In this document: one piece after another, positions 1 through 64,000 of the stretch
Layout of the letters: each line of letters begins with the position of its first letter
Position numbering within the stretch: position 1 is the stretch's first letter
From: Patescibacteria group bacterium
GTDB lineage: Bacteria; Patescibacteriota; Microgenomatia; UBA8517
Length of the DNA: 64,000 bases
Direction: 5' to 3'
Assembly: GCA_022562395.1 (NCBI GenBank)
Contig: JADFPI010000001.1
Span: 1,456 to 65,455 of the forward strand
Notes under the pieces: model-generated
Told to the model about the DNA's origin: nothing
Databases searched by the model: none
What the model saw: only the letters and a program-made list of their open reading frames with translations
Program-made: the position numbers and the translations under genes

Positions 1-130
1 TTGATAATCCATATGGAGGATCGGCAAAGATCATATCGAAAGATTCCTTTCTAAATTCGGAAAGTAGTTTTAAAGAATTGCCTAAATAGAGTTTGAAGTT
101 TGGCTTTTCGTAGTAAGACTTAATCCTCAT
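1..130 (-). CDS. DNA methyltransferase, N-terminal fragment (gene runs off window start)
   Basis: Minus-strand ATG at 130-128. Translation MRIKSYYEKPNFKLYLGNSLKLLSEFRKESFDMIFADPPYGLS carries the DPPY motif IV of N6-adenine/N4-cytosine DNA MTases. Not in the ORF track because it is partial. Confidence 0.55.
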   Translation of the reverse strand, partial: MRIKSYYEKPNFKLYLGNSLKLLSEFRKESFDMIFADPPYGLS

Positions 131-331
131 GATCGGGTTTTATTTGGTATATTCATTTGACTATATGTAAGCCTTCTTGTCAAGGGTATTTAAATATATC
201 AAAGTGGGATGCATCCTGAAAGAAGAAATTCTGGCCGTATTATATCAGGTTTTGCGGCAGCAAAAAATGATCGGTGATTAATGATTTGTGGCTAGTCTGT
301 GGATTTTGGAGAGCAAAGGAGAAAAAGATTT

Positions 332-535
332 TTACTTCTTCTTACCCTGAGATTTTCGAATGGGCCAATCCACAATAGTAATTTTCCGTCCCCGAAGTTT
401 GACCACAACCTTTTGCCTCTCGCGCCAGCGGAGTTTGCGCATTATTTCAATCGGTAGGGTCAACCCCAAGCTTCGTCCGCCGCCCATTCTTGTTAGTTTC
501 CTTATATTTTTTTCGCTTAATTTCCTTCTGGCCAT
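332..535 (-). CDS. AbrB/MazE/SpoVT-family small DNA-binding protein (copy 1)
   Basis: 67 aa. RKLTRMGGGRSLGLTLPIEIMRKLRW...KVVVKLRGRKITI fits the swapped-hairpin AbrB/MazE pattern. Duplicated at 1773..1976. Confidence 0.6.
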   Translation of the reverse strand: MARRKLSEKNIRKLTRMGGGRSLGLTLPIEIMRKLRWRERQKVVVKLRGRKITIVDWPIRKSQGKKK

Positions 536-564
536 TTTAACTACTGAGTTAACTACTGAATTAA

Positions 565-584
565 CTACTGAATTAATTCAGTAG
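565..584. promoter_or_regulatory. Perfect 20-bp palindrome CTACTGAATTAATTCAGTAG in the 5' leader of the AbrB-like gene (candidate operator)
   Basis: Exact palindrome, flanked by partial AACTACTGA(A/G)TT tandem units at 539-574. Also found at 1982-2001 and 61545-61564. Confidence 0.6.
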
Positions 585-604
585 CAACTTTCTAATCTGT
601 CCAT

Positions 605-613
605 ATTTTAGCA
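605..613 (-). promoter_or_regulatory. Extended -10 promoter (rc TGCTAAAAT) for AbrB-like copy 1
   Basis: Plus strand reads attttagca; one of seven copies of the motif in the 1-5.4 kb islet. Confidence 0.5.
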
Positions 614-638
614 GAATTGGAGATTAGAGGTTATTTTT

Positions 639-965
639 CTAGGAATTCTGGGCCAAATGGGCCGCGACTTGTGCAACATTAATTGCGTTTACTCCCCAAC
701 GTATTAGATTCCCAATTCTAATAGCTTTTTCGTAAGAAAATGACAACCGGCTACCGGATGCCTTACTCAACGCATATGATCCAATTAACAATGCCGTAAC
801 TCCTGTACTAACTATGGCAGCTGTGTAAAATTCACCACCTTCAGCATATTTGTCTGCGGCAAAGCCTATTTCCTTAAAGCCCAGGCTTGAGTGGGCATAG
901 GTTGAAGTTACAACGTCCACTAAGTTAGCGGCAAAAAAGGAGGTCATTAACGCTTTCTCTTTCAT
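639..965 (-). CDS. hypothetical protein (108 aa)
   Basis: ORF with TGCTAAAAT -10 (979-987) about 14 nt upstream of the ATG and no SD. No recognisable family. Confidence 0.45.
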   Translation of the reverse strand: MKEKALMTSFFAANLVDVVTSTYAHSSLGFKEIGFAADKYAEGGEFYTAAIVSTGVTALLIGSYALSKASGSRLSFSYEKAIRIGNLIRWGVNAINVAQVAAHLAQNS

Positions 966-977
966 AATAATTGGTGG

Positions 978-1051
978 TATTTTAGCACGAAATTAAATTT
1001 TGTGATGTGGATATGAAGTCAAGAGTGTCGAGAGGTCGGACCTCTAAATTG
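978..1051 (-). repeat. Conserved ~74-bp promoter-proximal element (copy a), containing the TGCTAAAAT -10 and an AGAGGTC-G-GACCTCT hairpin
   Basis: About 90% identical to 5337..5411. The hairpin lies at 1031-1045. Confidence 0.7.
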
Positions 1052-1156
1052 TTTCAGATAGAAATAAAATATAATATGTGTTACTATATTAACATCACTA
1101 GGGAGAAACGAACGCTTGACTACGTGTCATGTCGCAACGCCTCCCACTTTTTTTGG

Positions 1157-1690
1157 TTAAATTTTAAGCTTCTCTCTCTCAAATTCTATAAAAGTTTTAT
1201 ATTTATGAAATCGCTTCAATAAAGATGACTCTGATTTTGAATTAGGAATTACGATACGAAGTAACTTTTTCTTTTTCTCTAAGTATTCGTGCAAACAATA
1301 AAAATCGCCGTCTCCTGATACTATTACTGCTCTATCATATTTCGGATACTGAATTGTTGCCGCATGTAAAACCAGCTCTGCGTCAACATTTCCTTTAGGT
1401 TTGCCCAAATTATCCTTGACTGTTGGTTTGAATACCAATTCATAACCGTAAGATTTTAAACGCCCGTAAAGCCTTCGGTTCTGTTTGATATAGCCTATGA
1501 AAAGGAAGGCTTTTTTGACACGAAATTTATCAGCTAAATATATCCTGAATTTTTTGAAATCTAGCTTCCACCCTCTATAAATTAACCTTTTGTTCCTATA
1601 AATATTCTTACTGGTGCCGAGGTTCAAATTTTGGCTATCGATGAAGGCATATATTGCTGGTCGTTTTTTGTTTTTGGAAAGTTTCGCCAT
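1157..1690 (-). CDS. NYN/LabA-like (PIN-related) domain protein, putative RNase
   Basis: IYAFIDSQNL, VDAELVLHAA and VIVSGDGDF motifs typical of NYN/LabA (DUF88). Leaderless with TGCTAAAAT -10 at 1700-1708. The 23-mer cattctggccgtattttagcacg is identical to the one before the protease gene at 5326-5348. Confidence 0.65.
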   Translation of the reverse strand: MAKLSKNKKRPAIYAFIDSQNLNLGTSKNIYRNKRLIYRGWKLDFKKFRIYLADKFRVKKAFLFIGYIKQNRRLYGRLKSYGYELVFKPTVKDNLGKPKGNVDAELVLHAATIQYPKYDRAVIVSGDGDFYCLHEYLEKKKKLLRIVIPNSKSESSLLKRFHKYKTFIEFEREKLKI

Positions 1691-1772
1691 TCTGGCCGTA
1701 TTTTAGCACGCTAAACACTTACGCGTAACGTGGCGAGCCACTTTCTTGAAGCTAAGCAGAGTAAAAAGATTT

Positions 1773-1976
1773 TTACTTCTTCTTGCCCTGAGATTTCCGA
1801 ACGGGCCAATCCACGATAGTAATTTTCTTCCCCCGAAGCCGGACTACCACCTTTTGCCTCTCGCGCCAGCGAAGTTTGCGCATAATTTCAATCGGTAGGG
1901 TTAAGCCGAGGCTTCGTCCGCCGCCCATTCTTGTTAGTTTCCTTATATTTTTTTCGCTTAATTTTCTTCTGGCCAT
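1773..1976 (-). CDS. AbrB/MazE/SpoVT-family small DNA-binding protein (copy 2)
   Basis: 67 aa, 63/67 identical to the 332..535 product. Confidence 0.6.
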   Translation of the reverse strand: MARRKLSEKNIRKLTRMGGGRSLGLTLPIEIMRKLRWRERQKVVVRLRGKKITIVDWPVRKSQGKKK

Positions 1977-1981
1977 TTTAA

Positions 1982-2001
1982 CTACTGAATTAATTCAGTA
2001 G
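1982..2001. promoter_or_regulatory. Palindrome CTACTGAATTAATTCAGTAG (copy 2 operator candidate)
   Basis: Exact palindrome in the leader of 1773..1976, followed by an extra TTAATTCAGTAG half-site. Confidence 0.6.
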
Positions 2002-2058
2002 TTAATTCAGTAGCAATTTTCTAATCTGCCTGTATTTTAGCACAGGCGAAGAATTTGG

Positions 2059-2604
2059 TTATTTTTTGATACTCACTTCAAGTGCGTCGGAGCCGACATC
2101 GTGTGTTGTGCTTTTATATTTCCCGCTTTCGCGCACATATTCCAGGAAGTCGCCCATGTCTTCTTTAAATATTTTTACATTATCCGCAACCACAACCGCT
2201 CCGTTTTGTAAGTTTCCTTCCGCCAGTTTTAAGTAATCCAAATAGTCTTCTTTCGCCGCATCAATGAACATAAAATCAAATGTAGCTGAAAGTGTTGGAA
2301 TCAGCTCTTTTGCGTAGCCTACCTTTATTTCAACTCTATCTTCAAACCCTGCTTTTTTAATATTCTCCCGGGCAATTTCTGCATTTTCCGGATCAACTTC
2401 AATAGTGACTATTTTTGTATTTGCACCAACCGCTTCAGCCATTAGTATTGCAGAATACCCCACATACGTCCCAATCTCTAAAATCCTTTTTGGCTTTTTG
2501 TCTTTAACCACATCCACAAGGACTTTACCTTTTTTAGGTCCGACAAGCATAATATGCCCCTCTGACTCAATTTTTTCTATTACTTTTTTTGCTGCGCTAC
2601 TCAT
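2059..2604 (-). CDS. class I SAM-dependent O-methyltransferase (caffeoyl-CoA OMT / YrrM-TrmR-like family)
   Basis: ILEIGTYVGYSAI is the SAM-binding motif I; FDFMFIDAAKEDY is typical of family-3 O-MTases. A TGCTAAAAT -10 at 2666-2674 leaves an about 60-nt leader. Confidence 0.75.
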   Translation of the reverse strand: MSSAAKKVIEKIESEGHIMLVGPKKGKVLVDVVKDKKPKRILEIGTYVGYSAILMAEAVGANTKIVTIEVDPENAEIARENIKKAGFEDRVEIKVGYAKELIPTLSATFDFMFIDAAKEDYLDYLKLAEGNLQNGAVVVADNVKIFKEDMGDFLEYVRESGKYKSTTHDVGSDALEVSIKK

Positions 2605-2700
2605 ATATTTATTACTTTCTACCGAGCTGGCAAGTTTTTCTTTGTCATACCCAAATTCTGCCCGTATTTTAGCACGGTTTTTAGGCTGAGGCGAAGGCGT

Positions 2701-2982
2701 TTAATTGAGATTTGTAGGTTTGTGTTTTAGCTCAGGAGGAAGAGAAACATTGTGGTGGTAAAGACCCATGAAAATTCTGTCGTAAACATCCGGGTCAATG
2801 CCACCAACCTCATCAACACAAGCTTCTATGTTCTTTTTCTGTTCTACTAAATACCTAGCCGCCTTTTCAACCTCTTCAGGAGAGTGTCTCCCGCGGAAAG
2901 CAATAACCCTCCAGGCTTTTTCACTGTATTGGGAGCCTTTTTTAGCAGTTTCAATCTGCTCTGGCGATAATCTTTCTCTCAT
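2701..2982 (-). CDS. hypothetical protein (93 aa)
   Basis: ORF with TGCTAAAAT -10 (2989-2997) 6 nt before the ATG, so leaderless. Confidence 0.45.
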   Translation of the reverse strand: MRERLSPEQIETAKKGSQYSEKAWRVIAFRGRHSPEEVEKAARYLVEQKKNIEACVDEVGGIDPDVYDRIFMGLYHHNVSLPPELKHKPTNLN

Positions 2983-3133
2983 ATGTATATTTTAGCACGG
3001 AAAGTAAAGCTCGACCGTGGACGAATCTGACAGAAAAATCGAGGGATAATTTACAAGGCAATTGGCCGATTTTTGTGTCTAACTAATATTTAGGCCTTTT
3101 AATGGCAATGATTGTTATCTGCATCTTTCTCTG

Positions 3134-3277
3134 TTACTCAACTGTGTACGGGGGCAACTTATATTTCCCCTTCTCCAGCGCTTTCAAATCCCTGTCGGAC
3201 AGATTAAAAGTTTCTTTCAAATATTTATCCTGCTTCTGCAAAGTAGTAGATTGAACTACTGGCTTTGAATCTTTCAT
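3134..3277 (-). CDS. possible small ORF (47 aa; MKDSKPVVQSTTLQKQDKYLKETFNLSDRDLKALEKGKYKLPPYTVE)
   Basis: Found by manual translation of the minus strand; below the ORF-track size cut-off. No clear SD or promoter. Confidence 0.2.
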   Translation of the reverse strand: MKDSKPVVQSTTLQKQDKYLKETFNLSDRDLKALEKGKYKLPPYTVE

Positions 3278-3350
3278 ATTTTTTAACTATTTAAAAAATC
3301 GGTTAGTTTTTACAGCTTTTCTCAGCAAGGCAAATGGCCGATTATTATGG

Positions 3351-3773
3351 CTAGTGTATCTTTCCGTTAGTGGGAAAGAGTCTTTCGAGTTTGCATTTCT
3401 CTCTATTGCTTAACCCCGGCATTGTTAAATGTATAAAAAATTGTTTCCAGTTTCTTCCGGTAGCTATCAATACTCGTTCGTCGTTTATTATTTTTATTCC
3501 TTCCCACTTATCTTCGTCTTTTGTTATTATCAGCAAATTTTCCCGCCCGTAAATGTTTCTGTAATCCAAACTATATCTTTCTTCTTCTCCGCGGTAGGAT
3601 TCTATTTCCGGTTCGTAAAGCGCGGTTCCGGAAATATCCACTCCTTTCACCTTTCTGTAACTTACAAATAGGACGTTAAAAGGAAAATCATTAAGTTCAG
3701 GCCTATCCTCGATATTTAAATTGTGGGGTATAAACGCGAAACGGTTTTTATATATAAATGTTTCAGCTATCAT
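3351..3773 (-). CDS. hypothetical protein (140 aa) under SAM-I riboswitch control
   Basis: ORF with a strong SD (AGGGAGGTGA) immediately after the riboswitch terminator. No recognisable family. Confidence 0.55.
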   Translation of the reverse strand: MIAETFIYKNRFAFIPHNLNIEDRPELNDFPFNVLFVSYRKVKGVDISGTALYEPEIESYRGEEERYSLDYRNIYGRENLLIITKDEDKWEGIKIINDERVLIATGRNWKQFFIHLTMPGLSNREKCKLERLFPTNGKIH

Positions 3774-3798
3774 TTATATCACCTCCCTTCTAAGTCAC

Positions 3799-3824
3799 GA
3801 AAAAACCTCTCCCGAAAGAGAGGT
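3799..3824 (-). terminator. Intrinsic terminator of the SAM-I riboswitch (GACCUCUC-UUUCGG-GAGAGG + U6)
   Basis: 6-bp GC-rich stem with a 6-nt loop, followed by TTTTTT on the minus strand. Confidence 0.8.
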
Positions 3825-3968
3825 CAAATCTTTGCCAACAAAAAATCGGCCAAATCTTTCCCTTCCGGGCTGGACTTGGCACCGTTTTCCTTCGACTTTA
3901 CTCAGGACCGGTTGCCGGGTGGGTCATTGAGCCAGTACTCTCGCCACCACTCTTGATTTATTGCCTTA
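3799..3968 (-). promoter_or_regulatory. SAM-I (S-box) riboswitch: aptamer (about 3847-3962) plus terminator expression platform
   Basis: Minus-strand RNA matches the S-box consensus. It has AUCAAGAG, then GGUGGCGAGAG-UACUGGCUC (P2 with k-turn-like GA), AAUGACCCACCCGGCAACC, GGUGCCAAGUCC (P3), CCCGGAAGGG (P4 GGAA tetraloop) and GAAAGAUUUGG (P1 3' strand). It is preceded by a TGGTATAAT promoter and followed by a terminator and SD. No ORF lies inside. Confidence 0.85.
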
Positions 3969-3974
3969 CGACTA

Positions 3975-3983
3975 CATTATACC
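3975..3983 (-). promoter_or_regulatory. Extended -10 (rc TGGTATAAT) driving the SAM-I riboswitch transcript
   Basis: Plus strand reads attatacca. The TSS is predicted about 7 nt downstream. Confidence 0.55.
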
Positions 3984-4002
3984 ACACCTTTTTGAGGCTG
4001 AA

Positions 4003-4048
4003 TTTGCCAGAAGTCCTTCGGCAGGCTCAGGATTAAAATCCCTCGGCA
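4003..4048. repeat. Two 21-bp direct repeats (tccttcggcaggctcaggatt / tccctcggcacactcaggatt) separated by aaaa
   Basis: 18/21 identical. They lie between the protease stop and the riboswitch promoter. Confidence 0.6.
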
Positions 4049-4051
4049 CAC

Positions 4052-5329
4052 TCAGGATTGGTCTGCATAGAACCATTCCCAGGAAGGTTCTTCTACCTCC
4101 TTAATCTTGCTTCGATTCATTTTATAAACCCCATCCTCTAAAACTGTCTGCCAGGTACCTTCATAGTAATGATAATCTACTTCTTCGTCATTCCAGTTTT
4201 TTGTTGAAAATTTAACAAAAGCAGTATCGTCGGTATTTTCGTGGGGCTCGGAAATATAAATCTCAACGTCAAGAATATCGGTGAACCTATTTGTCCACTC
4301 CTCAAAATTCGTTTTTTCAAGGTATTTACTAGATAAAAGCGCAAATCCATCCTCCATCCTCCGTGCCTTTAAATAAGTATAAAAAGCTCTAACCGCCTCT
4401 TCCGGGGAAACCGACGGATCTACTTCGATTTTAGTGATTTCGCTGTCGGTAAATTCAGCCGATAGCCCTTCTATCCAATTGGCAGGAATAAATAAAGATA
4501 AACCCGCCAGACCAAGGGTATTCACTCCTACAACTTTACCGCATATATCCACCAGAGGGCCCCCACTCATTCCTTCAACAAGATTTATATCTGTTTGGAT
4601 ATAAGCGGTGCCGGCCGATTTTTGCTCTCTGAACGAGACGTACTCACCTTTTTGGATAGTTGCTTCACCGGCTAAATCTGTTCCCAAGGCGTAACCGGCA
4701 GCAATAAGCTTTTCTCTGTCGTAAAAAACAAGTGGGTCCATCATCTCAAGGACTAAATCCGGATAGTTTTCTTTCGTAAATAAAATGGCAAGGTCATAAT
4801 ATTGGGTACCGGTAATTGTTTCCGGTGTAGCGAAGCTGCCGTCTGAAAAGATTATTTTCGGACTCGGTTCGCCGGCAATGACGTGGAAGTTGGTAAGAAC
4901 CTGATTCTCGGATATAAAAAAGCCCGACCCTTCGGAGTAGCCGCCGACTATCCTTACTACCGAATCTTTAAGTTTTTGGTCCACCCCGTATCCGCACAAG
5001 AATTTAGAGTAGTGTCCGTAGTTTGTTTGGATGTAGTCAACAATGACAAAGAGCGATGCAAAGATATAGATAACCAGTGCCGTTATAAATATCGACTTCA
5101 GAAAGTTTTTCAAACTTCTAAAAGGAAAGGTTATAGTTTCAAAAAATATTTTTATTAATGAAATTAGGGTTTTTATAAAAAACTTAATAATGTAGTAAGT
5201 TGAGTAAGTGATTGTTTTTACTGGGAAAAGATATAGGGGAAAAAGAAGCCGTTTGACGTAATTTTTGAATCTTAAATAAAGCTCGGAGATTCTTTTCTTA
5301 ACGTTTCGCTTAATCCTACCCACCTTCAT
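4052..5329 (-). CDS. membrane-anchored trypsin-like serine protease (S1C/HtrA-like)
   Basis: N-terminal TM segment. Catalytic triad contexts are TNFHVI (His), YDLAIL (Asp) and GMSGGPLV (Ser). Leaderless with TGCTAAAAT at 5339-5347. Confidence 0.8.
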   Translation of the reverse strand: MKVGRIKRNVKKRISELYLRFKNYVKRLLFPLYLFPVKTITYSTYYIIKFFIKTLISLIKIFFETITFPFRSLKNFLKSIFITALVIYIFASLFVIVDYIQTNYGHYSKFLCGYGVDQKLKDSVVRIVGGYSEGSGFFISENQVLTNFHVIAGEPSPKIIFSDGSFATPETITGTQYYDLAILFTKENYPDLVLEMMDPLVFYDREKLIAAGYALGTDLAGEATIQKGEYVSFREQKSAGTAYIQTDINLVEGMSGGPLVDICGKVVGVNTLGLAGLSLFIPANWIEGLSAEFTDSEITKIEVDPSVSPEEAVRAFYTYLKARRMEDGFALLSSKYLEKTNFEEWTNRFTDILDVEIYISEPHENTDDTAFVKFSTKNWNDEEVDYHYYEGTWQTVLEDGVYKMNRSKIKEVEEPSWEWFYADQS

Positions 5330-5336
5330 TCTGGCC

Positions 5337-5411
5337 GTATTTTAGCACGAAATTAGATTTTGTAATGTGGAGATGAAGTCAAGAGTGTCAAGAGGTCGGA
5401 CCTCTACATTG
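5337..5411 (-). repeat. Conserved ~74-bp promoter-proximal element (copy b)
   Basis: About 90% identical to 978..1051. The hairpin agaggtcggacctct lies at 5391-5405. Confidence 0.7.
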
Positions 5412-5433
5412 CCTCACTCTTTCTGTAAGACCG

Positions 5434-5462
5434 TTGACAAAAAGTAAGGAGAATGTTATAAG
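5434..5462 (+). promoter_or_regulatory. sigma70-like promoter TTGACA-N17-TATAAG for vapBC
   Basis: -35 at 5434-5439 and -10 at 5457-5462, 6 nt before the vapB ATG, so leaderless. Confidence 0.6.
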
Positions 5463-5468
5463 TAAGGC

Positions 5469-5726
5469 ATGGCAACGATAATAACCGTTACCAGTAAAGG
5501 ACAAGTGACGCTTCCTAAGAAAATTCGAGAGACCCTTGGTATTAAAAAGGGAGACCGTATTATTGCCAGGACCAAGGGTAAAAAAATAACCCTCGAGCCC
5601 GCAGGACGTGGCATTCTTGATTTTGCTGGAAAACTTGGAAAGCTTAAGGTGCCGAAAGGAAAAACAGTAGATGACCTTATACATGAGGCAACCACAGAAG
5701 TCCTTAGTAAAAATGCTCTCGGGTAA
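5469..5726 (+). CDS. vapB: VapB-like antitoxin (AbrB/SpoVT swapped-hairpin domain)
   Basis: ITVTSKGQVTLPKKIRETLGIKKGDRI motif. Overlaps the downstream PIN gene by 14 nt. Confidence 0.75.
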   Translation: MATIITVTSKGQVTLPKKIRETLGIKKGDRIIARTKGKKITLEPAGRGILDFAGKLGKLKVPKGKTVDDLIHEATTEVLSKNALG

Positions 5727-6120
5727 GATATTTGTCGACACGAACATCTTCATATACCTTCTCTATGAAGTAGATGATAAAAAACATTCTGCGTGTATCG
5801 ATTTACTTAAAAAGGCCAGGGAAGGTGAAGTAAGATTATGGACAACTGAATGGGTTATCGCTGAGCTTATATGGTTTTTACATAGAAGAAAGAAGGTTTG
5901 GAGTGAAATTGAGCTAATAGTAAATAGTATGTTGACTACTAAAGGATTGGAGATAAGAAACAAGAAGTGGCTTTTAGAGATATTGGTACCGTGCAAGAAG
6001 GTAACAGACTTTTTTGATTCTGTAAACATGTCGATTTTATTATCCGAAGGGGTGAATAGAGGCTATTCTTATGACAGGGGGCTTGATAGGTGGAGAAGCT
6101 TCAAAAGGATGGAACCGTAA
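5713..6120 (+). CDS. vapC: VapC toxin (PIN-domain ribonuclease)
   Basis: MLSGKIFVDTNIFIY holds the first PIN Asp; WVIAEL holds the Glu. Start chosen at the internal ATG 5713, since track ORF 5671 overlaps vapB. Confidence 0.75.
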   Translation: MLSGKIFVDTNIFIYLLYEVDDKKHSACIDLLKKAREGEVRLWTTEWVIAELIWFLHRRKKVWSEIELIVNSMLTTKGLEIRNKKWLLEILVPCKKVTDFFDSVNMSILLSEGVNRGYSYDRGLDRWRSFKRMEP

Positions 6121-6250
6121 CTATCTTCAAGTTGTGTCTCTCTTCGTTCGCCACAAGCAAAGCTTGATTCTCGTTGACACTCGCATTCAGCGTTTAATTC
6201 CCTGCACCATTCGGTGCAGGACTAGTCCCATGCCGGATGGTATGGGGCAT

Positions 6251-6275
6251 CCCCAAATTGTTAATTTGGGGTTTT
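6251..6275 (+). terminator. Intrinsic terminator after vapC (CCCCAAATT-gtt-AATTTGGGG + TTTT)
   Basis: 9-bp stem with a 3-nt loop, then a T-run. It follows two further hairpins at 6201-6220 and 6227-6247. Confidence 0.6.
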
Positions 6276-6284
6276 CTTGAATGC

Positions 6285-6293
6285 TGATATAAT
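6285..6293 (+). promoter_or_regulatory. Extended -10 TGATATAAT for the pepE-like gene (leaderless, ATG 6 nt downstream)
   Basis: Sequence tgatataat at 6285-6293; ATG at 6300. Confidence 0.55.
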
Positions 6294-6299
6294 TCAGAC

Positions 6300-6929
6300 A
6301 TGAAACAGCTATTTCTTACTTCCGGTGTCCATGCGGTAGCACACGATATTTCTAAAAAAGTCGACCTTTCTAAAGGCAACAAGCTTGTATTCATTGATAC
6401 CGCTGCAGAGGGTGAAAAGGGAGACAAGCAGTGGCTTAAAAACGACAGGAAAGCACTTGTAGATGCTGGGTTTGAAGTTGCGGACTACTCAATCACAGGT
6501 AAATCAAAGGACGAACTAGAAACTTACCTTCCGAAATTCGACTATATTTATCTCTCGGGCGGTAATACCTCTTACCTTTTACAGCAATCACAAAAGTCGG
6601 GGTTTATTCCTGTAATAAAAGACCTGGTTCTCAAAAAAGGAAAAACATACATTGGCACCAGTGCAGGCTCAATAATTGCCGGCCCGGTGCTACCTGTTTA
6701 TTTACTGGATGACAGCGAGGATATAAAACTAGATGACCCGAAAGGGTATGGTTTTGTTAATTTTACAATTTTGCCGCACTGGGGTTCTGAAGACTTCAAA
6801 AAGATGTATTTAGGGAAAAGATTAGAAACCGTATACAAGGAAGACCAAGTACCGTTACTACTTCTGACGGACAACCAATACGTTCATGTCCGAAACGACC
6901 AAGTGAAGATTGTTGATGTAAACGGTTGA
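6300..6929 (+). CDS. pepE: peptidase S51 (dipeptidase E-like)
   Basis: YIGTSAGS nucleophile-Ser motif and overall PepE-like layout. Confidence 0.65.
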   Translation: MKQLFLTSGVHAVAHDISKKVDLSKGNKLVFIDTAAEGEKGDKQWLKNDRKALVDAGFEVADYSITGKSKDELETYLPKFDYIYLSGGNTSYLLQQSQKSGFIPVIKDLVLKKGKTYIGTSAGSIIAGPVLPVYLLDDSEDIKLDDPKGYGFVNFTILPHWGSEDFKKMYLGKRLETVYKEDQVPLLLLTDNQYVHVRNDQVKIVDVNG

Positions 6930-7071
6930 AGCCCTTCTTCAAAGATTAAAAGTCAAGAAGCTCTTGAGTTACTTTCAGTGTGGTTTCAGGGTGCTCTATC
7001 GTCCCCAACCATTTTAACTGTTCTAAAATCATCCCGTCGGGTGAGGGGTTTCATACAGAGCGAAATATGGG

Positions 7072-7077
7072 TATAAT
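7072..7077 (+). promoter_or_regulatory. -10 TATAAT for alaS (leaderless; ATG at 7087)
   Basis: gggtataat immediately before the CDS. The track's TTG start at 7078 overlaps the -10 and is rejected. Confidence 0.5.
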
Positions 7078-7086
7078 TTGCGCAGG

Positions 7087-8850
7087 ATGAAGGCCAAAAA
7101 TTTGAAGAAAAAATACCTTGATTTTTTTAAAAGTCGGGGGCACGCAGTAATTCCTTCGGCCTCTTTGATTCCAGAGAATGATCCTTCTGTTTTGTTCATT
7201 TCGGCAGGGATGCACCCGTTGGTTCCTTATCTTTTGGGCGAGCCGCACCCGGAAGGCAAAAGGCTGACTAATTTTCAGAGGTGTCTAAGAACCGGTGATA
7301 TTGATGAAGTTGGAGACGCTGCACATCATACCTTTTTCGAGATGCTGGGCAATTGGTCTTTGGGTGATTACTGGAAAAAAGAGGCGATTGAGTGGTCTTA
7401 TGAATTTTTGACCAAAGAACTTTCTTTGAGTTCAAAGAGGCTTTGGATTACCTGTTTTGCAGGAGATAAAGATGCGCCTCGCGACACCGAATCAGCCGAG
7501 GTTTGGAAAAGTTTGGGAGTTCCTGACAAAAGAATATTTTTTTATGGGAAGGAGGAGAATTGGTGGGGGCCGGCAGGAGAAACCGGGCCTTGTGGGCCCG
7601 ACACGGAGATGTTTTATGACACCACCGGTAGTCCACATGCAGGAAATTGTAAGCCCGGCGACAAGTGTGGTCGCTTTTTCGAAATTTGGAACGATGTTTT
7701 CATGCAATACAACAAGACTAAAGAAGGAAAGTATGAACCCCTTGAACAGAAAAATGTCGATACCGGAATGGGAGTTGATCGAACGACTGCGGTTTTATCA
7801 GGGCTCGACGACGATTATAAAGTCACCGACCTCTGGGGAAATATTCTTAAGACAATCGAGGAGTCAACGAAGTCAAAATACAAAGGTAACGAGAAAGCTC
7901 ATCGAGTAATTGCCGACCATGTTCGAGCGGCCACTTTTGTGATTCAAGACGGCGTGGTGCCTTCAAACAAAGAGCGCGGTTATGTTTTAAGAAGACTAAT
8001 AAGAAGGGCGATTCGATACGGACGGATTTTGGGTGTTGATAAACCATTTCTGACAGAAATTTCAAAGTCAGTTATTAAATCTTACCAAGACCAATATCCG
8101 GAACTTGAGGAAAAATCAGGCCAAATAAAAGAGGTGTTGGATGACGAGGAAAATAAGTTTTTCCACACCCTTGCCAAGGGTTTGCGCGAAATCGAAAAAC
8201 TGGGAGAATTGGACGGGAAAAAGGCATTTTTTCTTTACGAAACATTTGGATTTCCCTTGGAGCTTACCGAAGAGATTGCCAGGGACAAGGGGCAAAAAAT
8301 TGATATAGAGGAGTTTGAGGGGCAGTTTGAAAAACATAAAAAGAAATCTCGTAGTGCTTCTGCCGGGATGTTTAAAGGGGGGCTTGCCGATCATTCAAAG
8401 GAGGTAATTAGGCTTCATACTGCAACCCACCTTCTTCATTGGGCCCTGCGGGAAGTCTTAGGCAAAAGTGTTCACCAAGAAGGGAGTAATATTACCAAAG
8501 AGAGGTTAAGATTTGATTTTTCGCACCAACAAAAATTAACTGAAAGTGAAATTAAAAAGGTCGAGAAATTAATTAACGAAAAAATAAAAGAAGATTTACC
8601 CGTTCACAAAAGCGTTGAGGAAAAAGAAAAGGCGTTAAAGTCCGGCGCGCTGGCAAATTTTGCCGAAACTTATCCGGAAAAAGTTTCAGTTTACACCATA
8701 GGGAAAGATTTAAAGAAGAACTGGGTTAGCAAGGAGGTGTGCGGCGGGCCGCACGTAAAGACTACTTCCGAAATTGGGCGTGTTAGAATTAAAAAACAAG
8801 AAAAAATAGGAACGGACCTGATAAGAATATACGCGATTATTGAGAGCTAA
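7087..8850 (+). CDS. alaS: alanyl-tRNA synthetase, short form (catalytic + tRNA-binding + editing core; no C-Ala domain)
   Basis: N-terminal FFKSRGHAVIPSASLIPENDPSVLFISAGMHP class-II AlaRS motifs. Editing motifs HTATHLLHWAL and CGGPHV. The product is only about 588 aa. Confidence 0.85.
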   Translation: MKAKNLKKKYLDFFKSRGHAVIPSASLIPENDPSVLFISAGMHPLVPYLLGEPHPEGKRLTNFQRCLRTGDIDEVGDAAHHTFFEMLGNWSLGDYWKKEAIEWSYEFLTKELSLSSKRLWITCFAGDKDAPRDTESAEVWKSLGVPDKRIFFYGKEENWWGPAGETGPCGPDTEMFYDTTGSPHAGNCKPGDKCGRFFEIWNDVFMQYNKTKEGKYEPLEQKNVDTGMGVDRTTAVLSGLDDDYKVTDLWGNILKTIEESTKSKYKGNEKAHRVIADHVRAATFVIQDGVVPSNKERGYVLRRLIRRAIRYGRILGVDKPFLTEISKSVIKSYQDQYPELEEKSGQIKEVLDDEENKFFHTLAKGLREIEKLGELDGKKAFFLYETFGFPLELTEEIARDKGQKIDIEEFEGQFEKHKKKSRSASAGMFKGGLADHSKEVIRLHTATHLLHWALREVLGKSVHQEGSNITKERLRFDFSHQQKLTESEIKKVEKLINEKIKEDLPVHKSVEEKEKALKSGALANFAETYPEKVSVYTIGKDLKKNWVSKEVCGGPHVKTTSEIGRVRIKKQEKIGTDLIRIYAIIES

Positions 8851-8852
8851 TA

Positions 8853-8976
8853 GTAGAAATTGGTTGTTTGGAAAATGGAAATTAGTAATGGAAATTGGAA
8901 ACTAGAGAATGGATTGAAGCTAATTTCTACTTTCTACTTTCAATTACCAATCTCTAATTTCTAATAACTAATTTCT
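8853..8976. repeat. AT-rich GGAAAT(T)G(G) short tandem repeats in both orientations
   Basis: ggaaaatggaaattagtaatggaaattggaaactagag ... ctaatttctactttctactttcaattaccaatctctaatttctaa. Confidence 0.7.
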
Positions 8977-11220
8977 ATGTCATTAAAGGATTTATTGCCT
9001 AATACAAAAGATAAAGAGAGTAGTGAGCACTTCTGGGCATTGGTTATCGAGCCCGGCTGGGTCCAAGCAGGGATATGGACAATAGAGAAAGATGAGGCAA
9101 GGGTTGTTTCTATGAGTCCGGCCACTGCTTGGGAGGCAGAAGAGGATTTGATAGGAGCTTCTGACACCGCCCTATCGGCCGCAGTTCAGAATTTTGACGA
9201 GGAATTGGGAGAGCCTGAAAAAACTGTTTTTGGAGTTGCTTCTTCTTGGGTTTCCGAGGGCCAGATAAAGAAAGAATACTTGGAAAAAATCAGACAGATA
9301 TGCACCAAGCTTTCTTTGACGCCTTCGGGGTTCGTGGTGCTCCCGGAAGCAATCGCCAATTTTTTGAAGGCTGAAGAGGGCGCGCCGCTAAGCGCAATAG
9401 TGGTTGGCCTTGGGCCGGAAAGTATCGAGGTAGCAGTTTTTAAGCTAGGAAATTTGATAGGAACGGTAGAAGTGGCCAGAAGTGTTTCAATCTCCGACGA
9501 CGTAGCCGAGGGACTTTCTCGCTTTACCCCGGGTGAAACTTTTCCTTCTAGGTTTTTAGTCTATAACGGAAAGAAGGTAGAGTTGGAGGACGCCCGGCAA
9601 GCCTTGCTTAAAACCGACTGGGAGATACTAAAGATTAAATTTTTGCACACTCCCAAAGTTGAACTCATCGACTCTGAAAAGAAAGTTTTAGCGGTTTGTC
9701 TTGCCGGAGCATCAGAACTTGCCGATGTCAACTTGATTGCCAGAGAAGGGGAAGACGAAGAAGCCGTAGAAAATTTGGTTGAGCCCAAAGAAGAAGTTTC
9801 TCCGGAAGAGCTGGGTTTTGTGATAGGCGAGGATATTGCTAAAACTAAGCCCACAAGCGAAGAGGTGAGTGTTCAAGCCCAAGTCCAAAAACAAGTTTCA
9901 AGGCCAGAAAAAGCGGACGTGCCCGAAGCCGGAGAAGTAAAAGAGGCAAAAAAAGAAAAAAAGAAATTTACTGACAGGTTCCTCTTCTTTAAAAAGATTA
10001 ACCCATTTGCTATTTTAAGGGGGGTAAAAAAAGAAATTACGGCCGTTTCTAGAAAAACAGGAAGCTTTGATATTTTAGGTGCAATGACTAAAAGAATGCT
10101 TATCTTTGGGGTAATATTTTTATTTTTGGTTTTGGGTGGCGCTTTTGCTGCTTGGTGGTATTTACCGAAAGCGACGGTTGCAATATTTATTGCTCCCAAA
10201 AAGCTCGAACAGACATTGACCATTTTTGTCGACTCAAGAAACGGCAACCTGGAAGGCAAAGAAAATGTTTTGTCGGGGGAGGCTCTTGAGACAATAGTTT
10301 CTGGAGAAAAAACCAGGCAGGCTTCCGGGACAAAAACGGTCGGCGAGCGGGCCAAAGGAGTTGTCAGTATCCAAAACGGCACAGTAAATGATATCAGTTT
10401 GCCAAGCGGGACTTTTCTTGTTGGGCCAAACGACCTAAGCTTCACCACAGACTCTCAAGTTTTAATCCCGGCGGCTACTTCTCCCAGTAGTCCCGGACAA
10501 GCAGAGACAAACGTGACGGCTTCGGACATTGGGGCGGAATATAACTTGGCAAAGGATGAAAAGTTTAGTGTCGGCAATTTCGCGAAGGCAGAAGTGGATG
10601 CGACCGCTGTTTCTGATTTTAGTGGAGGAACGAGTAAGCAAATAGCGGTTGTTTCGGAAGAAGACCAAACGCAGCTTGAGAATGAGCTAGTCGACGAGCT
10701 TACTGAAAAAGCCTCCAGAGAGCTTCCCGGAAAAATTGCCGAAGGAGAGCTCTTCATTGAAGAGGCATTAAAAAGCGAGATAACAAAGCGCTCCTTTAGC
10801 CATAAGGTTGGCGATGAGACATCTAATGTAAAACTGTCTCTCACAACGGCGGTACTGGGGCTATCGGTGGAACGGGCAGATTTATTACAACTTGCAAAAG
10901 AGATACTTGAGGAGAAAGCTCCAGCCGGCTATGTATTAAGAGAGGAACAGGTGGATGTAAGTTTTAAATTTGTGGGGGAAGAAGAAGGCGTTTATGAATT
11001 GGCGGCGGTGTTCACGGCCAATTTTCTTCCTCAAGTAGATACCGAGGACATAAAGAAAAATATCGTCGGAAAGTATCCAACTATAGCTAGTGATTATTTA
11101 ACGGAGATTGCCGGATTTACCCGCGCTGAAATTTCCATTGTGCCGGAGTTGCCGGGTAGACTCGGAACGTTGCCAAGGATTGGTAAAAATATTAAAATTG
11201 AAATTGCGCCTGAGAGGTAA
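8977..11220 (+). CDS. hypothetical membrane protein (747 aa; N-terminal cytoplasmic domain, one central TM helix, long Glu/Ser/Thr-rich exodomain)
   Basis: Long ORF with TM MLIFGVIFLFLVLGGAFAAWWYL around aa 370. No confident family. The N-terminus faintly resembles the actin/PilM fold (inference, weak). Confidence 0.6.
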   Translation: MSLKDLLPNTKDKESSEHFWALVIEPGWVQAGIWTIEKDEARVVSMSPATAWEAEEDLIGASDTALSAAVQNFDEELGEPEKTVFGVASSWVSEGQIKKEYLEKIRQICTKLSLTPSGFVVLPEAIANFLKAEEGAPLSAIVVGLGPESIEVAVFKLGNLIGTVEVARSVSISDDVAEGLSRFTPGETFPSRFLVYNGKKVELEDARQALLKTDWEILKIKFLHTPKVELIDSEKKVLAVCLAGASELADVNLIAREGEDEEAVENLVEPKEEVSPEELGFVIGEDIAKTKPTSEEVSVQAQVQKQVSRPEKADVPEAGEVKEAKKEKKKFTDRFLFFKKINPFAILRGVKKEITAVSRKTGSFDILGAMTKRMLIFGVIFLFLVLGGAFAAWWYLPKATVAIFIAPKKLEQTLTIFVDSRNGNLEGKENVLSGEALETIVSGEKTRQASGTKTVGERAKGVVSIQNGTVNDISLPSGTFLVGPNDLSFTTDSQVLIPAATSPSSPGQAETNVTASDIGAEYNLAKDEKFSVGNFAKAEVDATAVSDFSGGTSKQIAVVSEEDQTQLENELVDELTEKASRELPGKIAEGELFIEEALKSEITKRSFSHKVGDETSNVKLSLTTAVLGLSVERADLLQLAKEILEEKAPAGYVLREEQVDVSFKFVGEEEGVYELAAVFTANFLPQVDTEDIKKNIVGKYPTIASDYLTEIAGFTRAEISIVPELPGRLGTLPRIGKNIKIEIAPER

Positions 11221-11222
11221 AT

Positions 11223-11930
11223 ATGAAAAAGATGGTTCTTTGGAAAACTGCCAGTCTAGTTTCTTTGATTTTGGGATTTTTTTTATTGGCTTCGGTTGTT
11301 GTTCCCATAATTTCATACGAGAGCGCTTCTCGCGAAAAGTACCCCGATCTCTTGAGCCCTATTGTCGCAAATAAACCCGTCCCCAAGCTTGAGTCCTTTG
11401 ATTATACTCGGGCGAGTAATTGGTTTATTGATGATTTGCCCACGGAAGAATTTATTTCTTCCAATATTTCTTACTATACTTTTTCTATCCCGAAGTTGGG
11501 AATAGAAAATGCCAGGGTCAATATAGGCGGAGAGGATTTGTCAAAGAGCCTTATTCAATATCCCGGAACTGCCCGCCCGGGTAAAGAAGGAAATACTGTA
11601 GTTTTTGGACACTCAATCCTTCCGCAGTTTTTTAATCCAAAAAACTACATTGCAATATTTTCTACATTGCCTGATTTGGAAAAAGGAGACGCAATAAATA
11701 TCGAATATGATGGAATTTCTTATACCTATATAGTTCAGGATATGTTTGAGGTGCTACCGACGGACCTTTATGTATTGGACCAAGGACAGAATGATTCTTA
11801 CCTATCAGTGATAACTTGTGTTCCTCCAGGACACCCTCTTAAGCCAAGAAGATTAGTGGTTAGAGCTAGAATTGTTCCTTTTGAAGCTTCGAGGCTTTCT
11901 CAACAGATAAATGCGGATATTAGGAATTGA
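11223..11930 (+). CDS. sortase (transpeptidase)
   Basis: N-terminal signal-anchor, GNTVVFGHS (His), LSVITCVPPG (TLxTC-type Cys) and RLVVRAR (Arg). Confidence 0.8.
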   Translation: MKKMVLWKTASLVSLILGFFLLASVVVPIISYESASREKYPDLLSPIVANKPVPKLESFDYTRASNWFIDDLPTEEFISSNISYYTFSIPKLGIENARVNIGGEDLSKSLIQYPGTARPGKEGNTVVFGHSILPQFFNPKNYIAIFSTLPDLEKGDAINIEYDGISYTYIVQDMFEVLPTDLYVLDQGQNDSYLSVITCVPPGHPLKPRRLVVRARIVPFEASRLSQQINADIRN

Positions 11931-12291
11931 TTACGGAAAGAAAAAAATTGGATTATCGATAGCGACCTCTCCGATAGCTGAGCCGTATAAGGTTGTCCGT
12001 TTTAAATCAGAAGAGGAGATGTTGGAAAAACTATCAAGGGTGTCAAAGACCCTAAGGGTGGCAAAAATAGTGGTTGGGGTTTCGGAGGGGAAAATGGGAA
12101 AAGAGTCTAGAAGATTTGGCAGTAAAATTGAAGAAAAGCTCAAAATTCCGGTTGTTTTTCAGGATGAGACTTTGACAACCCGAGAGGCCCAAGAACTCTC
12201 ACGAAAAGCAGGACTTAAAAGAAAAAAGAGACGCGGTTTAGAGGATGCCTATTCAGCCACACTAATCCTCCAACGTTATCTTGATAATTAG
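11911..12291 (+). CDS. ruvX: Holliday junction resolvase-like protein YqgF/RuvX
   Basis: ILGIDYGKKKIGLSIA, DETLTTREA and DAYSATLILQRYLD motifs. Confidence 0.8.
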   Translation: MRILGIDYGKKKIGLSIATSPIAEPYKVVRFKSEEEMLEKLSRVSKTLRVAKIVVGVSEGKMGKESRRFGSKIEEKLKIPVVFQDETLTTREAQELSRKAGLKRKKRRGLEDAYSATLILQRYLDN

Positions 12292-12346
12292 AAAATCTTT
12301 ATTTTACTGTTGATACCCTTTACTGTGTTATACTTGGGCTGTCAAT

Positions 12347-12547
12347 ATGTTCAAAAATGTTATCGCGCCGATTCAGGCCTGGCTTTTGAGCCAGGGAAAG
12401 TGTGTGGCCGATGGGCGGTCACTTTCGGAGGGTAAACGTGAGAAAAGGGGCGACGGAACTTTCAAGATTACCCACTCGTGTGGAAGAATATATATGTACG
12501 ACTCCAAAACAAAAAAGTATCGAAGGGCCCTTCTGGAAGAAGTCTAA
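12347..12547 (+). CDS. small hypothetical protein (66 aa)
   Basis: ORF only, with no clear signals. Confidence 0.25.
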   Translation: MFKNVIAPIQAWLLSQGKCVADGRSLSEGKREKRGDGTFKITHSCGRIYMYDSKTKKYRRALLEEV

Positions 12548-12567
12548 TCTGTTAAAATCCTAAAGAA

Positions 12568-13608
12568 ATGAAGAAATTTCCCTTTTTCGTTTTTCTGCTA
12601 ATCATTGTTGCGGTTCTTGTAGGGGTTTTAGGTGCGAGTTGGTGGAAGACCAACATAAAGGCTCCGTCACGCGAAGCTTCAATTGAGAGATTTGTTATTC
12701 CCAAAGGCTATTCTGCTTCCCAAATAGGAAATAGATTGTTTGAGCAGGGATTTATTAAAAATTCTCTGGCTTTCAAGTTTTATGTACAAGTCACCGGAAA
12801 AGCGGAAAAAATTCAAGCAGGTGAATTCACCCTGAGCCAGAACTTTTCATTGATTGAGGTGGTCGAAAGATTAACGGGCGGACCGGAGGAACTTTGGATT
12901 ACAATTCCGGAAGGGTTACGGCGAGAGGAGGTAGTCGAAAGAGTGATAGAAAGCCTGGAATTGGAGCCAGGAAAAGCCACCGTTTTTCGTAAGGAGTTTT
13001 TGGCTGAAACGGATGGTAAAGAGGGATTTTTATTTCCAGATACTTATCTGTTCCCCGGGGACATTGTGGCAAGTGTCGTTGTAGAAAAACTTGAAAGAAC
13101 TCTAGACAATAAAATTAGCGAATTTGCGGGTGCGATCTCTTCAAGCGGATATTCTGAAAAGGAGATTATTACCCTTGCGTCGATTATTGAGAGAGAAACT
13201 AAGACTGATAAAGAAAGGCCGGTTGTTGCCGGAATACTTTTTAATAGGCTTAAAATAGGGATGGCATTGCAAGTAGATGCCACGGTTCAATACGCGGTTG
13301 CAAATGTCAAATGTCAAATGTCCCCGGCCTCGCCAAGCGAAGCGGGGCGGGTAAATGTTAAATGTGGTGACTGGTGGCCGACATTGACGAAACAAGATTT
13401 GAAGATAGATTCACCTTACAATTCGTACAAATTTACCGGCTTACCTCCCGCTCCAATTGCCAATCCCGGAGTTTCTTCAATTCGCGCCGTTATATTCCCT
13501 GAAGATAGTGATTATTTGTATTATATCCACGATTCCGGGGGCAACATTCATTATGCGAAAACGCTAGAAGAACATAATGAGAATGTAAGAAGATATTTGG
13601 GTAAGTAG
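12568..13608 (+). CDS. mltG: endolytic murein transglycosylase MltG/YceG-like
   Basis: N-terminal TM, FVIPKGYSASQIGNRLFEQGFI, LASIIERETK and YNSYKFTGLPPAPIANPG motifs. Contains an in-frame (caaatgt)x3 microrepeat at 13298-13320. Confidence 0.8.
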   Translation: MKKFPFFVFLLIIVAVLVGVLGASWWKTNIKAPSREASIERFVIPKGYSASQIGNRLFEQGFIKNSLAFKFYVQVTGKAEKIQAGEFTLSQNFSLIEVVERLTGGPEELWITIPEGLRREEVVERVIESLELEPGKATVFRKEFLAETDGKEGFLFPDTYLFPGDIVASVVVEKLERTLDNKISEFAGAISSSGYSEKEIITLASIIERETKTDKERPVVAGILFNRLKIGMALQVDATVQYAVANVKCQMSPASPSEAGRVNVKCGDWWPTLTKQDLKIDSPYNSYKFTGLPPAPIANPGVSSIRAVIFPEDSDYLYYIHDSGGNIHYAKTLEEHNENVRRYLGK

Positions 13609-13617
13609 TTTTTCTTC

Positions 13618-13645
13618 TTGACAGGGTCAAAAGTGTGTGTATAAT
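13618..13645 (+). promoter_or_regulatory. Near-consensus sigma70 promoter TTGACA-N16-TATAAT upstream of rpoB
   Basis: -35 at 13618-13623 and -10 at 13640-13645 with an upstream GTGTG. Confidence 0.65.
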
Positions 13646-13675
13646 TTCCCTAGGCGTACGCAACGGTACGCAGAA

Positions 13676-13698
13676 CCCCCGTTTAACGGGGGAATTTT
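13676..13698 (+). promoter_or_regulatory. rpoB leader hairpin CCCCCG-tttaa-CGGGGG + AATTTT (attenuator-like)
   Basis: 6-bp GC stem followed by a U-rich tract, in the 5' UTR. A second hairpin GCGTAC-gcaacg-GTACGC lies at 13654-13671. Confidence 0.5.
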
Positions 13699-13704
13699 CC
13701 GTCT

Positions 13705-16700
13705 TTGACCGCCGAAAGTTTCATCCTAATGGCCCAAGTAAAACGCCGTAATTTTGGAAAAGAAGAAGGTAAGTTGCCTAAGCTGGACCTTTCTGCTGTT
13801 CAGATAGAATCTTGGGAAGGGTTTATAACAGAGGGGATAGCTCAGGAGATTTCCGAAATTACTCCAATAAACGACTTTACTGGAAAAAACTGGCAGCTCA
13901 CCCTTGGTGAGCACATACTTGGCGAACCCTCAATTAGCCCAGGGGTTGCTTCTGAAAAAGGTCTCACTCATTCCTCCCCCCTAAAAGTTAAAACCACCCT
14001 AATAAACAAAAAAACAGGAAAGGAAGTAAGGCAGGAAGTTTTTATGGGAGATCTTCCCCAAATGACCTCTCGCGGAACATTTATAGTAAATGGGGTTGAG
14101 AGAGCCGTGATTAATCAGCTCGTGCGCTCGCCGGGAATTTATTTTTCTGGGGAACTTGATGTCTCCTCAGGCCGAATGCTTTACAAGGCAGAAGTCAGGC
14201 CCCTTCATGGTTCCTGGCTGGAGTTTGAAGTAAACAGAAACGGTGTGATGGCAGCAAGAATAGACAGAAGAAGAAAAGTTACCGCGACCATCCTTCTAAG
14301 AGCGATGGGGATTGAGACAGAAAAAGAGCTAAAGGAGGTTTTTAAAGAGGTAGATAATAATCCTCAGCACAGATATTTGGAAAGTACGCTCGAGAAAGAC
14401 CCGACTGGAAATCGTGAAGAGGCCCTTTTAGAAATTTTTAGAAAGTTAAGACCGGGAGAGCCGGCGGTGCTGGAGAATGCCGAGGAGCTTTTTAATAACT
14501 TGTTCTTTGAGCCAAGGCGCTACAACCTTGGAAAAGTCGGTAGATTCAAAATTAACAAGAGGTTGGGATTGAAGCTCCCTAATGATAAATCAACTTGGGT
14601 TTTGACAAGGCAAGACATTATCGGAACAATTTCCTACCTAATAGGCCTACAAAATGGCGAAGGGAGAGTAGACGACATCGACCATTTAGCCAACAGAAGA
14701 CTAAGGAGGGTTGGTGAACTGGTGGCTACTAATTCTTTCAGGATTGGTCTTTTGAGGCTGGAGAGAAGTGTCAAAGAGAAAATGAGCCTGATTTCGCCGG
14801 ACGACAAGCCAATTCCGGCAAATCTAATAAACGCACGCCCCCTGATTGCTTCCTTGAACGAGTTTTTTCGCTCAAATCAGCTTTCCACAATACTTGACGA
14901 TACCAACCCATTAAGTGAAATAGACAACCTAAGGCGCGTTTCTGTTTTGGGCCCGGGTGGTATCAATCGTGAGCGCGCTTCTTTTTCAATACGCGACGTA
15001 AATTCTTCTCAATACGGAAGAATAGACCCGGTCAGGTCACCGGAGGGACCTAATATTGGTCTGGTTACTTACCTTGCGCTTTATGCACGAGTTAATGAGT
15101 ATGGGTTTTTGGAAACACCTTATAGGAAAGTAAAAAAGGTAAGAAAAGGGAGGAAGATAAAGGCCAAGGTAACCGATGAAATAGAATATCTTGCCGCTGA
15201 TGATGAGGAGGGATATCATATAACACATTCGGGAGTAGGCACAGACGGACATGGGTATATCACCGATAGCAGAGTTGCGTTAAGGTATAAATCAGAGTTT
15301 ATAGAAGGAGCCTCAGAGCTGGTTGACTATATCGATATTAGTCCACGCCAGGTGGTGGGTGCTTCTGCGTCTTTGATTCCTTTCTTGGCCCACGACGAAG
15401 GTAACCGCGCTCTTATGGGCTCGAACATGCAGTGCCAGGCTGTTCCTCTTGTAAAAACAGAATCTCCAATTGTTGGGACTGGAATGGAAGGACCAATTGC
15501 TGAAGGGATGGGAAGAGTTATTAAGGCTAGAAATGCGGGGACGGTGCAAAGCGCTGATGCAAGTCAGGTGGTCGTTAAACTTCACAAAAAGACTTCCGAT
15601 TTTTCCTCAGAAGAGATTGAGGTAAAAGATTCCGGTAAACAGGAGGCATATACGATTACAAAGTTTAAGAAGACTTCGCATTCAACCTGTTATAACCAAA
15701 GGGTTTTGGTCAAAGAAGGACAGAAGATAAAAGCAGGAGATATTTTGGCAGACGGACCGGCAATGGAAGAGGGAGAACTTGCTTTGGGCCAAAACTTACT
15801 AGTTGCCTATTGTTCATTCGAAGGATACGGTTTTGAGGACGCTATTTTGATTTCGGATAGGCTGGTTAAAGAGGACCTGATGACTTCAATTCACATCGAG
15901 GAATATGAGGCAGACATTGTTGATACAAAGCTTGGGCCAGAAGAACTTACTCGCGACATTCCAAATGTGGCGGAGAGTGATTTGGTAAATCTGGCAGAGG
16001 ACGGAATTGTAGTAGTCGGGGCAGAAGTTGGGCCAAACGACATCTTGGTCGGAAAAATTGCGCCCAAAGGGGAAACCGAGCTGACGGCAGAAGAGAGACT
16101 TTTGAGGGCAATTTTTGGCGAAAAGGCGCGTGAAGTTCGCGATACGTCTTTGCGTGTCCCCCATGGCCAAAAGGGAATTGTTGTCGACGTTCAAATACTA
16201 GACCGGGAAAAGGGAGACGAGCTTGGCCCGGGTGTTCTTAAAAGAGTAATAGTGCGTGTTGCCCAGATGAGGAAAATAACGGTAGGAGACAAGGTTGCAG
16301 GAAGACATGGAAACAAGGGGGTTATTGCCAAAATTATGCCGGTTGCCGACATGCCACATCTTGAAGACGGAACGCCAATTGACGTTATTATCTCCCCCCT
16401 GTCAGTTCTTGCTCGAATGAATTTAGGTCAGCTTTTAGAGTGTCACCTTGGTTGGGCCTTAAGCAAAAGGGGCGAGCGTGCCCAAGTTCCTGTGTTTGAG
16501 AAAGTGACCGAGGACATAATCACAAAAGAGCTAAAGGATTCTGGCCTTCCTGTTTCCGGAAAGGCCCAGCTTTATGATGGAAGAACGGGTGAGGCATTTA
16601 AAGAAGATACCGTTGTCGGAATTGGCTACATAATGAAGCTGATACATATGGTTGAGGATAAAACTCACGCTCGTTCTACCGGACCATATTCTTTGGTCAC

Positions 16701-17040
16701 CCAACAGCCATTGGGTGGAAAGGCCCAGATGGGGGGACAGCGTTTAGGAGAAATGGAGGTTTGGGCTCTTGAGGCTCACAGAGCTGCTTACACGTTGCAA
16801 GAGATGTTAACTATTAAAAGTGACGATGTGCTTGGTCGAGATAGAGCCTTTGAGGCGATTGTCAAAGGAGTTGAAATTCCCGAAGCAACGGTACCTGAGA
16901 GCTTTAAAGTTTTAGTTCGTGAACTTAACTCCCTGGGTCTTTCTATTGAAGCAAAGGGGACAGTAGCCGTTAAAGAGGAGGAAAAACCAAAGGACGATGA
17001 AGCAGAAAAACTTGCTCAAGCATCGGGGGCCAAAAATTAA
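13705..17040 (+). CDS. rpoB: DNA-directed RNA polymerase subunit beta
   Basis: 1111-aa ORF with canonical beta-subunit regions. The true start may be the internal MAQVKRR at 13729. Confidence 0.95.
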   Translation: MTAESFILMAQVKRRNFGKEEGKLPKLDLSAVQIESWEGFITEGIAQEISEITPINDFTGKNWQLTLGEHILGEPSISPGVASEKGLTHSSPLKVKTTLINKKTGKEVRQEVFMGDLPQMTSRGTFIVNGVERAVINQLVRSPGIYFSGELDVSSGRMLYKAEVRPLHGSWLEFEVNRNGVMAARIDRRRKVTATILLRAMGIETEKELKEVFKEVDNNPQHRYLESTLEKDPTGNREEALLEIFRKLRPGEPAVLENAEELFNNLFFEPRRYNLGKVGRFKINKRLGLKLPNDKSTWVLTRQDIIGTISYLIGLQNGEGRVDDIDHLANRRLRRVGELVATNSFRIGLLRLERSVKEKMSLISPDDKPIPANLINARPLIASLNEFFRSNQLSTILDDTNPLSEIDNLRRVSVLGPGGINRERASFSIRDVNSSQYGRIDPVRSPEGPNIGLVTYLALYARVNEYGFLETPYRKVKKVRKGRKIKAKVTDEIEYLAADDEEGYHITHSGVGTDGHGYITDSRVALRYKSEFIEGASELVDYIDISPRQVVGASASLIPFLAHDEGNRALMGSNMQCQAVPLVKTESPIVGTGMEGPIAEGMGRVIKARNAGTVQSADASQVVVKLHKKTSDFSSEEIEVKDSGKQEAYTITKFKKTSHSTCYNQRVLVKEGQKIKAGDILADGPAMEEGELALGQNLLVAYCSFEGYGFEDAILISDRLVKEDLMTSIHIEEYEADIVDTKLGPEELTRDIPNVAESDLVNLAEDGIVVVGAEVGPNDILVGKIAPKGETELTAEERLLRAIFGEKAREVRDTSLRVPHGQKGIVVDVQILDREKGDELGPGVLKRVIVRVAQMRKITVGDKVAGRHGNKGVIAKIMPVADMPHLEDGTPIDVIISPLSVLARMNLGQLLECHLGWALSKRGERAQVPVFEKVTEDIITKELKDSGLPVSGKAQLYDGRTGEAFKEDTVVGIGYIMKLIHMVEDKTHARSTGPYSLVTQQPLGGKAQMGGQRLGEMEVWALEAHRAAYTLQEMLTIKSDDVLGRDRAFEAIVKGVEIPEATVPESFKVLVRELNSLGLSIEAKGTVAVKEEEKPKDDEAEKLAQASGAKN

Positions 17041-17164
17041 GGTAACCGATGAGTTGTTGATGCCGACTGGACCGATGGAAATAGAGGAGGCCAAAGCTTA
17101 AACTCGAAGCACGAAAGATATCAGAAATTGGCTGTTAGAAATATGAATTTAGGATTTTAAAACT

Positions 17165-20100
17165 ATGGAGCCTTTAACAAACGTCAGAAATCTAAGTGAC
17201 TTTAAGAGTTTGGTTATTCGTCTTGCATCACCCGAGGAGATAAGGGAATGGTCGAGGGGTGAGGTTACCAAGCCCGAAACGATAAATTACAGAACCTTAA
17301 AGCCTGAAAAGGACGGACTTTTTGACGAGCGCATTTTCGGACCAACAAAAGATTGGGAGTGCTACTGTGGAAAATATAAAAGAATTCGCTTCAAGGGAGT
17401 TGTTTGTGACAAGTGTGGAGTCGAGGTTACTCAAAGCAGAGTTAGAAGGGAGAGAATGGGACATATAAACCTTGCTTCTCCTGTGGTGCACGTTTGGTTT
17501 TTTAAGGGCGCCCCTTCAAAGATCTCTCTCCTTTTAGGGGTTCCGCCCCGTGCAGTTGAGCAGGTAATTTATTTTGCCAAATATTTAATCACAAAAGTAG
17601 ACGATAAAAAGAGGAAAGAGGCGATGGGAGCATTAGAAAAAGTAAGAAGCGAGCGCGAGAATGAAATCAAGGGCACATTTAAGGAGCGAAGGAAGCTTCT
17701 TGCCAAAGAAGTAAAAGAAGCTAAAGAGAAAGTTAGGAAAAAGATTAAAGATAAAGAACAGGCAACTCTTGCTGTTAACGAAATAGATTTGGACGACAGG
17801 AAGAAAGAAACAGCCCTTTTAGAAGAAGAGAAGCAGGTTCAAGAGCAAACGGACAAACTTTTTAGTAATTTAGCCTCTCTGGCTAGAAGCATTAAGCCCC
17901 TGAGTATTCTAAGCGAAGAGGAGTACGACCAACTGGAGAATTACTCAGCCGCCGATTTTATGGAAGTTAAGATGGGTGCCGAGGCTGTTCTTTCGGCAAT
18001 TGAAAAAATTAATTTAGAGGAGCTTGTCGCCAATCTTCGAGAAGAAATTGAAGGATTAAGAGGAAAGGGAGCTCGTTATGTAAAGCTGGTCAAAAGACTT
18101 AAGCTGGCGGATGGCCTGCGGCGGGCAAAGATAGACGCCTCCTGGGTTGTTCTTAAAGTATTGCCGGTACTGCCCCCGGACCTTCGCCCAATGGTTCAGC
18201 TTTCTGGAGGCCGATTTGCCACCAGCGATTTAAACGATTTATACCGAAGGGTAATTAATAGGAATAACAGGTTAAAACACTTGATTGAATTGGGAGCACC
18301 CGAGATTATTTTGAGAAACGAAAAGAGAATGCTCCAGGAATCGGTGGATTCTCTGATAGACGCGTCTCAAAGGAAGGCCACCAGAAGGGGAAGGGGAAGG
18401 CAAGTTTTGCGCTCACTTTCCGATATGTTAAAGGGCAAGCAAGGTCGCTTTCGTCAGAACTTATTGGGAAAAAGGGTCGATTATTCGGGCCGTTCAGTCA
18501 TTATAGTTGGTCCTGAACTAAAGCTTTCAGAGTGTGGATTGCCCAAGGAAATGGCCCTTGAGATGTTTAAGCCTTTTGTTCTTCGCGAGATGATTGCAAG
18601 GGGTCTTGCACCTAACGTTAAAAGCGCAAAAAACATGCTTGAAAGAAGACCCCCTGAAGTTTTTGATATTTTGGAAGAAATTACCGAAAATCACCCAGTT
18701 CTACTGAACCGCGCGCCAACTCTTCACAAGCTAAGCATCCAGGCATTTTACCCCGTATTGATTGAGGGTAGCGCAATTAGGCTTCACCCGGCGGTTTGCT
18801 CCGGTTTTAATGCGGACTTTGACGGAGACCAGATGGCTGTTCATGTTCCTCTTTCCAGAAGGGCAATCGAGGAGGCCAAAGAGCTTATGCTTCCTGACAA
18901 AAACCTTCTTAGGCCAGCTGATGGTTCTCCGATAACAACTCCTGCCAGCAAAGAAATGGCATTAGGAGTCTATTATTTGACAAGTATTGACCCAAGGCTA
19001 AAGGAAAATGACTCCATATTTTCAGATGAACAAGAAGCAATTTTTTCTCATCAGGTGGGGAAGATTGAGCTGAGACAAAAGATGGTAGTTAGGATAAAAG
19101 GAAAGCTTATTACTACCACAATTGGGCGGATTATGTTCAACGAGGTGTTGCCGGCGAACTTTGACTACGTAAACGAAGCCGTTACCTCAACGGTGATAAA
19201 AGAGCTTTTCTCAAAAGCTTATGCTGGCGTTGAAGGTGAAAAGGTTGTCGAAATGGTGGACGCGATTAAAACCCTCGGGTTTTATGGAGGGACAATCTCG
19301 GGCCTTTCGTTTGGAGTTCTGGACATAAAGATTCTACCGGAGAAGGAAGAAATGCTTGAAGAAGCAGAGAAAAAAGTAACCGAAATTGAGAAGAATTACT
19401 CCCAGGGACTGATAACGATAGAGGAAAAAAGGCGTTTAGCTCAGGAGGTTTGGATAAACGTTACAGAGGATTTGGCCGAAAAAACGTGGGAATCCTTTGA
19501 ACCTACAAGCCCAATACGTGTTGTCATTGACGCGAAGGTTGGTCGTGCCTCGCGCGACCAAGTAAAACAGCTTGCCGCAATTAGAGGTTTGGTTGTTGAC
19601 CCCTTGGGAAAAATTGTAGAGTTGCCGATAAAAAGTAACTTTCGTGAGGGGCTATCTGTCTTTGAGTACGTAACTTCATCGCGTGGTTCAAGAAAAGGAT
19701 TGACTGATACGGCTATAAAAACAGCAGACGCCGGATATTTGACCAGAAGACTGGTAGATGTTGCCCATGATGCGATAGTTAGGCTCGAAGATTGCGGCAC
19801 AAATGAGGCAATTGTTATAACGAGGAATACCCGTCCCAAGTCCTTTACCTCAAGGATTAGGGGAAGAATTGCCGCCGAAGATGTGCTGGTTCCAAAAGCA
19901 AAAAAGAAGTTGGTATTAAAAGGTGAATTAATAAGCGAAGAGAAAGCTGAACAAATCGACAAAAAGGAGGTTGAAAAGGTTTCGATACGCTCCCCTCTTA
20001 CCTGTGGGGCAAGATACGGAATTTGTGTAGCCTGTTATGGATGGGATTTATCCGACAAGAAGATGGTTAACGTAGGCACGCCTGTTGGAGTTATTGCAGC

Positions 20101-20896
20101 CCAGTCGATTGGAGAGCCGGGAACCCAGTTGACACTTAGAACAAAACACGCGGCTGGGGCGGTTGGAGTCGACGTTACCCAGGGGTTACCCCGGGTGGAG
20201 GAGCTTTTTGAGGCCAGAACTCCCAAGATTCTCTCTCATCTTTCCGAGATTCCCGGAAAAGTAAAAGTAACAGAAACAGAGGCAGGTTGGAAAGTGAAGG
20301 TGACAAACTCCCAAACAAAGCCCGTCGAGGAGAGAGAGTATCTTATACCAAAAACTCAAGAAGTGACGGTAGAGGATAAGCAGTTAATTAGTGCCGGGAC
20401 TCAACTTGCATCAGGCTCCCTAGATATAAAAGAGGTTTTATCACTAAAGGGGCTGAGAGAAGCACAGGAGTATTTGGTTAATGAGGTTCAAAAAGTTTAT
20501 GAGAGTCAAGGTATCCCAATAGACGACAGGCACTTTGAGGTAATTATCAGAAAAATGAGTGATGAGGTAAGAATTGTAACTCCGGGTGATACCCCACTTT
20601 TGCCAGGAGAGCTAGTTGATAAAGCCTTGTTCGAAGAAGAGAACGAAAAGGTTCTAGCTGCAGGTGGTGAACCAGCCTCAGCTCAGCAGATAGTGCTCGG
20701 TATTACAAGAAGGGCACTTTATACGGCAAGCTGGCTGTCGGCTGCTTCATTTGAACAAACTACTGACGTTTTGACAGAGGCAGCTCTTCTTGCAAGAGAA
20801 GATAGGCTTTTAGGTCTTAAGGAAAATGTGATTATTGGAAGACTAATACCAGTTACTCCGGAGCGTGCTGTCTTGCAGCAAGGTCTGAAGTCATAG
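17165..20896 (+). CDS. rpoC: DNA-directed RNA polymerase subunit beta'
   Basis: 1243 aa with the zinc-binding [23 protein letters not shown] and the NADFDGD active site. Confidence 0.95.
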
Positions 20897-20978
20897 TAAA
20901 ATACGAGCTTGTAAGTCAAAATTCAAAATATTGAATTATAATTTAAGTTTTGAGTTTTTACGTTTTAAGTTAATTATC

Positions 20979-21464
20979 ATGCCTACTGTATCACAATTAG
21001 TAAGACATGGCAGGAAAAAGCCAGTAAAAAAGGTGAAAAAAGCTGCCTTGAGGCGCTGGTTTTCTGCAAAAGACAGAAAGTTTGGAGAATACACCTCTCC
21101 CTTTAAGCGGGGGGTGGTACTTTCCGTAAGAACGATGACTCCCAAAAAGCCGAATTCTGCACTAAGAAAAGTAGCCCGAGTGAGACTTTCCAACAAACAA
21201 GAGGTAACGGTTTATATTCCCGGAGAAGGACACGAGTTGGCCGAGCACTCCATTGTTCTTGTTCGCGGAGGAAGAGTCAAAGATTTACCGGGGGTGAAGT
21301 ATCAGGTAGTCCGTGGAACATACGACACCGCGGGTGTTGTAGGAAGAAAGACCTCAAGAAGCCGTTACGGGACGAAGAAAGGTGGGGTTATAGCTCCCGC
21401 TTCCACGCCAACTGAAGTAGAAAAATCTGATGAGACACCCGAAACTAAATCAACCACGACCTAA
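20979..21464 (+). CDS. rpsL: 30S ribosomal protein S12 with a ~30-aa C-terminal extension
   Basis: Starts [14 protein letters not shown]. Track ORF 20931 begins upstream with no SD and is rejected. Carries a C-terminal [22 protein letters not shown] tail. Confidence 0.9.
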
Positions 21465-21485
21465 TTAACAGATTAACATTTATTT

Positions 21486-21965
21486 ATGCCAAGAAGAGGA
21501 TCAGTTAGAAAAAGAAAAGAAAGCGGCGACCCAATTTACAAAAACAGGCTGGTCGCCAAACTTATAAATAGAAGTATGCGCGACGGTAAAAAAAGCGTCA
21601 TCCAGAAACAAGTCTACAAGGCGCTTGATTTGGTTAAGGAAAAGGAAAAAGACGACCCGATAAAAATTTTTTCCCGGGCGCTTGATAATATCAAGCCAAC
21701 GATGGAGGTTAGACCGAGGCGAGTCGGAGGAGCCGCTTATCAAGTTCCAATGCCTGTAAGAGGCTCAAGGCGCGAATCTCTGGCAATCCGTTGGCTCATT
21801 TTTGCAGCTCGTGCCCTGCCAAATTCTGAATATCACACGTATGCTGAAAAGTTAGCCTTCGAGATTATGGAGGCTGCAAAAAAGGAAGGCGGGGCAGTTA
21901 AAAGGCGCCGAGATATGGAGCGTATGGCAGAGGCCAATAGAGCGTTTGCTCACTTTCGCTGGTAA
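21486..21965 (+). CDS. rpsG: 30S ribosomal protein S7
   Basis: MPRRGSVRKRK...LVAKLINRSMRDGKKS. Confidence 0.95.
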   Translation: MPRRGSVRKRKESGDPIYKNRLVAKLINRSMRDGKKSVIQKQVYKALDLVKEKEKDDPIKIFSRALDNIKPTMEVRPRRVGGAAYQVPMPVRGSRRESLAIRWLIFAARALPNSEYHTYAEKLAFEIMEAAKKEGGAVKRRRDMERMAEANRAFAHFRW

Positions 21966-21968
21966 GGC

Positions 21969-22154
21969 TCAAATGCTCTTTTTTGGTCCTTCCTCTATTT
22001 CCACATCGCCCGATATCTCAACTTTCTTGAAGTGTTGGCCGTAGTGGGTACAATCTTTTGTTTGGCAGACGTGCGCCCCTGCGTCGTGCTCCTCTTGGCT
22101 TACCTCTGCCTTACAAGTACCCGCACAAACGTACTTGACTTTCTTTTCTTCCAA
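21969..22154 (-). CDS. small Cys-rich protein (about 61 aa; CxxxC...CxxxxC, putative zinc ribbon) antisense within the str operon
   Basis: TTG start at 22154, preceded by a perfect SD AGGAGG (22164-22169) and an extended -10 TGGTATAAT (22182-22190). Product MEEKKVKYVCAGTCKAEVSQEEHDAGAHVCQTKDCTHYGQHF.... Track ORF 21969..22202 extends upstream of the SD. Confidence 0.55.
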   Translation of the reverse strand: MEEKKVKYVCAGTCKAEVSQEEHDAGAHVCQTKDCTHYGQHFKKVEISGDVEIEEGPKKSI

Positions 22155-22181
22155 AAAATTCACCTCCTTAACTTGATAGAA

Positions 22182-22190
22182 ATTATACCA
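22182..22190 (-). promoter_or_regulatory. Extended -10 (rc TGGTATAAT) for the small Cys-rich gene
   Basis: Plus strand reads attatacca. Confidence 0.55.
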
Positions 22191-22307
22191 GACTATCCGC
22201 AAGCGCCTGTATTCTCGCCCACTTCAGGTCGTAAGCGTGTGTTGATTTAATACTTATTGACTGGTAAAATCCTTCAAGGAAGCGAGAGGCCGCGTACCAT
22301 GCGGTTA

Positions 22308-22332
22308 CACGGTAAGCTTCCGTGTTTTTTTT
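22308..22332 (+). terminator. Intrinsic terminator-like hairpin CACGG-taagctt-CCGTG + T8, 34 nt upstream of fusA
   Basis: 5-bp stem followed by eight T. Confidence 0.6.
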
Positions 22333-22365
22333 GTTAAGATAAGAAAGTTAATTAACTTAAATACA

Positions 22366-24528
22366 ATGCCTGCACAACAACATAAGAAAAAATCGGCCAT
22401 GGTTATGACGACCACCAAGGACCGTGATGTCCCCATGGAGTTAATCCGAAATATTGGGATTATTGCCCATATTGATGCAGGAAAAACAACCACCACCGAG
22501 CGGATTCTTTTTGAAACCGGAAAAACTTACAAGCTCGGCTCGGTTGACGAAGGAACGACGGTAACTGATTGGATGGAGCAGGAGCGAGAGCGAGGAATTA
22601 CCATAGTATCGGCCGCGATTACTACTTTTTGGGAGCTTAAAAAGGGTGGGGTAGTAAATAAAGGTCGTTATCGAGTAAATATTATTGATACTCCAGGACA
22701 CATTGATTTTACGGCCGAGGTTGAGAGAAGTTTAAGGGTTTTAGATGGAGCCATCATGGTTTTTGACGGACGTACCGGAGTAGAAAGTCAGTCCGAAACC
22801 GTTTGGAGGCAGGCCGACCGCTACGGTGTTCCTCGTATGTGTATTTTAAATAAACTGAATCTTATTGGCGCAGACTTCGAAGGAAGTATTGCTTCAATTA
22901 AAGAGAGATTGGGCGCAAACGCGGCCCCAATTCAAGTCCCAATAGGCTTGGAACATGGTCTTCGCGGGGTTGTCGACTTAGTAACCATGAAAGCCTACAC
23001 CTACAAAGGGATTGAGGATAATAAATTACGCGAAGTTGAAATTCCCCAAGAAGTTATGGCGACTTCAAAAAAATACCGACAAGAGCTAATTGAAAAAGCG
23101 TCTGAGTACGACGATGTTGCCCTGGCGAAATATTTAGAAGGGAAGGAGCCGACAGAGATTGAACTTAAGCGGGCGATAAGAGTAGGGGTAATATCGGGTA
23201 AATTCTTCCCAGTTTTAGGTGGAGATAATCGGACCGTCTTTGTTCAACTTTTACTCGACGCCGTAGTAGAGTATCTTCCGTCGCCCATTGATTTACCGGC
23301 AGCAGAAGGTGAAAATCCAAAAACCGGCAAGAAGGAGACTCGTGAGCCTAAAAACGACGCCCCTTTTTCGGCACTATCTTTTAAGGTTGTTACCGACCCG
23401 CATGTCGGACGACTCGTTTATTTAAGAATTTATTCTGGCAAGCTCAAATCCGGAGAGAAGGTTTACAATGCAACGAAACAAAGAACCGAAAGAGTCGGGA
23501 AACTTGTACTTCTCCACGCCGACCAGAGAGAGCTACTCGACGAGGCATATGCAGGAGAGATAGTTGCCGCCGTTGGAATAAAGGACACGACAACAGGCGA
23601 TACTGTTTGCGACATTAACTACCCGATTTTATTCGAGTCGATTAGATTTCCTGAGCCGGTTATCTCTTTGGCGATAGAGCCGGCTACCAAAGCAGACCAA
23701 GAGAAAATGGGCCTAGCCTTGAAGAAACTCTCTGACGAGGATCCGACCTTTAAGATTAAGTCGGACCAAGAAACAGGACAAACTATAATCTCCGGAATGG
23801 GAGAACTGCAGCTCGAGATTTTGGTCGACAGGATGAAGCGAGAGTTTGGTGTTACGGCAAGAACTGGAAAGCCCCAAGTAGCCTACAAAGAAACAATTAA
23901 AAAGATATCAACCGGTGAGGGTAAGTATATCAGACAAACCGGAGGCAGAGGACAGTACGGCCATTGTTTTTTAAGAATTGAGCCTTTGGGCCGTGGAGAA
24001 GGATACAAGTTTGAATCAGAAATTAAAGGTGCAGCAATTCCATCTGAGTTTATTCCCTCGATTGAAAAAGGAGTCCGCGGAAAGATGGAAAAGGGTATTT
24101 TGGCGGGATATCCGATGACGGATATGAAAGTTATTGTTTATAACGGAACATTTCATGAAGTTGACTCCTCCGACATTGCCTTCAAAATCGCCGGCTCGCT
24201 TGCATTAAGTGAGGCTGCCAAGGGAGCGGACATGGTTCTTTTGGAGCCAATCATGAAGGTTGAGGCGACCACGCCGGAGGAGTTCATGGGAGATATTATC
24301 GGAAACCTATCAGCAAAAAGAGCCCAAATCCAGGGCACAGAAAAGAAAGGTAATTTGATTATAATTTTAGCCCTTGCGCCTTTGGCCGAACTTGCCGGTT
24401 ACGCTACTAAAATTCGCTCAATTTCCCAGGGAAGAGCCTCTTTCTATATGGAGCCTAGTCACTACGAGGAAGTGCCTAGTAACATCGCCGAAAAATTAAT
24501 AGAAAGTAAAGGTGACGATAGAAATTAA
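22366..24528 (+). CDS. fusA: elongation factor G
   Basis: AHIDAGKTTTTE G1 motif, DTPGH and a full domain layout. Confidence 0.95.
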   Translation: MPAQQHKKKSAMVMTTTKDRDVPMELIRNIGIIAHIDAGKTTTTERILFETGKTYKLGSVDEGTTVTDWMEQERERGITIVSAAITTFWELKKGGVVNKGRYRVNIIDTPGHIDFTAEVERSLRVLDGAIMVFDGRTGVESQSETVWRQADRYGVPRMCILNKLNLIGADFEGSIASIKERLGANAAPIQVPIGLEHGLRGVVDLVTMKAYTYKGIEDNKLREVEIPQEVMATSKKYRQELIEKASEYDDVALAKYLEGKEPTEIELKRAIRVGVISGKFFPVLGGDNRTVFVQLLLDAVVEYLPSPIDLPAAEGENPKTGKKETREPKNDAPFSALSFKVVTDPHVGRLVYLRIYSGKLKSGEKVYNATKQRTERVGKLVLLHADQRELLDEAYAGEIVAAVGIKDTTTGDTVCDINYPILFESIRFPEPVISLAIEPATKADQEKMGLALKKLSDEDPTFKIKSDQETGQTIISGMGELQLEILVDRMKREFGVTARTGKPQVAYKETIKKISTGEGKYIRQTGGRGQYGHCFLRIEPLGRGEGYKFESEIKGAAIPSEFIPSIEKGVRGKMEKGILAGYPMTDMKVIVYNGTFHEVDSSDIAFKIAGSLALSEAAKGADMVLLEPIMKVEATTPEEFMGDIIGNLSAKRAQIQGTEKKGNLIIILALAPLAELAGYATKIRSISQGRASFYMEPSHYEEVPSNIAEKLIESKGDDRN

Positions 24529-24538
24529 GTTTTGCTTA

Positions 24539-24568
24539 TTGACAGTTTAATTCGTGCCTAGATATAAT
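24539..24568 (+). promoter_or_regulatory. Consensus promoter TTGACA-N17-(A)TATAAT for tuf
   Basis: -35 at 24539-24544 and -10 at 24563-24568. Confidence 0.65.
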
Positions 24569-24576
24569 ACGAACAT

Positions 24577-24593
24577 ACCGCGTCTGGCGCGGT
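24577..24593 (+). promoter_or_regulatory. tuf leader hairpin ACCGCG-tctgg-CGCGGT followed by a T-rich tract
   Basis: 6-bp stem in the 5' UTR. Confidence 0.4.
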
Positions 24594-24634
24594 TTAGTTT
24601 GTGATTAGGTATTGTTAAGTAATATAATAAAAAT

Positions 24635-25837
<1,203 letters not shown>

Positions 25838-25885
25838 ATATTTAATTTACACCCTAATTTGGGGAAAGTTGCACTTTAAGGGAAT

Positions 25886-26194
25886 ATGCCGCAAGGACGT
25901 CTTCGAATAAAGCTAAAATCTTATGACCACCGCGTCATAGACGAGGCGGCGGCTAAGATATTGGATACAGCAATTGCAACCGGTGCAAAAATTGTTGGTC
26001 CGGTTCCCCTTCCCACTAAGCGCACCGTCATTCCTGTTCAAAAATCTCCCTTTACAGACAAAGACGCTCGAGAGCATTTTGAGATTTTGGTTCACAAGAG
26101 GCTAATTGATCTCATTGACCCTTCCGAGCGAACAATAGATTCCCTCTCGAACCTCGACCTCCCGGCAGGTGTCTCGATTGAGATAAAAATGTAA
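25886..26194 (+). CDS. rpsJ: 30S ribosomal protein S10
   Basis: RLRIKLKSYDHRVIDEAAAKI. Confidence 0.95.
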   Translation: MPQGRLRIKLKSYDHRVIDEAAAKILDTAIATGAKIVGPVPLPTKRTVIPVQKSPFTDKDAREHFEILVHKRLIDLIDPSERTIDSLSNLDLPAGVSIEIKM

Positions 26195-26198
26195 AATC

Positions 26199-26227
26199 TT
26201 GCCCCTTTGTGCTTCATTTGGTATACT
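26199..26227 (+). promoter_or_regulatory. Candidate promoter TTGCCC-N17-TATACT right after rpsJ
   Basis: -35-like at 26199-26204 and -10-like at 26222-26227. Weak. Confidence 0.3.
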
Positions 26228-26292
26228 TTGCCTAACGTGGAGTGGTTCGTCGTAAATAGCCACGATTAGTTTTTTAGGATGTGCCAATTCGA

Positions 26293-26314
26293 GGCGCCTC
26301 CGGCGCCTTTTTTT
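26293..26314 (+). terminator. Intrinsic terminator GGCGCC-tcc-GGCGCC + T7 between rpsJ and rplC
   Basis: Perfect 6-bp GC stem with a 3-nt loop, then TTTTTTT. Confidence 0.7.
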
Positions 26315-26409
26315 GTGCTCGGATTTTCTAAGCACAACCATGGAGAGAGCGAAGCGAACGACAGGGTCTTTGTAATCGCCGAGATTCTATCGCTACGCTC
26401 CAGAATATT

Positions 26410-27186
26410 ATGCTAAATACACTTTTAGGAACAAAGGGACAAATGGGACAAGCCTTCATCGAAGGCGATAGAATTCCTGTTACAAAAATATCTGCGGGAC
26501 CCTGTGTTGTTACCCAAATTAAAAAGGAGGGAAAGGATGGATATTGGGCAGTGCAACTTGGATATGGAGCGAAGAAGATTGGCAAGGTTACCAAGCCAAT
26601 GCAAGGACACCTGAAAGGCGCCACTGAAGGAAAAATGGCGCCTCGTTTTTTGCGCGAGGCCAGGTTAAGCGAAAAGCCGGAATTTAAAGTCGGAGACAAG
26701 GTAGAAGTCTCCGATATTTTTTCTGTCGGAGACAAGGTCGCCGTAACCGGAGTTTCCAAGGGCAAGGGCTTTGCGGGGGTAGTAAAGCGTTGGGGTTTTA
26801 AAGGAGGCCCTAAAACTCACGGGCAATCTGACCGTCCGAGGTCAGCTGGCTCTATTGGCCAAGGGACAACTCCAGGTCGAGTATGGAAGGGCAAAAAAAT
26901 GCCTGGCCGAATGGGTAATCTAAGGAAAACTATTAGCGGCTTGCAAATTACCTCTATTGACCTTGAAACAGGCGAGATTTCTGTTTCGGGCCCCGTACCC
27001 GGAACCTACGGCAGCTTATTGGTTATTAAAAAACTTTCTTCCGGGAAACTTGAGGAGCTTCTTAAAGGAACACAAAAGAGGGTTGTAGAAGGCAAAGAGG
27101 AAGAAGGTGTTGGGGAAGAAGGAGAGCTTAAAGAAGAAAAGAAGGAAAGAGAGAACGAAGGAGAGAAAGGAGTAAAAAATGATTAG
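26410..27186 (+). CDS. rplC: 50S ribosomal protein L3 with a Glu/Lys-rich C-terminal extension
   Basis: L3 core motifs plus a tail EGKEEEGVGEEGELKEEKKERENEGEKGVKND. Confidence 0.93.
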   Translation: MLNTLLGTKGQMGQAFIEGDRIPVTKISAGPCVVTQIKKEGKDGYWAVQLGYGAKKIGKVTKPMQGHLKGATEGKMAPRFLREARLSEKPEFKVGDKVEVSDIFSVGDKVAVTGVSKGKGFAGVVKRWGFKGGPKTHGQSDRPRSAGSIGQGTTPGRVWKGKKMPGRMGNLRKTISGLQITSIDLETGEISVSGPVPGTYGSLLVIKKLSSGKLEELLKGTQKRVVEGKEEEGVGEEGELKEEKKERENEGEKGVKND

Positions 27187-27847
27187 AGTAAATTTGTACA
27201 CCGCGAAAGGTATAAAAAAATCTAGTATTAACTTGCCAAAGAAGTTTAGCGAGAAAGAGAATTTTGTCCTTTTGGCTCAAGCTCTTAGAGTATATGAAGC
27301 CAGAAAGCACCCGGGCTTATCCAAAGTAAAATCCAGGGGTGAGGTTTCTTTGACAACTAGAAAATTGTACCGCCAAAAAGGTACCGGTCGAGCTAGGCAC
27401 GGTGCGCGCTCAGCCCCAATTTTTGTAGGCGGTGGTGTTGCCCACGGGCCAAAAGGGGTCAAAAGAGAACTTTCTCTTCCAAAAAAAATGCGCCAAAAAG
27501 CGCTCAATATTGCGCTAAGCCTGAAAGCCCAAAATGGCGAGGTCGTTGCGGTGAGCGGACTCGATACTTTGAAAAAGACAAAAGAGGCTAAAAAACTGAT
27601 CGATAGCCTGCTTGCCAAAGAAAAAAAAGAAGGGAAAAAGACAACCTTTGTCTTGTCAGAAGCAAGTAAAAACGCGTCCTTGGCGCTAAGGAATATCAAG
27701 GGTGTTGCGATAGTTGATTTTAAAAGCCTCAACGCTTACCAGGTTTATTTTGGCGGAGTTTTAGTGGTTGATAAAAAAGCAATCGCAAAAACACAAAAAG
27801 GCAAACACAGAAACTCAAAACGGACGCAAGGATACAAAAACCCTTAG
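27179..27847 (+). CDS. rplD: 50S ribosomal protein L4
   Basis: Family match and synteny. Confidence 0.93.
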   Translation: MIRVNLYTAKGIKKSSINLPKKFSEKENFVLLAQALRVYEARKHPGLSKVKSRGEVSLTTRKLYRQKGTGRARHGARSAPIFVGGGVAHGPKGVKRELSLPKKMRQKALNIALSLKAQNGEVVAVSGLDTLKKTKEAKKLIDSLLAKEKKEGKKTTFVLSEASKNASLALRNIKGVAIVDFKSLNAYQVYFGGVLVVDKKAIAKTQKGKHRNSKRTQGYKNP

Positions 27848-27878
27848 TGCTTTAGTGTGAATTTGGTGATTTAGTGAT

Positions 27879-28166
27879 ATGAAATTGTTACCGCTACTGA
27901 CAGAAAAAAGCTTAAATGAAGCCAAGAAAGGCAACTATACTTTTTGGGTAGATATGGGTATGAATAAGGCCCAAATCAAAAAAGCCGTAGAAGAAATTTT
28001 TGGCGTAAACGTTGGTCGGGTGCGGACAATGAATTATAAAGGACGACGCGAAAAAGATTCTAAAGGGAGAATTCGTAGGATTTCTCCAAGAAAAAAAGCA
28101 ATGGTGACCGTTGGCGAAAAAGAAAAAATCGATTTGTTTGAGACAGAAACTAAAAAGAAAAAATAA
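27879..28166 (+). CDS. rplW: 50S ribosomal protein L23
   Basis: Family match and synteny. Confidence 0.93.
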   Translation: MKLLPLLTEKSLNEAKKGNYTFWVDMGMNKAQIKKAVEEIFGVNVGRVRTMNYKGRREKDSKGRIRRISPRKKAMVTVGEKEKIDLFETETKKKK

Positions 28167-28243
28167 GCGAAGCTTGCGACTACGTTTACAGCAACGCTGT
28201 ACGGCTTCGTTGTAAAGCAAAGCTTGTTTTTCGTAAACTCAAA

Positions 28244-28996
28244 ATGAAAAGTTTGACGACAATTTTACCTAAAAAAGCAGGCCGTTCTGGCGGCAAGATT
28301 ACCGTTCGGCACAGAGGAGGTAGGAGAAAGAGAAGGTTGAGAGAAGTTGACTTTAAAAGAGGCAAGAGAGACGTTTGGGGAAGGGTTGAGCAGATTGAGT
28401 ATTCGCCAAATAGAAATGCAGAGCTTGCTCTGATTCTTTATGAAGACGGTGAGCGACGCTACATCTTGGCACCGGACACTCTAAAATTAGGACAAAAAAT
28501 TATTGCTTCTGAAAAAGCGCCGCTAGAAATTGGCAACGCCTTACCTCTTTCCAAAATACCGGTAGGTACAACAGTTCATAATATCGAAATAATGCCGGGT
28601 AAGGGAGGCCAGATTGTTAAGAGTGCAGGGGCAGCAGCAGTTATAAAAAGCAAAGAAGACGGATTTGTGGTCGTTCGTTTGCCTTCGAGCGAACTAAGGA
28701 GGTTTAGGCCTGAGTGTTTTGTAACCCTTGGTCAAGTGGGAAGAGTTGAGGCAAGAACACAAAAACTGGGAAAAGCCGGTAGAAAAAGAAGAATGGGTAT
28801 TAGGCCCACGGTTCGTGGAGTAGCAATGCATCCGGGAGCTCATCCTCACGGAGGAGGAGAGGGAAGAAGTGGAGTTGGCCTTAAATATCCTAAAACAGTT
28901 TATGGTAAACCTGCCGTAGGAAAAACTAGGAAGAAAGGCAAATACTCTGATAAGTTAGTTGTTAAAGCAAGAAAGAAAGGCCCACATGTGGGATAA
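28244..28996 (+). CDS. rplB: 50S ribosomal protein L2
   Basis: GRRKRRLREVDFKR...MHPGAHPHGGGEG. Confidence 0.95.
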   Translation: MKSLTTILPKKAGRSGGKITVRHRGGRRKRRLREVDFKRGKRDVWGRVEQIEYSPNRNAELALILYEDGERRYILAPDTLKLGQKIIASEKAPLEIGNALPLSKIPVGTTVHNIEIMPGKGGQIVKSAGAAAVIKSKEDGFVVVRLPSSELRRFRPECFVTLGQVGRVEARTQKLGKAGRKRRMGIRPTVRGVAMHPGAHPHGGGEGRSGVGLKYPKTVYGKPAVGKTRKKGKYSDKLVVKARKKGPHVG

Positions 28997-29023
28997 GCCT
29001 GAGCTAAGCTCATGAAATTCCAA

Positions 29024-29122
29024 ATTCCAAATGGCAAATTCCAAATGGTTCGACAAGCTCACCATCCTGAGCAAAGTCGAAGGACAAATTCAAATAACCA
29101 AAGTCCAAAATTACAAATCAAT
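29024..29122. repeat. CAAATTCCAAATGG-type tandem repeats (rc of GGAAATT family) between rplB and rpsS
   Basis: gaaattccaaattccaaatggcaaattccaaatgg, then degenerate caaattcaaataaccaaagtccaaaattacaaatcaa. Confidence 0.7.
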
Positions 29123-29145
29123 ATATTTGAGACAGTAAAAAGAGA

Positions 29146-29427
29146 ATGAGTAGAAGCAGCAAAAAAGGTCCCTATGTTGACGAGCGCCTTCTAAAGAGGG
29201 TAAAAGCAGGTATGGGAGAAAAAGGCAAGCCGATAAAGACTTGGGCGAGAAATAGCCAGATCCCACCGGAGTTTGTAGGAAAATATTTTGCCGTCCACAA
29301 CGGCAAAATATTCATTGAGGTTTTTGTTACCGAGGACATGGTTGGTCACAGACTGGGGGAATTTGCGCCGACTAGGACGTTTCGTGGACACGGACAAGTG
29401 GTCAAAAGGATAATCGAAAAGACATAA
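29146..29427 (+). CDS. rpsS: 30S ribosomal protein S19
   Basis: Family match. Confidence 0.95.
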
Positions 29428-29478
29428 GGAGGAAATAAGAACCTGCGCTGCGCGCAGAGCCTTGTTTCCATACCGCGT

Positions 29479-29979
29479 ATGGAAATAAAAGCGATACAGA
29501 AGTTTGTTAGAATGTCGCCTAGAAAACTAAGGCTAGTGGCTTCTTTAGTTAATAAATTGCCGCCGACAAAGGCAGTTGAAACACTACCCCACACGGGTAA
29601 AAGAGCAGCCGAGCCTCTTGCCAAAGTCATTCAGTCGGCTATATCAAATGCCAAAAATAAAGGTGTTTCAGAGAGCGATTTAGTTTTTAAGGAAATTCAA
29701 ATAAACGATGGACCGAGACTGAAAAGGGGAAGGCCGGTCGGGCATGGACGTTTCCATCCCTACAAGAAAAGAATGAGCCATATCCGTGTTGTCTTAATGA
29801 CTAAAGAGCCCGAAGCGATAAAGGAAGCCAGAAAGAAAATTGAAAAGAAGGCAGAAATAGAGAAAGAAAAGGAAAAAATAGAGTTAAAGTCAAAATCAGA
29901 ACCCAAGAAACCTAAAAAAGGAGTTAAAATTTTGAAAAAGTTGGCCGGCAAGATTACAAAAAGAAAGGAGGAAAACTAG
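29479..29979 (+). CDS. rplV: 50S ribosomal protein L22 with a K/E-rich C-terminal extension
   Basis: Family match plus an extension. Confidence 0.93.
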   Translation: MEIKAIQKFVRMSPRKLRLVASLVNKLPPTKAVETLPHTGKRAAEPLAKVIQSAISNAKNKGVSESDLVFKEIQINDGPRLKRGRPVGHGRFHPYKKRMSHIRVVLMTKEPEAIKEARKKIEKKAEIEKEKEKIELKSKSEPKKPKKGVKILKKLAGKITKRKEEN

Positions 29980-30012
29980 ACGCTAAACACTAAGCGCTAG
30001 ACCCTAGTTAAT

Positions 30013-30672
30013 ATGGGACAAAAAGTAAATCCAGTAGGTTTTAGAGTAGGGATATTCCTTCCTTGGAAGTCACGTTGGTTTGCAGACGACGGGTCTTACA
30101 AAGATTTGCTTTTAGAAGATATTAAGATTCGAAAAGCGCTTATGCAAAAACTGAAACTTGCTGGAATAACCGACGTAGAAATCGAGAGACTGCCAAAAAA
30201 TATGGCCATAACGATGACCGTTTCCAGACCGGGAGTAGTGATTGGCAGAGGTGGAAGTGGAATCGAGGATGTTAAAAAGTTTGTTTTGGACATTATTCAA
30301 AAAACGCGCGGTTTAAAACAAAAGGAACTGAAGGATTTAAAAATAGACTTAAGGGTAAATGAGCTGAAAAACCCCGAGCTTTCGGCTCAGCTTGTGGCGG
30401 TAAGAATTGCATCAGAGTTTGAGCGCAGACTCCCCCACAGAAGAGTAATTGCCTGGGCAATAGAGCGAGTTATGCAGGCAGGAGCAAAGGGAATTAAAGT
30501 GGTTTTGTCCGGAAGAATTGCCGGCGCAGAAATTGCAAGAACAGAAAAATATCACAAAGGTTCTGTCCCAACTCAGGTTTTAAGAGCAGAGATCGATTAT
30601 GCACAAGTTCCGGCTCTTCTTAAAAGAGGATACGTGGGTATTAAAGTTTGGATACACAAGGAGAAAGAGTAA
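30013..30672 (+). CDS. rpsC: 30S ribosomal protein S3
   Basis: KH domain and S3 C-terminal motifs. Confidence 0.95.
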   Translation: MGQKVNPVGFRVGIFLPWKSRWFADDGSYKDLLLEDIKIRKALMQKLKLAGITDVEIERLPKNMAITMTVSRPGVVIGRGGSGIEDVKKFVLDIIQKTRGLKQKELKDLKIDLRVNELKNPELSAQLVAVRIASEFERRLPHRRVIAWAIERVMQAGAKGIKVVLSGRIAGAEIARTEKYHKGSVPTQVLRAEIDYAQVPALLKRGYVGIKVWIHKEKE

Positions 30673-30678
30673 AAGACC

Positions 30679-31089
30679 ATGTTACAGCCAAAAAAGCAAA
30701 AGTATAGAAAATCATTTCGCGGAAGAAGAAAGGGCAGGTCACATCGAGGAGCCACTGTGGCGTTTGGAGAATACGGATTAAAGGCATTAGGACGTGGTTG
30801 GCTCACCGGAGCACAAATAGAAGCTGCGCGCCGGGCGATAACCAGAAGTATAAAAAGGGGCGGGAAGGTTTGGATAAGAGTTTTTCCGGATAAGCCTGTT
30901 ACGGCAAGGCCGTCTGGACAGAGAATGGGAGGAGGAAAAGGCGAAGTAGAAAAGTTTGTATTTACAGTGACTCCCGGACGCGTGCTGTTTGAAATTGCAG
31001 GAGTCGCCGAAGAATTGGTCAAGGAGGCTTTTGGGAAGGCTGCTACAAAGCTTCCCTTCAAAACAAAAATTGTTAGTAGAGAAGGTTAG
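30679..31089 (+). CDS. rplP: 50S ribosomal protein L16
   Basis: Family match. Confidence 0.95.
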
Positions 31090-31092
31090 TCT

Positions 31093-31350
31093 ATGAAAAA
31101 AAACGATTTAAATTCATTAAGGGCGAAAACTGTTGCCGAGCTTAGAAAAGAGGCAGCCAAGAGGCAAGTCGAGTTATCGAGCTTTTATGCCAAGATAAAA
31201 GCAGGGCAGGAGAAAAATTTGAAAAGGGCTAAAAACGCAAGACGCGACCTCGCCCAGATATTGACATTGATTCGCCAAAAAGAATTATTAGAACAAAGGG
31301 CAGAGAACAAAGAACACAGGAAGAGAGAGGAGACTGAAAAGAGCCCATGA
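31093..31350 (+). CDS. rpmC: 50S ribosomal protein L29
   Basis: Family match. Confidence 0.9.
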   Translation: MKKNDLNSLRAKTVAELRKEAAKRQVELSSFYAKIKAGQEKNLKRAKNARRDLAQILTLIRQKELLEQRAENKEHRKREETEKSP

Positions 31351-31619
31351 AAGTTTTTATCGGTAAAGTAGTCAGTAAAAAGATGGATAAAACAGCCACC
31401 GTAATGGTTGAAAGAGTGGTTGTGCACCCAATTTATCTCAAAAGATACAAAAGAACTAAAAAATATCAGATACACGATGAATTAGGGACAAATGTTGGAG
31501 ACAAAGTTAAGTTTTCTGCTAGTAAACCTTACAGCAAATTAAAAAGGTGGAAGATAGTTGAGATAGTAAAGGTCGATAAGAAACTGACTAAAAGTGGGAA
31601 GAAAAGGAGCAAAAAGTGA
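31347..31619 (+). CDS. rpsQ: 30S ribosomal protein S17
   Basis: Family match. Confidence 0.93.
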   Translation: MKVFIGKVVSKKMDKTATVMVERVVVHPIYLKRYKRTKKYQIHDELGTNVGDKVKFSASKPYSKLKRWKIVEIVKVDKKLTKSGKKRSKK

Positions 31620-31981
31620 TTCAACTAAGAAGTGTGCTAAAGCCAGCAGATAACTCAGGAGCAAAAAAGCTTTTGGTCATCGGTATTTCTACTAAGATCG
31701 GCAAGAAAGCAAGTATTGGAGACGTTGTCACTTGTGTAGTACGTGGGTCAGACCCCGCGGGAGTGGTAGAGAACAAAGAAAAAGTAAAGGCTCTAATTGT
31801 TAGAACAAAAAAGGAAATTAGACGCAAGGATGGTAGTTATGTAAGATTTGACGACAACGCGGCAGTTGTTATTAATAAACAGGGCTTGCCGCGCGGGACC
31901 AGGATTCTTGGGCCGGTGGCTAGGGAAGTCAAAGAGGCTGGTTATAACAAAATTGCGTCGCTTGCTCGTGAAGTTGTTTAA
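31616..31981 (+). CDS. rplN: 50S ribosomal protein L14
   Basis: Family match. Confidence 0.95.
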   Translation: MIQLRSVLKPADNSGAKKLLVIGISTKIGKKASIGDVVTCVVRGSDPAGVVENKEKVKALIVRTKKEIRRKDGSYVRFDDNAAVVINKQGLPRGTRILGPVAREVKEAGYNKIASLAREVV

Positions 31982-31986
31982 AAAAT

Positions 31987-32307
31987 ATGCACAAATTTAA
32001 AGTTGGCGATACGGTAAAAGTAACCTTGGGCAAAGACAGGGATCGTGAAGGAAAGATTGAAAAAATTTTTCCCCAAAAAGACTCGGTTTTAATTCATGGA
32101 ATCAATATTTATAAAAAGCATGTAAAAGGAATTCAAGGCAAAAAGGGAGGAATTTATGATATACCAAGACCTTTATCTTTTGCCAAGATTACCCTTGTTT
32201 GTCCAAAGTGTAAAAAGGCAACAAGAGTAGGTTTTAGGATGACGGGTAAAGAAAAGTCAAGAGTTTGTAAAAAATGCGGAAGAGAAATTGATACGAGAAA
32301 GAAGTGA
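31987..32307 (+). CDS. rplX: 50S ribosomal protein L24, C4 zinc-ribbon variant
   Basis: KOW motif KVGDTVKVTLGKDRDREGKI. The C-terminus LVCPKCKKATRVGFRMTGKEKSRVCKKCGRE (CxxC...CxxC) aligns to the normally Cys-free L24 tail. Confidence 0.9.
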   Translation: MHKFKVGDTVKVTLGKDRDREGKIEKIFPQKDSVLIHGINIYKKHVKGIQGKKGGIYDIPRPLSFAKITLVCPKCKKATRVGFRMTGKEKSRVCKKCGREIDTRKK

Positions 32308-32333
32308 GAAGTGCAAGGTGAGAAGCTAGATTT

Positions 32334-32894
32334 TTGAACATGAGTAGATTAAAGGAAAAGTACGAAAAAGAAATCGCCCCTAAGCTTGCCAAAGAGCTTG
32401 GGATCGAAAATGTTAACGACGTTCCTAAAGTTACCAAGATAGTTGTTAATTCAGGTATTGGCGAAATAGCAAAAGACAAGGGAGCAATTGAGGATTATGC
32501 TAAAGAACTCTCGGTTATTTTGGGACAAAGGCCTGCCATCCGGCAAGCCAAGGTGTCAGAAGCAGGATTTAACTTAAGGGCCGGGATGCCGGTCGGGTTG
32601 AAGGTGACCCTAAGAGGAAAACGTATGTATGAATTTCTAGACAGGCTTATTTCAATAACTCTGCCACGATTAAGAGATTTCAGAGGTTTGTCTTTGAAAA
32701 GCTTTGACAAAGGCGGTAATTATACGATTGGAATATCAGACCATACCGTTTTTCCAGAGCTTGACTTGGGCAAGGTGGGCAAGCCAAGAGGTTTTGAAAT
32801 AACAATTGTAACCAAAAGCAGAAACCCAAAGGAATCTAAAAGATTGCTGGAGCTTATGGGAATGCCGTTTGAGAAACACGAAAACACAAAATGA
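32334..32894 (+). CDS. rplE: 50S ribosomal protein L5
   Basis: Family match. Confidence 0.95.
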   Translation: MNMSRLKEKYEKEIAPKLAKELGIENVNDVPKVTKIVVNSGIGEIAKDKGAIEDYAKELSVILGQRPAIRQAKVSEAGFNLRAGMPVGLKVTLRGKRMYEFLDRLISITLPRLRDFRGLSLKSFDKGGNYTIGISDHTVFPELDLGKVGKPRGFEITIVTKSRNPKESKRLLELMGMPFEKHENTK

Positions 32895-32925
32895 ACACAG
32901 GAGACAACTTAATGTTTTTAGATTA

Positions 32926-32946
32926 CAAATTTGCGAAGCAAATTTG
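32926..32946 (+). promoter_or_regulatory. Hairpin CAAATTTGC-gaa-GCAAATTTG in the rplE-rpsN gap
   Basis: 9-bp perfect stem with no U-run. Confidence 0.35.
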
Positions 32947-33019
32947 AGAGGAGTTGTCGGCTGAAAGCTGAAGGTTCCGAGGTTGACGAGGAACGGAAAG
33001 CCTAAGCCGAACAAGGACG

Positions 33020-33205
33020 ATGGCTAGGAAAGCAAAAGTAGTAAGAGAAAAGAAAAAACTAAGGTACAAAACACGCTATATGAATAGATGCCAACTCTGT
33101 GGGAGGCCGCGTGGTTACATGAGGCGTTTTGGATTGTGTAGGCTTTGTTTTAGGGAACACGCGCATAGGGCAGAAATCCCCGGTGTAAAAAAGGCGAGTT
33201 GGTAA
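33020..33205 (+). CDS. rpsN: 30S ribosomal protein S14, zinc-binding (Z) type
   Basis: 61 aa with [23 protein letters not shown]. Confidence 0.93.
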
Positions 33206-33212
33206 CCTTACT

Positions 33213-33239
33213 CGCACTTTCTTTGGGAAAGAAAGTGCG
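33213..33239 (+). promoter_or_regulatory. Strong hairpin CGCACTTTCTTT-ggg-AAAGAAAGTGCG immediately upstream of rpsH
   Basis: 12-bp perfect stem with a 3-nt loop and no U-run. It lies 23 nt before the rpsH ATG. Confidence 0.45.
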
Positions 33240-33262
33240 GCAAAGAAAAGAGAAGGAAAGTT

Positions 33263-33700
33263 ATGGTAAAGGAAAAATCTAAAAAACAAAAAGGTAGGCA
33301 AAAGACTACCAAAAGAATTGGAAGCTTAGGCTATCCGGTAGGTGATTTTTTGATTAGAGTTAAAAATGCAGCTCTTGCGTACAACAAAGAAATTGAAGTT
33401 GACAAGACAAAATATATCGAGGCGGTAGCAAAGGTTCTAAAAGAGGAAGGCTTTGTTGACGAAGTAAAGGTATCCGGAGAAAAACTTAAAGTCAGACTTG
33501 CATATCAAAAAAAAGAGCCGGTCATGTTAGGCTTGAAGCTTATATCTAAACCAGGCCTGAGAATTTACTCGGATGTTAAAGCGATTGAGAATAGAAAGGG
33601 ACCGTCTGTTTTGATTATTTCTACCCCGAGGGGGGTGGTGTCTACTCGCCGAGCCCTGAAGCTACGTGTCGGCGGAGAAGTTATCGCAAAAATATGGTAA
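33263..33700 (+). CDS. rpsH: 30S ribosomal protein S8 (with a ~20-aa basic N-terminal extension)
   Basis: Family match from YPVGDFLIRVKNAAL onward. Confidence 0.92.
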   Translation: MVKEKSKKQKGRQKTTKRIGSLGYPVGDFLIRVKNAALAYNKEIEVDKTKYIEAVAKVLKEEGFVDEVKVSGEKLKVRLAYQKKEPVMLGLKLISKPGLRIYSDVKAIENRKGPSVLIISTPRGVVSTRRALKLRVGGEVIAKIW

Positions 33701-33724
33701 CCGAAAAGAAAGTACGAGTAGGTT

Positions 33725-34276
33725 ATGAGCAGAATAGGTAAACAACCAATAGAATTGCCCTCCGGCGTTAGCGTCGAGGTTTCTGGTAAGGTAGTTTTCG
33801 TCAGAGGACCCAAAGGGTCCTTAGATAAAAAGTTGCCGGATGGAATTGAAGTTGTGGTTAAAAACTCCGAAGTTAAAGTGGAAAAGAAAAAAAATACTTT
33901 AAAAACCAAAGCTTTACACGGGACGCTTCGGGCGTTAATTAATAACATGGTACGAGGAGTATCCGAGGGTTGGACTAAGGAACTTGAGTTAGTTGGTACG
34001 GGTTATCGAGCAGAAGCCGTCGGTCCCGACCTCGTTCTTAATGTCGGCTATTCTCATTCTGTAAAAATCCAAGCTCCTGAGGGAATATTTTTCAAAGTGC
34101 AAAAGACAGAAATAATAATTGAGGGGGTCGATAAAGAATTAGTTGGTCAAATTGCTGCAAAAATCAGGGCAGTTAGACCACCCGAACCCTACAAAGGCAA
34201 AGGAATAAAGTATAAAGATGAGGTTATTAGAAGAAAGCCGGGCAAGGCTGCAAAAGGAGAAGGGGCAACAGTATGA
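33725..34276 (+). CDS. rplF: 50S ribosomal protein L6
   Basis: Family match. Confidence 0.95.
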
Positions 34277-34638
34277 ACAAAACTAAGTCTAAGGGTGGAA
34301 GAGTGGCAAGGAGAAAACAAAGGACTCGCGCCAAAATTAAAGGTACGGCGGAGCGTCCCAGGCTTTCTGTTTTTCGCTCAAATAAACACGTTTATGCCCA
34401 GCTTATCGACGATACCAGGGGTGTTGTCTTACTCTCAGTTTCCGATAAAAAACTTGCAGAAAATAAAAAAGAGGGAAAGAAAAAGAAAGAGGTAGCCCAG
34501 ATGATTGGCGAGGCTATTGCCGAGAAGGCAAAAAAGAAAAAAATCAAAAAAGTCGTTTTTGATAGGGGTGCCTATAAGTATCACGGAAGGGTTGAGGCAG
34601 TTGCAGAGGGCGCTAGGAGAGGAGGGCTGAAATTTTAA
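34273..34638 (+). CDS. rplR: 50S ribosomal protein L18
   Basis: Family match. Confidence 0.93.
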
Positions 34639-35120
34639 TGTATCAGAGACAAAACGATCAGTTAAAAGAATATCAGGAAACGGTTGTTTCCATAAATAGA
34701 GTTTCCAAAAAGACAAAAGGTGGAAACCGAATGAGGTTTACGGCCTTGGTTGTGGTTGGTGATAAAAAGGGAAAGGTGGGGATTGCTCTTGCTAAGGCAC
34801 CGGACGTTCGTGGGGCAATTACCAAAGCATTCTATACCGCAAAAAGAAAGATGGTCAAAATTTCTCTAAGGGGCGGGACGATTCCATGCTCCGTCACCGA
34901 GAAGTACTCTGCGGCAAGGGTTTTGTTAAAACCCGCTCCTGCCGGAACGGGAATTATCGCAGGGGGCCCGATGCGAGTTGTCTTGGAAGCGGTAGGGGTA
35001 AGAGACGCTGTCGGAAAAATTTTGGGAACTAAAAATAAAATCTCAAATGTTTACGCGACCCTGAACGCTTTAAAGACAATAACCAAAATCGCCGAAAGAA
35101 AGGAAAGAAGGGAGAGATAA
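34638..35120 (+). CDS. rpsE: 30S ribosomal protein S5
   Basis: Family match. It is followed directly by rplO with no rpmD (L30) between them. Confidence 0.95.
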   Translation: MYQRQNDQLKEYQETVVSINRVSKKTKGGNRMRFTALVVVGDKKGKVGIALAKAPDVRGAITKAFYTAKRKMVKISLRGGTIPCSVTEKYSAARVLLKPAPAGTGIIAGGPMRVVLEAVGVRDAVGKILGTKNKISNVYATLNALKTITKIAERKERRER

Positions 35121-35594
35121 ATGCAAAAGAGTTTACCAAAGACTACGACAAAAAGAAAAAAAAGAGTGGGTAGAGGATATGGTAGTGGTCGAGGAGGACA
35201 TACGGCAGGGCGCGGGCAAAAGGGTCAGAAATCGAGGACTAAGTTGGGCGTACTCTTCGAAGGGACAAAGATGAAGAAGTCTTTTATAAAAAGGCTTCCT
35301 TTAAGGCGCGGCAAGGGAAAGTTTAAAGCCAGGCAAAAACCCCTAATCGTCAAGCTTTCTTATTTGAATCTTTTACCAAACGGTGCAAAAGTTAATATAG
35401 AAACATTATCCAAAAATGGCATAGTTAAAGAGGCCGACGCAAAGGAAGCGGGTGTAAAAATTTTGGGCGGCGGGGATTTAAAGAAGAAGCTAATTGTGGA
35501 ATTGCCTATTTCCAAGTCCGCTGCAAAAAAAGTCGAAAAAGTCGGGGGTAAAGTGGTCAAAGAAAGCACTAAGTCAAGAAAGAAAAAAGCATAA
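35121..35594 (+). CDS. rplO: 50S ribosomal protein L15
   Basis: Family match. Confidence 0.95.
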   Translation: MQKSLPKTTTKRKKRVGRGYGSGRGGHTAGRGQKGQKSRTKLGVLFEGTKMKKSFIKRLPLRRGKGKFKARQKPLIVKLSYLNLLPNGAKVNIETLSKNGIVKEADAKEAGVKILGGGDLKKKLIVELPISKSAAKKVEKVGGKVVKESTKSRKKKA

Positions 35595-35597
35595 AAT

Positions 35598-36878
35598 ATG
35601 TTAACTTCAATAACTCAATTTTTCTCACGAGTTGCAAAGTCACCCGATATTATGAGAAAACTGGGAATTACGGCGGTAATACTTTTGGTTTTTAGAATTG
35701 TTGCTCACATCCCGGCAGCCGGAATTGACAGGGGCTCTCTTCAAGCACTTTTCCAAGGAAGCCCCTTGCTTTCCATGCTGGATATGTTTTCGGGGGGTAC
35801 TCTTGCCAACTTTTCGATTATGGCACTAGGGCTTGGGCCTTATATTAACGCCTCAATTATTTTTCAGCTTTTAACTTTTGTAGTTCCTTCTTTGGAGGAG
35901 CTTTCAAAAGAAGGAGAATTCGGCCGGGAAAGGATTAATCAATATACTAGATTTTTGACAGTTCCGCTGGCTTCGCTTCAAGCTTTTGGGATGTATACCC
36001 TTCTTAAAGGACAGGGCGTAATAGGTTCTATTCCGCCACTTTCGCTTTTGGCGCTTGTTCTAACTATGACTGCAGGGACAATCTTTGCCGTTTGGTTGGG
36101 TGAGCTAATCACAGAGTATGGAATAAGTAATGGCATCTCTTTTCTGATATTTGCGGGAATTGTTGCCCGCCTTCCTGTTACCCTCGGTCAGTCGATCAGT
36201 ATAATAAACCCCCAAGACCTCTTGAAGGTAGCTATGTTTTTAGTTTTGGCAGTCGTAATCATGGGGCTTATTGTTTTCATGAACGAGGCGACTCGACAGA
36301 TTCCTATAAACTATGCAAGACGAGCCAGGGGGGGGGCTGGTTCTTCTTCGTATCTTCCGTTAAGGCTCAATCAGGCTGGAGTAATTCCTATTATCTTTGC
36401 ATTGTCCTTAGTGCTTCTTCCTTCACTCGTGAGCCAGTATTTAGCCGGAGTAGGTAATCCGAATATAGCCCTCCTTGCAACAAAACTTGCCACCTCTTTT
36501 AATCCGCAGTCTTTTGTCTATAATGTAGTCTATTTTCTCTTGGTTTTTGGCTTCACCTATTTTTATACAGCCATTGTTTTTAACCCAGAAAAAATCGCCG
36601 AGAATTTGCAAAAAAATGGAGGTTTTATTCCCGGTATTCGACCCGGGAGTCAGACAACCAAGTATGTATCGCATGTTCTTAACAGAATTACGCTAGTTGG
36701 GGCTGCATTTTTAGGTCTCATTGCAATCCTTCCGTCTTTTTTCCAAAATACAATTGGGGTTGCCAATTTGGCCATAGGAGGAACCGGAATTTTAATTGTT
36801 GTGTCGGTTGTATTAGAAATAACTCGTGAACTCGAAGCCAAACTTGTTATGGGGAGGTATGAGGGATTATTGAGATGA
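35598..36878 (+). CDS. secY: preprotein translocase subunit SecY
   Basis: 10 TM segments and SecY motifs. Confidence 0.95.
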
Positions 36879-37513
36879 ATATAATAATATTAGGCCCATC
36901 TGGTTCTGGTAAGGGAACTCAGGCAAAACTGATCTGCAAGGAGTTGGGACTGAACTGTGTTTCAATGGGGGCGATATTAAGAAATGCGGCAAAAAATCGG
37001 CCCGATATTAATGAGCGGATTAACAAAAAAGGAGAACTAGTTCCAGATGAGATAACTTTTAGCGTGTTAAAGGATTATCTTGAGGGGAGGAAAATTTTTG
37101 ACGGTATTTTATTCGACGGTTATCCACGGTCTGTTAAGCAATATAATCTTTTGAAATCTTGGATTGGGAAGAGAGGCGGCCGACTTGATCTGGCGCTGCT
37201 TTTACAAATAAGCGACGAAGAGTCTGTAAGAAGACTTTCTGCTCGAAGAATAGATAAGAAGACCGGCGAAATCTATAATTTAATTACCGAGCCTCCACCC
37301 CAAAGCGTACTTTCAGCCAACCTTATTCAAAGGGATGACGACAAGCCAGAGGCTATTAGAAAACGCCTTCAGTGGTATAAAGACATGACTAATCCCTTGA
37401 CAAGAGTGTTAAAAGAAGAAGGGATTTTGATAGAGATTGACGGCGAGCGGCCTGTAAAAACTATTTTTGAAGACACAATGAGGAAACTCAAAGCAAAAGA
37501 TGGCAAAAAGTAA
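36875..37513 (+). CDS. adk: adenylate kinase
   Basis: [11 protein letters not shown]-loop. Confidence 0.93.
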
Positions 37514-38264
37514 AATAAAAGTAAAGACCAAAAGAGAGATAGAAATTATGAAAGAAGGAGGTAAAAAACTGTCAAACATTAAAACAAAATTATCCAAAGC
37601 GATAAAGGGAGAAACAGACGCTGCAGAAATTGAGAAGATGGCAAATAAGTTAATAGAAGAAGCTGGAGGTAAGCCTTCTTTCAAAATGGTAGCAGGTTAT
37701 TCTTGGGCAACTTGTATTAATGTAAATGAGGGAGTTGTCCACGGAATTCCTAAAAAGGAAACAATTTTTTCAAAAGGAGACATTGTAAGTGTTGATGTAG
37801 GAATGTTTTATAAAGGATTTCATACCGATACCTCATTTACCGTTGGAATTTCGCCAAGCAAAGAGACGACTTTTTTTCTTATGTCTGGTAAAAAAGCTTT
37901 GGAGGCTGCTATAAAACAAGCAGACCTGGGAAGTCGGGTTTTTGATATATCAAAAGCAATACAGGTTAGTATTGAAAACTCTGGTTTTACGCCGGTTCGA
38001 GCACTGGTGGGTCACGGAATAGGTAGGGATTTGCACGAGGAGCCACAAATTCCTTGTTTTGTAAAGGGAGCGCGAAACCGCTCGCCCCTCTTGCCAGAAG
38101 GGGCAGTTTTAGCAATTGAGGTTATGTATACCAAGGGAACACCCAGCGTAACCGTTGTCGATGACGGATGGACAATTGAAACCTCTGATGGTAAAATGGC
38201 AGGGCTTTTTGAAGAGACCGTAGCTGTAACAGGCAACGGTCCTTTAGTTTTGACGACCAACTAG
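37500..38264 (+). CDS. map: methionine aminopeptidase type I
   Basis: Family match. Confidence 0.92.
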   Translation: MAKSKIKVKTKREIEIMKEGGKKLSNIKTKLSKAIKGETDAAEIEKMANKLIEEAGGKPSFKMVAGYSWATCINVNEGVVHGIPKKETIFSKGDIVSVDVGMFYKGFHTDTSFTVGISPSKETTFFLMSGKKALEAAIKQADLGSRVFDISKAIQVSIENSGFTPVRALVGHGIGRDLHEEPQIPCFVKGARNRSPLLPEGAVLAIEVMYTKGTPSVTVVDDGWTIETSDGKMAGLFEETVAVTGNGPLVLTTN

Positions 38265-38282
38265 TTTCTTTTCTGAATATCT

Positions 38283-38504
38283 ATGGTGAAAAATACAAAA
38301 AAGACAGAAAATTTTGACGGCGAAGTAACCGAAGCTTTGCCAAATACCATGTTTAGAGTAACCCTGAAAGATGGGAGAAAAATTTTGGCAATCTTAAAGG
38401 GAAGATTAAGGCGTCGATATGTACGAGTTTTTCCCGGAGACAAGGTTAAGGTTGAAATGACGCCGTATGATAAGGAGAGAGGAAGGATAATATATAAGTA
38501 TTAA
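38283..38504 (+). CDS. infA: translation initiation factor IF-1
   Basis: Family match. Confidence 0.93.
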   Translation: MVKNTKKTENFDGEVTEALPNTMFRVTLKDGRKILAILKGRLRRRYVRVFPGDKVKVEMTPYDKERGRIIYKY

Positions 38505-38522
38505 AAATACTAAATCTCAAGC

Positions 38523-38641
38523 GCCAAATTTCAAACAAATTCAAATGTCTAAAGCACAAAACTTAAAACAAACGAACCAGAATACATTTAAAATTTGAAT
38601 TTAGATATTGTTTGGAAATTGAAAATTGGAAATTGGTAATT
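38523..38641. repeat. GGAAATTG tandem repeats and a conserved 21-mer ttagatattgtttggaaattg upstream of rpmJ
   Basis: ggaaattgaaaattggaaattgg at 38614-38641. The 21-mer recurs at 42563-42583. Confidence 0.7.
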
Positions 38642-38655
38642 TAAGCGTAGCGCAT

Positions 38656-38769
38656 ATGAAGGTTCAATCGTCTATTAAAAAACGTTGTAAAAACTGCAAA
38701 ATTGTCAGAAGGCGTGGGGTAATTTACGTTATTTGTAATAACCCGCGCCATAAGCAAAGACAAGGATGA
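38656..38769 (+). CDS. rpmJ: 50S ribosomal protein L36 (C3H zinc ribbon)
   Basis: Manual translation gives [37 protein letters not shown]. It is below the ORF-track size cut-off. Confidence 0.9.
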
Positions 38770-38859
38770 TATTAGAGTAGAAGAACAGGAGAGTGGGAGA
38801 GCAGGAATCAATTTTATACTCTTCCACTCTTTTACTCTCTTGCTCTAAGCAAAGCGAAT

Positions 38860-39264
38860 ATGGCAAGAATCGCTGGAGTCGAACTAAACGATAACTTTAG
38901 GATAGATTACGCCCTAACTCAAATTAAGGGAATAGGGTGGTCATTGTCCAAGGACCTTTTGGAGAAATTGAAGATAGACGAATCAAAAAGAGTTTCTGAG
39001 CTCACATCAGAGGAACGTGCAAATATTGCCAGTAAAGTTGAGGAGCAGACAATTGAGGGAGAGCTGGCCAGGATAGTTAGGGGGAATATTTCGAGACTGC
39101 AGGCAATCGGTTCATATAGAGGATTAAGACATTCTAGGGGCTTGCCGGTAAGGGGACAGAGAACTCGAACAAACGCTAGAACCAAAAGAGGTAAAAGAAG
39201 AACAGTCGGTGCTTTCAAAAAAGAAGCACTTGTAAAAATGAAACAAACAAAAGAGGTAAAATAA
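38860..39264 (+). CDS. rpsM: 30S ribosomal protein S13
   Basis: Family match. Confidence 0.95.
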   Translation: MARIAGVELNDNFRIDYALTQIKGIGWSLSKDLLEKLKIDESKRVSELTSEERANIASKVEEQTIEGELARIVRGNISRLQAIGSYRGLRHSRGLPVRGQRTRTNARTKRGKRRTVGAFKKEALVKMKQTKEVK

Positions 39265-39265
39265 T

Positions 39266-39631
39266 ATGGCTGCTAAAAAAAAGACAAAGAAGGGACGAGC
39301 CTATATTTCGGCGTCATTTAACAATACTTTGGTGACAATTACCGATACTGAAGGAAATACTTTGACGTGGGGCTCAGCCGGTGCAGGTGGATTTAAAGGA
39401 ACAAGAAAATCTACCCCTTATGCTGCCACGAGCGCCGTCGATAAAGTAATTAGGCGTGCAAAGGACGAGCATGGGGTAGAAGAAGTTGAGATTTACATAA
39501 AGGGGCCGGGTCCGGGAAGAGACGCTGCTTTGAGAGCAATAAAAGGTTCGGGAGTTAAGATTTCAATGATTGCGGATGTTACTCCGATACCGTTCAATGG
39601 CCCAAGACAGAAGAAGAAAAGGAGAGTATAG
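39266..39631 (+). CDS. rpsK: 30S ribosomal protein S11
   Basis: Family match. Confidence 0.95.
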   Translation: MAAKKKTKKGRAYISASFNNTLVTITDTEGNTLTWGSAGAGGFKGTRKSTPYAATSAVDKVIRRAKDEHGVEEVEIYIKGPGPGRDAALRAIKGSGVKISMIADVTPIPFNGPRQKKKRRV

Positions 39632-39720
39632 GTTTAATGTTCAATTATCAATTATCAATTATTAAACAACACAAGGGAATTAATCTTTTTGGAAATTGGA
39701 AATTGGAAATTGGAAATTGG
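39632..39720. repeat. Tandem heptamers (CAATTAT)x3, then (GGAAATT)x4, between rpsK and rpsD
   Basis: caattatcaattatcaattat at 39643-39663. ggaaattggaaattggaaattggaaattgg at 39691-39720. Confidence 0.8.
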
Positions 39721-39736
39721 AGCGAAGGCGACTAAT

Positions 39737-40336
39737 ATGGCTAGATACACTGGACCAAAAGATAGACTGTCAAGACGCGAGGGTTTTGACCTTTTTGGCA
39801 AAGGGGCAAAACTGACTCGCTTAACCGTTCCGCCCGGGGTTCACGGACCAAAAGGTACCAGAAGGCGTTCGGAATATGGAAGGCAGTTGAGAGAAAAACA
39901 AAAAGCAAAAAGATTTTATGGGTTGATGGAGAGGCAGTTTAGAAGATACGTAAGTCAGGCCTTAAAAGCAAAAGGAAACACAGGGGAGAAGCTTATGAAT
40001 CTTTTAGAAAAAAGGCTAGACAACATTGTTTATAGACTTGGTTTTGCTCCGACAAGGCCTGCGGCAAGACAACTTGTGTCACACAAACACGTTTTGGTAG
40101 ATGGAAAGAAAGTAAATATACCTTCCTGTCAGGTCAAACCAGGACAGATAATAAGTTTAACTAAAACCGCTATGGAGATGCCGACTGTTAAGAAGCTTTT
40201 GAGTATTAAGAACCCAAAGGTGCCGGAATGGCTCGAAAGAAAAGCAGCTGTCGGGAAAGTTAAAAGAGAGCCTAAAAGAGAAGACATAATTGAGCCGATT
40301 GTAGAACAGGATATAGTAGAATTCTACTCTCGTTAA
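39737..40336 (+). CDS. rpsD: 30S ribosomal protein S4
   Basis: Starts MARYTGPKDRLSRREG. Track ORF 39689 begins inside the GGAAATT repeat and is rejected. Confidence 0.93.
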   Translation: MARYTGPKDRLSRREGFDLFGKGAKLTRLTVPPGVHGPKGTRRRSEYGRQLREKQKAKRFYGLMERQFRRYVSQALKAKGNTGEKLMNLLEKRLDNIVYRLGFAPTRPAARQLVSHKHVLVDGKKVNIPSCQVKPGQIISLTKTAMEMPTVKKLLSIKNPKVPEWLERKAAVGKVKREPKREDIIEPIVEQDIVEFYSR

Positions 40337-40466
40337 AAGTAGAAAATAACCAATTTCTAATTTCTAAACAATTTAAAAATGAAAAAATGTTTGAATGAAA
40401 TAAAAGTTGAAATTTCGAATTTTGAGATTAATTATTGTTTGGGATTTGAGTATTGTTATTTAGTAT

Positions 40467-40497
40467 TTCCCCGCCCAAATATGGAAATTTTTGGCGG
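40467..40497 (+). promoter_or_regulatory. Hairpin CCCCGCC-(17 nt)-GGCGGGG immediately upstream of the rpoA SD
   Basis: 7-bp GC stem. Confidence 0.35.
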
Positions 40498-40517
40498 GGC
40501 GCGGGGAGGTGAATTAT

Positions 40518-41426
40518 ATGAATGAGCCGTTATTTGAGACTAAACAAAAGAAAAAAGGTGATTATGCTAGGTTTGTGATTTCTCCCCTTGAACAAGGGTA
40601 CGGGTCCACGCTGGGAAATGCTTTAAGACGCGTTTTATTAACCAGCTTGCCGGGAGCTGCAGTAACTGGTGTAAAGATATCTGGTGTTAAACATCAGTTT
40701 TCAACTCTTTCAGGAGTTAAGGAAGACATTGTAGAGTTTTTACTTAATCTTAAAAAAGTAAGGTTTACCTATGATGGTGAAAAGAGTGTTAAAGCCTCTC
40801 TTTCGGTCAATGGCGCAGGGGACGTTAAGGCCAAGGAGATTAAGGTTCCAGCGACCGTAAAGATTGCCAACCCCGAGTTAGTACTGGCCACTCTTAGTAG
40901 AGGAGCAAAGTTAGACGCACAGATTGAAATAGAATCAGGTGCTGGATATTCGCTAGCAGAGGATAGAGAAAAACAAGGAATTGGATACATTCCTTTGGAT
41001 GCTTCATTCTCGCCCATTACCAGAGTCAATTATAAAATCGAAGAGACTCGTGTCGGAAGGTTGACAAACTATGACAAATTGATTTTGGAAATTTGGACAG
41101 ACGGAACAATAGCGCCCAAAGATGCACTTATTAAAGCCGCCAAAACTTTGGTTCCTTATCTAAATCAAATAATTTCTCCTAAAAAAGTCAAGAAAAAGGA
41201 AGAGAAGAAAGATGACGGCCTTGGACAGGTCGGGAAGCTTTCGGTAGAAGAGATTGGCTTACCCACGAGAGTGGCAAACGCTTTGGTTAAAGCGGGATAT
41301 GATTCTGTTGAGGACTTGGCTAAAGCAAAGAGAGAAGATTTTGTGAAGGTGAGGAACTTAGGAGAAAAGTCAATAAAAATTATTACACTTGCTCTTAAGG
41401 AGAAAGGAGTAGATTTTAAGGAGTAA
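40518..41426 (+). CDS. rpoA: DNA-directed RNA polymerase subunit alpha
   Basis: Family match. Start chosen at MNEPLF after the SD GGGGAGGTGA. Confidence 0.93.
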   Translation: MNEPLFETKQKKKGDYARFVISPLEQGYGSTLGNALRRVLLTSLPGAAVTGVKISGVKHQFSTLSGVKEDIVEFLLNLKKVRFTYDGEKSVKASLSVNGAGDVKAKEIKVPATVKIANPELVLATLSRGAKLDAQIEIESGAGYSLAEDREKQGIGYIPLDASFSPITRVNYKIEETRVGRLTNYDKLILEIWTDGTIAPKDALIKAAKTLVPYLNQIISPKKVKKKEEKKDDGLGQVGKLSVEEIGLPTRVANALVKAGYDSVEDLAKAKREDFVKVRNLGEKSIKIITLALKEKGVDFKE

Positions 41427-41430
41427 TATT

Positions 41431-41889
41431 ATGCGGAAAAGAGTGTATGGGCGAAAACTATCAAGAGGAGGTGGGGCAAGAAAGGCACTTTTTAGGGGGC
41501 TTATTTCTGCCATTGTTGCCAATGGGAAGATAAAAACAACAAAGGCTAAGGCAAAAGCAATCCAGGGGCAAATAGACAGACTAATAAATATTTCCAAAAA
41601 GGACACTGTTTCTACAAGGAGAAAAGTCTTGGCATTACTAGGTAACGATAGAGAAACATCTCAAAAAATATTCGAATATATTTCAAAGGCTTTCCCTAAT
41701 AGGAAAAGCGGCTATACTAGGTTGATTCCACTTCCGGTAAGACGCGGAGACGCAGCAGAAATGGTCAGGATGGAGTGGGTGAAAGAGATAGAGATAAGTA
41801 AGCAGCCTAAGTCTAAGAAAGAAAAAGAAAAGATTGAAAAGTCTACAAAGAGCAAGAAGTTAAGAAGTAAAATTTTTAGGAAAAAATAG
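41431..41889 (+). CDS. rplQ: 50S ribosomal protein L17 (K/E-rich C-terminal extension)
   Basis: Family match. Confidence 0.93.
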   Translation: MRKRVYGRKLSRGGGARKALFRGLISAIVANGKIKTTKAKAKAIQGQIDRLINISKKDTVSTRRKVLALLGNDRETSQKIFEYISKAFPNRKSGYTRLIPLPVRRGDAAEMVRMEWVKEIEISKQPKSKKEKEKIEKSTKSKKLRSKIFRKK

Positions 41890-41896
41890 CTTAGAC

Positions 41897-41925
41897 TTCA
41901 ACTTAGACTAAACTCTATTTATAAT
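41897..41925 (+). promoter_or_regulatory. Promoter TTCAAC-N17-TATAAT for rplM-rpsI
   Basis: -35 at 41897-41902 and -10 at 41920-41925. Confidence 0.45.
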
Positions 41926-42045
41926 CGTTGGCAGAACACCCCGATTTAATCGGGGCTGAATGCCAAAAACGATTACAAAATTCCGAGGCAGAATTTAAAA
42001 AAAATTAGCAATGAGCCCGCCAACTCATGTAAACTTGAAAAAATA

Positions 42046-42066
42046 CCGAGGGCTAAAAGCCCTCGG
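42046..42066 (+). promoter_or_regulatory. Hairpin CCGAGGGC-taaaa-GCCCTCGG 6 nt upstream of the rplM ATG
   Basis: 8-bp GC stem, sitting where the SD would be. Confidence 0.45.
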
Positions 42067-42072
42067 AAGTTT

Positions 42073-42501
42073 ATGAAAACTTTTCAACCAAAAGCAAAAG
42101 ATATAAAAAGGCAGTGGCATCTTATTGATATAAAAGGTGCTGTGCTAGGAAGAACTGCAAGCAAAATTTCTACTCTTTTGATGGGTAAAAATAAGGTAAA
42201 TTATGCGCCCCATATGGACATGGGAGATTATGTAGTTGTTGTAAACGCAAAGGACGTTAGAGTAACGGGAAAGAAGGAAAGCCAAAAGGTATATTATAGA
42301 CATTCTGGTTACCCCGGCGGCTTTAAAGAGATTGCTTTTTCAAAATTAAAAAAAAAGCATCCCGAAAAAATAATTGAACTTGCCGTAAAAAGAATGCTTC
42401 CCACTAACAGATTAAAGGATAAAAGAATGAGCAGGCTTAAGGTTTTTGCCGATAGTAATAATCCATATAAGGATAAATTTAAAAATCCAAGCACCAAATA
42501 G
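42073..42501 (+). CDS. rplM: 50S ribosomal protein L13
   Basis: Family match. Confidence 0.95.
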   Translation: MKTFQPKAKDIKRQWHLIDIKGAVLGRTASKISTLLMGKNKVNYAPHMDMGDYVVVVNAKDVRVTGKKESQKVYYRHSGYPGGFKEIAFSKLKKKHPEKIIELAVKRMLPTNRLKDKRMSRLKVFADSNNPYKDKFKNPSTK

Positions 42502-42507
42502 CAAATA

Positions 42508-42606
42508 AATCCAAAATCCAAATGTCAAAATCCAAAATGTTTTGAACATTCGGAAATTTGAACTTAGATATTGTTTGGAAATTGGAAATTGAGAATTGGA
42601 AATTCT
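42508..42606. repeat. AAATCCAAAAT-type and GGAAATTG tandem repeats plus the 21-mer ttagatattgtttggaaattg upstream of rpsI
   Basis: ggaaattggaaattgagaattggaaattc at 42577-42605. Confidence 0.7.
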
Positions 42607-42625
42607 CGACCAAAAGGAGAGTAAA

Positions 42626-43036
42626 GTGGTGAGAAAAAAGAAGAAAAATTACACTTATAGTGTAGGCCGAAGAAGAACGGCTTCTGCTCGTGTGCGCCTT
42701 TTCAGAGGAAAAGGCGAAAATATTGTTAACGATAAGCCGTTTGGGAAATATTTTCCCGGTACTGTTAATAAAATAGCCTGGGAAAGACCTTTCAAAATAA
42801 CCGATACAGAAGGAAAGTATTATGTAACAGTGAAAGTTGTCGGCGGCGGTAAAAACGGGCAACTTGGTGCAGTGGTGCATGGGGTGGCAAGGACCTTGGC
42901 CAAAGTCGACAAGGAAAAATTCAGACATCCTCTTAAAAAAGCGGGCCTTCTAACTCGCGACGCCAGGATTCGCGAGCGCCGTAAAGTCGGCACCGGCGGT
43001 AAAGCAAGAAGAAAGAAGCAATCTCCGAAGAGGTAG
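42626..43036 (+). CDS. rpsI: 30S ribosomal protein S9
   Basis: Family match. GTG start chosen 6 nt after the SD AAGGAG; track ORF 42596 begins inside the repeat and is rejected. Confidence 0.9.
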   Translation: MVRKKKKNYTYSVGRRRTASARVRLFRGKGENIVNDKPFGKYFPGTVNKIAWERPFKITDTEGKYYVTVKVVGGGKNGQLGAVVHGVARTLAKVDKEKFRHPLKKAGLLTRDARIRERRKVGTGGKARRKKQSPKR

Positions 43037-43038
43037 CG

Positions 43039-44706
43039 TTATTCCTCTATCCTCGACCAAAAGATATACACTTCGGATTCGTCGGGGCGCAAAACCCGGC
43101 GAAGGATTTCGACATCTTCTCTGTCTTTTAAATTACTTTCCGTTGCACATCCTTCTGCGTCAACAACCAGTAATCTTTTTACTTCCGGTTTTTCGAAAGC
43201 GTCGCGTGAGGGACAGCGCTGGCCGGTAAAAACGAAATTCTCATGCGTCCAGACCCCCTGTTCTCGCGCAATGGCGTCTTGGTTAAAAATCCTAGGGTCA
43301 CGGCCGGTGAAAAAGGCAATCCAAGGGTAGGGGTCGTCCGGAATATTTGTCAAAATAATTTTGTCATAGTTATCTTGCACCTCATTTAATAAAAGTGCCA
43401 ATTCTTTTGCACCAACATTTCTATAGAGGGGAAGGTGAATCTTGTTGTGGACGAAATACATGTGCAAGAAAAATATTAAGTTAAAAGTTAAAAGTAAAAA
43501 TGCAAAAATCACGACACTTTTTCCTTTTTTAGTTAAGCTGTGAAGAAACCCGATTCCGTAAGCAGCGATAATGCTTATAAATGGGAGCATGAATAAAGCT
43601 CGGTGGAGGTTGGGCGCATCTTCCGTTGTCATGGCAGCAGGAATTGGGGCAAGCAGTAGAAGCAAAAGGGGTAAAGCGCTGTTTTTTCGTTGTGCTATTG
43701 TGACTAATCCTAAGACGAAAAGTAGTGCCCCGACATAGGTCAAAAGCCCCACCCCGACTGTTTGGTAGCGGGTTGGTTTTGGAGTCGTATCTTCTAAGAA
43801 AAAATTGGAGCTGAAATATTTTGCATATTCATTAATAAAATGCCTTGCGTAAACCGAGGGTTTGTTGTGAAACAAGCGGGCGATAAATACTTTGTTTGGC
43901 CCTTCTTCAAAAGGCATTCTTGAAAGTTCATACTGTACGTCTAAATCAGAAAATATTGACACTTGAGAAAAGCGACCCCGGGCCTCTTTGTTTTGAATAA
44001 AGAGAAGAGTAATTATAAATAGTACTCCGAGTACTCCCAAAATGACTTTCTTAATTTTTGTTTTTGAAATTATTTTCCATGAATAGAGAATTATTGCCGC
44101 TATAAAGATTGGAGCTAGCACTCTTACCGTGTGATAAAAGAAATAACTTGTGGCTACAAGCGCTATTGAAGCTAGAGCATGTTTTAGTTTCTGCTCATTT
44201 AGTAATCTCAAAAAAAAGTAAAGCCCAAAAAGTGCCAGAAAAAGTGCAACTACTACTTCGCTCGTTGCCCGACTGACGGAAATGTGCCAGGGAGAAACAG
44301 CCAGTAGCGCGCCTGCTGTAACGGCTAATGGCCAATGGTTAATGTTTGACTTTTTCTTTTTAGCTAACTCCTTAACAAAAAGATAAAGGGGAATGACAGT
44401 CAGGGCTCCGAAAAGGGCAGATGGGAAACGGACGGCGAACTCGTTAGTTCCAAAAACGGCAATCGAGGGAATAGTTAAATAAAAAATTCCAGTTGGCCGG
44501 AAGTCCCCGAAGGTGTTGTAGTAAAGAGCAAATTTATTTCCGCGGTCGTCCTTTCCAGTTTTCAAAATCGAGTATGCATTCCAGCCCACCCTAACTTCGT
44601 CTGCATGAAAGCCAAAAGGAAAGGTTGAGAGGCGATAGGTTCTTAGAAAAAAGGCAAGAAGAAAAACCAGCAAAAGAATTTTTACCTGACGACTAAGCTT
44701 AAACAT
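43039..44706 (-). CDS. GT39/GT83-type (PMT/ArnT-family) integral-membrane glycosyltransferase
   Basis: About 12 TM helices, a first-loop DE motif in FHADEVRVGWNAYSIL, and a C-terminal soluble domain. Confidence 0.75.
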   Translation of the reverse strand: MFKLSRQVKILLLVFLLAFFLRTYRLSTFPFGFHADEVRVGWNAYSILKTGKDDRGNKFALYYNTFGDFRPTGIFYLTIPSIAVFGTNEFAVRFPSALFGALTVIPLYLFVKELAKKKKSNINHWPLAVTAGALLAVSPWHISVSRATSEVVVALFLALFGLYFFLRLLNEQKLKHALASIALVATSYFFYHTVRVLAPIFIAAIILYSWKIISKTKIKKVILGVLGVLFIITLLFIQNKEARGRFSQVSIFSDLDVQYELSRMPFEEGPNKVFIARLFHNKPSVYARHFINEYAKYFSSNFFLEDTTPKPTRYQTVGVGLLTYVGALLFVLGLVTIAQRKNSALPLLLLLLAPIPAAMTTEDAPNLHRALFMLPFISIIAAYGIGFLHSLTKKGKSVVIFAFLLLTFNLIFFLHMYFVHNKIHLPLYRNVGAKELALLLNEVQDNYDKIILTNIPDDPYPWIAFFTGRDPRIFNQDAIAREQGVWTHENFVFTGQRCPSRDAFEKPEVKRLLVVDAEGCATESNLKDREDVEILRRVLRPDESEVYIFWSRIEE

Positions 44707-44749
44707 TTGTCTAGGCCATTTTAATCTATTGAAAAAGTTTTTACACCTT

Positions 44750-44778
44750 TTTGACGATAAGTCTTCTGGGTGCGATAC
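44750..44778 (+). promoter_or_regulatory. Promoter TTGACG-N17-GATACT for the dockerin-enzyme operon
   Basis: -35 at 44750-44755 and -10 at 44773-44778. The GTG start of the first gene lies 11 nt downstream. Confidence 0.45.
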
Positions 44779-44788
44779 TTAAGATAAA

Positions 44789-46498
44789 GTGAGAAAGATA
44801 GCTTTACTTTTCTTCTTGACTGGCGTTTTTGCTATTGGCGCCCTACGTGCCGAGGTGGTTTATGGCGCGGGAAAGGGCTCTTTGACCAACCTTGGAGGGA
44901 TGTGGGGTTGGACTGGGACGAACGAGGCGTTTGTACCGCAGCTAGTTATGTACGCTGACGTGCCGCGTTACTACAATAATCCTGGAAAGATTGATGCAGA
45001 TATTCAGACATTCATCAAAGGACACGGCTTCAGTGGTTTCCATGTAGGAGTCGCTTGCCGCTGGTTTGATTTGAATGAGAAGGATTGTCGCAATATTTCA
45101 GGAAGTAACCCCTTGCCAGACCAGAGGACAATTGATGCCTTAAAAATGCTTATTCAAAAAACTCATGCGGCTGGTGGTATGGTCCACATTTGGATGTGGG
45201 GGGACGCAGAACGCGGGCAAAATCCTTCAGTCAGAAGCGATTGGGGCGGTCTTATGGGGAGTGTTGACAAGCGCCTTCAGGACAAAATTGCCCAGGAATT
45301 GGGGTCGCTGGACGGTTGGAGCATGGGCTACGGGTTTGACCTTGATGAATGGGTAGGGGCAAGTAAGTTAAAGCAGTGGCGGGATTATCTCCAAGGGAGA
45401 CTTCCGAAGTTTCATTTTCTCGGCGGTCGACCGGCAGGACCTAATTCTGGCACAAACCACTCGGCTTTTGTTTCTTGGAATAAGCCGATGGACTACTCAA
45501 GTTACGAACATCACCGACCAACTTACAACGTCTATGTCGCCGCGCTTAGCGCGGTCTCCGGACAGCCGGTGATGTCCGAAGATCGCTTCCGCGTCCGTAG
45601 TGGCGGTCGTTCTAAAGACTACAATTTGGACGATACACGACGAGGCCTTTGGACTTCTACACTGGCGGGGGGAGTTGCAAACATCTGGGGGTACCTGAAA
45701 GACGGCGGCTCCCATGATGCCGGCTCGGCGCCTTATCCAAATAAAAACCAGATCAAAACTTATTCGCGCTTTTTTGAGGACAGGTTTAAAAAAGATATGA
45801 GTAGGTGTGGCAGTTTAACAAGTGGAGGTGCAAGGTGTTTGAAACGTTCAAATAACCGGGATTATGTTTTTTATAGAGAGAGTACTTCGTCCATCCAGAT
45901 GGATTTATCGGGAATGAGCGGTTCACAACCTGCCGTAGCCGTTGATACTAAAAAGACATATGGCGAGATTGACCTAGGTGCATTACAAGCAAAAAACCAG
46001 ACCTGGAATGCGCCGTATTCTTCCGACTGGGCCATTGCAGTCGGAAGTTTTGGTGGTGTCGTTCCTCCACCCTCGCTCACGCCTACTCCGACCGGGCAAG
46101 TTTCACCAACTCCTCCTTCTGATGGTTGGATTTTCTGTGTAAATGAACACGGATTCTGCTCATTCTCCGGAACCAAAGAGGTTAGGTACGGTGCTAACGG
46201 TTTCTATCGCTATCTAGTTTTGTCAAACGGTACCGACTGCACTAATGCGGTTTTTGGCGATCCAATTAAGGGAGTATTTAAGCAATGCCACTACAGGGAT
46301 GTTACTACCGTTTCGCCTTCTCCTATACCTAAACAAGGGGATATTGATAATGATGGAGATGTTGATATATTCGATTACAATATCCTTATTGAAAACTTTG
46401 GCAGCACTAATTGCGGTAATGTAGCCGACATTAACGGAGACTGTAAAGTAGATATTTTTGACTACAACATATTAGTTGAAAACTTCGGTGCGACTTAG
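44789..46498 (+). CDS. secreted protein with a C-terminal dockerin-like module (N-terminal putative glycoside-hydrolase-like domain + Cys-rich beta domain)
   Basis: Signal peptide MRKIALLFFLTGVFAIGALRA. The C-terminus is GDIDNDGDVDIFDYNILIENFG...CGNVADINGDCKVDIFDYNILVENFG, two EF-hand-like Ca loops. Confidence 0.75.
   Translation: MRKIALLFFLTGVFAIGALRAEVVYGAGKGSLTNLGGMWGWTGTNEAFVPQLVMYADVPRYYNNPGKIDADIQTFIKGHGFSGFHVGVACRWFDLNEKDCRNISGSNPLPDQRTIDALKMLIQKTHAAGGMVHIWMWGDAERGQNPSVRSDWGGLMGSVDKRLQDKIAQELGSLDGWSMGYGFDLDEWVGASKLKQWRDYLQGRLPKFHFLGGRPAGPNSGTNHSAFVSWNKPMDYSSYEHHRPTYNVYVAALSAVSGQPVMSEDRFRVRSGGRSKDYNLDDTRRGLWTSTLAGGVANIWGYLKDGGSHDAGSAPYPNKNQIKTYSRFFEDRFKKDMSRCGSLTSGGARCLKRSNNRDYVFYRESTSSIQMDLSGMSGSQPAVAVDTKKTYGEIDLGALQAKNQTWNAPYSSDWAIAVGSFGGVVPPPSLTPTPTGQVSPTPPSDGWIFCVNEHGFCSFSGTKEVRYGANGFYRYLVLSNGTDCTNAVFGDPIKGVFKQCHYRDVTTVSPSPIPKQGDIDNDGDVDIFDYNILIENFGSTNCGNVADINGDCKVDIFDYNILVENFGAT
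46334..46495 (+). repeat. dockerin-like module 1 (approximate bounds)
   Basis: DxDxDGDVDIFDYNxLxENFG x2 with a CGN...GxC pair. Confidence 0.75.
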
Positions 46499-46535
46499 AG
46501 ATGAAATCTTTTAAATTTGCTACCATGTAGGTGGC

Positions 46536-48023
46536 ATGAAGAGGTATTTGTTTTTCTTTCCCCTTCCATTTTTTTTGCTTGCATTTGCTTCTTATGTTCA
46601 GGCGCAGACGATTTGCAAGGTTGGCAATGCGACGGGGAATGATACTGCCAAAATTCAGGCTGCAATTAACTCCTGTGCTGGGGGTGGTGAGGTAAAGTTA
46701 AGTTCGGGCAAAACTTATACTGCGGGGACAATTGTGCTTAAAAGCGGCGTTACGCTGAATTTAAACGGCGCGATACTTGAAACCAGTGCAAAGGAAAGTG
46801 ATTTTCAAAGCATTAGTAACGATACGACCCGGATTACATTTGTGGGAGCTGATAAGGGTACCGCCAATGTGGTCATCGTGGGGCCAGGGATGATAAAAAA
46901 ATCATCCCAATCGGATTTCGAGATTGCCTTTTTGCGTTTTGTGGGAAATACCAATCTCACGTTGAAAAATTTTGAAGTGAACTCTTTATCCGCGCCTCCA
47001 ACCGCGGGGGGATTTCACATTACGCTTGATGATAGCGACGGCGTATTGCTCGATGAGATTACTGTACGAGGCAGGCGAGGAGGGGGACAGGTGTGGGGAA
47101 ATGATGGCATTGATGTTCGCTCTCGCAATGTCACAATTAGGAATTGTGATGTGAATACGCACGATGACGGGATTGTAATTGCAACCCCAGAGAAGTACCC
47201 GAAAGGTGTAAGTAACGTTACGGTGGAAAATTGCCGTGTCTCAAGCGATTCTTCCGCTCTTAAGTTTGGGACCGGCACCCACCATGATATTAACAATGTC
47301 ACATTTGACAAGATAACGATTTACGATGGAGCGGGGATCCGTTTTTCCGTATATGATGGTGCAGAATTGAGTAATGTAATATTTTCGAATATTACATACG
47401 AATCGAATATGAATTATCTTTTTGCGTGTGGCGGGGGCGCGAGTGGCCTCGGAATCATGAAAGATTGCGCAGGCCCTGTTGATCGTGACGGCGATGGTAT
47501 TAAAGAGACAGCCGGAGGGTATATTCGTGACATTGTGTTTGAAGATTTTGACATTTTTGATATAGGTAGCAGGAATGCTCACGGTGAGGCATCGCTTAAT
47601 ACTATGGACCGCGTGACGTTTAAAAATATCCGTTTTCATTCCGGATCCGGTTCTCCGCCTCTCGCTCGCTTTCGAAATATCTGTGGGTTGTCCATTTCGA
47701 ATATTACTTACCCCCACCCTACGATTGCCAATCCGCAAAATGATCTGAATATAGAAGTAAGCGTTACGAACGTCCGCTATGACGGCGGTGCCCCCGTCTG
47801 CGGTGGTGCTCTGCCCACTTCGACTTCTACGCCCACAAAAGAGCCGTCTCCGATGCCAACCGGTGGAGATTTAGACTCCGACGGTGATGTAGATATTTTT
47901 GATTACAACGCTCTAGTTGAGAATTTTGGAGCTAGTGTCTGCGGGAATATCGCCGACATTGACGGGAACTGTAAAGTAGATATTTTTGACTACAATATTC
48001 TGGTAGAGAATTTCGGGCGATAA
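46536..48023 (+). CDS. secreted right-handed beta-helix glycoside hydrolase/lyase (GH28-like motifs) with a C-terminal dockerin-like module
   Basis: Signal peptide; GNDGIDVRSRNVTIRNCDVNTHDDGIVIA resembles the GH28 NTDG/DD motifs; ST-rich linker; dockerin. Confidence 0.7.
   Translation: MKRYLFFFPLPFFLLAFASYVQAQTICKVGNATGNDTAKIQAAINSCAGGGEVKLSSGKTYTAGTIVLKSGVTLNLNGAILETSAKESDFQSISNDTTRITFVGADKGTANVVIVGPGMIKKSSQSDFEIAFLRFVGNTNLTLKNFEVNSLSAPPTAGGFHITLDDSDGVLLDEITVRGRRGGGQVWGNDGIDVRSRNVTIRNCDVNTHDDGIVIATPEKYPKGVSNVTVENCRVSSDSSALKFGTGTHHDINNVTFDKITIYDGAGIRFSVYDGAELSNVIFSNITYESNMNYLFACGGGASGLGIMKDCAGPVDRDGDGIKETAGGYIRDIVFEDFDIFDIGSRNAHGEASLNTMDRVTFKNIRFHSGSGSPPLARFRNICGLSISNITYPHPTIANPQNDLNIEVSVTNVRYDGGAPVCGGALPTSTSTPTKEPSPMPTGGDLDSDGDVDIFDYNALVENFGASVCGNIADIDGNCKVDIFDYNILVENFGR
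47862..48020 (+). repeat. dockerin-like module 2 (approx.)
   Basis: GGDLDSDGDVDIFDYNALVENFGASVCGNIADIDGNCKVDIFDYNILVENFG. Confidence 0.75.
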
Positions 48024-48053
48024 TTAATTACTCTCACATTTTCTTCTGATAGA

Positions 48054-49508
48054 ATGGGTTCAGTGCCTATTAACCTCAAACCCTTCTTTATTATTGTTAT
48101 TGGTGGCCTGCTATTTATATTCATTTCTTTATTTAAAACTTATAGCTTTACTTATGCAGCTACCCCGGAGCTTAAATGGAGCGAAGGTTTTGAAGGAAGC
48201 AAGACCGGGGGTACTCATAGTAGCGGTTGTGGAAATCAAGAATATATTAAAGGGAACCCCGGACTGGCTCATTCTGGTGGGGGAGTTCACATGTCCGAAG
48301 CTACTCAAGATCCGTGTAGTTCCGCGATTCGCTATTACCCAACTTGGGATGGCAACATCCCGCTTCCAGTTCTGGTGATGTTTTGGATGAAAACAGATGT
48401 TCCGGGTTACCCGGGAATATCAAAAACCCAAGCTTATAAAATCATTGGTGGGGATAGATTCAGCCCTTTGACGGTTAAAGAGCGGACCGATAAGGGGAAA
48501 AGTTATCAGTGCGTCGCCAGTGTTTGCAATGGTGGCTTTCGTGCAGGTAAATCTTGCTCAAAAAATGGTGAATGTCCCAATAATGCCCTTCTAATGACTA
48601 CTCACATTCGCAGTGATGGGACCTTTGATATTGGCCACGTTCTAATGACCTTCCGCTCCACCAGTATCAAAGCTCCAATTAATGAGTGGTTTTTGCACAG
48701 TGCCTATATTGAAAATGTTGGTAGTGGTTCAAACTTAAAAACTTGGGTGACTATTTATATGAATGAAAAGGAAGTCTCCCGTGGTTACACTTACGAAACA
48801 GAAAATAAACCTTGGACCGGAGCAGCCAAGCATTGGCACATGGGTTGGTATGGTGACCGAAATGGCAATAGTGGACCTTTTAAAATCTACAACGACGATA
48901 TGAAATTTTACGATGTATCGAGCCAGAATGAGGCTGAATCGATTATTGCCAATGAGATTGGTGGAAGCCCGCCGCCGACCTCGCCACCCGGTACGCCAAC
49001 GCCGACGAAAAAACCGACATCTACTCCAGGTGTACCAACGCCTACTCCAACAACTCCGTCCGACCCAAGTGCTAAGTTTAAGATTGGTGATCGAGTCGAA
49101 ACAACGGAAACGGCCAATGTCAGAGAAAGTCCAGGAGAAGGATTAATTGGTACTCAACCTCCTGGTGTTTCCGGAACAGTCGTTGGTGGTCCAGGATTGG
49201 GTGTAGGAGGTGATCATTGGTGGTGGGTGATTGACTACGACACAGGGACTGACGGCTGGAGCCGAGAAGACCTGCTCAAAAAAATAGCGTCAGCTCCATC
49301 TCCTACACTAACTTCAACGCGGACGCCTACACCTTCCCCGAGTATTCCCGGAGATTTGGATAACGACAACGATGTAGATATTTTCGACTACAATACACTT
49401 TTAGAGAATTTTGGAAATACAAACTGCGGAAATGTAGCCGACATCGACGGAAATTGCAAAGTAGATATCTTTGACTACAATATCCTTTTGGAGAACTTTG
49501 GTTTATGA
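48054..49508 (+). CDS. secreted jelly-roll (ConA-like) domain protein + SH3b-like domain + C-terminal dockerin-like module
   Basis: Signal-anchor; PT-rich linkers; SH3b-like KFKIGDRVETTETANVRESPGEGLIGTQPPGVSGTVVGGP...WWWVIDYDTGTDGWSREDLL; dockerin. Confidence 0.7.
   Translation: MGSVPINLKPFFIIVIGGLLFIFISLFKTYSFTYAATPELKWSEGFEGSKTGGTHSSGCGNQEYIKGNPGLAHSGGGVHMSEATQDPCSSAIRYYPTWDGNIPLPVLVMFWMKTDVPGYPGISKTQAYKIIGGDRFSPLTVKERTDKGKSYQCVASVCNGGFRAGKSCSKNGECPNNALLMTTHIRSDGTFDIGHVLMTFRSTSIKAPINEWFLHSAYIENVGSGSNLKTWVTIYMNEKEVSRGYTYETENKPWTGAAKHWHMGWYGDRNGNSGPFKIYNDDMKFYDVSSQNEAESIIANEIGGSPPPTSPPGTPTPTKKPTSTPGVPTPTPTTPSDPSAKFKIGDRVETTETANVRESPGEGLIGTQPPGVSGTVVGGPGLGVGGDHWWWVIDYDTGTDGWSREDLLKKIASAPSPTLTSTRTPTPSPSIPGDLDNDNDVDIFDYNTLLENFGNTNCGNVADIDGNCKVDIFDYNILLENFGL
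49350..49505 (+). repeat. dockerin-like module 3 (approx.)
   Basis: PGDLDNDNDVDIFDYNTLLENFGNTNCGNVADIDGNCKVDIFDYNILLENFG. Confidence 0.75.
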
Positions 49509-50887
49509 CAAAAGTACGTTTACTATTGGCAGTTTTGGCTTTTCTAACCAGTGCTTTTATTAGTCTCTCTGCTCCGGCAGGATCGTTAGCCGCAAAACTT
49601 ATTTTCAATAGCGGTTTTGAAGCGGATTCTCAGATTACAGGGGGATACGCGGATATATCAGGCACAGATCGTTCTGTTTCGTCTCCCAATAATTGGGATA
49701 ATGCCTGGGATTTTCATTTCAATTACAACGGGGGTAACGGTAGCACAAGGAAGGCTGAGATCGTAGACGATCCAGCAGGAGGGAATAACAAAGTACTTCG
49801 TTTATGGTTGAGGGATGCATATGGTGGCTCGGTACGCTCAACTTCGCGAATCCGACGGCTAGGCAGGACGGAGTGGTTCAGCCGAAGGAGAGTCTATGTA
49901 GACCCGGATTTCTTGTTACTCTCGAATTATACAGGATCCTCAAGGGTCATGTTTGAGGAGATCAAAGTTACACAAACCAAGACGAGTCCAAGCTTTCGCA
50001 TTACCGCGGCCTGGGGTGATATAGCCCGAGGGGTGTCTTGGGATATTGAGGCCGAAGACTTGAGAGCTTCTGGTCCAGCATTTTGGACTTGTACGTCAAG
50101 AACTAGCGTTCCAATCGGCGAGTGGTTTACGCTTGAGACATATTACAGGGCGGGAGACGCGAAAAACGGCCGCTATGTCCTTACCTTCCAAAGGGACGGC
50201 GGGTCTAAACAGACGATTTGTGACGTAACCAACTGGACGTATCATCCCGACATGGGGCCATCCTCTCCATGGACCTACAATCCCATGAAACTCTATATGT
50301 CTCGAGGAGATGACGTGGATTGGATTCGAAACAACGGCGGGGTAGCGCAACTCTATTTTGACGACTGGGAGGTGTGGTCTACAATGCCGGATGGAGAAAT
50401 CCCACCTTTAACTTCAACTTTAAAACCGACCCCTACTATTAGTAAGATCCCCGGAGGAAAATTTAAAGTAGGCGATCGGGTGGAAGTGACTGTTACAGCC
50501 AATGTGAAGTTGACCGCAGGACAAGGATTAAGAGGTACTCAGCCTCCGGGTGCAAGGGGAACCGTCCTTGGCGGACCCGAGATTGGGATAGGAGGTCAGA
50601 ATTGGTGGTGGGAGATTGATTATGATTCTTGGCCTGATGGTTGGAGCCGAGAAGATTTACTTGAAAAGGTTGGTGGTCCAACCTCAACGCCGACACCAAC
50701 TCCTGCAAAAGTTCCAGTTCCTGGCGATATAGATGGCGATGGTGATGTTGATATTTTTGACTACAACATTCTTGTCGCAGAGTTTGGAAGTACAGATTGC
50801 GGCAGAGTGGCAGATATTAATGGCGATTGTAAAGTTGATATTTTTGACTACAATTCTCTGGTTGAAAATTTTGGGAGAACAGTATGA
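49505..50887 (+). CDS. secreted polysaccharide-lyase/glycanase-like jelly-roll protein (PL7-like YYRAG motif) + SH3b-like domain + dockerin-like module
   Basis: Signal peptide. RTEWFSRRRVY and YYRAGDAKNGRYVLTFQ resemble the PL7 RxELR / YFKAG motifs (weak). SH3b-like KFKVGDRVEVTVTANVKLTAGQGLRG...; dockerin. Confidence 0.65.
   Translation: MTKVRLLLAVLAFLTSAFISLSAPAGSLAAKLIFNSGFEADSQITGGYADISGTDRSVSSPNNWDNAWDFHFNYNGGNGSTRKAEIVDDPAGGNNKVLRLWLRDAYGGSVRSTSRIRRLGRTEWFSRRRVYVDPDFLLLSNYTGSSRVMFEEIKVTQTKTSPSFRITAAWGDIARGVSWDIEAEDLRASGPAFWTCTSRTSVPIGEWFTLETYYRAGDAKNGRYVLTFQRDGGSKQTICDVTNWTYHPDMGPSSPWTYNPMKLYMSRGDDVDWIRNNGGVAQLYFDDWEVWSTMPDGEIPPLTSTLKPTPTISKIPGGKFKVGDRVEVTVTANVKLTAGQGLRGTQPPGARGTVLGGPEIGIGGQNWWWEIDYDSWPDGWSREDLLEKVGGPTSTPTPTPAKVPVPGDIDGDGDVDIFDYNILVAEFGSTDCGRVADINGDCKVDIFDYNSLVENFGRTV
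50723..50884 (+). repeat. dockerin-like module 4 (approx.)
   Basis: PGDIDGDGDVDIFDYNILVAEFGSTDCGRVADINGDCKVDIFDYNSLVENFG. Confidence 0.75.
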
Positions 50888-52357
50888 GGAAACTTTTTTT
50901 CGCCTCCTTCTTAACTATATTTATCCTTGCACTTCACTTAAATAAAGTAGACGCACAGACTGTATGTAATGTCGGCAGTGCGACTGGCAATGATACCCAA
51001 AAAATTCAAAATGCTATTGATTCCTGTGCTGGGGGTGGCGAGGCAAAGTTAAGTTCGGGCGAGACTTATACTGCGGGGACAATTGTGCTTAAAAGTGGAG
51101 TAACGCTCAATTTAAATAGCTCAACCATTCAGGCCTCTGATAACGAGAATGACTTTATTTCTTGTAAAGAGGGAAGCACTCGAAATTTTTTCATATGCAC
51201 GAGGGCCAAAACGGACAGTGTGGTCATTACTGGACCGGGGGCTTTAACTAAGACTCCGGGGAGCAAGGTTGACCATTCAATGGTGGAATTTTGGAACTCG
51301 AGCAACTTAACCGTAAGGAACTTAACTATTGATACTACCATGGCAGACAAAACGGTTAGTGGTTTTCACCTGAACACCGCTGCCAGCAATAATATTTTGT
51401 TTGAGAGCATTACTGTGCGCGGTGGTCGGGCAGGAGGACAGGTATGGGGCAACGATGGTATCCACCTCCAGGGTTCACAGAACGTTACTGTCAGAAATTG
51501 CGATATTAGTACCCACGATGACGGAATTCCTATCCCCGCTTCATCAGGTGAAGGGGCGCGGAACGTGTTAGTTGAGGATTGTGTTGTATCAAGCGACTCT
51601 AGCGCACTTAAGTTCGGTACGGGCTCCAGTGATAAATGGGACGGTATAACATTCAGGAACATAACGATAAAGAACACTAACGTTGCAATTGGCTTTGCTG
51701 TTTATGATGGAGGTGAGGTAAGCAATGTAATCTACGACAATATAACTGTTGAGTCAGATGTAAAAGTATTGTTTGCCTGCGGCGGCGGCGCTGCAGGCTT
51801 AGGTGGCATGAAAGACTGTGCCGGGCCGGTGGATAGGGACGGAGACGGAGTTAAAGAGACTCCCGGGGGATATATTCATGATGTAACTTTTCAAAACTTC
51901 GAAATCTTCGGCGGCGGCAGTTCGACATCGCACGGTGAAGCTTCGCTAAATACAATGGATAGAGTGACTTTGAAAAATATTAATTTCCACGAAGGTTCTG
52001 GAACGGCCCCGCTGGCATGGTTCAGGGATATATGTGGGCTTTCAATTTCTGGTTTCACCTCGCACTTAACAGGCGACCCGACTAAGGATATGCAAATTGA
52101 TTCGAAGTGTTACCAATTTAAGGCTGGATGGCGGTACGCCAAACTGTGGGGGTGCCGGTTCTACTCCCACTCCTACTTCCAAACCTCCTCTTACAGGAGA
52201 TTTAGACGGCGATAACGATGTTGATATTTTTGACTACAATATCCTTGTTACAAATTTCGGACAGGCTGGGGAAAACCTAGCAGACATTGATGGTAACGGC
52301 GATGTAGATGTCTTTGACTACAACATACTTCTTGAGAATTTTGGTAAGATACCGTAG
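50884..52357 (+). pseudogene. second GH28-like beta-helix + dockerin gene, split by a +1 frameshift near 52104-52110 (track ORFs 50884..52215 and 52097..52357)
   Basis: Paralog of 46536..48023. Frame 1 ends DMQIDSKCYQ.... Frame 2 continues SVTNLRLDGGTPNCGG...dockerin, matching the paralog's SVTNVRYDGGAPVCGG. This is a real pseudogene or a homopolymer error. Confidence 0.6.
52199..52354 (+). repeat. dockerin-like module 5 (lacks the Cys pair: QAGENLADIDGNGDVDVFDYNILLENFG)
   Basis: GDLDGDNDVDIFDYNILVTNFG...ADIDGNGDVDVFDYNILLENFG. Confidence 0.7.
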
Positions 52358-52464
52358 AACGGTTTGTCCATCAGGAATCATCCTCTTGCCACAAAATACT
52401 TTTCCATCATTCGTTTATCTTGAGAAAGAGGTGTTTAAGAGTGTAGAGTCTAAGAGAGGGCAAA

Positions 52465-54480
52465 ATGAAATTTAGCCGTAATTTACTTCCTTTTTTTCTT
52501 GCCGTCTTTTTCCTATCGAGCCTCTTTCCTTTTAGAGCACTAGCCCAGACCGGAGGAGTAGGAGCTGATGGCAAAACCTTTGAAGAGCGCAAAAAAGACT
52601 GGCTTAACTTTGTTCCACAGCCAAGCTCTGAGATGGACATGACGACGCGTCGACGCTACCTTTTTAGTTGGCTAGAGAAGGGTATATATAACAATGTTGT
52701 TTCCGAGTCAATTCAAGACTTTGTCGGTGGTTATTGGCTGGGTGGTATCAGGGCCCAGGGTGGATATGCGGTTATGATATTAAAAAAATATGGCCAGAAG
52801 GGTTCAGGGCTAATTAGCTCAAATGACGAGAGCAAAATCAAGAACAGGTATAGGCGCTCGATAGAAAACAGCGGTTTTTTCGGACATCTCAATCCAAACA
52901 AGCAGGTATATGCAATGGTTGGGACATATCTTTATACACATTACTACGAGAATAGCTTGCAGTTTCCAGTTTACGGTTACCCCACGTCCCAAGACCCAAG
53001 CAATTTACCCTCCTACTACCAAGATCAGTGGCCGACCTTTTCCTATGGCGGGCGTACCTACAAGTTCGGAAGCGGACCATACAATGCCCAGCAACTTTCA
53101 AGGGACTGGTTGCTGTGGGCTTTTGATAAATGGTATGTTGGCAAATCTCCTTCTAAGGGGCCTCGTGAGTTTGATTCCATCGACTATGCTCGAGCCTTTC
53201 CTGGCGCGACTGCTTTGCTTTGGAGTCTTGCACCCAACTCTGACCAAGCAATTAAGACTCGTGCCAAGATGGCGACGGACCTGCTTCTTCTTGACTCGGT
53301 TCTCGATTTCTCGGCCAATTCATGGGGTGGAACTATGAGCCGCGCAGATTACTACTGGATGGGTCGCTCTCCAATTTTTCCAATGCACATCTATTGGGGA
53401 ATGGGAGAAGACACCGACAGGTTTGACGTGCGTGTTCTCTACCAGGTTGGGTATGTCCCTCCTGATGTAATAATTGACGCTGGGGTTCTAACCGACGAGG
53501 CTGATAACTATTGGTACTGGCACACAGAACATCAGGCTAATGGGTTACTTAATCAGTGGGAGTTTGGCAAATGGAACTTTGTTACCAAAAATTACAATAT
53601 TGGCTCGAATGTAGGATGGGGAAAGAGGGGTTGGCAGGTTAATGTAAAAGGTCCTGGAAGAAAAGCGTTTATCAGATTATGGGTTAATCAGGATGACACA
53701 GAGCCTGTGTCAACCAGCGAAGGCAGCCATATGGGCAACAAAGGGAGGCAGTTTCGTAATGCAATTTTTGCAGATGTTGGCTCTCAACCCTTTTTGTGGG
53801 AAAAAAGAGTTAAGACTGATTGGGACAAAGATGAAATTGATAGCGGGATACAATGCTCAAATGTCGCCTCAAGCACCTGGCGCTGTAGCGGTAGCGGATG
53901 GATTTTTAGAAAGAAAGATAAATCCATGGTGGCCATTTCTCTTGGCGCAAAAACCGCCTCAGCCGAGGTGGCAACAGAAGGTGTAGAGTATTCTAATTGG
54001 AATGCTTTCAAAGGCGCAGTAAGGGCAAACGCTTCTTTAACAACAGGCTCTTACACGACATCTCAAGGTTCAACTATTGGTAAAGAGGACTATTGTGGCC
54101 TAAATGCACCCGGAGATTGCCAGTTTCCCTTTGAGCGAATGAACACACAAGACTTTCGAGGAAATAAGATTGTTGAATGGCTCGCTGGTGACAAAATGAG
54201 AGTTTCTCTTCGTGGTAAAACTTGCACTTACGACTTTAGTAAATGGACTTATTCAGGAAGCTGTGGGGAGAAAGTCCCTGGCCCAACAGATACTCCAACT
54301 CCTACGCCATCCAAAGTAGAAGGCGACCTTGATGGTGACGGTGATGTTGATATTTTTGATTACAACTTTTTGATTGAGAACTTTGGCGATGCTAAGTGTG
54401 GTAATGAAGCAGATATAGACGGAAATTGCAAGGTAGACATATTTGATTACAATATTCTGGTAGAGAATTTCGGTAAATGA
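52465..54480 (+). CDS. secreted protein of unknown function (about 600-aa N-terminal domain) with a C-terminal dockerin-like module
   Basis: Signal peptide, PT linker and dockerin EGDLDGDGDVDIFDYNFLIENFGDAKCGNEADIDGNCKVDIFDYNILVENFG. Confidence 0.7.
   Translation: MKFSRNLLPFFLAVFFLSSLFPFRALAQTGGVGADGKTFEERKKDWLNFVPQPSSEMDMTTRRRYLFSWLEKGIYNNVVSESIQDFVGGYWLGGIRAQGGYAVMILKKYGQKGSGLISSNDESKIKNRYRRSIENSGFFGHLNPNKQVYAMVGTYLYTHYYENSLQFPVYGYPTSQDPSNLPSYYQDQWPTFSYGGRTYKFGSGPYNAQQLSRDWLLWAFDKWYVGKSPSKGPREFDSIDYARAFPGATALLWSLAPNSDQAIKTRAKMATDLLLLDSVLDFSANSWGGTMSRADYYWMGRSPIFPMHIYWGMGEDTDRFDVRVLYQVGYVPPDVIIDAGVLTDEADNYWYWHTEHQANGLLNQWEFGKWNFVTKNYNIGSNVGWGKRGWQVNVKGPGRKAFIRLWVNQDDTEPVSTSEGSHMGNKGRQFRNAIFADVGSQPFLWEKRVKTDWDKDEIDSGIQCSNVASSTWRCSGSGWIFRKKDKSMVAISLGAKTASAEVATEGVEYSNWNAFKGAVRANASLTTGSYTTSQGSTIGKEDYCGLNAPGDCQFPFERMNTQDFRGNKIVEWLAGDKMRVSLRGKTCTYDFSKWTYSGSCGEKVPGPTDTPTPTPSKVEGDLDGDGDVDIFDYNFLIENFGDAKCGNEADIDGNCKVDIFDYNILVENFGK
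54322..54477 (+). repeat. dockerin-like module 6 (approx.)
   Basis: See the CDS. Confidence 0.75.
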
Positions 54481-54560
54481 TTATGGCCCTAATTCATAGC
54501 TTGCCCTGAGCTTGTCGAAGGGTTGAAAACTTTGGTAAAAATTAGCCGTTACTTTAACAG

Positions 54561-54592
54561 TTGACAAAACTAGCGCTTTTCATGACTATAAA
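54561..54592 (+). promoter_or_regulatory. Candidate promoter (TTGACA ... CTATAAAT) for the cohesin operon
   Basis: TTGACA at 54561-54566. The -10 is either GACTAT with a 17-nt spacer or TATAAA with a 20-nt spacer. Confidence 0.35.
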
Positions 54593-54634
54593 TACAGTTA
54601 TCTTATTTGGATTTGCAGTCTTAAAGATATTCGT

Positions 54635-54676
54635 ACCCGCCTGCAAAAGCTATCGCTTAAGCGATTGCGGGCAGGT
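54635..54676. promoter_or_regulatory. Nested inverted repeat with a perfect 14-bp palindrome ATCGCTTAAGCGAT (operator-like) upstream of the cohesin operon
   Basis: Palindrome at 54652-54665, flanked by imperfect arms ACCCGCCTGCAA / TTGCGGGCAGGT. Confidence 0.5.
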
Positions 54677-54776
54677 ATACCCAAAATGTTATTTTTAAAA
54701 CTGTAAACTAAAGTATTTTGAGTATATAGGGGTTGAGGAGACCTCAAATTTCGCATACAATTAAAAAGGACGATTA

Positions 54777-55991
54777 ATGCCAGACACAAGTTCAAATTCG
54801 GGGGAGGGTTTATCAAGATTGCTTTCTAGTAAAAAAGACTTATCCCCATTGGTTTTGGTTTTTATTCTTCTTCTCGGTATAGTAGTCGGAGTTTTTTTGA
54901 TTCAGTTCAGGCAAGAGCTTCGAAGGCGCGCAGCGGTAGCCGGAGTGGATTTCTCGCTTGTTCCCAGTAAAACCACCGTTTCTCCAAATGAGAAGTTTAC
55001 GGTAGATATTGTGATGAATACTAACGAATTTAGCGTCTCGGCTACAGAAATCCACGTTGCCTTTGACGCAAATTATCTTGAGGCTGAAAGTATTCAAGAA
55101 AGCGGCTTTTTGCCGGTTGTTTTGCCGCCTGGGCCACAAGTTGGCAGTGGTACGGCCTCAATTATTTTAGGAAGCTTGCCTTCTGACCCAAAGAAGGGAA
55201 CTGGTACGGTAGCCACGATTAATTTCAAGGCGCTTAAAGCATCAGGTGGGCCAACCGAGATTCGCTTTGATTCAGGCACTCAAACTGCCGCACTTGGAAA
55301 TGCCGGGGATGTAACCAGAAATCTCAGCCCAACCAGCGTAACTGTTCAAGGTGTGGTTGCTCCAACTCCGACGAAAACGCCAACGCCGACAAAGAAACCA
55401 ACAGCAACTCCTACGTCCAAACCTGCGCCGACTTCTACTCCCACTCCCAAAGCAACGGCTACTCCAACTCCTTTGCCAACTCCGACTCCTCTACCGAGCC
55501 CAACACCGGGTAAAGCAAACCTTGAGTTTAAAGTGAAATTCCAGGGAATTTCCTCTCAAAAATCGGCTAGGCTAGTAAGAGTGATGTTAATGCAAGGGGG
55601 AAGTGAAGTGTATAGGTTTGACGACGTTAGTGTAACCGCTGACCAATCTGGAGTTTACCTGGGTTCAGTTGGAAATATCACGCCAGGTACATACGACGTT
55701 TATATTAAAGGCCCGATTCATCTGCAAAAGAGATTTACCAGTATTTCCATCTCATCGGGTTCAAATAGCCAAGATTGGTCTGGAGTGACTCTTAAAGCGG
55801 GCGACTTTGACGCCAATAACGTTTTGAACATTATCGACATTGCGGGCATGTTGGCGGAGTACACTGCACTTTCTGTCCCTGCCAATCAGTCAAATCAAAA
55901 GTTCGACATCGACGCAAATGGTGTTATAAATATTATTGACGTAGCTTTGGTTTTGACAAACTATACAGCGTTGGAGGTACCAGGAGACTAA
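54777..55991 (+). CDS. membrane-anchored adaptor scaffoldin-like protein: N-terminal TM, cohesin-like domain, PT linker, beta-sandwich domain, C-terminal dockerin of a second sequence type
   Basis: TM LVLVFILLLGIVVGVFLI. Cohesin-like FSLVPSKTTVSPNEKFTVDIVMNTNEFSVSATEIHVAFDANYLE...GTVATINFKALKASGGPTEIRFD. (TPTP)n linker. Dockerin DFDANNVLNIIDIAGML...DIDANGVINIIDVALVLTNY. Confidence 0.7.
   Translation: MPDTSSNSGEGLSRLLSSKKDLSPLVLVFILLLGIVVGVFLIQFRQELRRRAAVAGVDFSLVPSKTTVSPNEKFTVDIVMNTNEFSVSATEIHVAFDANYLEAESIQESGFLPVVLPPGPQVGSGTASIILGSLPSDPKKGTGTVATINFKALKASGGPTEIRFDSGTQTAALGNAGDVTRNLSPTSVTVQGVVAPTPTKTPTPTKKPTATPTSKPAPTSTPTPKATATPTPLPTPTPLPSPTPGKANLEFKVKFQGISSQKSARLVRVMLMQGGSEVYRFDDVSVTADQSGVYLGSVGNITPGTYDVYIKGPIHLQKRFTSISISSGSNSQDWSGVTLKAGDFDANNVLNIIDIAGMLAEYTALSVPANQSNQKFDIDANGVINIIDVALVLTNYTALEVPGD
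54939..55347 (+). repeat. cohesin-like domain 1 (approx.)
   Basis: See the CDS. Confidence 0.6.
55800..55988 (+). repeat. type-2 dockerin-like module (DxDANxVxNIIDxAxxL x2)
   Basis: Its sequence differs from the six enzyme dockerins. Confidence 0.65.
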
Positions 55992-56597
55992 ATGAAAAAC
56001 CTGTCCCAAAAAAATAGGTTGCTGCTTGCTTTCGTAATTGGAGGTGTAGGGATATTAATTGGAGTTTCCTTGGGCAATTATTTTGTAAAGGGAAGAGGCC
56101 CGAGTCCAACGCCCGAGGTTACAACAGCGCCTTCAAAAAGTAGGGCAACCCTTTCTTTCTATCCCGAGGAAACAGAGGTTGACGTGGGTGATGAATTTAG
56201 CGTTGAGATTAGGCTAAATGCTGAAGGCTTAGTTCTTTCCGGATTAGCGGTAAGGATGGTTTACGAATACGAGGGCGATTTGCCGCTTGAGCCCCAGGAT
56301 GTAAAGATGAGAGTCAATCCAGCGCTAGCTGGAATGGATTGGGTGTTTCCAGTAAATACGATAGAGGTTGATGAGAGGAACAAAAGAGTCGTCGCAGAGC
56401 TGGCCGCAGTCAATTTAAACCCCGGAGGATATCCGGCCGAAGGCTCAGTCACTTTTGCGACTATTGATTTTAATGCTGAAAGCTCAAGCAGTAACGACTT
56501 GGCCTTTACTTTTGACGCTGAAAACACGAAATTACTTACCAAAGATGGACGAGAGGTGGAGATAGAACTAGTCGAGAGGCTGTACAGCGTAGATTAA
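55992..56597 (+). CDS. membrane-anchored cohesin-like domain protein (201 aa)
   Basis: N-terminal TM LLLAFVIGGVGILIGVSL. Cohesin-like LSFYPEETEVDVGDEFSVEIRLNAEGLVLSGLAVRMVYEYEGDL...GSVTFATIDFNAESS. Its start abuts the stop of the previous gene. Confidence 0.65.
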   Translation: MKNLSQKNRLLLAFVIGGVGILIGVSLGNYFVKGRGPSPTPEVTTAPSKSRATLSFYPEETEVDVGDEFSVEIRLNAEGLVLSGLAVRMVYEYEGDLPLEPQDVKMRVNPALAGMDWVFPVNTIEVDERNKRVVAELAAVNLNPGGYPAEGSVTFATIDFNAESSSSNDLAFTFDAENTKLLTKDGREVEIELVERLYSVD

Positions 56598-56646
56598 AAT
56601 TACGCAGTTGACGGGTCGCAACATTCGTCTCTATGATTAAAATACT

Positions 56647-57558
56647 ATGGCAGTAAAACCAACCGTTAAAACAATTCTTGCAATTTTGGTAATTTTAGTG
56701 CTGGTAATAAGCATTCCAGTTGCCGTGTTTTTGATAAGACAGCGGCAGGAGATTAGGGAGAAAGCTGCAGTTCCCACTGGACAGGCAACCGTATCCCTAT
56801 CACCGACGAGTGCAACTTACGATGTTGGGCAGTCGTTTAGTGTTAGCGTTTCTTTTAATACGGCAAATATAGCGATATCAGCAGTCGCGGTCAGGCTAAC
56901 TTATCCCTACTCTGGAACAACACCGGAACTTACAGCCTCCGATATTCAAATAAATCCGTCACTATTGGCGACAGGAAGCTGGAGCTGTCCGGTTAAAACG
57001 ATTACCCCTTCAAGCGGAACGGTTCAAATAGATATAGCCTGTGTAAACACCGATATTAATGGATATACCTCGGCAACCGATACACAACTGGCGTCATTTA
57101 GCGTGGTTGCCAACCAAGTTCCAGCAACCAACCCAACCACTTTGAGGTTCGACCCGAATTTGAGTGTTATTACCCAAAAATCAGACGGGCAAGACGTCCT
57201 TTTGATTCCCACAAGCACTGGTTCTTATACAATTTCCGGAGGTGCAGGTCCAACTCCAACCCCAACTCCAACTCCAACGCCCACCCCGACAAGTGGTATA
57301 GGCGGTGGGGCAACCGCAACTCCAACCCCCACTCTCACAGAAGACGAGCAAGATTTGACACCAACCCCCACTCCTAGCCCAACCCCTACGGGAGGCACTG
57401 GCGGTGGGGCAACCGCAACACCAACCCCCACTCCGACAGAAATTGAGGAGCTTCTAGACTCGGGGGTATCAACGCCTACTTTACTGGCCGCATTTGTAGG
57501 ATTTTTGCTGCTTCTTGTTAGCGCTGGAACCTTCTCAGTGGTATTTTTGAGAAAGTAG
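56647..57558 (+). CDS. cohesin-like domain protein with an N-terminal TM, a (PTPT)n linker and a C-terminal hydrophobic anchor
   Basis: TM ILAILVILVLVISIPVAVFLI. Cohesin-like VSLSPTSATYDVGQSFSVSVSFNTANIAISAVAVRLTYPY...TQLASFSVVANQV. GPTPTPTPTPTPTPTSG linkers. C-terminal LLAAFVGFLLLLVSAGTFSVVFLRK. Confidence 0.65.
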   Translation: MAVKPTVKTILAILVILVLVISIPVAVFLIRQRQEIREKAAVPTGQATVSLSPTSATYDVGQSFSVSVSFNTANIAISAVAVRLTYPYSGTTPELTASDIQINPSLLATGSWSCPVKTITPSSGTVQIDIACVNTDINGYTSATDTQLASFSVVANQVPATNPTTLRFDPNLSVITQKSDGQDVLLIPTSTGSYTISGGAGPTPTPTPTPTPTPTSGIGGGATATPTPTLTEDEQDLTPTPTPSPTPTGGTGGGATATPTPTPTEIEELLDSGVSTPTLLAAFVGFLLLLVSAGTFSVVFLRK

Positions 57559-57753
57559 TTTAGGAGTTATTTTTCTCCATTTGCTTTTGAGCTTTTTCTT
57601 TTTGTTTTTCTATTTTTTCGTCTTCCTCTTACATTATATACCTAGTTTCACTCTAGTTTGCATTAAAAATAGCTGTTATAGGTATATACGAATACCTTAT
57701 TTTTGCAAATTCAAGTAAGATGAGTATACCCATTGGTACAGGCAAAATTTTTA

Positions 57754-58473
57754 CTAAGAGAATACTAATAATTTTATCCCTATTAGGAAAAGAAAAATTG
57801 AAATCACCAGTCTAAATTTTTCTTGCGGAATTTTTCCGACCGTTCTTTTTGCCAATCCGGCTCCCACAAGGGAAATGGGAATTGAGAAAAGAAGCGCAAG
57901 TAAAAGTTGTCTTGGAAAGGTAGTTCCACTAGAAATATAAGTGGTGATTCGTGTTGTGTCTATTATTAAGGCAATTGCCCCGGAGGTAAATATGTACGTT
58001 GTTTTAGGCAAGTCAAAAGCGGAAAGAAAGGCTCCTCTGATTGCGCCCCCTATTCCAAAAACTCCGGCGAAGAATCCTGATAAAACTCCGCCTGATACAG
58101 CGGTAGATAAATTTTGTGCAAGTTTGAAAGCTGGTTTTAGGGCTAGAAATACTACGTAAGAAATCAAAAAAACTCCGAGAATTCGCGACAGGATAGCCTC
58201 GGGAGCTGTCAAGACTATCGATGCCCCAAGATAGCTTGCGATAATTCCAGGAATGCCGAATCCGAGAATAATTTTCCAATTGACAGCCTTTTTAAAAAGA
58301 ATTATTTTCCAAATGTCGTTGAACCAATGGATTATGCCGACGAACAGAAGTGCTTGCGGTAGGGGGAAAAATATGACAATGACTGGGAGCATGATAGTTG
58401 ATGAGCCAAAACCGGTGAGGGTTCCCACAAAAGCAGCAACGATTGTCAAAAGGGCAATCAATGCTATTTCCAT
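57754..58473 (-). CDS. TauE/SafE-family (DUF81) anion exporter
   Basis: Seven to eight TM segments and a duplicated GxGGG-type motif. Confidence 0.7.
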   Translation of the reverse strand: MEIALIALLTIVAAFVGTLTGFGSSTIMLPVIVIFFPLPQALLFVGIIHWFNDIWKIILFKKAVNWKIILGFGIPGIIASYLGASIVLTAPEAILSRILGVFLISYVVFLALKPAFKLAQNLSTAVSGGVLSGFFAGVFGIGGAIRGAFLSAFDLPKTTYIFTSGAIALIIDTTRITTYISSGTTFPRQLLLALLFSIPISLVGAGLAKRTVGKIPQEKFRLVISIFLFLIGIKLLVFS

Positions 58474-58612
58474 TAATTAAGAATATCACGACCATAATTT
58501 TTACTGCGATGATTGTCGAAGAAAAGCAGTAAGGTGAGTGGAGAAAAGTAGCGTTTAGCTTGGGGAAATTCTATCTTCATAAGTTTTACTCGGCTCTGAA
58601 AGAAAGAGTAGC

Positions 58613-60421
58613 TTAGATTTTCCCCAGGTTCTTTGCGAGGGCGTTTGTTTCCTTGAGAAGAGTTTCAACTTCGGCGATGCCCTTTTCCCAGAAGTCTTTT
58701 TTTGAAATATCGATGCCAAGCTTTTTGAAACTGTCCTTAGGGGATTCGGACAGCCCCACCGAAAGGAATTCTTTTACAGCACCTATAAATTTGGAATCTT
58801 TTTTGACTTCGGCTTGCATGGTTTTTGAGATTAGTAGGCCTCCGGCATAGGAGTAAACGTAGAAGAAAAAGCGAATATGTTGCCAGTGTACCCACCAGTT
58901 TTCAGAGCCAGGGGATTGCAGCACGTAAGGGCCCATGTACGAATCCATATGTTTCTGAAACGTTTTGCCGATTTCTTCCTTGCTTAGATAACCCCTCTCT
59001 CGAAAAGTTTTATGCAACTCGGTTTCAAAGTTATAAAGGGCGATCTGCCTAAAGATTGTTTTTACGTCTTCGTCGAGTTTATTGACCATTAAAGCAAGCC
59101 TGGTTTCCTTGTCAGCCCTTTTTAACAATTCTTGAAATACAAAGTCTTCCATAAATGTACTCGCAACTTCTGCCGTTGACCTGGGTGTGCCAAAATTGAG
59201 CGCGTTTTGTTTTCTGCGAATGAGCTCAAAGTTTATTCCGTGTCCGAGTTCGTGTGCAAAAGTTAGAACGTCTTTGAGCATGTTTGTCCAATTGAGAAGT
59301 AAAAAGGTCGGCTGGGACAAGAGTGTGTAGGCTGTAAAAGCTCCACTACGCTTTCCACTTCTAGGGTAAACGTCGACTCTGCCCTCATTTACAAAGTCTG
59401 AGAAGAGATTGCTGAAATCTTTATCTAGGTTTTTGTATACGCTTTCAATTATTGAAACGGCGTCTTTATAAGAATATTTCGCTTCGATTTTGCCGTATTC
59501 AACGAGCCTTTCGTGATACTCCAACTTTTTAACTCCTAGAAGTTTTGCTTTGAGCTTGTAATGATGCATTGCTACGTCAAAGTGTGAAGATACAGAGCTC
59601 ACTAGTGTGTCGACAGTGTCGGTGTCGACGTCGTCTGAAATGTGGCGATCAGTATCTGCTCTTTCGTAATTACGCAATCCGTCGTCTATTTTTTTGTTTT
59701 GCAGTACGGCGTTTAACTCATGCTCTGCTGTATCGGTATGACTTGCTAAAATGTCGTTGAATGCATTAGCGGCAGAATTCCGAACTCTTTTGTTCCTAGA
59801 ACCCATTAACCCCAGGATGTCAGAGAAACTCTTCTTGTCCTTTCTCCTTTTTTCATTTAATATCATCCTTTCTTCCTTAGACAAAAATCCAGAAGTCATT
59901 TTTGTCCAGTTGTCGTGAGCCACGGGGGATTTTAGATTCATTATTTTTTCTTCTGGCTCGGTGAGTAGGTGTTTCGCCTGCAAAAACAGTCTCTCCAAAA
60001 AGTGTTTATAGGGCATTAGTGGTTTGTAGTTTAAAAACTGGCTTTGTTGACGGGGATCGATCTTCGCAAGCCTTAACTCGAAAAATTGAATTTGATTTTG
60101 CATTTTTTTAACAAATTCTATTGATTTATTGTATTTGGCTTTGAGTTTTGGAGCGTTTTGGTCTTGTGAGGTTTTTAGCGAGTAATAGTAGTGTTCGCCG
60201 CCTTTGGGATCAAAATTTTTTCTCCAATCTTCGTATTCGCTTAGCGCTGCAAGTAATACTTTTGGTTTTTTAAGGTAATCGTCTCTGTTCTTCCACTTCT
60301 TTACAAACTGGCTAGTTTTCTTCTCGGTTATCTTTCTGAGTTTTTGGATTTCTGTGTCATTCTCTGATTTGAATAAAAGAGTTAGGTCCCAGGAGGTTCT
60401 ATTAGCTTTTAGTTTTGCCAT
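58613..60421 (-). CDS. pepF: oligoendopeptidase F (M3B family)
   Basis: HELGHGINFE HExxH zinc site and an overall M3B layout. Confidence 0.85.
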   Translation of the reverse strand: MAKLKANRTSWDLTLLFKSENDTEIQKLRKITEKKTSQFVKKWKNRDDYLKKPKVLLAALSEYEDWRKNFDPKGGEHYYYSLKTSQDQNAPKLKAKYNKSIEFVKKMQNQIQFFELRLAKIDPRQQSQFLNYKPLMPYKHFLERLFLQAKHLLTEPEEKIMNLKSPVAHDNWTKMTSGFLSKEERMILNEKRRKDKKSFSDILGLMGSRNKRVRNSAANAFNDILASHTDTAEHELNAVLQNKKIDDGLRNYERADTDRHISDDVDTDTVDTLVSSVSSHFDVAMHHYKLKAKLLGVKKLEYHERLVEYGKIEAKYSYKDAVSIIESVYKNLDKDFSNLFSDFVNEGRVDVYPRSGKRSGAFTAYTLLSQPTFLLLNWTNMLKDVLTFAHELGHGINFELIRRKQNALNFGTPRSTAEVASTFMEDFVFQELLKRADKETRLALMVNKLDEDVKTIFRQIALYNFETELHKTFRERGYLSKEEIGKTFQKHMDSYMGPYVLQSPGSENWWVHWQHIRFFFYVYSYAGGLLISKTMQAEVKKDSKFIGAVKEFLSVGLSESPKDSFKKLGIDISKKDFWEKGIAEVETLLKETNALAKNLGKI

Positions 60422-60708
60422 GTAGGGATTTTAACATAAAAAGAGCCCGGTAGAAGACATCTCTCCAGACAGTTATAAGTTTTCATAGATCTATTTACAT
60501 TCAACTCTACACGCGCGATCGCCTACAAATAGTTGAGGCTATTTGAGAGAAAGAAATTATTTTTATTGGGAGAACCGTATTTATCAATTTCTTGAAGTGC
60601 AACCTTTTCAGCTTTTTAAGCAACCTCTTTATATCTTTTAACTTCAAATATTGTCGTGAATGTCCGAAAGTACTGTAACCTTCATGCTAAAGTCTATTAT
60701 GCCGAAAC

Positions 60709-60736
60709 TTGACAATCTTTATCAGAACATTATAAT
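60709..60736 (+). promoter_or_regulatory. Consensus promoter TTGACA-N16-TATAAT for the relB/yafQ-like pair (leaderless; ATG 9 nt after the -10)
   Basis: -35 at 60709-60714 and -10 at 60731-60736. Confidence 0.65.
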
Positions 60737-60745
60737 TATATTGCT

Positions 60746-61033
60746 ATGCAGAAGGTGATTGTACAGGTTCCAATGACTAAAAAATTAAGAGACGCCGCAA
60801 CTCGCGCTGCGAAAGATTCAGGTTTCTCGTCTTTACAGGAAGTAATTCGTTTGTTTACCACCAAGCTTGCCAAGAAGCAGGTTTCGATTGATATTTCTGG
60901 AGTGGAATATTTGACTCCCCAGGAAGATGCTATTTTGGAAAAGAGGTATAAAGAATTTCTAGCCGAGAAGAAGAAGGGTAAAACTTATAAAGCAACCTCT
61001 GCCAAGGAGATGATAAGGCAACTGACTTCTTAA
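60746..61033 (+). CDS. RelB/DinJ-like antitoxin (putative)
   Basis: 95-aa basic protein immediately upstream of a RelE/YafQ-family toxin; assigned by gene context. Confidence 0.5.
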   Translation: MQKVIVQVPMTKKLRDAATRAAKDSGFSSLQEVIRLFTTKLAKKQVSIDISGVEYLTPQEDAILEKRYKEFLAEKKKGKTYKATSAKEMIRQLTS

Positions 61034-61036
61034 TAG

Positions 61037-61312
61037 ATGGCCACAATCGAATACGACAGGAGGTTTAAGAAGCACTTCAAAACAAGAATTTTTCTCAATA
61101 GAAAACTTGCAAAAAGATATGAAGAACGACTGGATTTATTTTTGAAAGATAGACGTAATTCCATATTAAATGACCATAAGCTTGTTGGGAGGCTAGAAGG
61201 CACGAAAGCTTTTAATATTACCGGGGATATTAGAGTTATTTATGTCGAAGCATGAGACACAAGCTATGCTTATGTCGAAGTAGACAAGAACCACTTTATT
61301 TTTCTAGATATC
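61037..61312 (+). pseudogene. RelE/YafQ-family toxin interrupted by an in-frame 30-bp tandem duplication carrying a TGA stop (track ORF 61037..61255)
   Basis: HKLVGRLEGTKAFNITGDIRVIYVEA then stop. Removing 61251-61280 restores ...VIYVEVDKNHFIFLDIGTHPQIYGM, the expected RelE/YafQ C-terminus. The duplicated ttatgtcgaag is visible at 61240-61250 and 61270-61280. Confidence 0.6.
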
Positions 61313-61396
61313 GGCACCCATCCTCAAATTTATGGTATGTAGCTAGGGGGGAATTTCGCTTCAATTTAAACACAGGGTTTGGTAAAATACAACAAG

Positions 61397-61467
61397 CGGG
61401 GAGTAGTTTAGTGGTAGAATGTGCGCATGGGGTGCGTGCGGCCCGAGTTCGATTCTCGGCTCCCCGA
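61397..61467 (+). tRNA. tRNA-Pro (anticodon GGG)
   Basis: Manual fold gives acceptor CGGGGAG/CTCCCCG, anticodon loop AT-GGG-GT with U33 and G37, T-arm CCGAG-TTCGATT-CTCGG, discriminator A and no encoded CCA. The D-stem is weak (GU pairs). Confidence 0.65.
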
Positions 61468-61489
61468 CACTATAGGATTTTGATATTCC

Positions 61490-61773
61490 AGTTGTTGACT
61501 TAGGGTTATCTTTGATGACAATAATGATTTCACTTTGTAAATTTGCTACTGAATTAATTCAGTAGTTAAGACAACTGCATCAAGCCGAATTCCCCCCGCC
61601 AGCAACTGCGTAGCTTTGAGCGGGGGGCGGGTGAGGCGTAGTCTCCGATAAAATCGGGGTAGCAATGCGGCGTCTAGAAGCCTCTCGGCAAAGCCGAGTT
61701 AATCCTTCAGGATATTGAAGAAGTCCCGAGCCTCTGTGCTCGGGGAGGCTTCACTTCAGTAGTTAAAATGGCC
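61490..61773 (+). repeat. Degenerate third AbrB-like cassette on the plus strand: promoter, palindrome (61545-61564), a ~190-bp hairpin-rich insert (61565-61754), then ttcagtagttaaaATGGCCAGCCCCGACTAA (5-codon remnant)
   Basis: Matches the 5' leader and first codons of copies 1 and 2. The ttcagtagttaa on each side of the insert looks like a 12-bp duplication. Confidence 0.6.
61565..61754. mobile_element. ~190-bp hairpin-rich insertion (MITE-like or structured ncRNA candidate)
   Basis: Stems CCCCCCGC/GCGGGGGG, CCGAT-aaa-ATCGG, CTCGGC-aaa-GCCGAG, CTTCA-ggatat-TGAAG and CCCGAGC-ctctgt-GCTCGGG. Flanked by a ttcagtagttaa direct repeat. No ORF. Confidence 0.4.
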
Positions 61774-61781
61774 AGCCCCGA

Positions 61782-62423
61782 CTAAATTATCTTGTGCTCA
61801 ACTAAGAAATCTCTGACAATCTCAAAAATTTTCTTATGACCTTCAGTGTTTGGATGTATACCGTCAAAAAGTAATGTGTCTACTTTTGCTTGAGACGTTT
61901 TCCTTAAATTAACATAGTCTAAATTTTTCTCATTACAGACAGATTTAATTATATTATTAAACTCAGAGATTGATGTGTTTTTGTAAGATAATTCTTTGTC
62001 CCATGGCACGGGATTAACCCTTTTTTCATCGACACGAGTTAATCCCAGAAAAATTATTACATTTGTAAACTTTTTTGCAAGTGAAACAAGTTTAATTAGA
62101 TTTTTTTGAAATTCATTCGGTGTAAATCTTGCATTACCGCCGGGGTATTTTACAGCAGAATCGTTTGTTCCTAGTTGGAAGATAATTATCAGCTTTCCTC
62201 CCTCCCAGGCCCGAGGTTTGGTCTCAACCTCAAAGTGCTCTAATAATGTTTCAGCTGTCTCGCCGGCTACACCAAGGTTATAAACCGTAAAAGTTTCCTT
62301 AAGCCACCAGTTTTGCCTGGTATACTTTTTGTCTACAAAGTTTCTTAATTTATTGACCCATCCGCTTTCTTTGTCCCAGCGACCGTAAGCAACACTGTCT
62401 CCAAAAACCAGGATATTCGCCAT
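61782..62423 (-). CDS. SGNH/GDSL-family hydrolase
   Basis: VFGDS (block I Ser), GTND and DGIHPN (block V Asp-His). Confidence 0.75.
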   Translation of the reverse strand: MANILVFGDSVAYGRWDKESGWVNKLRNFVDKKYTRQNWWLKETFTVYNLGVAGETAETLLEHFEVETKPRAWEGGKLIIIFQLGTNDSAVKYPGGNARFTPNEFQKNLIKLVSLAKKFTNVIIFLGLTRVDEKRVNPVPWDKELSYKNTSISEFNNIIKSVCNEKNLDYVNLRKTSQAKVDTLLFDGIHPNTEGHKKIFEIVRDFLVEHKII

Positions 62424-62567
62424 GAAGAAATTTTACCACAACCTTGAGCGAAATTGAGGTTATTAAAAGCTTCAAGAATACCCCGATTCAGTCGGGGATG
62501 AATTGAAGCTGTAACAATATCTTCCTTTACGACGAAGACGTACAGCTTTGCTGTAGAGGGGAAGATG

Positions 62568-63077
62568 TTATTTTTTAGCTTTGTTTTTATACCACTTTTG
62601 TAAATCTTTTATAGCTTCGTTTGCGCTTTTGAAGGACATTTTAGGGACTTTGTCTATGGGAAACCAGACCAGCTCACTTACGTCATCTTCGGCCTTCATT
62701 TCCCCGCCCTTTATTTCTGCCAAATAGTAGAGATTAAGAGTTTCATAGACTATTCCTTCATACTCGTAGCTATCCGTGTAAATTCCAAGTAAATTGCCAA
62801 GCTTTATGTCAAGCCCGGTTTCTTCTTTTGTTTCTCTCGCAGCAGCGGCTGGAGGGGATTCTCCTTCATTTAAAAATCCCCCTATTGAGTCCCACCTGCC
62901 TTTTTTGGGCTCTCTGGCTCTTTTGGCAATAAGCACTTTGCCACCTTTTATGAGTAAGACTGATACTCCGGGATAAGAACGCGCAAAAACCTTTCTTTTA
63001 CAAGATAAGCATTGATAACTCTCTCCGCTGTAGGAAAGCTTTCCCTTGCAATAAGGACAGTATTTGTACGCTAGCAT
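62568..63077 (-). CDS. NUDIX hydrolase with an N-terminal C4 zinc ribbon
   Basis: Nudix box GGFLNEGESPPAAAARETKEETGL. CPYC...CLSC ribbon. Start moved to the internal ATG (MLAYKYCPYC) so as not to overlap recA; the track ORF ends at 63140. Confidence 0.7.
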   Translation of the reverse strand: MLAYKYCPYCKGKLSYSGESYQCLSCKRKVFARSYPGVSVLLIKGGKVLIAKRAREPKKGRWDSIGGFLNEGESPPAAAARETKEETGLDIKLGNLLGIYTDSYEYEGIVYETLNLYYLAEIKGGEMKAEDDVSELVWFPIDKVPKMSFKSANEAIKDLQKWYKNKAKK

Positions 63078-63133
63078 TATCGGGATAGATGTATCTTGTA
63101 TTTTACCAGAGAGTGTGATACAAATTTGGCGAG

Positions 63134-64000
63134 ATGGCAAGAAAGAAGAAAAAGGAAGTTAAGAAACCAGAGCCTCAAAAAGATGCATCAGCTAAACTTC
63201 AAGCAATAAAACTTGCCATGGAACAGATTGAAAAGCAGTACGGCAAGGGTTCTATTATGCGCCTTGGAGCAAAAACTGACGGGAGACTTAAGATTAGCGT
63301 TATCCCCACTGGGTCAATTGCGCTTGATTTGGCTTTGGGGGTTGGGGGATTGCCTCGAGGGCGTATTGTTGAAATTTATGGGCCGGAAGCCTCGGGAAAG
63401 ACTACTCTGGCGCTGTCAGTTATCGCCGAGGCTCAAAAAGCTGGGGGGCAAGCAGCCTTTGTAGATGCTGAGCACGCAGTTGACGCTACTTGGGCAGAGA
63501 TTGTTGGAGTTAATTTAGACGACCTTCTTTTATCTCAACCTGACACAGGAGAGCAAGCTTTGGAGATAACGGAGACGCTGATTCGTTCCGGTGCACTAGA
63601 TGTAATTGTTGTCGACTCGGTTGCGGCACTTGTCCCACGGGCTGAGCTTGAAGGTGAAATGGGAGATGCGGTTATGGGAATGCAGGCGAGGCTTATGAGT
63701 CAGGCATTGAGAAAGTTAACTGGTGCAATTTCAAAGTCTAGGACTATTCTGGTATTTACTAATCAAATAAGGATGAAAATTGGAGTGATGTTTGGAAATC
63801 CGGAAACTACTTCGGGAGGACTGGCTCTTAAGTTTTATTCTTCGGTCAGGCTTGATGTCAGGCGAATAGAGATATTAAAAGATGGAGAGGTCGCAATCGG
63901 CTCAAGACACAGAGTGCGAGTTGTTAAGAATAAGGTTGCGCCTCCTTTGAGGGTTGCGGAGCTTGACATTATGGCCGATGAGGGAATTTCAAAGGCAGGG
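63134..64000 (+). CDS. recA: recombinase RecA, 5' partial (runs off window end)
   Basis: Manual translation gives [45 protein letters not shown]...[17 protein letters not shown]...[19 protein letters not shown]. Absent from the ORF track because there is no stop within the window. Confidence 0.9.

Follow-up and report, generated by a model that had tools for sequence, protein, structure and literature searches.

Candidate heptamer-built leader cassettes between ribosomal-protein genes of an uncultured Woesebacteria genome

A 64-kb stretch of the genome of an uncultured Woesebacteria (CPR) bacterium, here called the window, contains heptamer repeats that form composite cassettes between genes, mainly those of ribosomal proteins. 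Our preferred reading, held tentatively, is that these are cis-acting leader cassettes built of heptamers and most likely acting on the polycistronic mRNA. They are about 70-150 nt long, whereas the same junctions span 0-30 nt in most related Woesebacteria. The statement of an earlier note on this DNA that such gaps are normally minimal is thus borne out in most relatives, and the gaps considered here are abnormally long for the lineage. The common layout is a C-rich arm, a loop, a G-rich arm, a short (A)GCGAAG-type tail and the start codon. Every array lies directly next to a gene end: the C-rich arm is at the stop codon of the preceding gene or overlaps it, and the G-rich arm lies 5-20 nt ahead of the next start codon. 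The following features were identified:

8853-8913, + strand: G-rich arm of the cassette between alaS and a 747-aa gene; imperfect GGAAATT, GGAAAAT and GGAAACT units
8920-8976, + strand: C-rich arm in the alaS gap; CTAATTT/CTACTTT units, pairing with 8855-8913
20942-20971, + strand: (TTTAAGT)~4 in the rpoC-rpsL gap (TRF), its end lying 8 nt upstream of the rpsL ATG (20980)
29015-29048, + strand: C-rich array (CCAAATT)n directly after the rplB stop; TRF (29015-29046) gives 4.6 copies, 84% matches
29051-29084, + strand: central GC hairpin TTCGAC..GCTCA..TGAGC..GTCGAAGG, from folding
29085-29122, + strand: degenerate second C/A-rich tract upstream of rpsS, a direct repeat of 29021-29045 (76% identity)
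38509-38655, + strand: cassette H1 in the infA-rpmJ gap (sequence, paralogue alignment, nhmmer E = 6e-32)
39636-39662, + strand: (CAATTAT)3, the C/A/U-only 5' arm of the rpsK-rpsD cassette; TRF 39641-39662, TCAATTA x3.1, 100%
39684-39736, + strand: rpsD leader, consisting of a T-run, (GGAAATT)4 and GGAGCGAAGGCGACTAAT; TRF 39689-39721, TTGGAAA x4.7, 100%
40344-40462, + strand: third paralogue, rpsD-rpoA gap (paralogue alignment, nhmmer E = 6e-24)
40464-40510, + strand: GC-rich hairpin CCCCGCC..GGCGGGG, from the gap fold, adjoining the rpoA Shine-Dalgarno sequence (GGGGAGGTG)
42481-42613, + strand: second paralogue, rplM-rpsI gap (sequence, paralogue alignment, nhmmer E = 3e-30)

The heptamer repeats are real and non-random. 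The 14-mer GGAAATTGGAAATT has nine matches with at most one mismatch (0.12 expected), a number reached in none of 100 shuffles. They lie between 8870 and 42590, without exception on the + strand. Exact GGAAATT occurs 14 times in intergenic and 7 times in coding DNA (1.82 vs 0.12 per kb), that is, 15-fold denser between genes. The 21-mer TTAGATATTGTTTGGAAATTG, reported earlier upstream of rpmJ and rpsI at positions that differ from ours by 1-3 nt, is present in exactly two copies, at 38601-38621 and 42564-42584 (0.01 expected), and the related sequence proposed upstream of rpoA lies at 40426-40448.

For each of the six places listed in the earlier note, TRF found period-7 arrays there or a few bases away. 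However, its description of them as perfect or near-perfect is too generous: the sole perfect GGAAATT array is (GGAAATT)4 before rpsD, the others have 64-86% matches, and that at 40352-40367 has just 2.3 copies. Arrays of the reverse complement were also proposed. However, AATTTCC is not enriched and does not occur inside the arrays, where exact GGAAATT is found on the sense strand only; the C-rich arrays are composed of other heptamers (CCAAATT, CCAAAAT, CAATTAT, CTAATTT), whose pairing with the G-rich arm is imperfect. The assignment to gaps of the ribosomal operon does not apply to 8853-8976, which lies between alaS and a 747-aa gene of unknown function. The (TTTAAGT)4 array at 20942-20971, abutting rpsL (identified by Pfam), had not been listed; no Shine-Dalgarno sequence is visible before rpsL in the rpoC-rpsL gap. 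The open reading frames starting at 39689 and 42596 are indeed false N-terminal extensions, the true starts being ATG 39737 and GTG 42626, and public gene calls contain the same extensions (S4 of 215 aa, S9 of 146 aa).

New compared to that description are the composite cassettes of about 125 nt, the paralogy of three of them, their polymorphism within the species and their conservation between species. The paralogues, in the infA-rpmJ, rpsD-rpoA and rplM-rpsI gaps, are 71% identical within the genome and share the non-repetitive stretches represented by the 21-mer and CCAAGCRCCAAAT. Their consensus fold (n = 3) has essentially no covariation. In H1, the C-rich arm (about 38520-38548) is followed by a loop, the G-rich arm (about 38591-38641, including the 21-mer; TRF array 38612-38641) and the tail AAGCGTAGCGCAT preceding the rpmJ ATG at 38656. 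The rpsD-rpoA cassette has a C-rich arm (CCAATTTCTAATTTCTAAAC...) and a degenerate G-rich arm (GATTAATTATTGTTTGGGATTTGAG...); the GC-rich hairpin that follows in the same gap is outside the heptamer family and has one C/T difference among strains. The C-rich arm of the rplM-rpsI cassette (CCAAAAT units, 42483-42538) begins inside rplM and encodes its last codons and the stop codon at 42499-42501, and the G-rich arm, which includes the second copy of the 21-mer, occupies 42552-42606 (TRF arrays 42507-42538 and 42575-42604).

The remaining gaps vary this layout. In the alaS cassette the arm order is reversed, with the G-rich arm first (TRF 8869-8913, period 7, 6.6 copies, 64% matches; GGAAATTGGAAATT matches at 8870 and 8890) and the C-rich arm second (TRF 8920-8977, period 7, 8.4 copies, 75% matches). 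The region 8851-8976 folds into one long stem with a mismatch at approximately every seventh position (z = -6.6 at -39.7 kcal/mol; for the antisense strand, z = -5.7 at -29.0 kcal/mol), and the hairpin base sets the alaS stop codon (8848-8850) beside the ATG at 8977. In the rpsK-rpsD cassette the 5' arm pairs with the G-rich arm via G:U pairs, with one A:A mismatch per unit (sense -16.2 kcal/mol, z = -2.8; antisense -9.3 kcal/mol, z = -1.2). The leader contains the Shine-Dalgarno sequence within GGAGCGAAGGCGACTAAT and ends at the rpsD ATG. The (CCAAATT)n array at 29015 has GGAATTT as its reverse complement, and no G-rich partner or inverted repeat for this array was found in the rplB-rpsS gap. 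Motifs similar to its CCTGAGC-N-GTCGAAGG occur in gaps of three relatives (L013, L024, L025).

Where present, the cassettes are better conserved between species than the adjoining ribosomal genes. H1 is 95% identical to its counterpart in L411, and its arms (31 + 57 nt) are unchanged at 88 of 88 positions, whereas coding sequences of the two are 76% identical, with 47% at third positions. All 13 differences fall into the loop, the GC clamps and the tail; the probability of such random placement is (66/154)^13, about 2e-5. The arms are imperfect arrays with the same "errors" in both genomes. The high identity runs about 45 nt into rpmJ, which fits a structured initiation region and also a transferred tract. 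The rpsD leader, over 50 nt, is 96% identical to that of L018 and 98% to that of L412, while third codon positions in the first 300 nt of rpsD are 48-58% identical. Over the stretch that runs from the TTAGATATTGTTT motif across the G-rich arm and up to the start codon of rpsI, the rplM-rpsI sequence is approximately 89% identical to L412 (our count), and related cassettes occupy this junction in L016 and L029. These comparisons suggest purifying selection on the cassettes at each locus. Since orthologues are 89-98% and paralogues 71% identical, the copies are old and conserved in place rather than recently spread.

Speaking against the preferred reading, the cassettes are dispensable: H1 is missing from 11 of 19 strain contigs, strain L004 lacks the rpsD-rpoA cassette, and the closest species have gaps of 3-18 nt. 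The infA-rpmJ gap has four alleles within the species, each with complementary-arm sequence capable of forming a hairpin. In L004 the whole rpsD-rpoA gap is swapped for unrelated sequence; in the sister species L415, L411 and L412 it is 15-18 nt long. L415 also lacks the rplM-rpsI cassette (gap of 3 nt). The rpsD leader is patchy: it is present in L018 (70% RpoA identity) and absent from L411 (84%) and the L007-L010 group. In metagenomes, intergenic (GGAAATT)n arrays have no preferred orientation relative to neighbouring genes, which likewise counts against the preferred reading. Other sequences are uniform among strains, being identical in ten contigs for the rplB-rpsS gap, in eight for the rpsD leader and in five for the rplM-rpsI cassette. 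The earlier suggestion of slippage-prone repeats varying in copy number holds for the CAATTAT array, which has four units instead of three in strain L003, and does not hold for the G-rich arrays, which are invariant in the covering strain contigs (5-8 per gap) and across species.

Folding predictions argue that, for some cassettes at least, pairing is important. Among expanded gaps in Microgenomates, 37 of 57 have z < -2, and the L016 rplM-rpsI cassette, which like that of L029 has TTCGAA/TCCGAAA-type units in both arms, forms a single hairpin with z = -5.7. Against this, the hairpins of GGAAATT-type cassettes are thermodynamically weak (z from -1.2 to -2.8; -2.3 for H1, -1.2 for the rpsD-rpoA cassette), and the rpsD leader of L018 forms no fold at all (z = -0.3). 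No Rfam family matches the cassettes. Sense and antisense folding of the 57 gaps does not differ significantly (Wilcoxon p = 0.14), and thus a palindrome acting at the DNA level is possible.

The main rival explanation, which we consider doubtful, is one of selfish palindromic elements (MITE/REP/RPE-like or "homing"-like), which would invade specific junctions and pass horizontally from one Woesebacteria lineage to another. The need for mobilisation would then conserve the arms, and effects on expression would be incidental. It would account for three paralogous copies within 4 kb, for presence/absence and wholesale allele replacement among strains 99.4-99.9% identical, and for near-identical sequences in lineages with a gene identity of about 70%. 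Conserved arms with a diverged loop, the high-identity tract entering rpmJ, and the overwhelmingly hairpin-type expanded gaps, folding on both strands, point the same way. So do public contigs, which often end at cassette gaps, and other metagenomic genomes, which contain G-arm-like modules and full-length relatives, even within genes. However, a recently active family would show the reverse of paralogues far more diverged than orthologues, and different species carry the same cassette at the same junction. Allele boundaries show no target-site duplication, no transposase or RAYT gene was found within the window, and none of the other alleles (H2, the L004 replacement and allele D) has a second copy in the sequences examined.

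Neutral microsatellites, arising by replication slippage in AT-rich spacers with neither function nor mobility, are an improbable explanation. Among long SSRs, heptamers are cited as the class that is over-represented in many bacteria (Mrazek 2007, via PMC4679880 and PMC4692102), and the share of period 7 or 14 among tandem arrays is 35% for the window and 21% for Microgenomates loci vs 8% for a Firmicutes outgroup. The relatives (836 kb) contain 53 heptamer arrays, which are mostly intergenic and differ widely in their units; (GGAAATT)3 in viral contigs is no commoner than composition-matched permutations, and the CAATTAT array does vary. However, 96-100% identity between species with saturated synonymous sites is not expected of such repeats, nor are identical "errors" in imperfect arms, shared non-repetitive parts of paralogues, or G-rich arrays without copy-number variation. 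Least probable is action as double-stranded DNA, either as iterated sites of a nucleoid-associated or regulatory protein or as internal promoters or UP elements of rpmJ, rpsD, rpoA and rpsI, both of them options offered in the earlier note. The motif is indeed AT-rich, iterated and conserved, folding has no significant strand asymmetry, and the rpoA gap contains one weak promoter-like match (9/12, TTGAAA-17-AATTAT, 40407-40435). However, no sigma-70 -35/-10 pairs were found on the + strand of the rpmJ, rpsD and rpsI gaps, although canonical TTGACA-N16-18-TATAAT promoters matching at 12 of 12 positions precede rpoB (13618) and tuf (24539); overall, promoter-like matches are at the shuffle level. 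Arrays so close to start codons leave no room for a promoter plus leader, exact GGAAATT arrays lie on the sense strand only, and the essential genes are still expressed in cassette-free alleles and species. Internal promoters are therefore not supported, given also the lack of the infA-rpmJ cassette in most same-species contigs, and are further weakened by metagenomic copies of the GGAAATT array, most of which are within coding regions.

The GGAAATT cassettes are a fresh example of the known heptanucleotide tandem repeats of bacteria. Among the closest cases are the GGGAATC repeats of Xanthomonas, the cyanobacterial heptanucleotide repeats and the TAACTGA heptamers of Beggiatoaceae, which stand just upstream of start codons within ribosomal-protein operons, there too before that of S4 (PMC4679880). 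As leaders acting on the mRNA, the cassettes would belong to the region in which translation of the downstream gene is initiated. GGA recurs every 7 nt in the G-rich arm, into the ribosome-binding site or to just short of it, and this arm would be the conserved sequence-specific part and may be an operator or enhancer for a putative trans-acting RNA-binding partner or for the ribosome; conservation of the arms between species is compatible with some sequence-specific partner. The C-rich arm would serve as a partly complementary anti-arm. In such a scheme of alternative pairing, the paired arms would fold the spacer, so that the stop codon of one gene comes to lie close to the start codon of the next, and could mask the ribosome-binding site.

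The organism carrying the arrays is an uncultured Candidatus Woesebacteria bacterium (Microgenomates, CPR/Patescibacteria). The RpoA protein of the window has the same sequence as MCH7729943.1 ("Patescibacteria group bacterium"), and the best Woesebacteria MAGs in a search with RpsD have at most 75% identity. The gene map around the arrays was confirmed by Pfam.

Genes around the arrays
7078-8850, plus strand: alaS
8977-11220, plus strand: gene of 747 aa without assigned identity, followed by sortase, ruvX, yceG, rpoB and rpoC
20980, plus strand: ATG of rpsL, followed by the S10-spc-alpha genes
38283-38504, plus strand: infA
38656-38769, plus strand: rpmJ, followed by rpsM
39266-39631, plus strand: rpsK
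39737-40336, plus strand: rpsD
40518-41426, plus strand: rpoA, followed by rplQ
42073-42501, plus strand: rplM
42626-43036, plus strand: rpsI

Tandem Repeats Finder detected period-7 arrays at every site that the earlier note had described as perfect or near-perfect, but only (GGAAATT)4 before rpsD is perfect. One more array, (TTTAAGT)4, which that note had not listed, adjoins rpsL and ends 8 nt before its start. The array motif is clearly non-random: GGAAATTGGAAATT with at most one mismatch occurs nine times against 0.12 expected, always on the plus strand. Exact GGAAATT has a density of 1.82/kb between genes and of 0.12/kb in coding regions, a 15-fold difference. The 21-mer reported upstream of rpmJ and rpsI occurs exactly twice, at 38601 and 42564. 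The C-rich arrays, on the other hand, are not the reverse complements they had been taken for: exact AATTTCC is not enriched, and none of these arrays contains it. They are built of CCAAATT, CCAAAAT, CAATTAT and CTAATTT units; these pair with (AAATTGG)n with about one mismatch per unit, partly via G:U pairs. The first site had been assigned to the ribosomal operon and in fact lies outside it.

The false N-terminal extensions of the S4 and S9 open reading frames are real, and the same error occurs in public gene calls. They arise because a tandem array of GGAAATT has no stop codon in any of the six frames, which holds for only 35 of the 192 heptamer classes with two G or C. Translation of the array as the S4 or S9 N-terminus was rejected: the homologues begin with MARY... 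or at GTG, and the relatives have no array.

Every gap contains a composite cassette, in which the C/A/U-rich arm starts at or over the upstream stop codon and is followed by a loop, the G/A/U-rich arm and a short tail, AAGCGTAGCGCAT or GGAGCGAAGGCGACTAAT, before the start codon. The last of about four G-rich units is 14 nt from the start of rpmJ, 15 nt from that of rpsD and 19 nt from that of rpsI. The infA-rpmJ, rplM-rpsI and rpsD-rpoA cassettes can be aligned over approximately 125-135 nt with 71% column identity, and thus are paralogues. The rplM-rpsI cassette begins within rplM and provides its last codons and stop. In the cassette downstream of alaS (8851-8976) the arm order is reversed. 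The rplB-rpsS gap contains C-rich tracts only, which flank a small GC hairpin. A motif CCTGAGC-N-GTCGAAGG, a small GC hairpin ending with GAAGG, often directly precedes start codons in Woesebacteria gaps; it was observed at 29051-29084 and about 54500-54525 of the window and on other contigs (L013, 8753-8800; L024, 1440-1476; L025, 9960-9985).

The cassette downstream of alaS folds into a strong hairpin (-39.7 kcal/mol, z = -6.6), and the folds of the other cassettes are weak (z from -1.2 to -2.8). In a search for Watson-Crick inverted repeats, only 8839-8978 gave strong pairs; the remaining stems depend on G:U pairs, their arms being only imperfectly complementary. The sense strand folds better than the antisense strand by z-score in six of the seven window elements. 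Over 57 gaps of relatives the difference is not significant (p = 0.14), and thus this comparison cannot separate RNA-level from DNA-level structure. The RNAalifold consensus of the three paralogues, too few for this purpose, has -7.5 kcal/mol and no useful covariation.

Other hairpins were observed in neighbouring gaps. The rpmJ-rpsM gap (38770-38859) holds a hairpin with a purine and a pyrimidine arm (-35 kcal/mol, z = -6.6). The rpsN-rpsH gap (33206-33262) contains a ACTTTCTTT-loop-AAAGAAAGT hairpin that recurs in different gaps of several Woesebacteria. Such hairpin families are also present on four other contigs (L008, L014, L020, L411).

By RpoA and RpsD identities, the window forms a genus-level clade with L415 (85% in RpoA), L411 (84%) and L412 (81%), and L018 (70%) falls outside it. 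Third codon positions between these species are about 47% identical, that is, saturated. The 50-nt rpsD leader, consisting of a T-run, (GGAAATT)4 and GGAGCGARRGCGACTAAT, is nevertheless 98% identical to the window in L412 and 96% in L018, and the 5' arms of the rpsD cassettes vary by lineage (CAATTAT, AAATATC, AAATTAC). L411 and the window are 95% identical in the infA-rpmJ cassette, with no changes in the 31+57 arm nucleotides, all differences lying in the loop, GC clamps and tail; the tract of high identity also takes in about the first 45 nt of rpmJ. In the rplM-rpsI cassette, L412 and the window are about 89% identical from the TTAGATATTGTTT motif to the start codon, G-rich arm included. 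Contigs L016 and L029 contain a related cassette in the same gap, where both arms have changed together to TTCGAA-type units; in L016 it folds as one long hairpin (z = -5.7). Orthologous cassettes are more alike than paralogous ones, which suggests old copies kept in place rather than recent spread.

At the same time, the cassettes are dispensable. The rplM-rpsI and rpsD-rpoA gaps of L415 are 3 and 15 nt, respectively, the rpsD-rpoA gap of L411 and L412 is 16-18 nt, and L411 has a different hairpin before rpsD. Within the species, where the flanks are 99.4-99.9% identical, the infA-rpmJ gap has four alleles.

Alleles of the infA-rpmJ gap
Heptamer cassette H1 alone: the window and 3 contigs
H2, an unrelated 62-nt hairpin, alone: 11 contigs
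H2 along with H1: 3 loci, all on a single contig
Compact cassette of 68 nt, units GGATTT/GGAATT: contig L108

In strain L004 the whole rpsD-rpoA gap is replaced. The only difference in unit number found is in the rpsK-rpsD gap, CAATTAT x4 in strain L003 against x3 in the window. In the 5-8 strain contigs covering each gap the G-rich arrays do not vary, and they have four units in L018 and L412 as well. Outside the infA-rpmJ gap and these two strain-specific cases, the other gaps are invariant in 5-10 contigs. At several junctions the cassettes are better conserved between species than the adjoining ribosomal genes, and yet are swapped or lost between strains.

Public contigs of the species often stop exactly at cassette gaps: L095 and L096 end at the infA stop codon, and L113-L116 break off within or close to the rpsK-rpsD gap. 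Such ends are consistent with assembly breaks, whether due to allele heterogeneity or to the repeats. One strain (L001) carries an insertion of about 900 nt (12458-13371, against window 43031-43051) between rpsI and a PMT_2 glycosyltransferase gene; it holds an ORF of 261 aa with no Pfam match on record.

In streamlined CPR ribosomal-protein operons almost no spacer is expected, with coupled translation of the downstream genes. The junctions in 31 Woesebacteria-like loci are usually 0-30 nt, and the rpsD Shine-Dalgarno sequence in these loci lies inside the end of rpsK. Gap expansions are lineage-specific. They are generally hairpin-rich (z < -2 in 37 of 57), without strand preference, and their arms are often periodic at 7 nt, but with other units. 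Among tandem arrays, periods of 7 or 14 account for 35% in the window, 21% in Microgenomates loci and 8% in a Firmicutes outgroup. In 836 kb of relatives we found 53 heptamer arrays of 3-6 units, and 81% of the period-7 arrays are intergenic-like. The arrays of the window are thus one case of a wider habit of the lineage.

(GGAAATT)3 was found in at least 120 loci of metagenome contigs with GC content from 0.28 to 0.64; none of the 120 matches listed is a contig of the same species. Viral contigs served as a control: there (GGAAATT)3 does not exceed permuted heptamers in frequency, and hence the metagenome abundance is not evidence of enrichment. Among the matches listed, 73 of 123 arrays lie within long ORFs, the modal array length is 30 nt (four units), especially inside ORFs, the intergenic arrays follow no orientation rule, and conservation of the flanks is limited to the two preceding bases (TT). 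Location inside ORFs is unusual for a 7-nt unit, as repeat units within genes are reported to be normally multiples of three. In-frame arrays occur at recurrent sites, in both orientations, in housekeeping genes.

In-frame arrays in genes of metagenome contigs (L117-L236), among the matches listed
LeuRS: 4 contigs, same site (L222, L127, L132, L170)
TsaD: 4 contigs, same site (L126, L192, L207, L213)
LepA: 2 contigs, same site (L152, L173)
IscS: L139
TrmD: L153, L133
GT4 glycosyltransferase: both orientations, recurrent site
RsmA and TsaE: further genes with in-frame arrays

The arrays encode the cyclic peptide GNWKLEI (..LEIGNWKLEI..) or NFQFPIS. In LeuRS the encoded peptide stands in place of a native beta-hairpin of equal length, and degenerate versions of the array are present in Patescibacteria homologues. 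The ORF-internal arrays, the recurrent sites, the 30-nt mode and the LeuRS replacement together raise the idea that TT(GGAAATT)4, about 30 nt, could be a frame-neutral self-maintaining module spreading in Patescibacteria without a dedicated transposase. It would settle in intercistronic junctions and surface loops of essential proteins, perhaps via transformation and microhomology or gene conversion, and the window cassettes would be its non-coding face. We consider this unlikely.

Heptamer repeats are described in the literature as an over-represented class of long simple sequence repeats in bacteria. One of the closest counterparts is the intergenic TAACTGA heptamer of marine Beggiatoaceae, some Cyanobacteria and Bacteroidetes (MacGregor 2015, PMC4679880). 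It occurs in 2-6 copies just 5' of starts, inside ribosomal-protein operons and in particular before rpsD (S4), often without a canonical ribosome-binding site, and occasionally overlaps gene ends; its patchy distribution suggests transfer, and a post-transcriptional role was only proposed (PMC4679880). The window arrays share the 7-nt unit in 2-6 tandem copies, the position close to start codons, the ribosomal-operon junctions including rpsD, the frequent lack of a canonical ribosome-binding site, the patchy distribution and the overlap with gene ends. However, they are built of GGAAATT and C-rich variants, the lineage is CPR/Patescibacteria, and complementary C-rich and G-rich arms are combined in cassettes of about 125 nt that have paralogues. 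A stop codon occurs in each of the three forward frames of TAACTGA and in none of the six frames of GGAAATT. For the window arrays, unlike the TAACTGA case, both conservation between species and turnover of alleles within one are documented.

Other known repeats are GGGAATC in Xanthomonas and GGGGA(C/T)T in Nostoc (Rehm et al. 2015, PMC4692102, where three tandem heptanucleotides of Calothrix PCC 7601 are also cited). The Xanthomonas and Nostoc repeats are likewise intergenic heptamers with G followed by A/T (GGGAATC, GGGGATT, GGAAATT), with a modal number of four units, some inverted pairs able to form stem-loops, and the same gaps filled in related species. The cyanobacterial heptanucleotide repeats are known as STRR. 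Unlike GGAAATT, which is unable to form G-quadruplexes, the Xanthomonas and Nostoc repeats are G4-prone due to GGG/GGGG runs; they vary widely in length and sequence between close species, whereas the present arrays are nearly invariant, and they have no described link to ribosomal-gene junctions within operons. The present arrays belong to the known bacterial heptamer repeats, in a new phylum. What they add is the two-arm cassette architecture, the paralogues, and conservation between species combined with turnover within a species.

Three further candidates were considered. A DNA uptake sequence was rejected, as the coding density of GGAAATT (0.12/kb) equals the estimate from base composition (about 0.12/kb). 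G-quadruplexes, suggested by analogy with Xanthomonas, were rejected, as the unit contains only GG. TTAGATA resembles the 790-loop sequence of 16S rRNA, which was judged to be a chance match of seven nucleotides.

Candidate promoters were defined by -35 and -10 sigma-70 hexamers spaced by 16-18 nt and positioned to give a leader. Promoters with 12/12 consensus positions precede rpoB and tuf, and promoter and terminator scans of 6.5-44 kb placed none in the heptamer gaps. The internal promoters or UP elements proposed earlier were not borne out: the rpmJ, rpsD and rpsI gaps have no plus-strand match, and the rpoA gap has one of 9/12. Nor do the cassettes belong to a known RNA family. At the gathering threshold, Rfam matches in the window are only tRNA-Pro and a SAM riboswitch, both elsewhere, and an E-value search of 38200-43100 yielded chance matches only. 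The SAM riboswitch (RF00162, 48.9 bits; 3849-3962, minus strand) lies upstream of an ORF of 140 aa with no Pfam match (3351-3773, minus strand).

Possible regulatory sites were observed in two other gaps. The rpsJ-rplC gap of the S10 operon (26195-26409, 215 nt) contains a promoter-like TTGCCC-17-TATACT with TG at 26199 and a strong terminator-like hairpin with a T-run at 26291-26309, and may be an attenuator. The rpsG-fusA gap (21966-22365, 400 nt; MFE -113 kcal/mol) contains an antisense ORF of 77 aa (21969-22202, minus strand), a promoter-like site at 22242-22270 and a terminator-like hairpin at 22307-22325. A duplicated region of about 370 nt contains, on the minus strand, an ORF of 67 aa resembling MazE/AbrB, with one copy at 332-535 and the other at 1773-1976. 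Each copy adjoins arrays of the palindrome CTACTGAATTAATTCAGTAG (TTAACTACTGAA x3.3 at 537-576; 1990-2013), and a third copy of the palindrome lies at about 61540-61565, downstream of tRNA-Pro. The palindromes probably serve as operators for the antitoxin. An 87-nt tandem repeat (50722-50882) encodes dockerin-like GDINGDGKVDIFDYN segments and extends across the site where ORFs 49505-50887 and 50884-52215 overlap. The following "gap" (52216-52464) contains similar sequence, which suggests a frameshifted or mis-split gene.

Our preferred interpretation, held tentatively, is that the cassettes act in cis on the mRNA, in the region where translation of the downstream gene is initiated; the mechanism is conjectural. 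We favour it because purifying selection is locus-specific, because the cassettes are placed in the sense strand beside the ribosome-binding site, and because every allele keeps a spacer with complementary, hairpin-capable arms. The cassettes resemble Rfam ribosomal-protein leaders (S4, L13) in being conserved, lineage-specific non-coding segments 5' of a cistron, at or over the ribosome-binding site. Unlike such leaders, they have no Rfam match, precede unrelated cistrons (rpmJ, rpoA, rpsI and the gene without assigned identity) with the same motif, are low-complexity and built of repeats, and are dispensable in sister species.

The main rival, which we find rather doubtful, is a selfish, site-specific palindromic element. 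It would account for the three paralogues of about 125 nt, with full-length relatives detected by nhmmer in L016, L029, L190 and L234, and for the insertion polymorphism among close genomes, which comprises the infA-rpmJ alleles and the replaced rpsD-rpoA gap. However, there is no target-site duplication at the junctions of infA-rpmJ alleles A, B and C or at the boundaries of the L004 replacement, Pfam finds no transposase within the 64-kb window, and H2, the L004 replacement and allele D have no second copy among the sequences compared. Small palindromic mobile repeats (REP/BIME, MITEs, RPE) are reviewed in PMC10969869. Like them, the cassettes are hairpin-capable, about 100-150 nt long, located in operon-internal gaps, present in several copies per genome and variable in presence among strains. 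Insertion into coding sequence, at the rplM 3' end and as in-frame arrays in metagenomic genes, recalls the tolerance of Rickettsia palindromic elements, reportedly described by Ogata and colleagues in 2000. Unlike these families, the cassettes have neither terminal inverted repeats with target-site duplication nor a cognate transposase in the 64-kb window, their paralogues are old and diverged with conserved orthologues, and their arms consist of tandem heptamers, not of unique sequence. Both a cis-acting RNA and a selfish element are more likely than neutral microsatellites, which are improbable, and than DNA-level binding sites or promoters, which are more improbable still.

In practice, the arrays mislead gene callers, as in the public S4 and S9 records with false N-terminal extensions, and break metagenome assemblies at cassette gaps. 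The in-frame heptamer arrays in housekeeping genes merit a proper census. If the cassettes are selfish, they show which type of insertion is tolerated by an essential operon, namely a hairpin-capable one that keeps stop and start together. If they are translational operators, they would constitute a repeat-based, lineage-specific layer of control of ribosome synthesis in organisms not yet cultured.

Follow-up and report, generated by a model that had tools for sequence, protein, structure and literature searches.

A small four-cysteine protein gene inserted between rpsG and fusA in a Patescibacteria group bacterium

The DNA analysed here, a stretch of 64,000 nucleotides from a Patescibacteria group bacterium (hereafter the window), carries a small minus-strand gene within its str operon. 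The locus as a whole is probably best explained by a genuine gene whose product is likely to bind metal, which is old cargo of an insertion hot spot between rpsG and fusA, and which lies next to an ancestral promoter-hairpin module, with transcripts that would overlap those of rpsG.

The str operon of E. coli is composed of rpsL-rpsG-fusA-tufA and possesses secondary tufA promoters. The window shares this order (rpsL-rpsG-fusA-tuf) and has extra predicted promoters for the downstream elongation-factor genes. It differs from the E. coli operon in that the rpsG/fusA and fusA/tuf junctions each carry a module of promoter, hairpin, and U-tract, and in that foreign genes, most of them on the opposite strand, have entered the rpsG-fusA gap.

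Organization of the rpsG-fusA Junction

The flanking genes, both on the plus strand and taken from the list of open reading frames, are rpsG (ribosomal protein S7, 159 aa; 21486..21965) and fusA (EF-G, 720 aa; 22366..24528). The exact rpsG product is MCH7729911.1, 30S ribosomal protein S7 of Patescibacteria group bacterium, and the nearest named S7 homologues belong to Microgenomates/Woesebacteria. The small gene between them (21969..22154, minus strand), delimited from its sequence, orthologues, codon-position bias, and dN/dS, extends from a TTG start at 22154-22152 to a TGA stop at 21971-21969, 3 nt away from the rpsG stop, and encodes a 61-aa product beginning MEEKKVKYVCAGTCKAEVSQEEHDAGAHVCQTKDCTHYGQHF. 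Its predicted promoter comprises an extended -10 element, TGGTATAAT (22190-22182, minus strand), with a poor -35 region, and its Shine-Dalgarno sequence AGGAGG (22168-22163, minus strand), contained in AAGGAGGTG, is separated from the TTG by a spacer of 8 nt. The string AAGGAGGTG occurs twice in the window, and of 55 gene starts inspected there, just 2 are preceded by a complete AGGAGG. The sequence-only reading had described a minus-strand gene with an extended -10, an AGGAGG, and a TTG start between rpsG and fusA, and all of these signals lie where it had placed them. The pattern TGNTAWAAT has 19 occurrences in the window, where 7.0 +/- 2.7 would be expected, mostly just 5' of gene starts, and its frequency and position make it the predicted -10 element of this genome. 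The enrichment of TTAATTAWC, a motif preceding rpsL and fusA, is marginal (six matches, 2.6 expected). A literature search returned nothing relevant on promoters or leaderless transcripts in Patescibacteria.

Orthologues of the small gene, with 63-97% identity, occupy the same gap on the opposite strand in the related loci L001-L007 and L026, placing the gene at the same position in seven diverged lineages. The orthologous loci keep the tail-to-tail arrangement with rpsG (2-3 nt) as well as the -10 element, the Shine-Dalgarno sequence, and the TTG start; the -10 reads TGTTATAAT, TGATACAAT, TGGTACAAT, or TGGTATAAT across L004, L005, L026, and L006. Searches with the exact S7 sequence recovered only contigs of the same species, in which the layout is identical. 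The contigs of this organism derive from the ENA assemblies ERZ234951xx and ERZ234867xx. The start annotated in GenBank, which would give a protein of 77 aa, was rejected, as in-frame stops occur two codons (L006) and five codons (L004) before the TTG.

A Recurrent Insertion Site with Copies of the rpsG 3' End

The rpsG-fusA gap of L030-L033 is empty: it measures 95 nt and contains the promoter-hairpin module only, the rpsG TAA being followed by 16 nt and then by the fusA promoter. Because these relatives have an empty site, the small gene is, on this comparison, an insertion into an otherwise contiguous rpsG-fusA junction, which bears out the earlier description of a minus-strand gene inserted in a normally contiguous operon. 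The synteny check proposed along with that description thus returned the empty site and alternative cargo in addition to orthologues in the gap. This cargo, mostly on the opposite strand, is a Phd/PIN toxin-antitoxin pair in L004; L027 has one gene of 119 aa, L034 has genes of 122 and 120 aa, and L007 has genes of 295 and 427 aa. The L027 and L007 cargo proteins had no match in Pfam, NCBIfam, PADLOC, or PHROGs besides two marginal PHROG matches of the L027 protein (E 0.02-0.08, function unknown).

In the window, the cassette with the small gene has a copy of the final 21 nt of rpsG on either side. The proximal copy is the functional gene end itself (TTTGCTCACTTTCGCTGGTAA, encoding FAHFRW*; 21945..21965, plus strand), identified by sequence comparison, and the distal one is a degenerate copy at the cassette boundary (CTCGCCCACTTCAGGTCGTAA, reading LAHFRS*; 22214..22234, plus strand) that agrees at 19 of 21 nt with the rpsG ends of L004 and L007. 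No further copy of the repeat was found elsewhere in the window, nor was a second copy of the small gene. Three copies are present in L004 and three in L003.

Genomic islands at the 3' ends of housekeeping genes, such as SCC elements at rlmH/orfX and islands at the 3' ends of tRNA and tmRNA genes, are characterized by direct repeats and by tandem accretion. The junction resembles them in several respects: the rpsG 3' end is duplicated at the junctions while rpsG itself stays intact, tandem cassettes are parted by further copies (L004 and L003), and a relative shows the empty site. An element integrated at a gene 3' end is expected to show direct repeats of the target-gene end at both junctions, an empty target site in relatives, and a recombinase; the repeats and the empty site (L030-L033) were found here, whereas no integrase or recombinase gene was seen within or beside the element in any of the loci examined. 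Other differences from such islands are the tiny size of the cassettes (about 0.27-0.8 kb), each with its own promoter, the presence of some cargo without repeats at the rpsG-fusA gap, and the fact that the small gene has diverged in step with its host, which suggests long residence. The divergence of the small protein tracks that of S7 and EF-G, and therefore fits long vertical residence and not current mobility. Integron cassette arrays comprise an intI gene, attI, promoterless cassettes, and attC sites. The loci differ from them as well: they showed no integrase, a promoter follows the repeat directly in every cassette, and the repeats, of 21-27 nt, copy the rpsG end, unlike attC-type sites. 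No relevant literature was found on rpsG-fusA in Patescibacteria, nor on rpsG as an integrase attachment site.

The bracketing repeats would be the footprint expected of integration into a gene 3' end, or of recombination between such ends. It is a real possibility, though somewhat less likely than not, that the copies are not attachment sites but products of local duplication, or of illegitimate recombination in the course of unrelated insertions. Such an origin would agree with the absence of an integrase from all loci, with the cargo of L027, L034, and L007 being without flanking rpsG-end repeats, and with the spacing of the extra copies in L003 and L026, which are only 110 and 52 nt apart in non-coding DNA. 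However, the distal copy of the window, those of L003 and L006, and the two of L004 all begin with the variant CTCGCCC..., and each lies exactly at a cassette boundary, just 5' of the promoter of that cassette, which looks like a reused junction sequence. A far bolder proposal, and an improbable one in our estimation, is that the last ~21 nt of rpsG serve as a reusable attachment site at which integrase-less mini-cassettes, of a kind not recognized before, are arranged in tandem in the str operon of CPR (Microgenomates-like) bacteria, silenced by readthrough and gated by growth. If this were true, a cassette would be made up of the repeat, a promoter of its own, and one gene or two, mostly antisense; readthrough from the ribosomal-protein genes would silence the cassettes during growth and release them when growth stops; and the Cys4 protein would form, with the Phd/PIN pair and the remaining unknown cargo, a growth-rate-gated platform of accessory genes.

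The interpretation that we prefer is that the gap between the rpsG stop and the fusA promoter would be a hot spot and the small gene old cargo there, its cassette bringing its own extended -10 promoter, a strong Shine-Dalgarno sequence, and a weak TTG start. This hot spot need not depend on a single site-specific mechanism, since no recombinase was seen and the cargo of L027, L034, and L007 lacks repeats.

The Promoter-Hairpin-U-Tract Module

Upstream of fusA, a predicted promoter with an extended -10, TTGATT-N17-TGGTAAAAT (22242..22270, plus strand), lies directly 5' of a hairpin and had been overlooked in the sequence-only reading. Its hexamers and spacing are kept in relatives: TTGATT and TGGTAAAAT at N17 are also found in L004, L005, L026, L027, L030, and L034, where the spacer sequence has diverged, and the L007 promoter is TTGCTC-N17-TGATAAAAT, so that the promoter is conserved in every lineage examined. 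The hairpin and U-tract that follow (22278..22332, plus strand) were recognized by a terminator scan and by a fold of -20.6 kcal/mol; 7 nt separate the hairpin from the -10, which puts its start at about +1 of the predicted fusA mRNA. An outer stem of GGAAGC (22278-22283) and GCTTCC (22316-22321), followed by GTG and T8, encloses a 32-nt loop that holds an inner hairpin (22290-22304) and an alternative CACGG/CCGTG pairing (22308-22324). The latter forms part of (A)CACGG-TAAGCTT-CCGTG(T) at 22307-22325, with T8 at 22325-22332 and then 33 nt to the fusA ATG. The terminator proposed earlier consisted of this CACGG/CCGTG pairing and T8, which are indeed present, but the longer GGAAGC/GCTTCC hairpin is favoured by the minimum free energy fold and by the relatives.

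The hairpins of the relatives were compared directly, stem by stem. The same GGAAGC/GCTTCC stem, with a loop of 4 nt, is found in L030, L007, and L034, and the stems of L004, L005/L026, and L027 differ from that of the window, each being followed by a T-run. The four unrelated stems (GGAAGC/GCTTCC, GTCCGCC/GGCGGAC, CTCGGGG/CCCGAG, and CTGCTTCC/GGAGGCAG) begin 7-9 nt after the -10 in every lineage compared. In the relatives, fold energies range from -10 to -25 kcal/mol (z-scores -3.1 to -3.5), and a run of 5-7 T, or an interrupted one, comes after the hairpin. The terminator-like element before fusA, a hairpin and a T-run, is present as described earlier, and it is conserved in structure across lineages. 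It has the attributes of an intrinsic terminator, namely a stable GC-rich stem-loop and a U-tract, with pairing kept while the stem sequences change. As the module is also present at the empty site, it predates the insertion of the small gene and is, from this comparison, ancestral.

A similar module precedes tuf (24539..24603, plus strand), with a promoter, TTGACA-18-TATAAT (24539..24568, plus strand), predicted from its similarity to the fusA module, a hairpin, ACCGCG-TCTGG-CGCGGT (24577..24593, plus strand), starting 8 nt after the -10, and a U-rich tail, TTTAGTTTGTG. It is conserved in L004, L026, L027, and L030 with compensatory changes in the stem, and in L007 a comparable hairpin and T-run follow a -10 that reads TACAAT.

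Protective stem-loops at the 5' terminus of bacterial mRNAs are found in the ompA, aprE, and ermC leaders. The fusA hairpin resembles them in starting only a few nucleotides from where the following mRNA is predicted to begin, and it resembles intrinsic terminators in having a GC-rich hairpin and a U-tract downstream of a transcription unit. Unlike either class, this one element appears to combine both roles, and, unlike usual terminators, it has the promoter upstream of the terminator-like hairpin and not downstream. The module would terminate transcripts that arrive from rpsL-rpsG, and that may have started at a promoter as distant as that of rpoB, and would also give the fusA mRNA, started 7 nt upstream of the hairpin, a 5'-terminal stem-loop. 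A terminator at +1 to +55 would stop the transcription of fusA too, unless promoter-proximal polymerases read through.

Two other roles can be considered for the hairpin. It is unlikely, albeit worth weighing, that it acts only as a non-terminating 5' stabilizer of the fusA (and tuf) mRNA, the str operon being one unit with internal promoters. The constant distance of 7-9 nt between the -10 and the hairpin, matching where known protective stem-loops lie, and the weak, interrupted U-tract of the tuf hairpin would suit this role; nevertheless, 5-8 uninterrupted T follow nearly every fusA hairpin despite the differing stems (only L027 has an interrupted run, TTTGTTTTG), and a pure stabilizer would not need them. 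A regulated attenuator (a riboswitch, a ribosomal-protein leader, or similar) tuning fusA-tuf, which the sequence-only reading had raised, is highly improbable. The position of the hairpin between promoter and fusA and the two mutually exclusive pairings in the window (GGAAGC/GCTTCC versus CACGG/CCGTG) would speak for it; however, L030, L007, L034, L004, and L027 have a bare hairpin of 6-9 bp at about +1 without alternative structure, most relatives have a bare hairpin of 16-20 nt with no room for a sensor, and the extra 32 nt in the window are a lineage-specific loop insertion. Moreover, no Rfam match was obtained in or around the gap at the gathering score or even at E<=1. In most relatives neither an alternative structure nor a sensor would fit, and this, together with the Rfam result, makes attenuation unlikely; the combination of terminator and 5' stem-loop remains our preferred interpretation of the module.

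Predicted Convergent Transcription of rpsG and the Small Gene

Between rpsG and 22278 the terminator scan detected no plus-strand terminator-like site, the first one being 22278-22332, and it detected no minus-strand site downstream of the small gene. Transcripts of rpsL-rpsG, which would end only at the module, would then have to run antisense across the whole small gene, and the transcript of the small gene would run into rpsG, so that both would overlap. Convergent, overlapping transcription of the two genes, already put forward in the sequence-only reading, would follow from this anatomy, with stops 3 nt apart and the first plus-strand site at 22278-22332.

Antisense coupling of convergent genes occurs through overlapping 3' UTRs and in 'excludon'-type arrangements. 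Like such pairs, rpsG and the small gene are convergent, with stops 3 nt apart and no terminator between them, and hence their transcripts would have to be complementary. The difference from excludon-type systems is that the overlap in the window is a prediction from the sequence, and so is any regulatory consequence: the small protein would be expressed least at times when the ribosomal-protein genes are transcribed most.

A Selected Gene of a Cys4 Mini-Protein Family

The invariant core of the small protein is C-x3-C-x15-C-x4-C, corresponding to Cys10, Cys14, Cys30, and Cys35. A profile search returned 45 representatives at E<=1e-3 in which C10, C14, C30, and C35 are invariant, and the indexed database contains 57 clusters of this family, whose hosts are CPR, DPANN, and metagenome contigs. 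With the window protein as the query, the family core is described by 42-75 aa with the motif Y-V-C-x-G-x-C-x(15)-C-x(4)-C, in which Y8, G12, and G26 are at least 90% conserved; several members have Cys/His-rich C-terminal tails.

No match to the small protein was found in Pfam, NCBIfam, PADLOC, or PHROGs, and a PDB profile search gave chance matches only, such as BPTI and ZIC3. Weak fold matches were all to zinc modules (NOB1, SIRT1/2, HypA, Rbx1, and PolD), none of them significant. The AF2 model has strands at 5-9, 17-19, and 43-48 and a helix at 20-25, with a core pLDDT >90. Cys4 zinc mini-domains (zinc ribbon, treble-clef, or RING-like, as in the HypA zinc domain, Rbx1, the SIRT2 zinc module, and the NOB1 zinc ribbon) are likewise small, and the small protein also resembles them in lacking a signal peptide and, as modelled, in holding its four invariant Cys as two pairs in loops between short strands. 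The spacing is CxxxC/CxxxxC across the 47 aligned family members, and not the two CxxC of a zinc knuckle, and no significant likeness in sequence or structure to described zinc-ribbon families was found. The earlier characterization as a Cys-rich, zinc-ribbon-like protein can be retained as regards a four-Cys mini-protein, but a zinc ribbon is unproven, as the spacing is not CxxC and no match is significant; the homology and structure search suggested with it revealed a wider Cys4 family, but only weak fold matches to described families. The four invariant Cys most probably hold one metal ion, zinc being the likeliest. The small protein is a predicted cytoplasmic member of an undescribed Cys4 family of CPR, DPANN, and metagenome contigs. 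It is charged and non-hydrophobic, and a role as a type I toxin was judged unlikely.

Distant family members adjoin genes for hydrogenase, for SpoU/acylphosphatase/Ni-SOD, or for polysaccharide synthesis, and never ribosomal genes. A metagenome scan likewise yielded only distant members, beside polysaccharide-synthesis genes; a contig scan with the alignment of close sequences gave a single match, in a high-GC genome (L011), which was judged spurious. These unrelated contexts offer no functional clue. A translation-related factor, for instance a ribosome-associated zinc protein kept by its function near rpsG and fusA, would account for the permanence of the gene at the junction across lineages down to 63-65% S7 identity and for its conserved tail-to-tail arrangement at 2-3 nt. 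This role is improbable, however, given that the distant members are never near ribosomal genes, that the gene is missing at the L030 empty site, that unrelated genes stand in its place in L027 and L034, and that the protein has no similarity to ribosomal proteins.

The dN/dS of the small gene is 0.09-0.20, and substitutions concentrate at third codon positions of the minus frame (6/5/22, window versus L004). A plus-strand ORF at 22032-22250 was rejected as a real gene, since these changes would hit its first codon position, so that it is not the frame under selection, and it has no Pfam match. The sequence-only reading had named a lack of conservation in relatives, together with a missing antisense transcript, as the outcome that would speak against the small ORF, and orthologues are instead present in the gap. 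With orthologues in place, this dN/dS, and a wider Cys4 family, the minus-strand ORF is a real gene under purifying selection. The notion that it is no gene and owes its conservation to constraint on the rpsG 3' UTR or an antisense RNA, prompted by an ORF that is short, annotated in GenBank only as 'hypothetical protein', and overlapping the predicted rpsL-rpsG readthrough transcript, is already effectively refuted by the dN/dS, a wobble bias confined to the minus frame, the conserved Shine-Dalgarno sequence and start codon, and homologues (E down to 1e-14) with four invariant Cys in unrelated genomic contexts.

Implications

This analysis defines a widespread yet undescribed family of four-Cys mini-proteins in CPR bacteria and DPANN archaea, whose small proteins are, to our knowledge, almost wholly uncharacterized, and corrects the GenBank gene model from 77 to 61 aa. 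The rpsG-fusA junction emerges as a recurrent insertion site in a CPR clade, with cargo that lies on the opposite strand and is bracketed in some lineages by copies of the rpsG 3' end. It provides a concrete locus at which to study the uptake of foreign genes into the core operons of ultra-small genomes and their tolerance there. We know of almost no work on the transcription biology of such organisms. The compact junction design of promoter, hairpin at +1, and U-tract is conserved before both fusA and tuf, and, should the hairpin serve at once to terminate transcription from upstream and to cap the mRNA that follows, this design would be a simple means of insulating and stabilizing highly expressed genes.

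A Minus-Strand Gene Between rpsG and fusA

The interval between the end of rpsG (S7; 21965, plus strand) and the ATG of fusA (EF-G; 22366, plus strand) reads as the sequence-only reading had described it. A minus-strand gene shows an extended -10 element TGGTATAAT (22190-22182), an AGGAGG Shine-Dalgarno (SD) sequence (22168-22163), and, after an 8-nt spacer, a TTG start (22154-22152), its 61-codon frame being closed at 21971-21969 by a stop that only 3 nt part from that of rpsG. A full AGGAGG precedes only one other of the 55 gene starts checked in the window. Metagenome contigs yielded orthologues of 97, 84, 80, 78, and 63% identity, and a sixth was reached via a closely related S7; in the synteny check that the earlier reading had proposed, all of them prove to occupy the rpsG-fusA interval in the opposite orientation. 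The extended -10, an AAGGrGGTG SD, and the TTG start are kept in the DNA alignment of the closer lineages, and the more distant locus L007 has an ATG start without an SD. Substitutions between the window and the related locus L004 number 6/5/22 by minus-frame codon position, concentrated on the third, and dN/dS (Nei-Gojobori) is 0.09-0.20 wherever dS is unsaturated. A plus-strand ORF (22032-22250) is not the selected frame, since the minus-frame wobble changes fall on its first codon positions. The GenBank entry (MCH7729912.1, IID21_00115, hypothetical protein, 77 aa; 21969-22202, minus strand) takes as its start a TTG farther upstream, within the promoter/SD region, and is too long; in-frame stops occur 5 codons upstream of the TTG start in L004 and 2 codons upstream in L006, so the 61-aa start at 22154 is the conserved one. 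Judged by its orthologues, conserved signals, third-position substitutions, and conserved start, the small ORF is a genuine gene.

The organism belongs to the Patescibacteria (CPR); the window S7 and EF-Tu are identical to GenBank MCH7729911.1 and MCH7729914.1, respectively, and the closest named S7 relatives are Microgenomates/Woesebacteria. Ribosomal protein S12 (20979-21464, plus strand) is unusually long, at about 161 aa from its MPTVSQL start (156-177 aa in related loci); basic residues are inserted near its N-terminus, and its C-terminal tail is acidic and rich in Thr.

A Family of Small Cys4 Proteins

The homology search that had been proposed for the 61-aa protein was fruitful in relatives, the orthologue profile retrieving 45 proteins at E <= 1e-3 among 1.84 billion representative proteins, but it gave no match to Pfam, NCBIfam, PADLOC, or PHROG models; against PDB sequences only chance matches were returned. 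An indexed database of 5.8 billion entries gave 57 clusters. Nearly all members are 42-80 aa long and share the core Y-V-C-x-G-x-C-x-A-x-[IV]-[ST]-x-E-E-[YHF]-x-x-G-x3-C-[GQ]-x3-C-x3-G-x-P-F, in which Cys10, Cys14, Cys30, and Cys35 are invariant and Tyr8, Gly12, and Gly26 are conserved in at least 90%. The few source-named members, from a Candidatus Spechtbacterales bacterium and a Woesearchaeota archaeon, are all named "hypothetical protein". The C-terminal tails differ, being acidic in the window protein and L007 and Cys/His-rich in other members (...GCGCC, ...CEHCDNCAMC, CxxC...HxH), which suggests metal binding. The earlier label "zinc-ribbon-like" was a fair guess, but it is tentative, and the CxxxC/CxxxxC spacing of the cysteines is non-canonical. 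The protein has no signal peptide, and we conclude that it is probably a cytoplasmic Cys4 metal-binding mini-protein; the family is new in sequence, and its general kind, small Cys4 metal-binding proteins, is already known.

The distant members neighbor NiFe-hydrogenase genes, SpoU, acylphosphatase, and Ni-SOD genes, or polysaccharide-synthesis genes. These unrelated contexts therefore give no consistent functional clue, and they speak against any obligatory tie to translation. Two of the distant members, both with Cys-rich tails, have nickel-related genes nearby, one (L008) NiFe-hydrogenase subunits and the other (L009) Ni-superoxide dismutase and its peptidase; this anecdotal proximity could hint at a metal-handling role.

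Promoter-Hairpin Modules of the Operon

Two points had escaped the sequence-only reading: a predicted promoter embedded ahead of fusA, TTGATT-17 nt-TGGTAAAAT (22242-22270, plus strand), immediately before the hairpin, and the fact that the module formed by the two is ancestral. The TTGATT promoter hexamers and their spacing, with differing spacer sequence, are shared by L004, L005, L026, L027, L030, and L034, and L007 has TTGCTC-17-TGATAAAAT. In every lineage, a hairpin begins at the predicted +1, 7-9 nt past the -10, with a T-run behind it. Its form is GGAAGC-(4 nt)-GCTTCC, then GTG or GG and T5-7, in L030, L007, and L034; GTCCGCC-TGA-GGCGGAC and T5 in L004; CTCGGGG-...-CCCGAG and T6 in L005 and L026; and CTGCTTCC-GGAA-GGAGGCAG, then TTTGTTTTG, in L027. 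The window hairpin, on the plus strand, has the GGAAGC/GCTTCC stem, its loop enlarged by a 32-nt insertion, and ends with eight T at 22332, 33 nt ahead of the fusA ATG. The terminator hairpin noted earlier stands as a terminator-like hairpin with a T-run, but the minimum-free-energy fold (-20.6 kcal/mol) runs through this outer stem, and the CACGG/CCGTG stem originally proposed is an alternative pairing inside it.

The module predates the insertion of the small gene, as it is also present at the empty site of related loci. Regulated attenuation of fusA-tuf, which had been suggested, is unlikely, because most versions are bare hairpins and Rfam has no family match in or around the gap. We infer that the hairpin and U-tract would end transcription arriving from rpsL-rpsG, and that they would give mRNA beginning at the embedded promoter a protective stem-loop at its 5' end.

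An equivalent module precedes tuf in the window (24539-24603, plus strand), giving tuf a consensus promoter of its own, TTGACA-18-TATAAT, with a hairpin 8 nt later and the U-rich tail TTTAGTTTGTG. In the window, L004, L026, L027, and L030 it takes the form TTGACA-17/18-TATAAT, hairpin 7-11 nt later, and TTTAGTTTG tail, with stems that differ between lineages by compensatory changes; at least four of the five other lineages examined keep this design, and L007 has a similar hairpin and T-run behind a TACAAT -10. Promoters with a hairpin behind them also stand ahead of rpoB (13618-13692, plus strand), as TTGACA-16-TATAAT and then CCCCCG-TTTAA-CGGGGG, and ahead of rplC (26199-26309, plus strand), as TTGCCC-17-TATACT and then a GC hairpin of 8 bp with T5; these hairpins lie farther from the -10, at 30 and 63 nt, respectively.

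A terminator scan found no plus-strand terminator-like site between the rpsG stop and 22278, and on the minus strand none in rpsG or rpsL, beyond the end of the small gene. Wherever the small gene adjoins rpsG, the two stop codons are separated by 3 nt. If both promoters are active, the small gene would be covered along its whole length by antisense RNA from rpsL-rpsG, and rpsG by antisense RNA from the small gene, with transcriptional interference or RNA duplex formation as the predicted outcome, so that the small protein would be expected to be low during fast growth. The opposite-strand preference of genes in the gap appears to fit such insulation.

Promoter and Leader Signals in the Window

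The motif TGNTAWAAT occurs 19 times in the window (7.0 expected), usually 6-13 nt ahead of start codons, and it is the genome's general -10 element; at that distance, many mRNAs appear leaderless. In many genes that lack an SD, an extended -10 TGNTAAAAT stops 6-13 nt short of the ATG (600-5350, minus; 6285-6300, plus; 12550-12568, plus; 58613-62440, minus), a pattern suggesting that leaderless mRNAs are widespread. The minus strand has seven copies of TGCTAAAAT from 605 to 5347, and two genes have the identical upstream string GTGCTAAAATACGGCCAGA-ATG. A SAM (S-box) riboswitch (3849-3962, minus strand) scores 48.9 bits, above the gathering score of 44.4; it has TGGTATAAT ahead of it at 3984-3976 and a 140-aa ORF without known function (3773-3351) behind it.

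Insertion into the rpsG-fusA Gap

Further junctions were fetched via S7 homologues of 78-89% identity. Four Microgenomates loci (L030-L033, S7 79%) have an empty site without the small gene, in which the rpsG TAA, 16 nt, the fusA promoter, the hairpin, and fusA follow one another, with 95 nt from rpsG to fusA; the earlier view of the gene as inserted is thereby upheld. Other gaps carry an unrelated 119-aa gene (L027-L029, S7 82%), unrelated 122-aa and 120-aa genes (L034, S7 78%), a Phd/YefM-PIN toxin-antitoxin pair with the small gene (L004), another gene upstream of the small gene (L006), or 295-aa and 427-aa genes without known function flanking it (L007). Apart from the two L007 genes, all cargo runs opposite to rpsG. 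By S7 and EF-G identities, L007 falls outside the other lineages, L030 and L027 fall among them, and small-protein divergence runs parallel to that of S7 and EF-G. An old acquisition, later lost in L030 and replaced in L027 and L034, would be the simplest history; repeated gain of the small gene is a conceivable, if less simple, course.

The conserved block upstream of the small-gene promoter repeats, in degenerate form, the 3' end of rpsG. This distal copy, CTCGCCCACTTCAGGTCGTAA (22214-22234, plus strand; LAHFRS*), matches at 19 of 21 nt the true rpsG ends of L004 and L007, TTCGCCCACTTCAGGTGGTAA (FAHFRW*), for which we estimate a chance expectation of about 6e-5 in the window. Three copies occur in L004, at the true rpsG end and before the small-gene and toxin-antitoxin promoters; three in L003, a strain variant, the first two being separated by an insert of 110 nt of non-coding DNA; and two in L026 (3960-4058), separated by 52 nt of non-coding DNA. 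Distal copies all begin with the variant CTCGCCC, and each is directly upstream of a cassette promoter. In L003 (406-566), the insert terminates in an imperfect inverted copy of the repeat. In L004 (4145-4935), the PhdYeFM antitoxin/PIN toxin pair has its own TTGACT-17-TATAAT promoter directly after a repeat copy, and the PIN stop codon falls within the next.

The repeats look like the footprint of integration into the 3' end of a gene with tandem accretion. Site-specific integration is given slightly less than an even chance, because no recombinase gene was seen in the loci examined and the repeats are absent around the cargo of L027, L034, and L007. From the comparison of these loci, the small gene has been inserted at a hot spot, and the rpsG-fusA locus offers a modest example of such a site within a core operon of a CPR bacterium.

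Follow-up and report, generated by a model that had tools for sequence, protein, structure and literature searches.

In Clostridium (Acetivibrio) thermocellum the scaffoldin CipA carries nine cohesins and a CBM3, its CohI9-X-DocII fragment (3kcp, 4fl4, 2b59) is bound to the anchoring scaffoldins SdbA/OlpB/Orf2p, and the anchors possess SLH domains. Ruminococcus flavefaciens has a sortase-anchored single-cohesin scaffoldin, ScaE, with an LPXTG-type signal, and an adaptor, ScaC, with one cohesin and a dockerin, but this species also has ScaA and ScaB, both with multiple cohesins, and dockerin proteins numbering in the hundreds. In the minimal systems, among them the Ruminococcus bromii amylosome (PMC4611034), Cellulosilyticum lentocellum ClcC/ClcD (PMC13487519), the C. 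perfringens GH/toxin cohesin-dockerin pairs (2vo8, 2jh2) and the Archaeoglobus fulgidus cohesin (2xdh), few or single cohesins are combined with non-cellulase cargo in extracellular enzyme assembly or tethering. Within the CPR, the Saccharibacterium Southlakia epibionticum has an essential dockerin-domain protein, SEML1_0315, with host glycans as the proposed target; by description it is a dockerin-bearing envelope protein of a cultivated CPR bacterium; the paper mentions neither a cohesin partner nor an operon (Wang et al. 2023, PMC10633639).

The stretch of DNA analysed here (64 kb; the window) contains six signal-peptide dockerin genes (g1-g6) followed by three cohesin genes (c1-c3) in an operon-like order. 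We found no description of such operons in CPR in the published literature; some homologues already bear the NCBI name "cohesin domain-containing protein". With C. thermocellum the cluster shares PT-rich linkers, duplicated F-hand dockerins and two dockerin classes, one enzyme-type and the other preceded by an X module on a cohesin protein, c1, which has the same Coh-linker-X-Doc order as the CipA fragment. In contrast to CipA, c1 bears a single cohesin and lacks a CBM; SLH domains are replaced by TM helices or a sorting-signal-like tail, the cargo is without cellulases, and the host has a ~1-Mb CPR genome and is not a cellulolytic Firmicute. The likeness to R. flavefaciens lies in the c1-type adaptor, in the tails of c3 relatives and in a sortase gene within the window, but c3's own motif is degenerate (LLDSG) and the sequence similarity is remote, a c2/c3 profile matching 5aoz and 5m2o at E 0.09-0.4. 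Models of c1 and c2 superpose on the cohesins of the minimal systems with TM 0.66-0.83; unlike those systems, the cluster has six cargo and three scaffoldin genes that are contiguous and syntenically conserved in CPR, dockerins in two tiers, and an N-terminal motif, TM-Q[ED][IL]Rx[KR]A, that is conserved on its cohesin proteins.

An earlier sequence-only reading was right in its core, since both the dockerins and the cohesins are true members of their families, but its term "cellulosome-like" goes too far. Given that each scaffoldin has a single cohesin, with no multi-cohesin scaffoldin in the cluster, and that neither a cellulase nor a CBM was found there, the cluster is a probable monovalent surface-display or tethering system and not a cellulosome or multi-enzyme scaffold.

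Six dockerin genes and their cargo

The dockerin genes and their upstream neighbour are arranged as follows.

43039-44706, minus strand: divergent neighbour, PMT_2/GT39-type glycosyltransferase (PF13231, E 1.4e-11)
44789-46498, plus strand: g1, signal peptide, ~430-aa cargo domain, ~60-aa Cys-rich module, PS linker, dockerin ~46334-46498
46536-48023, plus strand: g2, signal peptide, GH28-like right-handed beta-helix, PT linker, dockerin ~47862-48023
48054-49508, plus strand: g3, signal peptide/anchor, ~300-aa domain, SH3b-like module ~49071-49286, PT linker, dockerin ~49347-49508
49505-50887, plus strand: g4, signal peptide, ~300-aa domain, SH3b-like module ~50456-50671, PT linker, dockerin ~50717-50887
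50884-52357, plus strand: g5, GH28-like paralogue of g2 (57% identity), first ORF 50884-52215, dockerin ORF 52097-52357
52465-54480, plus strand: g6, signal peptide, ~590-aa extracellular domain, PT linker, dockerin ~54319-54480

The coordinates and gene content in the ORF list agree with the sequence-only reading, which had placed six consecutive secreted dockerin proteins upstream of three cohesin proteins. A dockerin HMM made from the cluster dockerins matched exactly six window ORFs (E 1e-27 to 1e-32; 9e-32 for the g2 dockerin), and a cohesin HMM exactly three. Read from the translations, all six cargo proteins have a Sec-type signal peptide and a PT/ST linker ahead of the dockerin. The dockerins are C-terminal modules of 52 aa with two F-hand Ca2+ loops (D-x-D/N-x-D-G-x-V-D-x-x-D) followed by a helix, and the loop consensus is invariant. 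At the DNA level the half-dockerin is a 73-nt unit present in 12 copies, two at the 3' end of each of the six genes and spaced by 87 nt (84 nt in g5), while the motif D.[DN].[DN]G.[VI][DN][IVL].D is confined to the cluster when all six frames of the window are searched. The dockerins are 65-85% identical although they are carried by otherwise unrelated cargos, which fits a common receptor.

The Pfam Dockerin_1 profile, proposed earlier as a check, gave a divided answer. Its gathering score (22.9 bits) was reached by g1 only (23.6 bits), with g4 (22.3), g6 (18.5), g5b and c1 below it at 16-22 bits and g2 and g3 absent from the match list. A dockerin profile searched against the PDB matched the true dockerins 5lxv_B, 2y3n_B and 8zvk, and Dockerin_1 was matched by 26 of 81 related proteins (best E 1.8e-9).

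Five of the six dockerin-tagged proteins are intact. In g5, one extra nucleotide relative to g2 at ~52102-52106, a +1-nt frameshift, puts the dockerin in another frame; this dockerin lacks the Cys pair present in the other five, and the truncated g5 product was not found in a public collection. Given this frameshift, and given that g5 and g6 are both missing from a near-identical strain, not all of the cargo is needed.

Only the two GH28-like cargos could be assigned to a family. The claim of two beta-helices of this type was borne out by Pfam Glyco_hydro_28 (35.9 bits for g2 and 39.7 bits for g5, cutoff 22.9), and g2, which is hypothetical protein MCH7729949.1 in NCBI, also matched Pect-lyase_RHGA_epim (40.7 bits) and the NCBIfam polygalacturonase PglB (E 8e-27, far under the equivalog cutoff); no obvious GHG motif could be read in the translations of g2 and g5. 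The other N-terminal labels fared less well: SH3_3 hints at the SH3b-like module of g3 (E 9.5e-4, 19.7 bits, under the 27-bit cutoff), the similarity of g3 and g4 is limited to the SH3-like 82 aa, and the label PL7/ConA-like was not confirmed. For four of the six cargo domains there is no recognisable family. That of g1 has no Pfam match at E<=5, and the g1 dockerin alone matches in the PDB (5lxv_B, 2y3n_B); the N-terminal domain of g3 has no Pfam match; that of g4, from a rare family with 11 homologue clusters in 5.8 billion proteins, has no match in PDB or Pfam, one homologue matching PF14099 Polysacc_lyase at E 0.019; and that of g6 has no Pfam or PDB relative, its family comprising 112 representatives with homologues fused to dockerin, SLH or T9SS tails. 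Glycan degradation is therefore argued from the two GH28-like proteins and from cargo encoded in other genomes.

Three cohesin proteins

The cohesin genes and the sortase gene of the window are the following.

54777-55991, plus strand: c1, candidate adaptor scaffoldin (TM-Coh-linker-X-Doc) with TM helix aa 24-50 and QELRRRA motif, cohesin aa 57-190 (54945-55346), PT linker aa 194-245, X-like beta-sandwich aa 247-339 (55515-55793) and type-II-like dockerin aa 341-398 (55797-55970)
55992-56597, plus strand: c2, short anchor with TM helix aa 6-32, short linker and single cohesin aa 52-200 (56145-56591)
56647-57558, plus strand: c3, candidate cell-anchored scaffoldin with TM/signal segment and RQEIREKA, cohesin aa ~46-199 (56782-57243), duplicated PT/G-rich linker 57259-57441 and sorting-signal-like tail (LLDSG...TM...RK) 57448-57555
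11223-11930, plus strand: sortase gene (PF04203, E 1.6e-22)

Pfam Cohesin recognised c1 (30.1 bits, gathering score 24.1) but not c2 or c3, for which there was no Pfam match. That c2 and c3 are cohesin proteins, as claimed, follows from the structure model of c2 and from homology, BLASTP connecting c3 with c2 (2e-17) and with c1 (2e-7) and thus linking all three. The top 26 PDB matches of the c2 AF2 model (pLDDT 84.6) in Foldseek were all cohesins (best E 3.6e-9, TM 0.75), and the c1 model (pLDDT 75.9) best matched 3kcp_A and 4fl4, the CipA CohI9-X-DocII fragment (E 6e-16); the two models matched cohesins almost exclusively. The c2 family is small, with only 6 clusters in 5.8 billion proteins. 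A phmmer match of c1 to the X-DocII of 2b59_B (E 4.4e-4), together with the Foldseek match to 3kcp_A, identifies the second, different dockerin noticed earlier on c1 as a type-II-like X-dockerin. Given that CipA has such a dockerin as well, an enzyme-adaptor-anchor hierarchy is plausible by analogy.

The earlier description of these proteins as membrane-anchored stands in part, in that TM helices are present in the c1 and c2 models, but in c1 and c3 the N-terminal TM segment may instead be a signal peptide that is cleaved off. c3 contains an 84-nt tandem pair at the DNA level and, unlike every other ORF of the window, has a hydrophobic tail with basic residues after it; its relatives end in LPQTG, LPVSG, LPEAG or IPVTG and then a TM segment. 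The sortase of the window might possibly process the C-terminal signal of c3.

Related loci and the host genome

The comparison covered 73 related loci, with Gottesman-, Woese- and Daviesbacteria among the groups represented. In ~20 of them dockerin genes are followed immediately downstream, on the same strand, by cohesin genes; the first cohesin protein is often dockerin-bearing itself, and the c1-c2-c3 trio is kept in the diverged loci L003 and L050. The cargo in relatives is mostly carbohydrate-active (GH5, GH10, GH28, GH39, GH42, sulfatase, esterase), and dN/dS of 0.07-0.27 indicates purifying selection. It can be argued from this selection and from the synteny kept in many CPR species that the cohesin-dockerin system is functional.

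The glycosyltransferase gene noted upstream on the opposite strand is present ("glycosyltransferase family 39 protein" in NCBI), but a functional tie to the cluster is not supported, since a GT39 homologue lies near a dockerin cluster in only 1 of the 73 loci. The contig is of Patescibacteria/CPR origin, as had been suggested, because in its ribosomal operon S5 adjoins L15 with the L30 gene missing between them, and because window proteins are exact matches to an NCBI "Patescibacteria group bacterium" MAG.

A putative surface-display mechanism and its alternatives

We propose, with a probability of about 0.72, that this Patescibacteria (CPR) bacterium uses the cluster to display proteins on its cell surface through cohesin-dockerin pairs. 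The cargo dockerins would plug into cohesins held on the cell by c2, through its N-terminal TM, and by c3, through a C-terminal sorting signal or TM that is possibly sortase-processed. c1 would act as an adaptor, its cohesin taking a cargo dockerin and its X-dockerin plugging into c2 or c3. What the analysis shows of this is the identity and fold of the modules, the order of the genes, their conservation under purifying selection, and the CPR origin.

The same machinery might instead be directed at a host or partner cell, not at the scavenging of environmental polysaccharide, with displayed beta-helix depolymerases and other domains binding or cutting the capsule, EPS or cell wall of the organism that carries this presumed episymbiont. 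Cultivated CPR bacteria are episymbionts, and the beta-helix fold is common to capsule depolymerases. The essential Saccharibacterium protein with its proposed host-glycan target, the four cargo domains in no known polysaccharide-degrading family, and the variation of cargo between near-identical strains, as expected of host-range determinants, are all consistent with such a role. However, the window holds no indication of a host, classical plant/algal glycan families (GH5, GH10, GH39, GH28) are among the cargo of related loci, and Pfam and NCBIfam revealed no peptidoglycan hydrolase domain in any of the six cargo proteins; we regard this purpose as possible but the less likely one.

It is unlikely that the Coh-Doc proteins mainly self-assemble into a surface layer or matrix, c1-type units being chained to each other as well as to c2 and c3, with enzyme display secondary. 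The long PT linkers would agree with extended structures, and in many loci (L006, L010, L021, L024, L042, L049) the first cohesin protein has the enzymes' dockerin type, so that head-to-tail chains are possible there; but in the present cluster the c1 dockerin differs from the cargo type, which favours a directed hierarchy over polymerisation, and the cohesin genes share their cluster with six cargo genes. Slightly less probable still is that the dockerin-like modules do not pair with the cohesins next to them but work on their own, as Ca2+-binding stabilising tails or as carbohydrate-binding ones, and that the cohesin-like proteins are unrelated surface proteins. Many genomic non-cellulosomal dockerins and cohesins reportedly have no demonstrated partner, and the Pfam dockerin scores are marginal, but the same-strand adjacency recurs across several candidate phyla, the Coh-X-Doc fusion of c1 mirrors a proven adaptor architecture, and the similarity of the dockerins on otherwise unrelated cargos fits a shared receptor. 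That the cluster is foreign DNA, through mis-assembly, mis-binning or recent non-CPR transfer, and not a CPR trait is very improbable. Its GC (0.45-0.47) is slightly above that of the immediate flanks (0.39-0.43), and MAGs labelled Gammaproteobacteria, Limisphaerales, Planctomycetota and Bathyarchaeota also contain dockerins of a similar kind; against this, the rpoB/rpoC region has an equal GC (0.445-0.454), the L30-less ribosomal operon lies on the same contig, an independent assembly joins the glycosyltransferase gene and g1-g4 at 99.8% identity (L077), and the nearest relatives are MAGs of the Microgenomates group, two closed Woesebacteria genomes of 0.8 Mb among them.

For the surface-display system, then, we infer binding, its Ca2+ dependence, the cohesin-dockerin pairing, the mode of anchoring and the substrate. 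The cohesin-dockerin parts probably hold sugar-degrading and other enzymes at the CPR cell surface. The outcome would be a non-covalent, exchangeable tethering of glycan-active enzymes and of several domains without assigned function, so that an ultra-small cell lacking an outer membrane would retain the enzymes and their products at its surface.

Gene cluster, source organism and dockerin modules

Nine closely packed genes, all on the + strand, span 44789-57558 and form a cluster of 12.7 kb, in which six genes for secreted cargo proteins (g1-g6) are followed by three genes for cohesin proteins (c1-c3).

Genes of the cluster
44789-46498, + strand: g1, cargo gene
46536-48023, + strand: g2, cargo gene
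48054-49508, + strand: g3, cargo gene
49505-50887, + strand: g4, cargo gene
50884-52215, continuing in another frame to 52357, + strand: g5, cargo gene
52465-54480, + strand: g6, cargo gene
54777-55991, + strand: c1, cohesin gene
55992-56597, + strand: c2, cohesin gene
56647-57558, + strand: c3, cohesin gene

The intergenic gaps from g1 through c3 are 37, 30, -4, -4, 107, 296, 0 and 49 nt, the 296-nt gap between g6 and c1 separating the cargo genes from the cohesin genes. Scans for promoters and terminators were uninformative. Every g protein starts with a Sec signal peptide and runs through a PT/ST-rich linker into a terminal module of 52 residues, and HMMs built from the modules matched six ORFs of the window for the dockerin and three for the cohesin, and no others.

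Absence of ribosomal protein L30 is a hallmark of the CPR, and here the gene for S5 (34638-35120) abuts that for L15 (35121-35594) with no L30 gene between them. The S5, L15, L6, L17, L13 and SecY proteins, together with g2 and the glycosyltransferase (GT) encoded upstream of g1 on the opposite strand (43039-44706), are identical to proteins in the range MCH7729931-49 from a public MAG labelled 'Patescibacteria group bacterium', in which NCBI annotates g2 as 'hypothetical protein' and GT as 'glycosyltransferase family 39 protein'. Given the missing L30, the label of the exact matches, and the nearest dockerin relatives, which are found in Microgenomates-group MAGs, the source organism is a member of the CPR/Patescibacteria. 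Almost all genes of the window lie on the + strand, and the cumulative GC skew climbs monotonically over its whole length.

The 52-residue module consists of two near-identical halves, visible at the DNA level as a 73-nt unit present 12 times, two per gene, with a half-repeat spacing of 87 nt (29 residues) in all genes except g5, where it is 84 nt. The peptide motif is absent outside the cluster in a six-frame translation of the 64-kb window, and with 12 repeat copies and with motif and HMM matches confined to the cluster, the observation is real and far beyond chance. Dockerins are recognized by a segment of ~22 residues present in tandem, in which a helix comes after an EF/F-hand Ca2+ loop 12 residues long, with Asp or Asn at loop positions 1, 3, 5, 9 and 12. 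In the alignment of the modules D-x-D-x-D-x-D-V-D-I-F-D and A-D-I-x-G-x-x-x-V-D-x-F-D are invariant, the canonical F-hand loop D-x-D/N-x-D-G-x-V-D-x-x-D occurs in each half with the helix segment YNxLxENFG after it, and 29 of the 52 positions are invariant across seven dockerin sequences.

Recognition by Pfam Dockerin_1 (PF00404; gathering threshold 22.9 bits), the check that the sequence-only reading had proposed, gave a mixed result: g1 passed at 23.6 bits, but g4 (22.3), g6 (18.5), c1 (17.6-20.8) and the separate ORF that carries the g5 dockerin (16.4) fell below the threshold, and g2 and g3 were not listed among the matches of the Pfam scan. NCBIfam dockerin_GC matched the modules weakly, and a profile of the modules found the true dockerins 5lxv_B, 2y3n_B and 8zvk in the PDB at E 0.004-0.04; designed PPR proteins, which ranked first in that search, were discarded as a repeat artefact arising from 'YNTLISGLGK'. 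Among related dockerin-bearing proteins of other genomes, 26 of 81 matched Dockerin_1 at E<=1e-3 (best E 1.8e-9). The dockerins are 65-85% identical across otherwise unrelated cargos, which fits a shared receptor.

A pair of cysteines (..NCGN..DGxCKVD..) brackets the start of the second Ca2+ loop in g1-g4 and g6 (e.g. 46400-46440) as well as in the dockerins of L001, a locus from a closely related strain. The consensus of related dockerins elsewhere has no such pair, and the cysteines may form a disulfide staple specific to the lineage. Of the six, the g5 dockerin alone is without the pair.

The claim that six secreted proteins carry dockerin tags was confirmed as to the repeats, which are present in all six genes, but the g5 dockerin is out of frame. 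Relative to its paralogue g2 (57% amino acid identity), g5 has one surplus nucleotide at about 52102-52106, and because of this extra nucleotide its dockerin lies in another frame (ORF 52097-52357). The frameshift may be genuine, making g5 a pseudogene, or may be a polymorphism or an error of assembly. For this region there is a single independent contig, L078, which starts 6-10 nt past the frameshift site, and a look-up of the truncated g5 product returned no exact match.

Cohesins, the adaptor-like protein c1 and predicted anchoring

Each of the three downstream proteins had been proposed to carry a cohesin-like beta-sandwich, and this assignment held for all three, on different evidence. 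Against Pfam Cohesin (PF00963; gathering threshold 24.1 bits) c1 passed at 30.1 bits over residues 63-190, but c2 and c3 had no Pfam match. Single-sequence phmmer searches of the PDB with c2 and c3 gave nothing useful; the best matches of a c2/c3 profile were to the cohesins 5aoz and 5m2o, weakly (E 0.09 and 0.39). Structure prediction was more informative. The AlphaFold2 (AF2) model of c2 has a pLDDT of 84.6 overall and above 90 over its beta-domain (residues 50-200), and the top 26 matches in a Foldseek search of the PDB were all cohesins (best 6kgf_C, E 3.6e-9, TM 0.75), including those of OlpA, OlpC and CipA and an A. fulgidus cohesin. The cohesin of the c1 model superposes on solved cohesins, whose fold is an elongated beta-sandwich (jelly-roll) of nine strands, at TM 0.73-0.83. 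Alignment of c3 to c2 (E 2e-17) and to c1 (E 2e-7) identifies c3 as a probable cohesin by homology. An exact look-up of c1 returned no match.

The AF2 model of c1 resolves five parts.

Features of the c1 model (residue numbers)
24-50: transmembrane helix
57-190: cohesin
194-245: PT linker, disordered
247-339: second beta-sandwich, directly before the dockerin
352-361 and 386-397: helices of a two-helix dockerin, with loops DFDANNVLNIID and DIDANGVINIID

An X-Doc unit is an Ig-like X module directly N-terminal of a dockerin, on a scaffoldin, and this is the arrangement found in c1. Residues 303-398 matched the X module and type II dockerin of CipA by phmmer (2b59_B, E 4.4e-4; 3kcp and 5g5d, E up to 3e-3), and the best Foldseek matches of the whole model were 3kcp_A and 4fl4, the CohI9-X-DocII fragment of CipA (E 6e-16), with 2b59_B at E 1.2e-6. 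As regards architecture, these matches support both the proposal that c1 carries a second type of dockerin and the analogy drawn with the type I/type II hierarchy of cellulosomes. In other organisms the X-Doc unit is also found on enzyme domains (for instance GH42, Glyco_hydro_cc and beta-helix), and it is therefore not exclusively an adaptor tag.

In the AF2 model c2 has an N-terminal transmembrane (TM) helix and a short linker. A hydrophobic segment opens both c1 and c3, and after it comes a conserved motif (FRQELRRRAAV in c1, RQRQEIREKAAV in c3), the region comprising residues 24-53 of c1 (54840-54935) and residues 10-43 of c3 (56670-56780). Searched as TM-Q[EDQN][ILVN][RT]x[KR][AG], the combination occurred 19 times among the 5,454 ORFs of the window and of 78 loci, and 17 of the 19 were in cohesin proteins. 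The motif could serve for sorting, for cleavage (by signal peptidase, for instance) or as a juxtamembrane element. A hydrophobic helix with Q[ED][ILV]Rx[KR]A[AST] is also present in the related loci L006, L010, L021, L034, L042, L044, L048 and L049, and proteins of the c2 type are without it.

At its C-terminus c3 has LLDSG, a 23-residue hydrophobic stretch and RK. LLDSG differs from LPXTG. In c3-like proteins of other genomes the C-terminal TM segment is preceded by LPQTG, LPVSG, LPEAG or IPVTG. In the window, no other ORF of at least 150 residues has a tail like that of c3. A sortase gene lies at 11223-11930. By analogy with ScaE of R. flavefaciens, to which c3 can be likened, sortase-type attachment of c3 is a reasonable inference. 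Directly upstream of the sortase gene (the pair spanning 8977-11930) is a gene for a 747-residue protein with a weak Baseplate_J-like match (E 5e-4), which was rejected as a sortase substrate because it has no C-terminal sorting signal. The linker between the cohesin and the C-terminal tail of c3 (57259-57441) is a repeat-expanded spacer, comprising two 84-nt tandem units that are 80% identical and encode PTPTP...GGGATATPTPT.

Cargo domains, conservation and strain variation

Two GH28-like beta-helices had been recognized among the cargo, and the profile searches agree: g2 and g5 score 35.9 and 39.7 bits against PF00295 (GH28; gathering threshold 22.9 bits), also match Beta_helix and Pect-lyase_RHGA_epim, and are accordingly predicted to be GH28-like beta-helices. 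They match NCBIfam PglB at E of about 1e-27, yet far under the equivalog cutoff. The catalytic motifs of GH28 are NTD, DD, GHG and RIK; on reading of the sequences, GNDGID and THDDGI with their conserved Asp residues occur in both proteins, and a clear GHG or RIK was not seen.

The remaining cargo is less familiar. The N-terminal domains of g1 and g3 have no Pfam match at E<=5, and the matches of g1 and g6 in the PDB were to dockerins only. The N-terminal domain of g4 falls into 11 clusters in 5.8 billion proteins, and this family matched nothing in the PDB (nine-sequence profile) and nothing in Pfam save PF14099 (E 0.019, one homologue). A PL7-like or ConA-like fold may still apply to the N-terminal domains of g3 and g4, but these searches found no match to one in Pfam or, with the nine-sequence profile, in the PDB, the PF14099 match being the one lead. 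A module shared by these two proteins bears a weak resemblance to SH3_3 (E 9.5e-4, under the cutoff), and the SH3b profile returned noise from the PDB (the InlB GW/SH3-like domain, E 0.15). The g6 cargo (52465-54297) belongs to a family of ~590 residues with 112 representatives at 50% clustering, whose profile has no relative in Pfam or the PDB; as the homologues are joined to a dockerin, to SLH or to T9SS C-terminal sorting domains, the g6 cargo is an extracellular domain, and the family is a candidate for a new one that acts at the surface, as enzymes or in binding. Between cargo and dockerin, g1 has a Cys-rich module of ~60 residues (WIFCVNEHGFCSF...VRYGANG...CTNAVFGDP..G..KQC; residues ~447-505, 46120-46330) that has no Pfam match and may be a small carbohydrate-binding domain or a disulfide-rich spacer.

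In related genomes dockerins of the same type are borne by beta-helix, GH39, GH5, GH28, GH10, GH42, sulfatase and SASA esterase domains, and further by CBM4_9, ConA-like, BNR and beta-propeller domains. Carbohydrate-type cargo of this kind suggests that the system as a whole is mostly about glycans.

The dockerin alignment was scanned against one genome per GTDB species and identified 73 loci, the best being in a groundwater Microgenomates MAG (82% identity). Many are from Gottesman-, Woese- (two closed 0.8-Mb genomes), Davies- and Yanofskybacteria and Paceibacterota; others carry the record labels Gammaproteobacteria, Pseudomonadales, Limisphaerales, Planctomycetota, Poribacteria and Bathyarchaeota. 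In about 20 of the 73, the dockerin genes are directly followed by cohesin ORFs on their own strand, and in these loci the first cohesin protein often has a dockerin as well and the last an LPXTG-like tail. The c1-c2-c3 trio is retained in L003 (66-73% nucleotide identity) and L050. Comparison with L001 gives dN/dS of 0.07-0.27 for g3, g4, c1 and c3, and values in this range also hold for c1 and c3 in comparison with L003, where dS was saturated for c2. A functional link to the GT39 gene, such as O-glycosylation of PT linkers, found no support in synteny (1 of the 73 loci), and the gene is outside the conserved unit.

The dockerin-then-cohesin layout also occurs in MAGs with non-CPR labels, namely L037 and L044 (Pseudomonadales) and L006, L010, L016 and L023 (Gammaproteobacteria), and L050 (JBILGT010000004.1, labelled Limisphaerales) has the full trio, with a Coh-X-Doc protein (cohesin, X module and dockerin, in the order of CipA) and c2-like and c3-like proteins. 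Either these records are mislabelled or the cassette was transferred from one phylum to another.

Strains differ in their cargo. In L001, which is 96-98% identical, the order is [DUF4215/Cys-repeat protein with dockerin]-g3-g4-c1-c2-c3; g5 and g6 are absent, and the DUF4215/Cys-repeat cargo stands in the place of g2. One breakpoint falls within ~20 nt of the end of the second dockerin repeat of g4 and g6, inside the repeat, and the other at the first dockerin repeat of g2 (window 47860-48020, 50860-50880 and 54460-54540; L001 1830-1975 and 4820-4855). Since the breakpoints are all within dockerin-coding repeats, these repeats may serve as recombination sites at which cargo is shuffled. The alternative is that the strain differences at these same repeats are assembly chimeras; the GT-g1-g2-g3-g4 order of the window is seen independently in L077, at 99.8% identity.

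Proposed surface display and its implications

A cellulosome is defined by a primary scaffoldin with multiple cohesins, together with dockerin-borne cellulases or hemicellulases and a cellulose-binding CBM on the scaffoldin. The window has no multi-cohesin scaffoldin, as c1, c2 and c3 have one cohesin each and there is no other cohesin ORF, and neither a cellulase or hemicellulase nor a CBM was detected in g1-g6 or c1-c3 with Pfam and NCBIfam; GH5 and GH10 cargo is present in loci of other species. The description of the cluster as cellulosome-like therefore stands for the cohesin and dockerin parts, which are attachment machinery of the cellulosomal type, but with single cohesins and no CBM or cellulase the system is not a cellulosome.

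The reading with the best support is a cohesin-dockerin surface-display system. Secreted cargo would be tethered non-covalently, and presumably in a Ca2+-dependent manner, to cohesins kept at the cell surface, with c1 acting as an adaptor whose X-Doc would plug into c2 or c3. The target may be environmental polysaccharide or the envelope of a host or partner. In a cultivated Saccharibacterium, Wang et al. 2023 (PMC10633639) described an essential dockerin-domain protein and suggested host glycans as its target.

Non-cellulosomal cohesin and dockerin modules have long been established in all three domains of life, for example in the amylosome (PMC4611034) and in a minimal system (PMC13487519). 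Some of the homologues already bear the NCBI name 'cohesin domain-containing protein [Candidatus Gottesmanbacteria]'. A full-text literature search found no description of CPR cohesin-dockerin operons or of a two-tier system in these organisms, an absence that is not proof. We regard the cluster as a known kind of system in a lineage for which it had no earlier description; with its conserved layout and largely unknown cargo it is interesting but not categorically new.

More tentatively, at a probability of roughly 0.3, such operons, with their cargo, Coh-Doc adaptor and TM- or sortase-anchored cohesins, might constitute a conserved, undescribed surface organelle of Microgenomates-group CPR for interaction with the envelope of a host or partner, its cargo reshuffled between strains by recombination at the dockerin repeats. 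If so, it would be a modular 'tool-belt' with swappable tools, most of them from protein families without a known function, and strain-level swapping of cargo would offer a simple route to diversify the surface toolkit.

The CPR/Patescibacteria, with their minimal genomes, account for a large part of bacterial diversity, and little is understood of how the cell surface serves them in feeding or in attachment to hosts. That a 12.7-kb cluster is conserved under purifying selection in a genome of roughly 1 Mb suggests that non-covalent display of enzymes is important to these cells. The two-tier logic of an X-Doc adaptor, so far characterised in cellulolytic Firmicutes, is extended to a very distant lineage, and the cargos are a possible source of new glycan-active or host-targeting domains. 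Three small cohesins, two types of dockerin and six cargos, four of them from unknown families, provide handles on the surface biology of uncultivated CPR bacteria.
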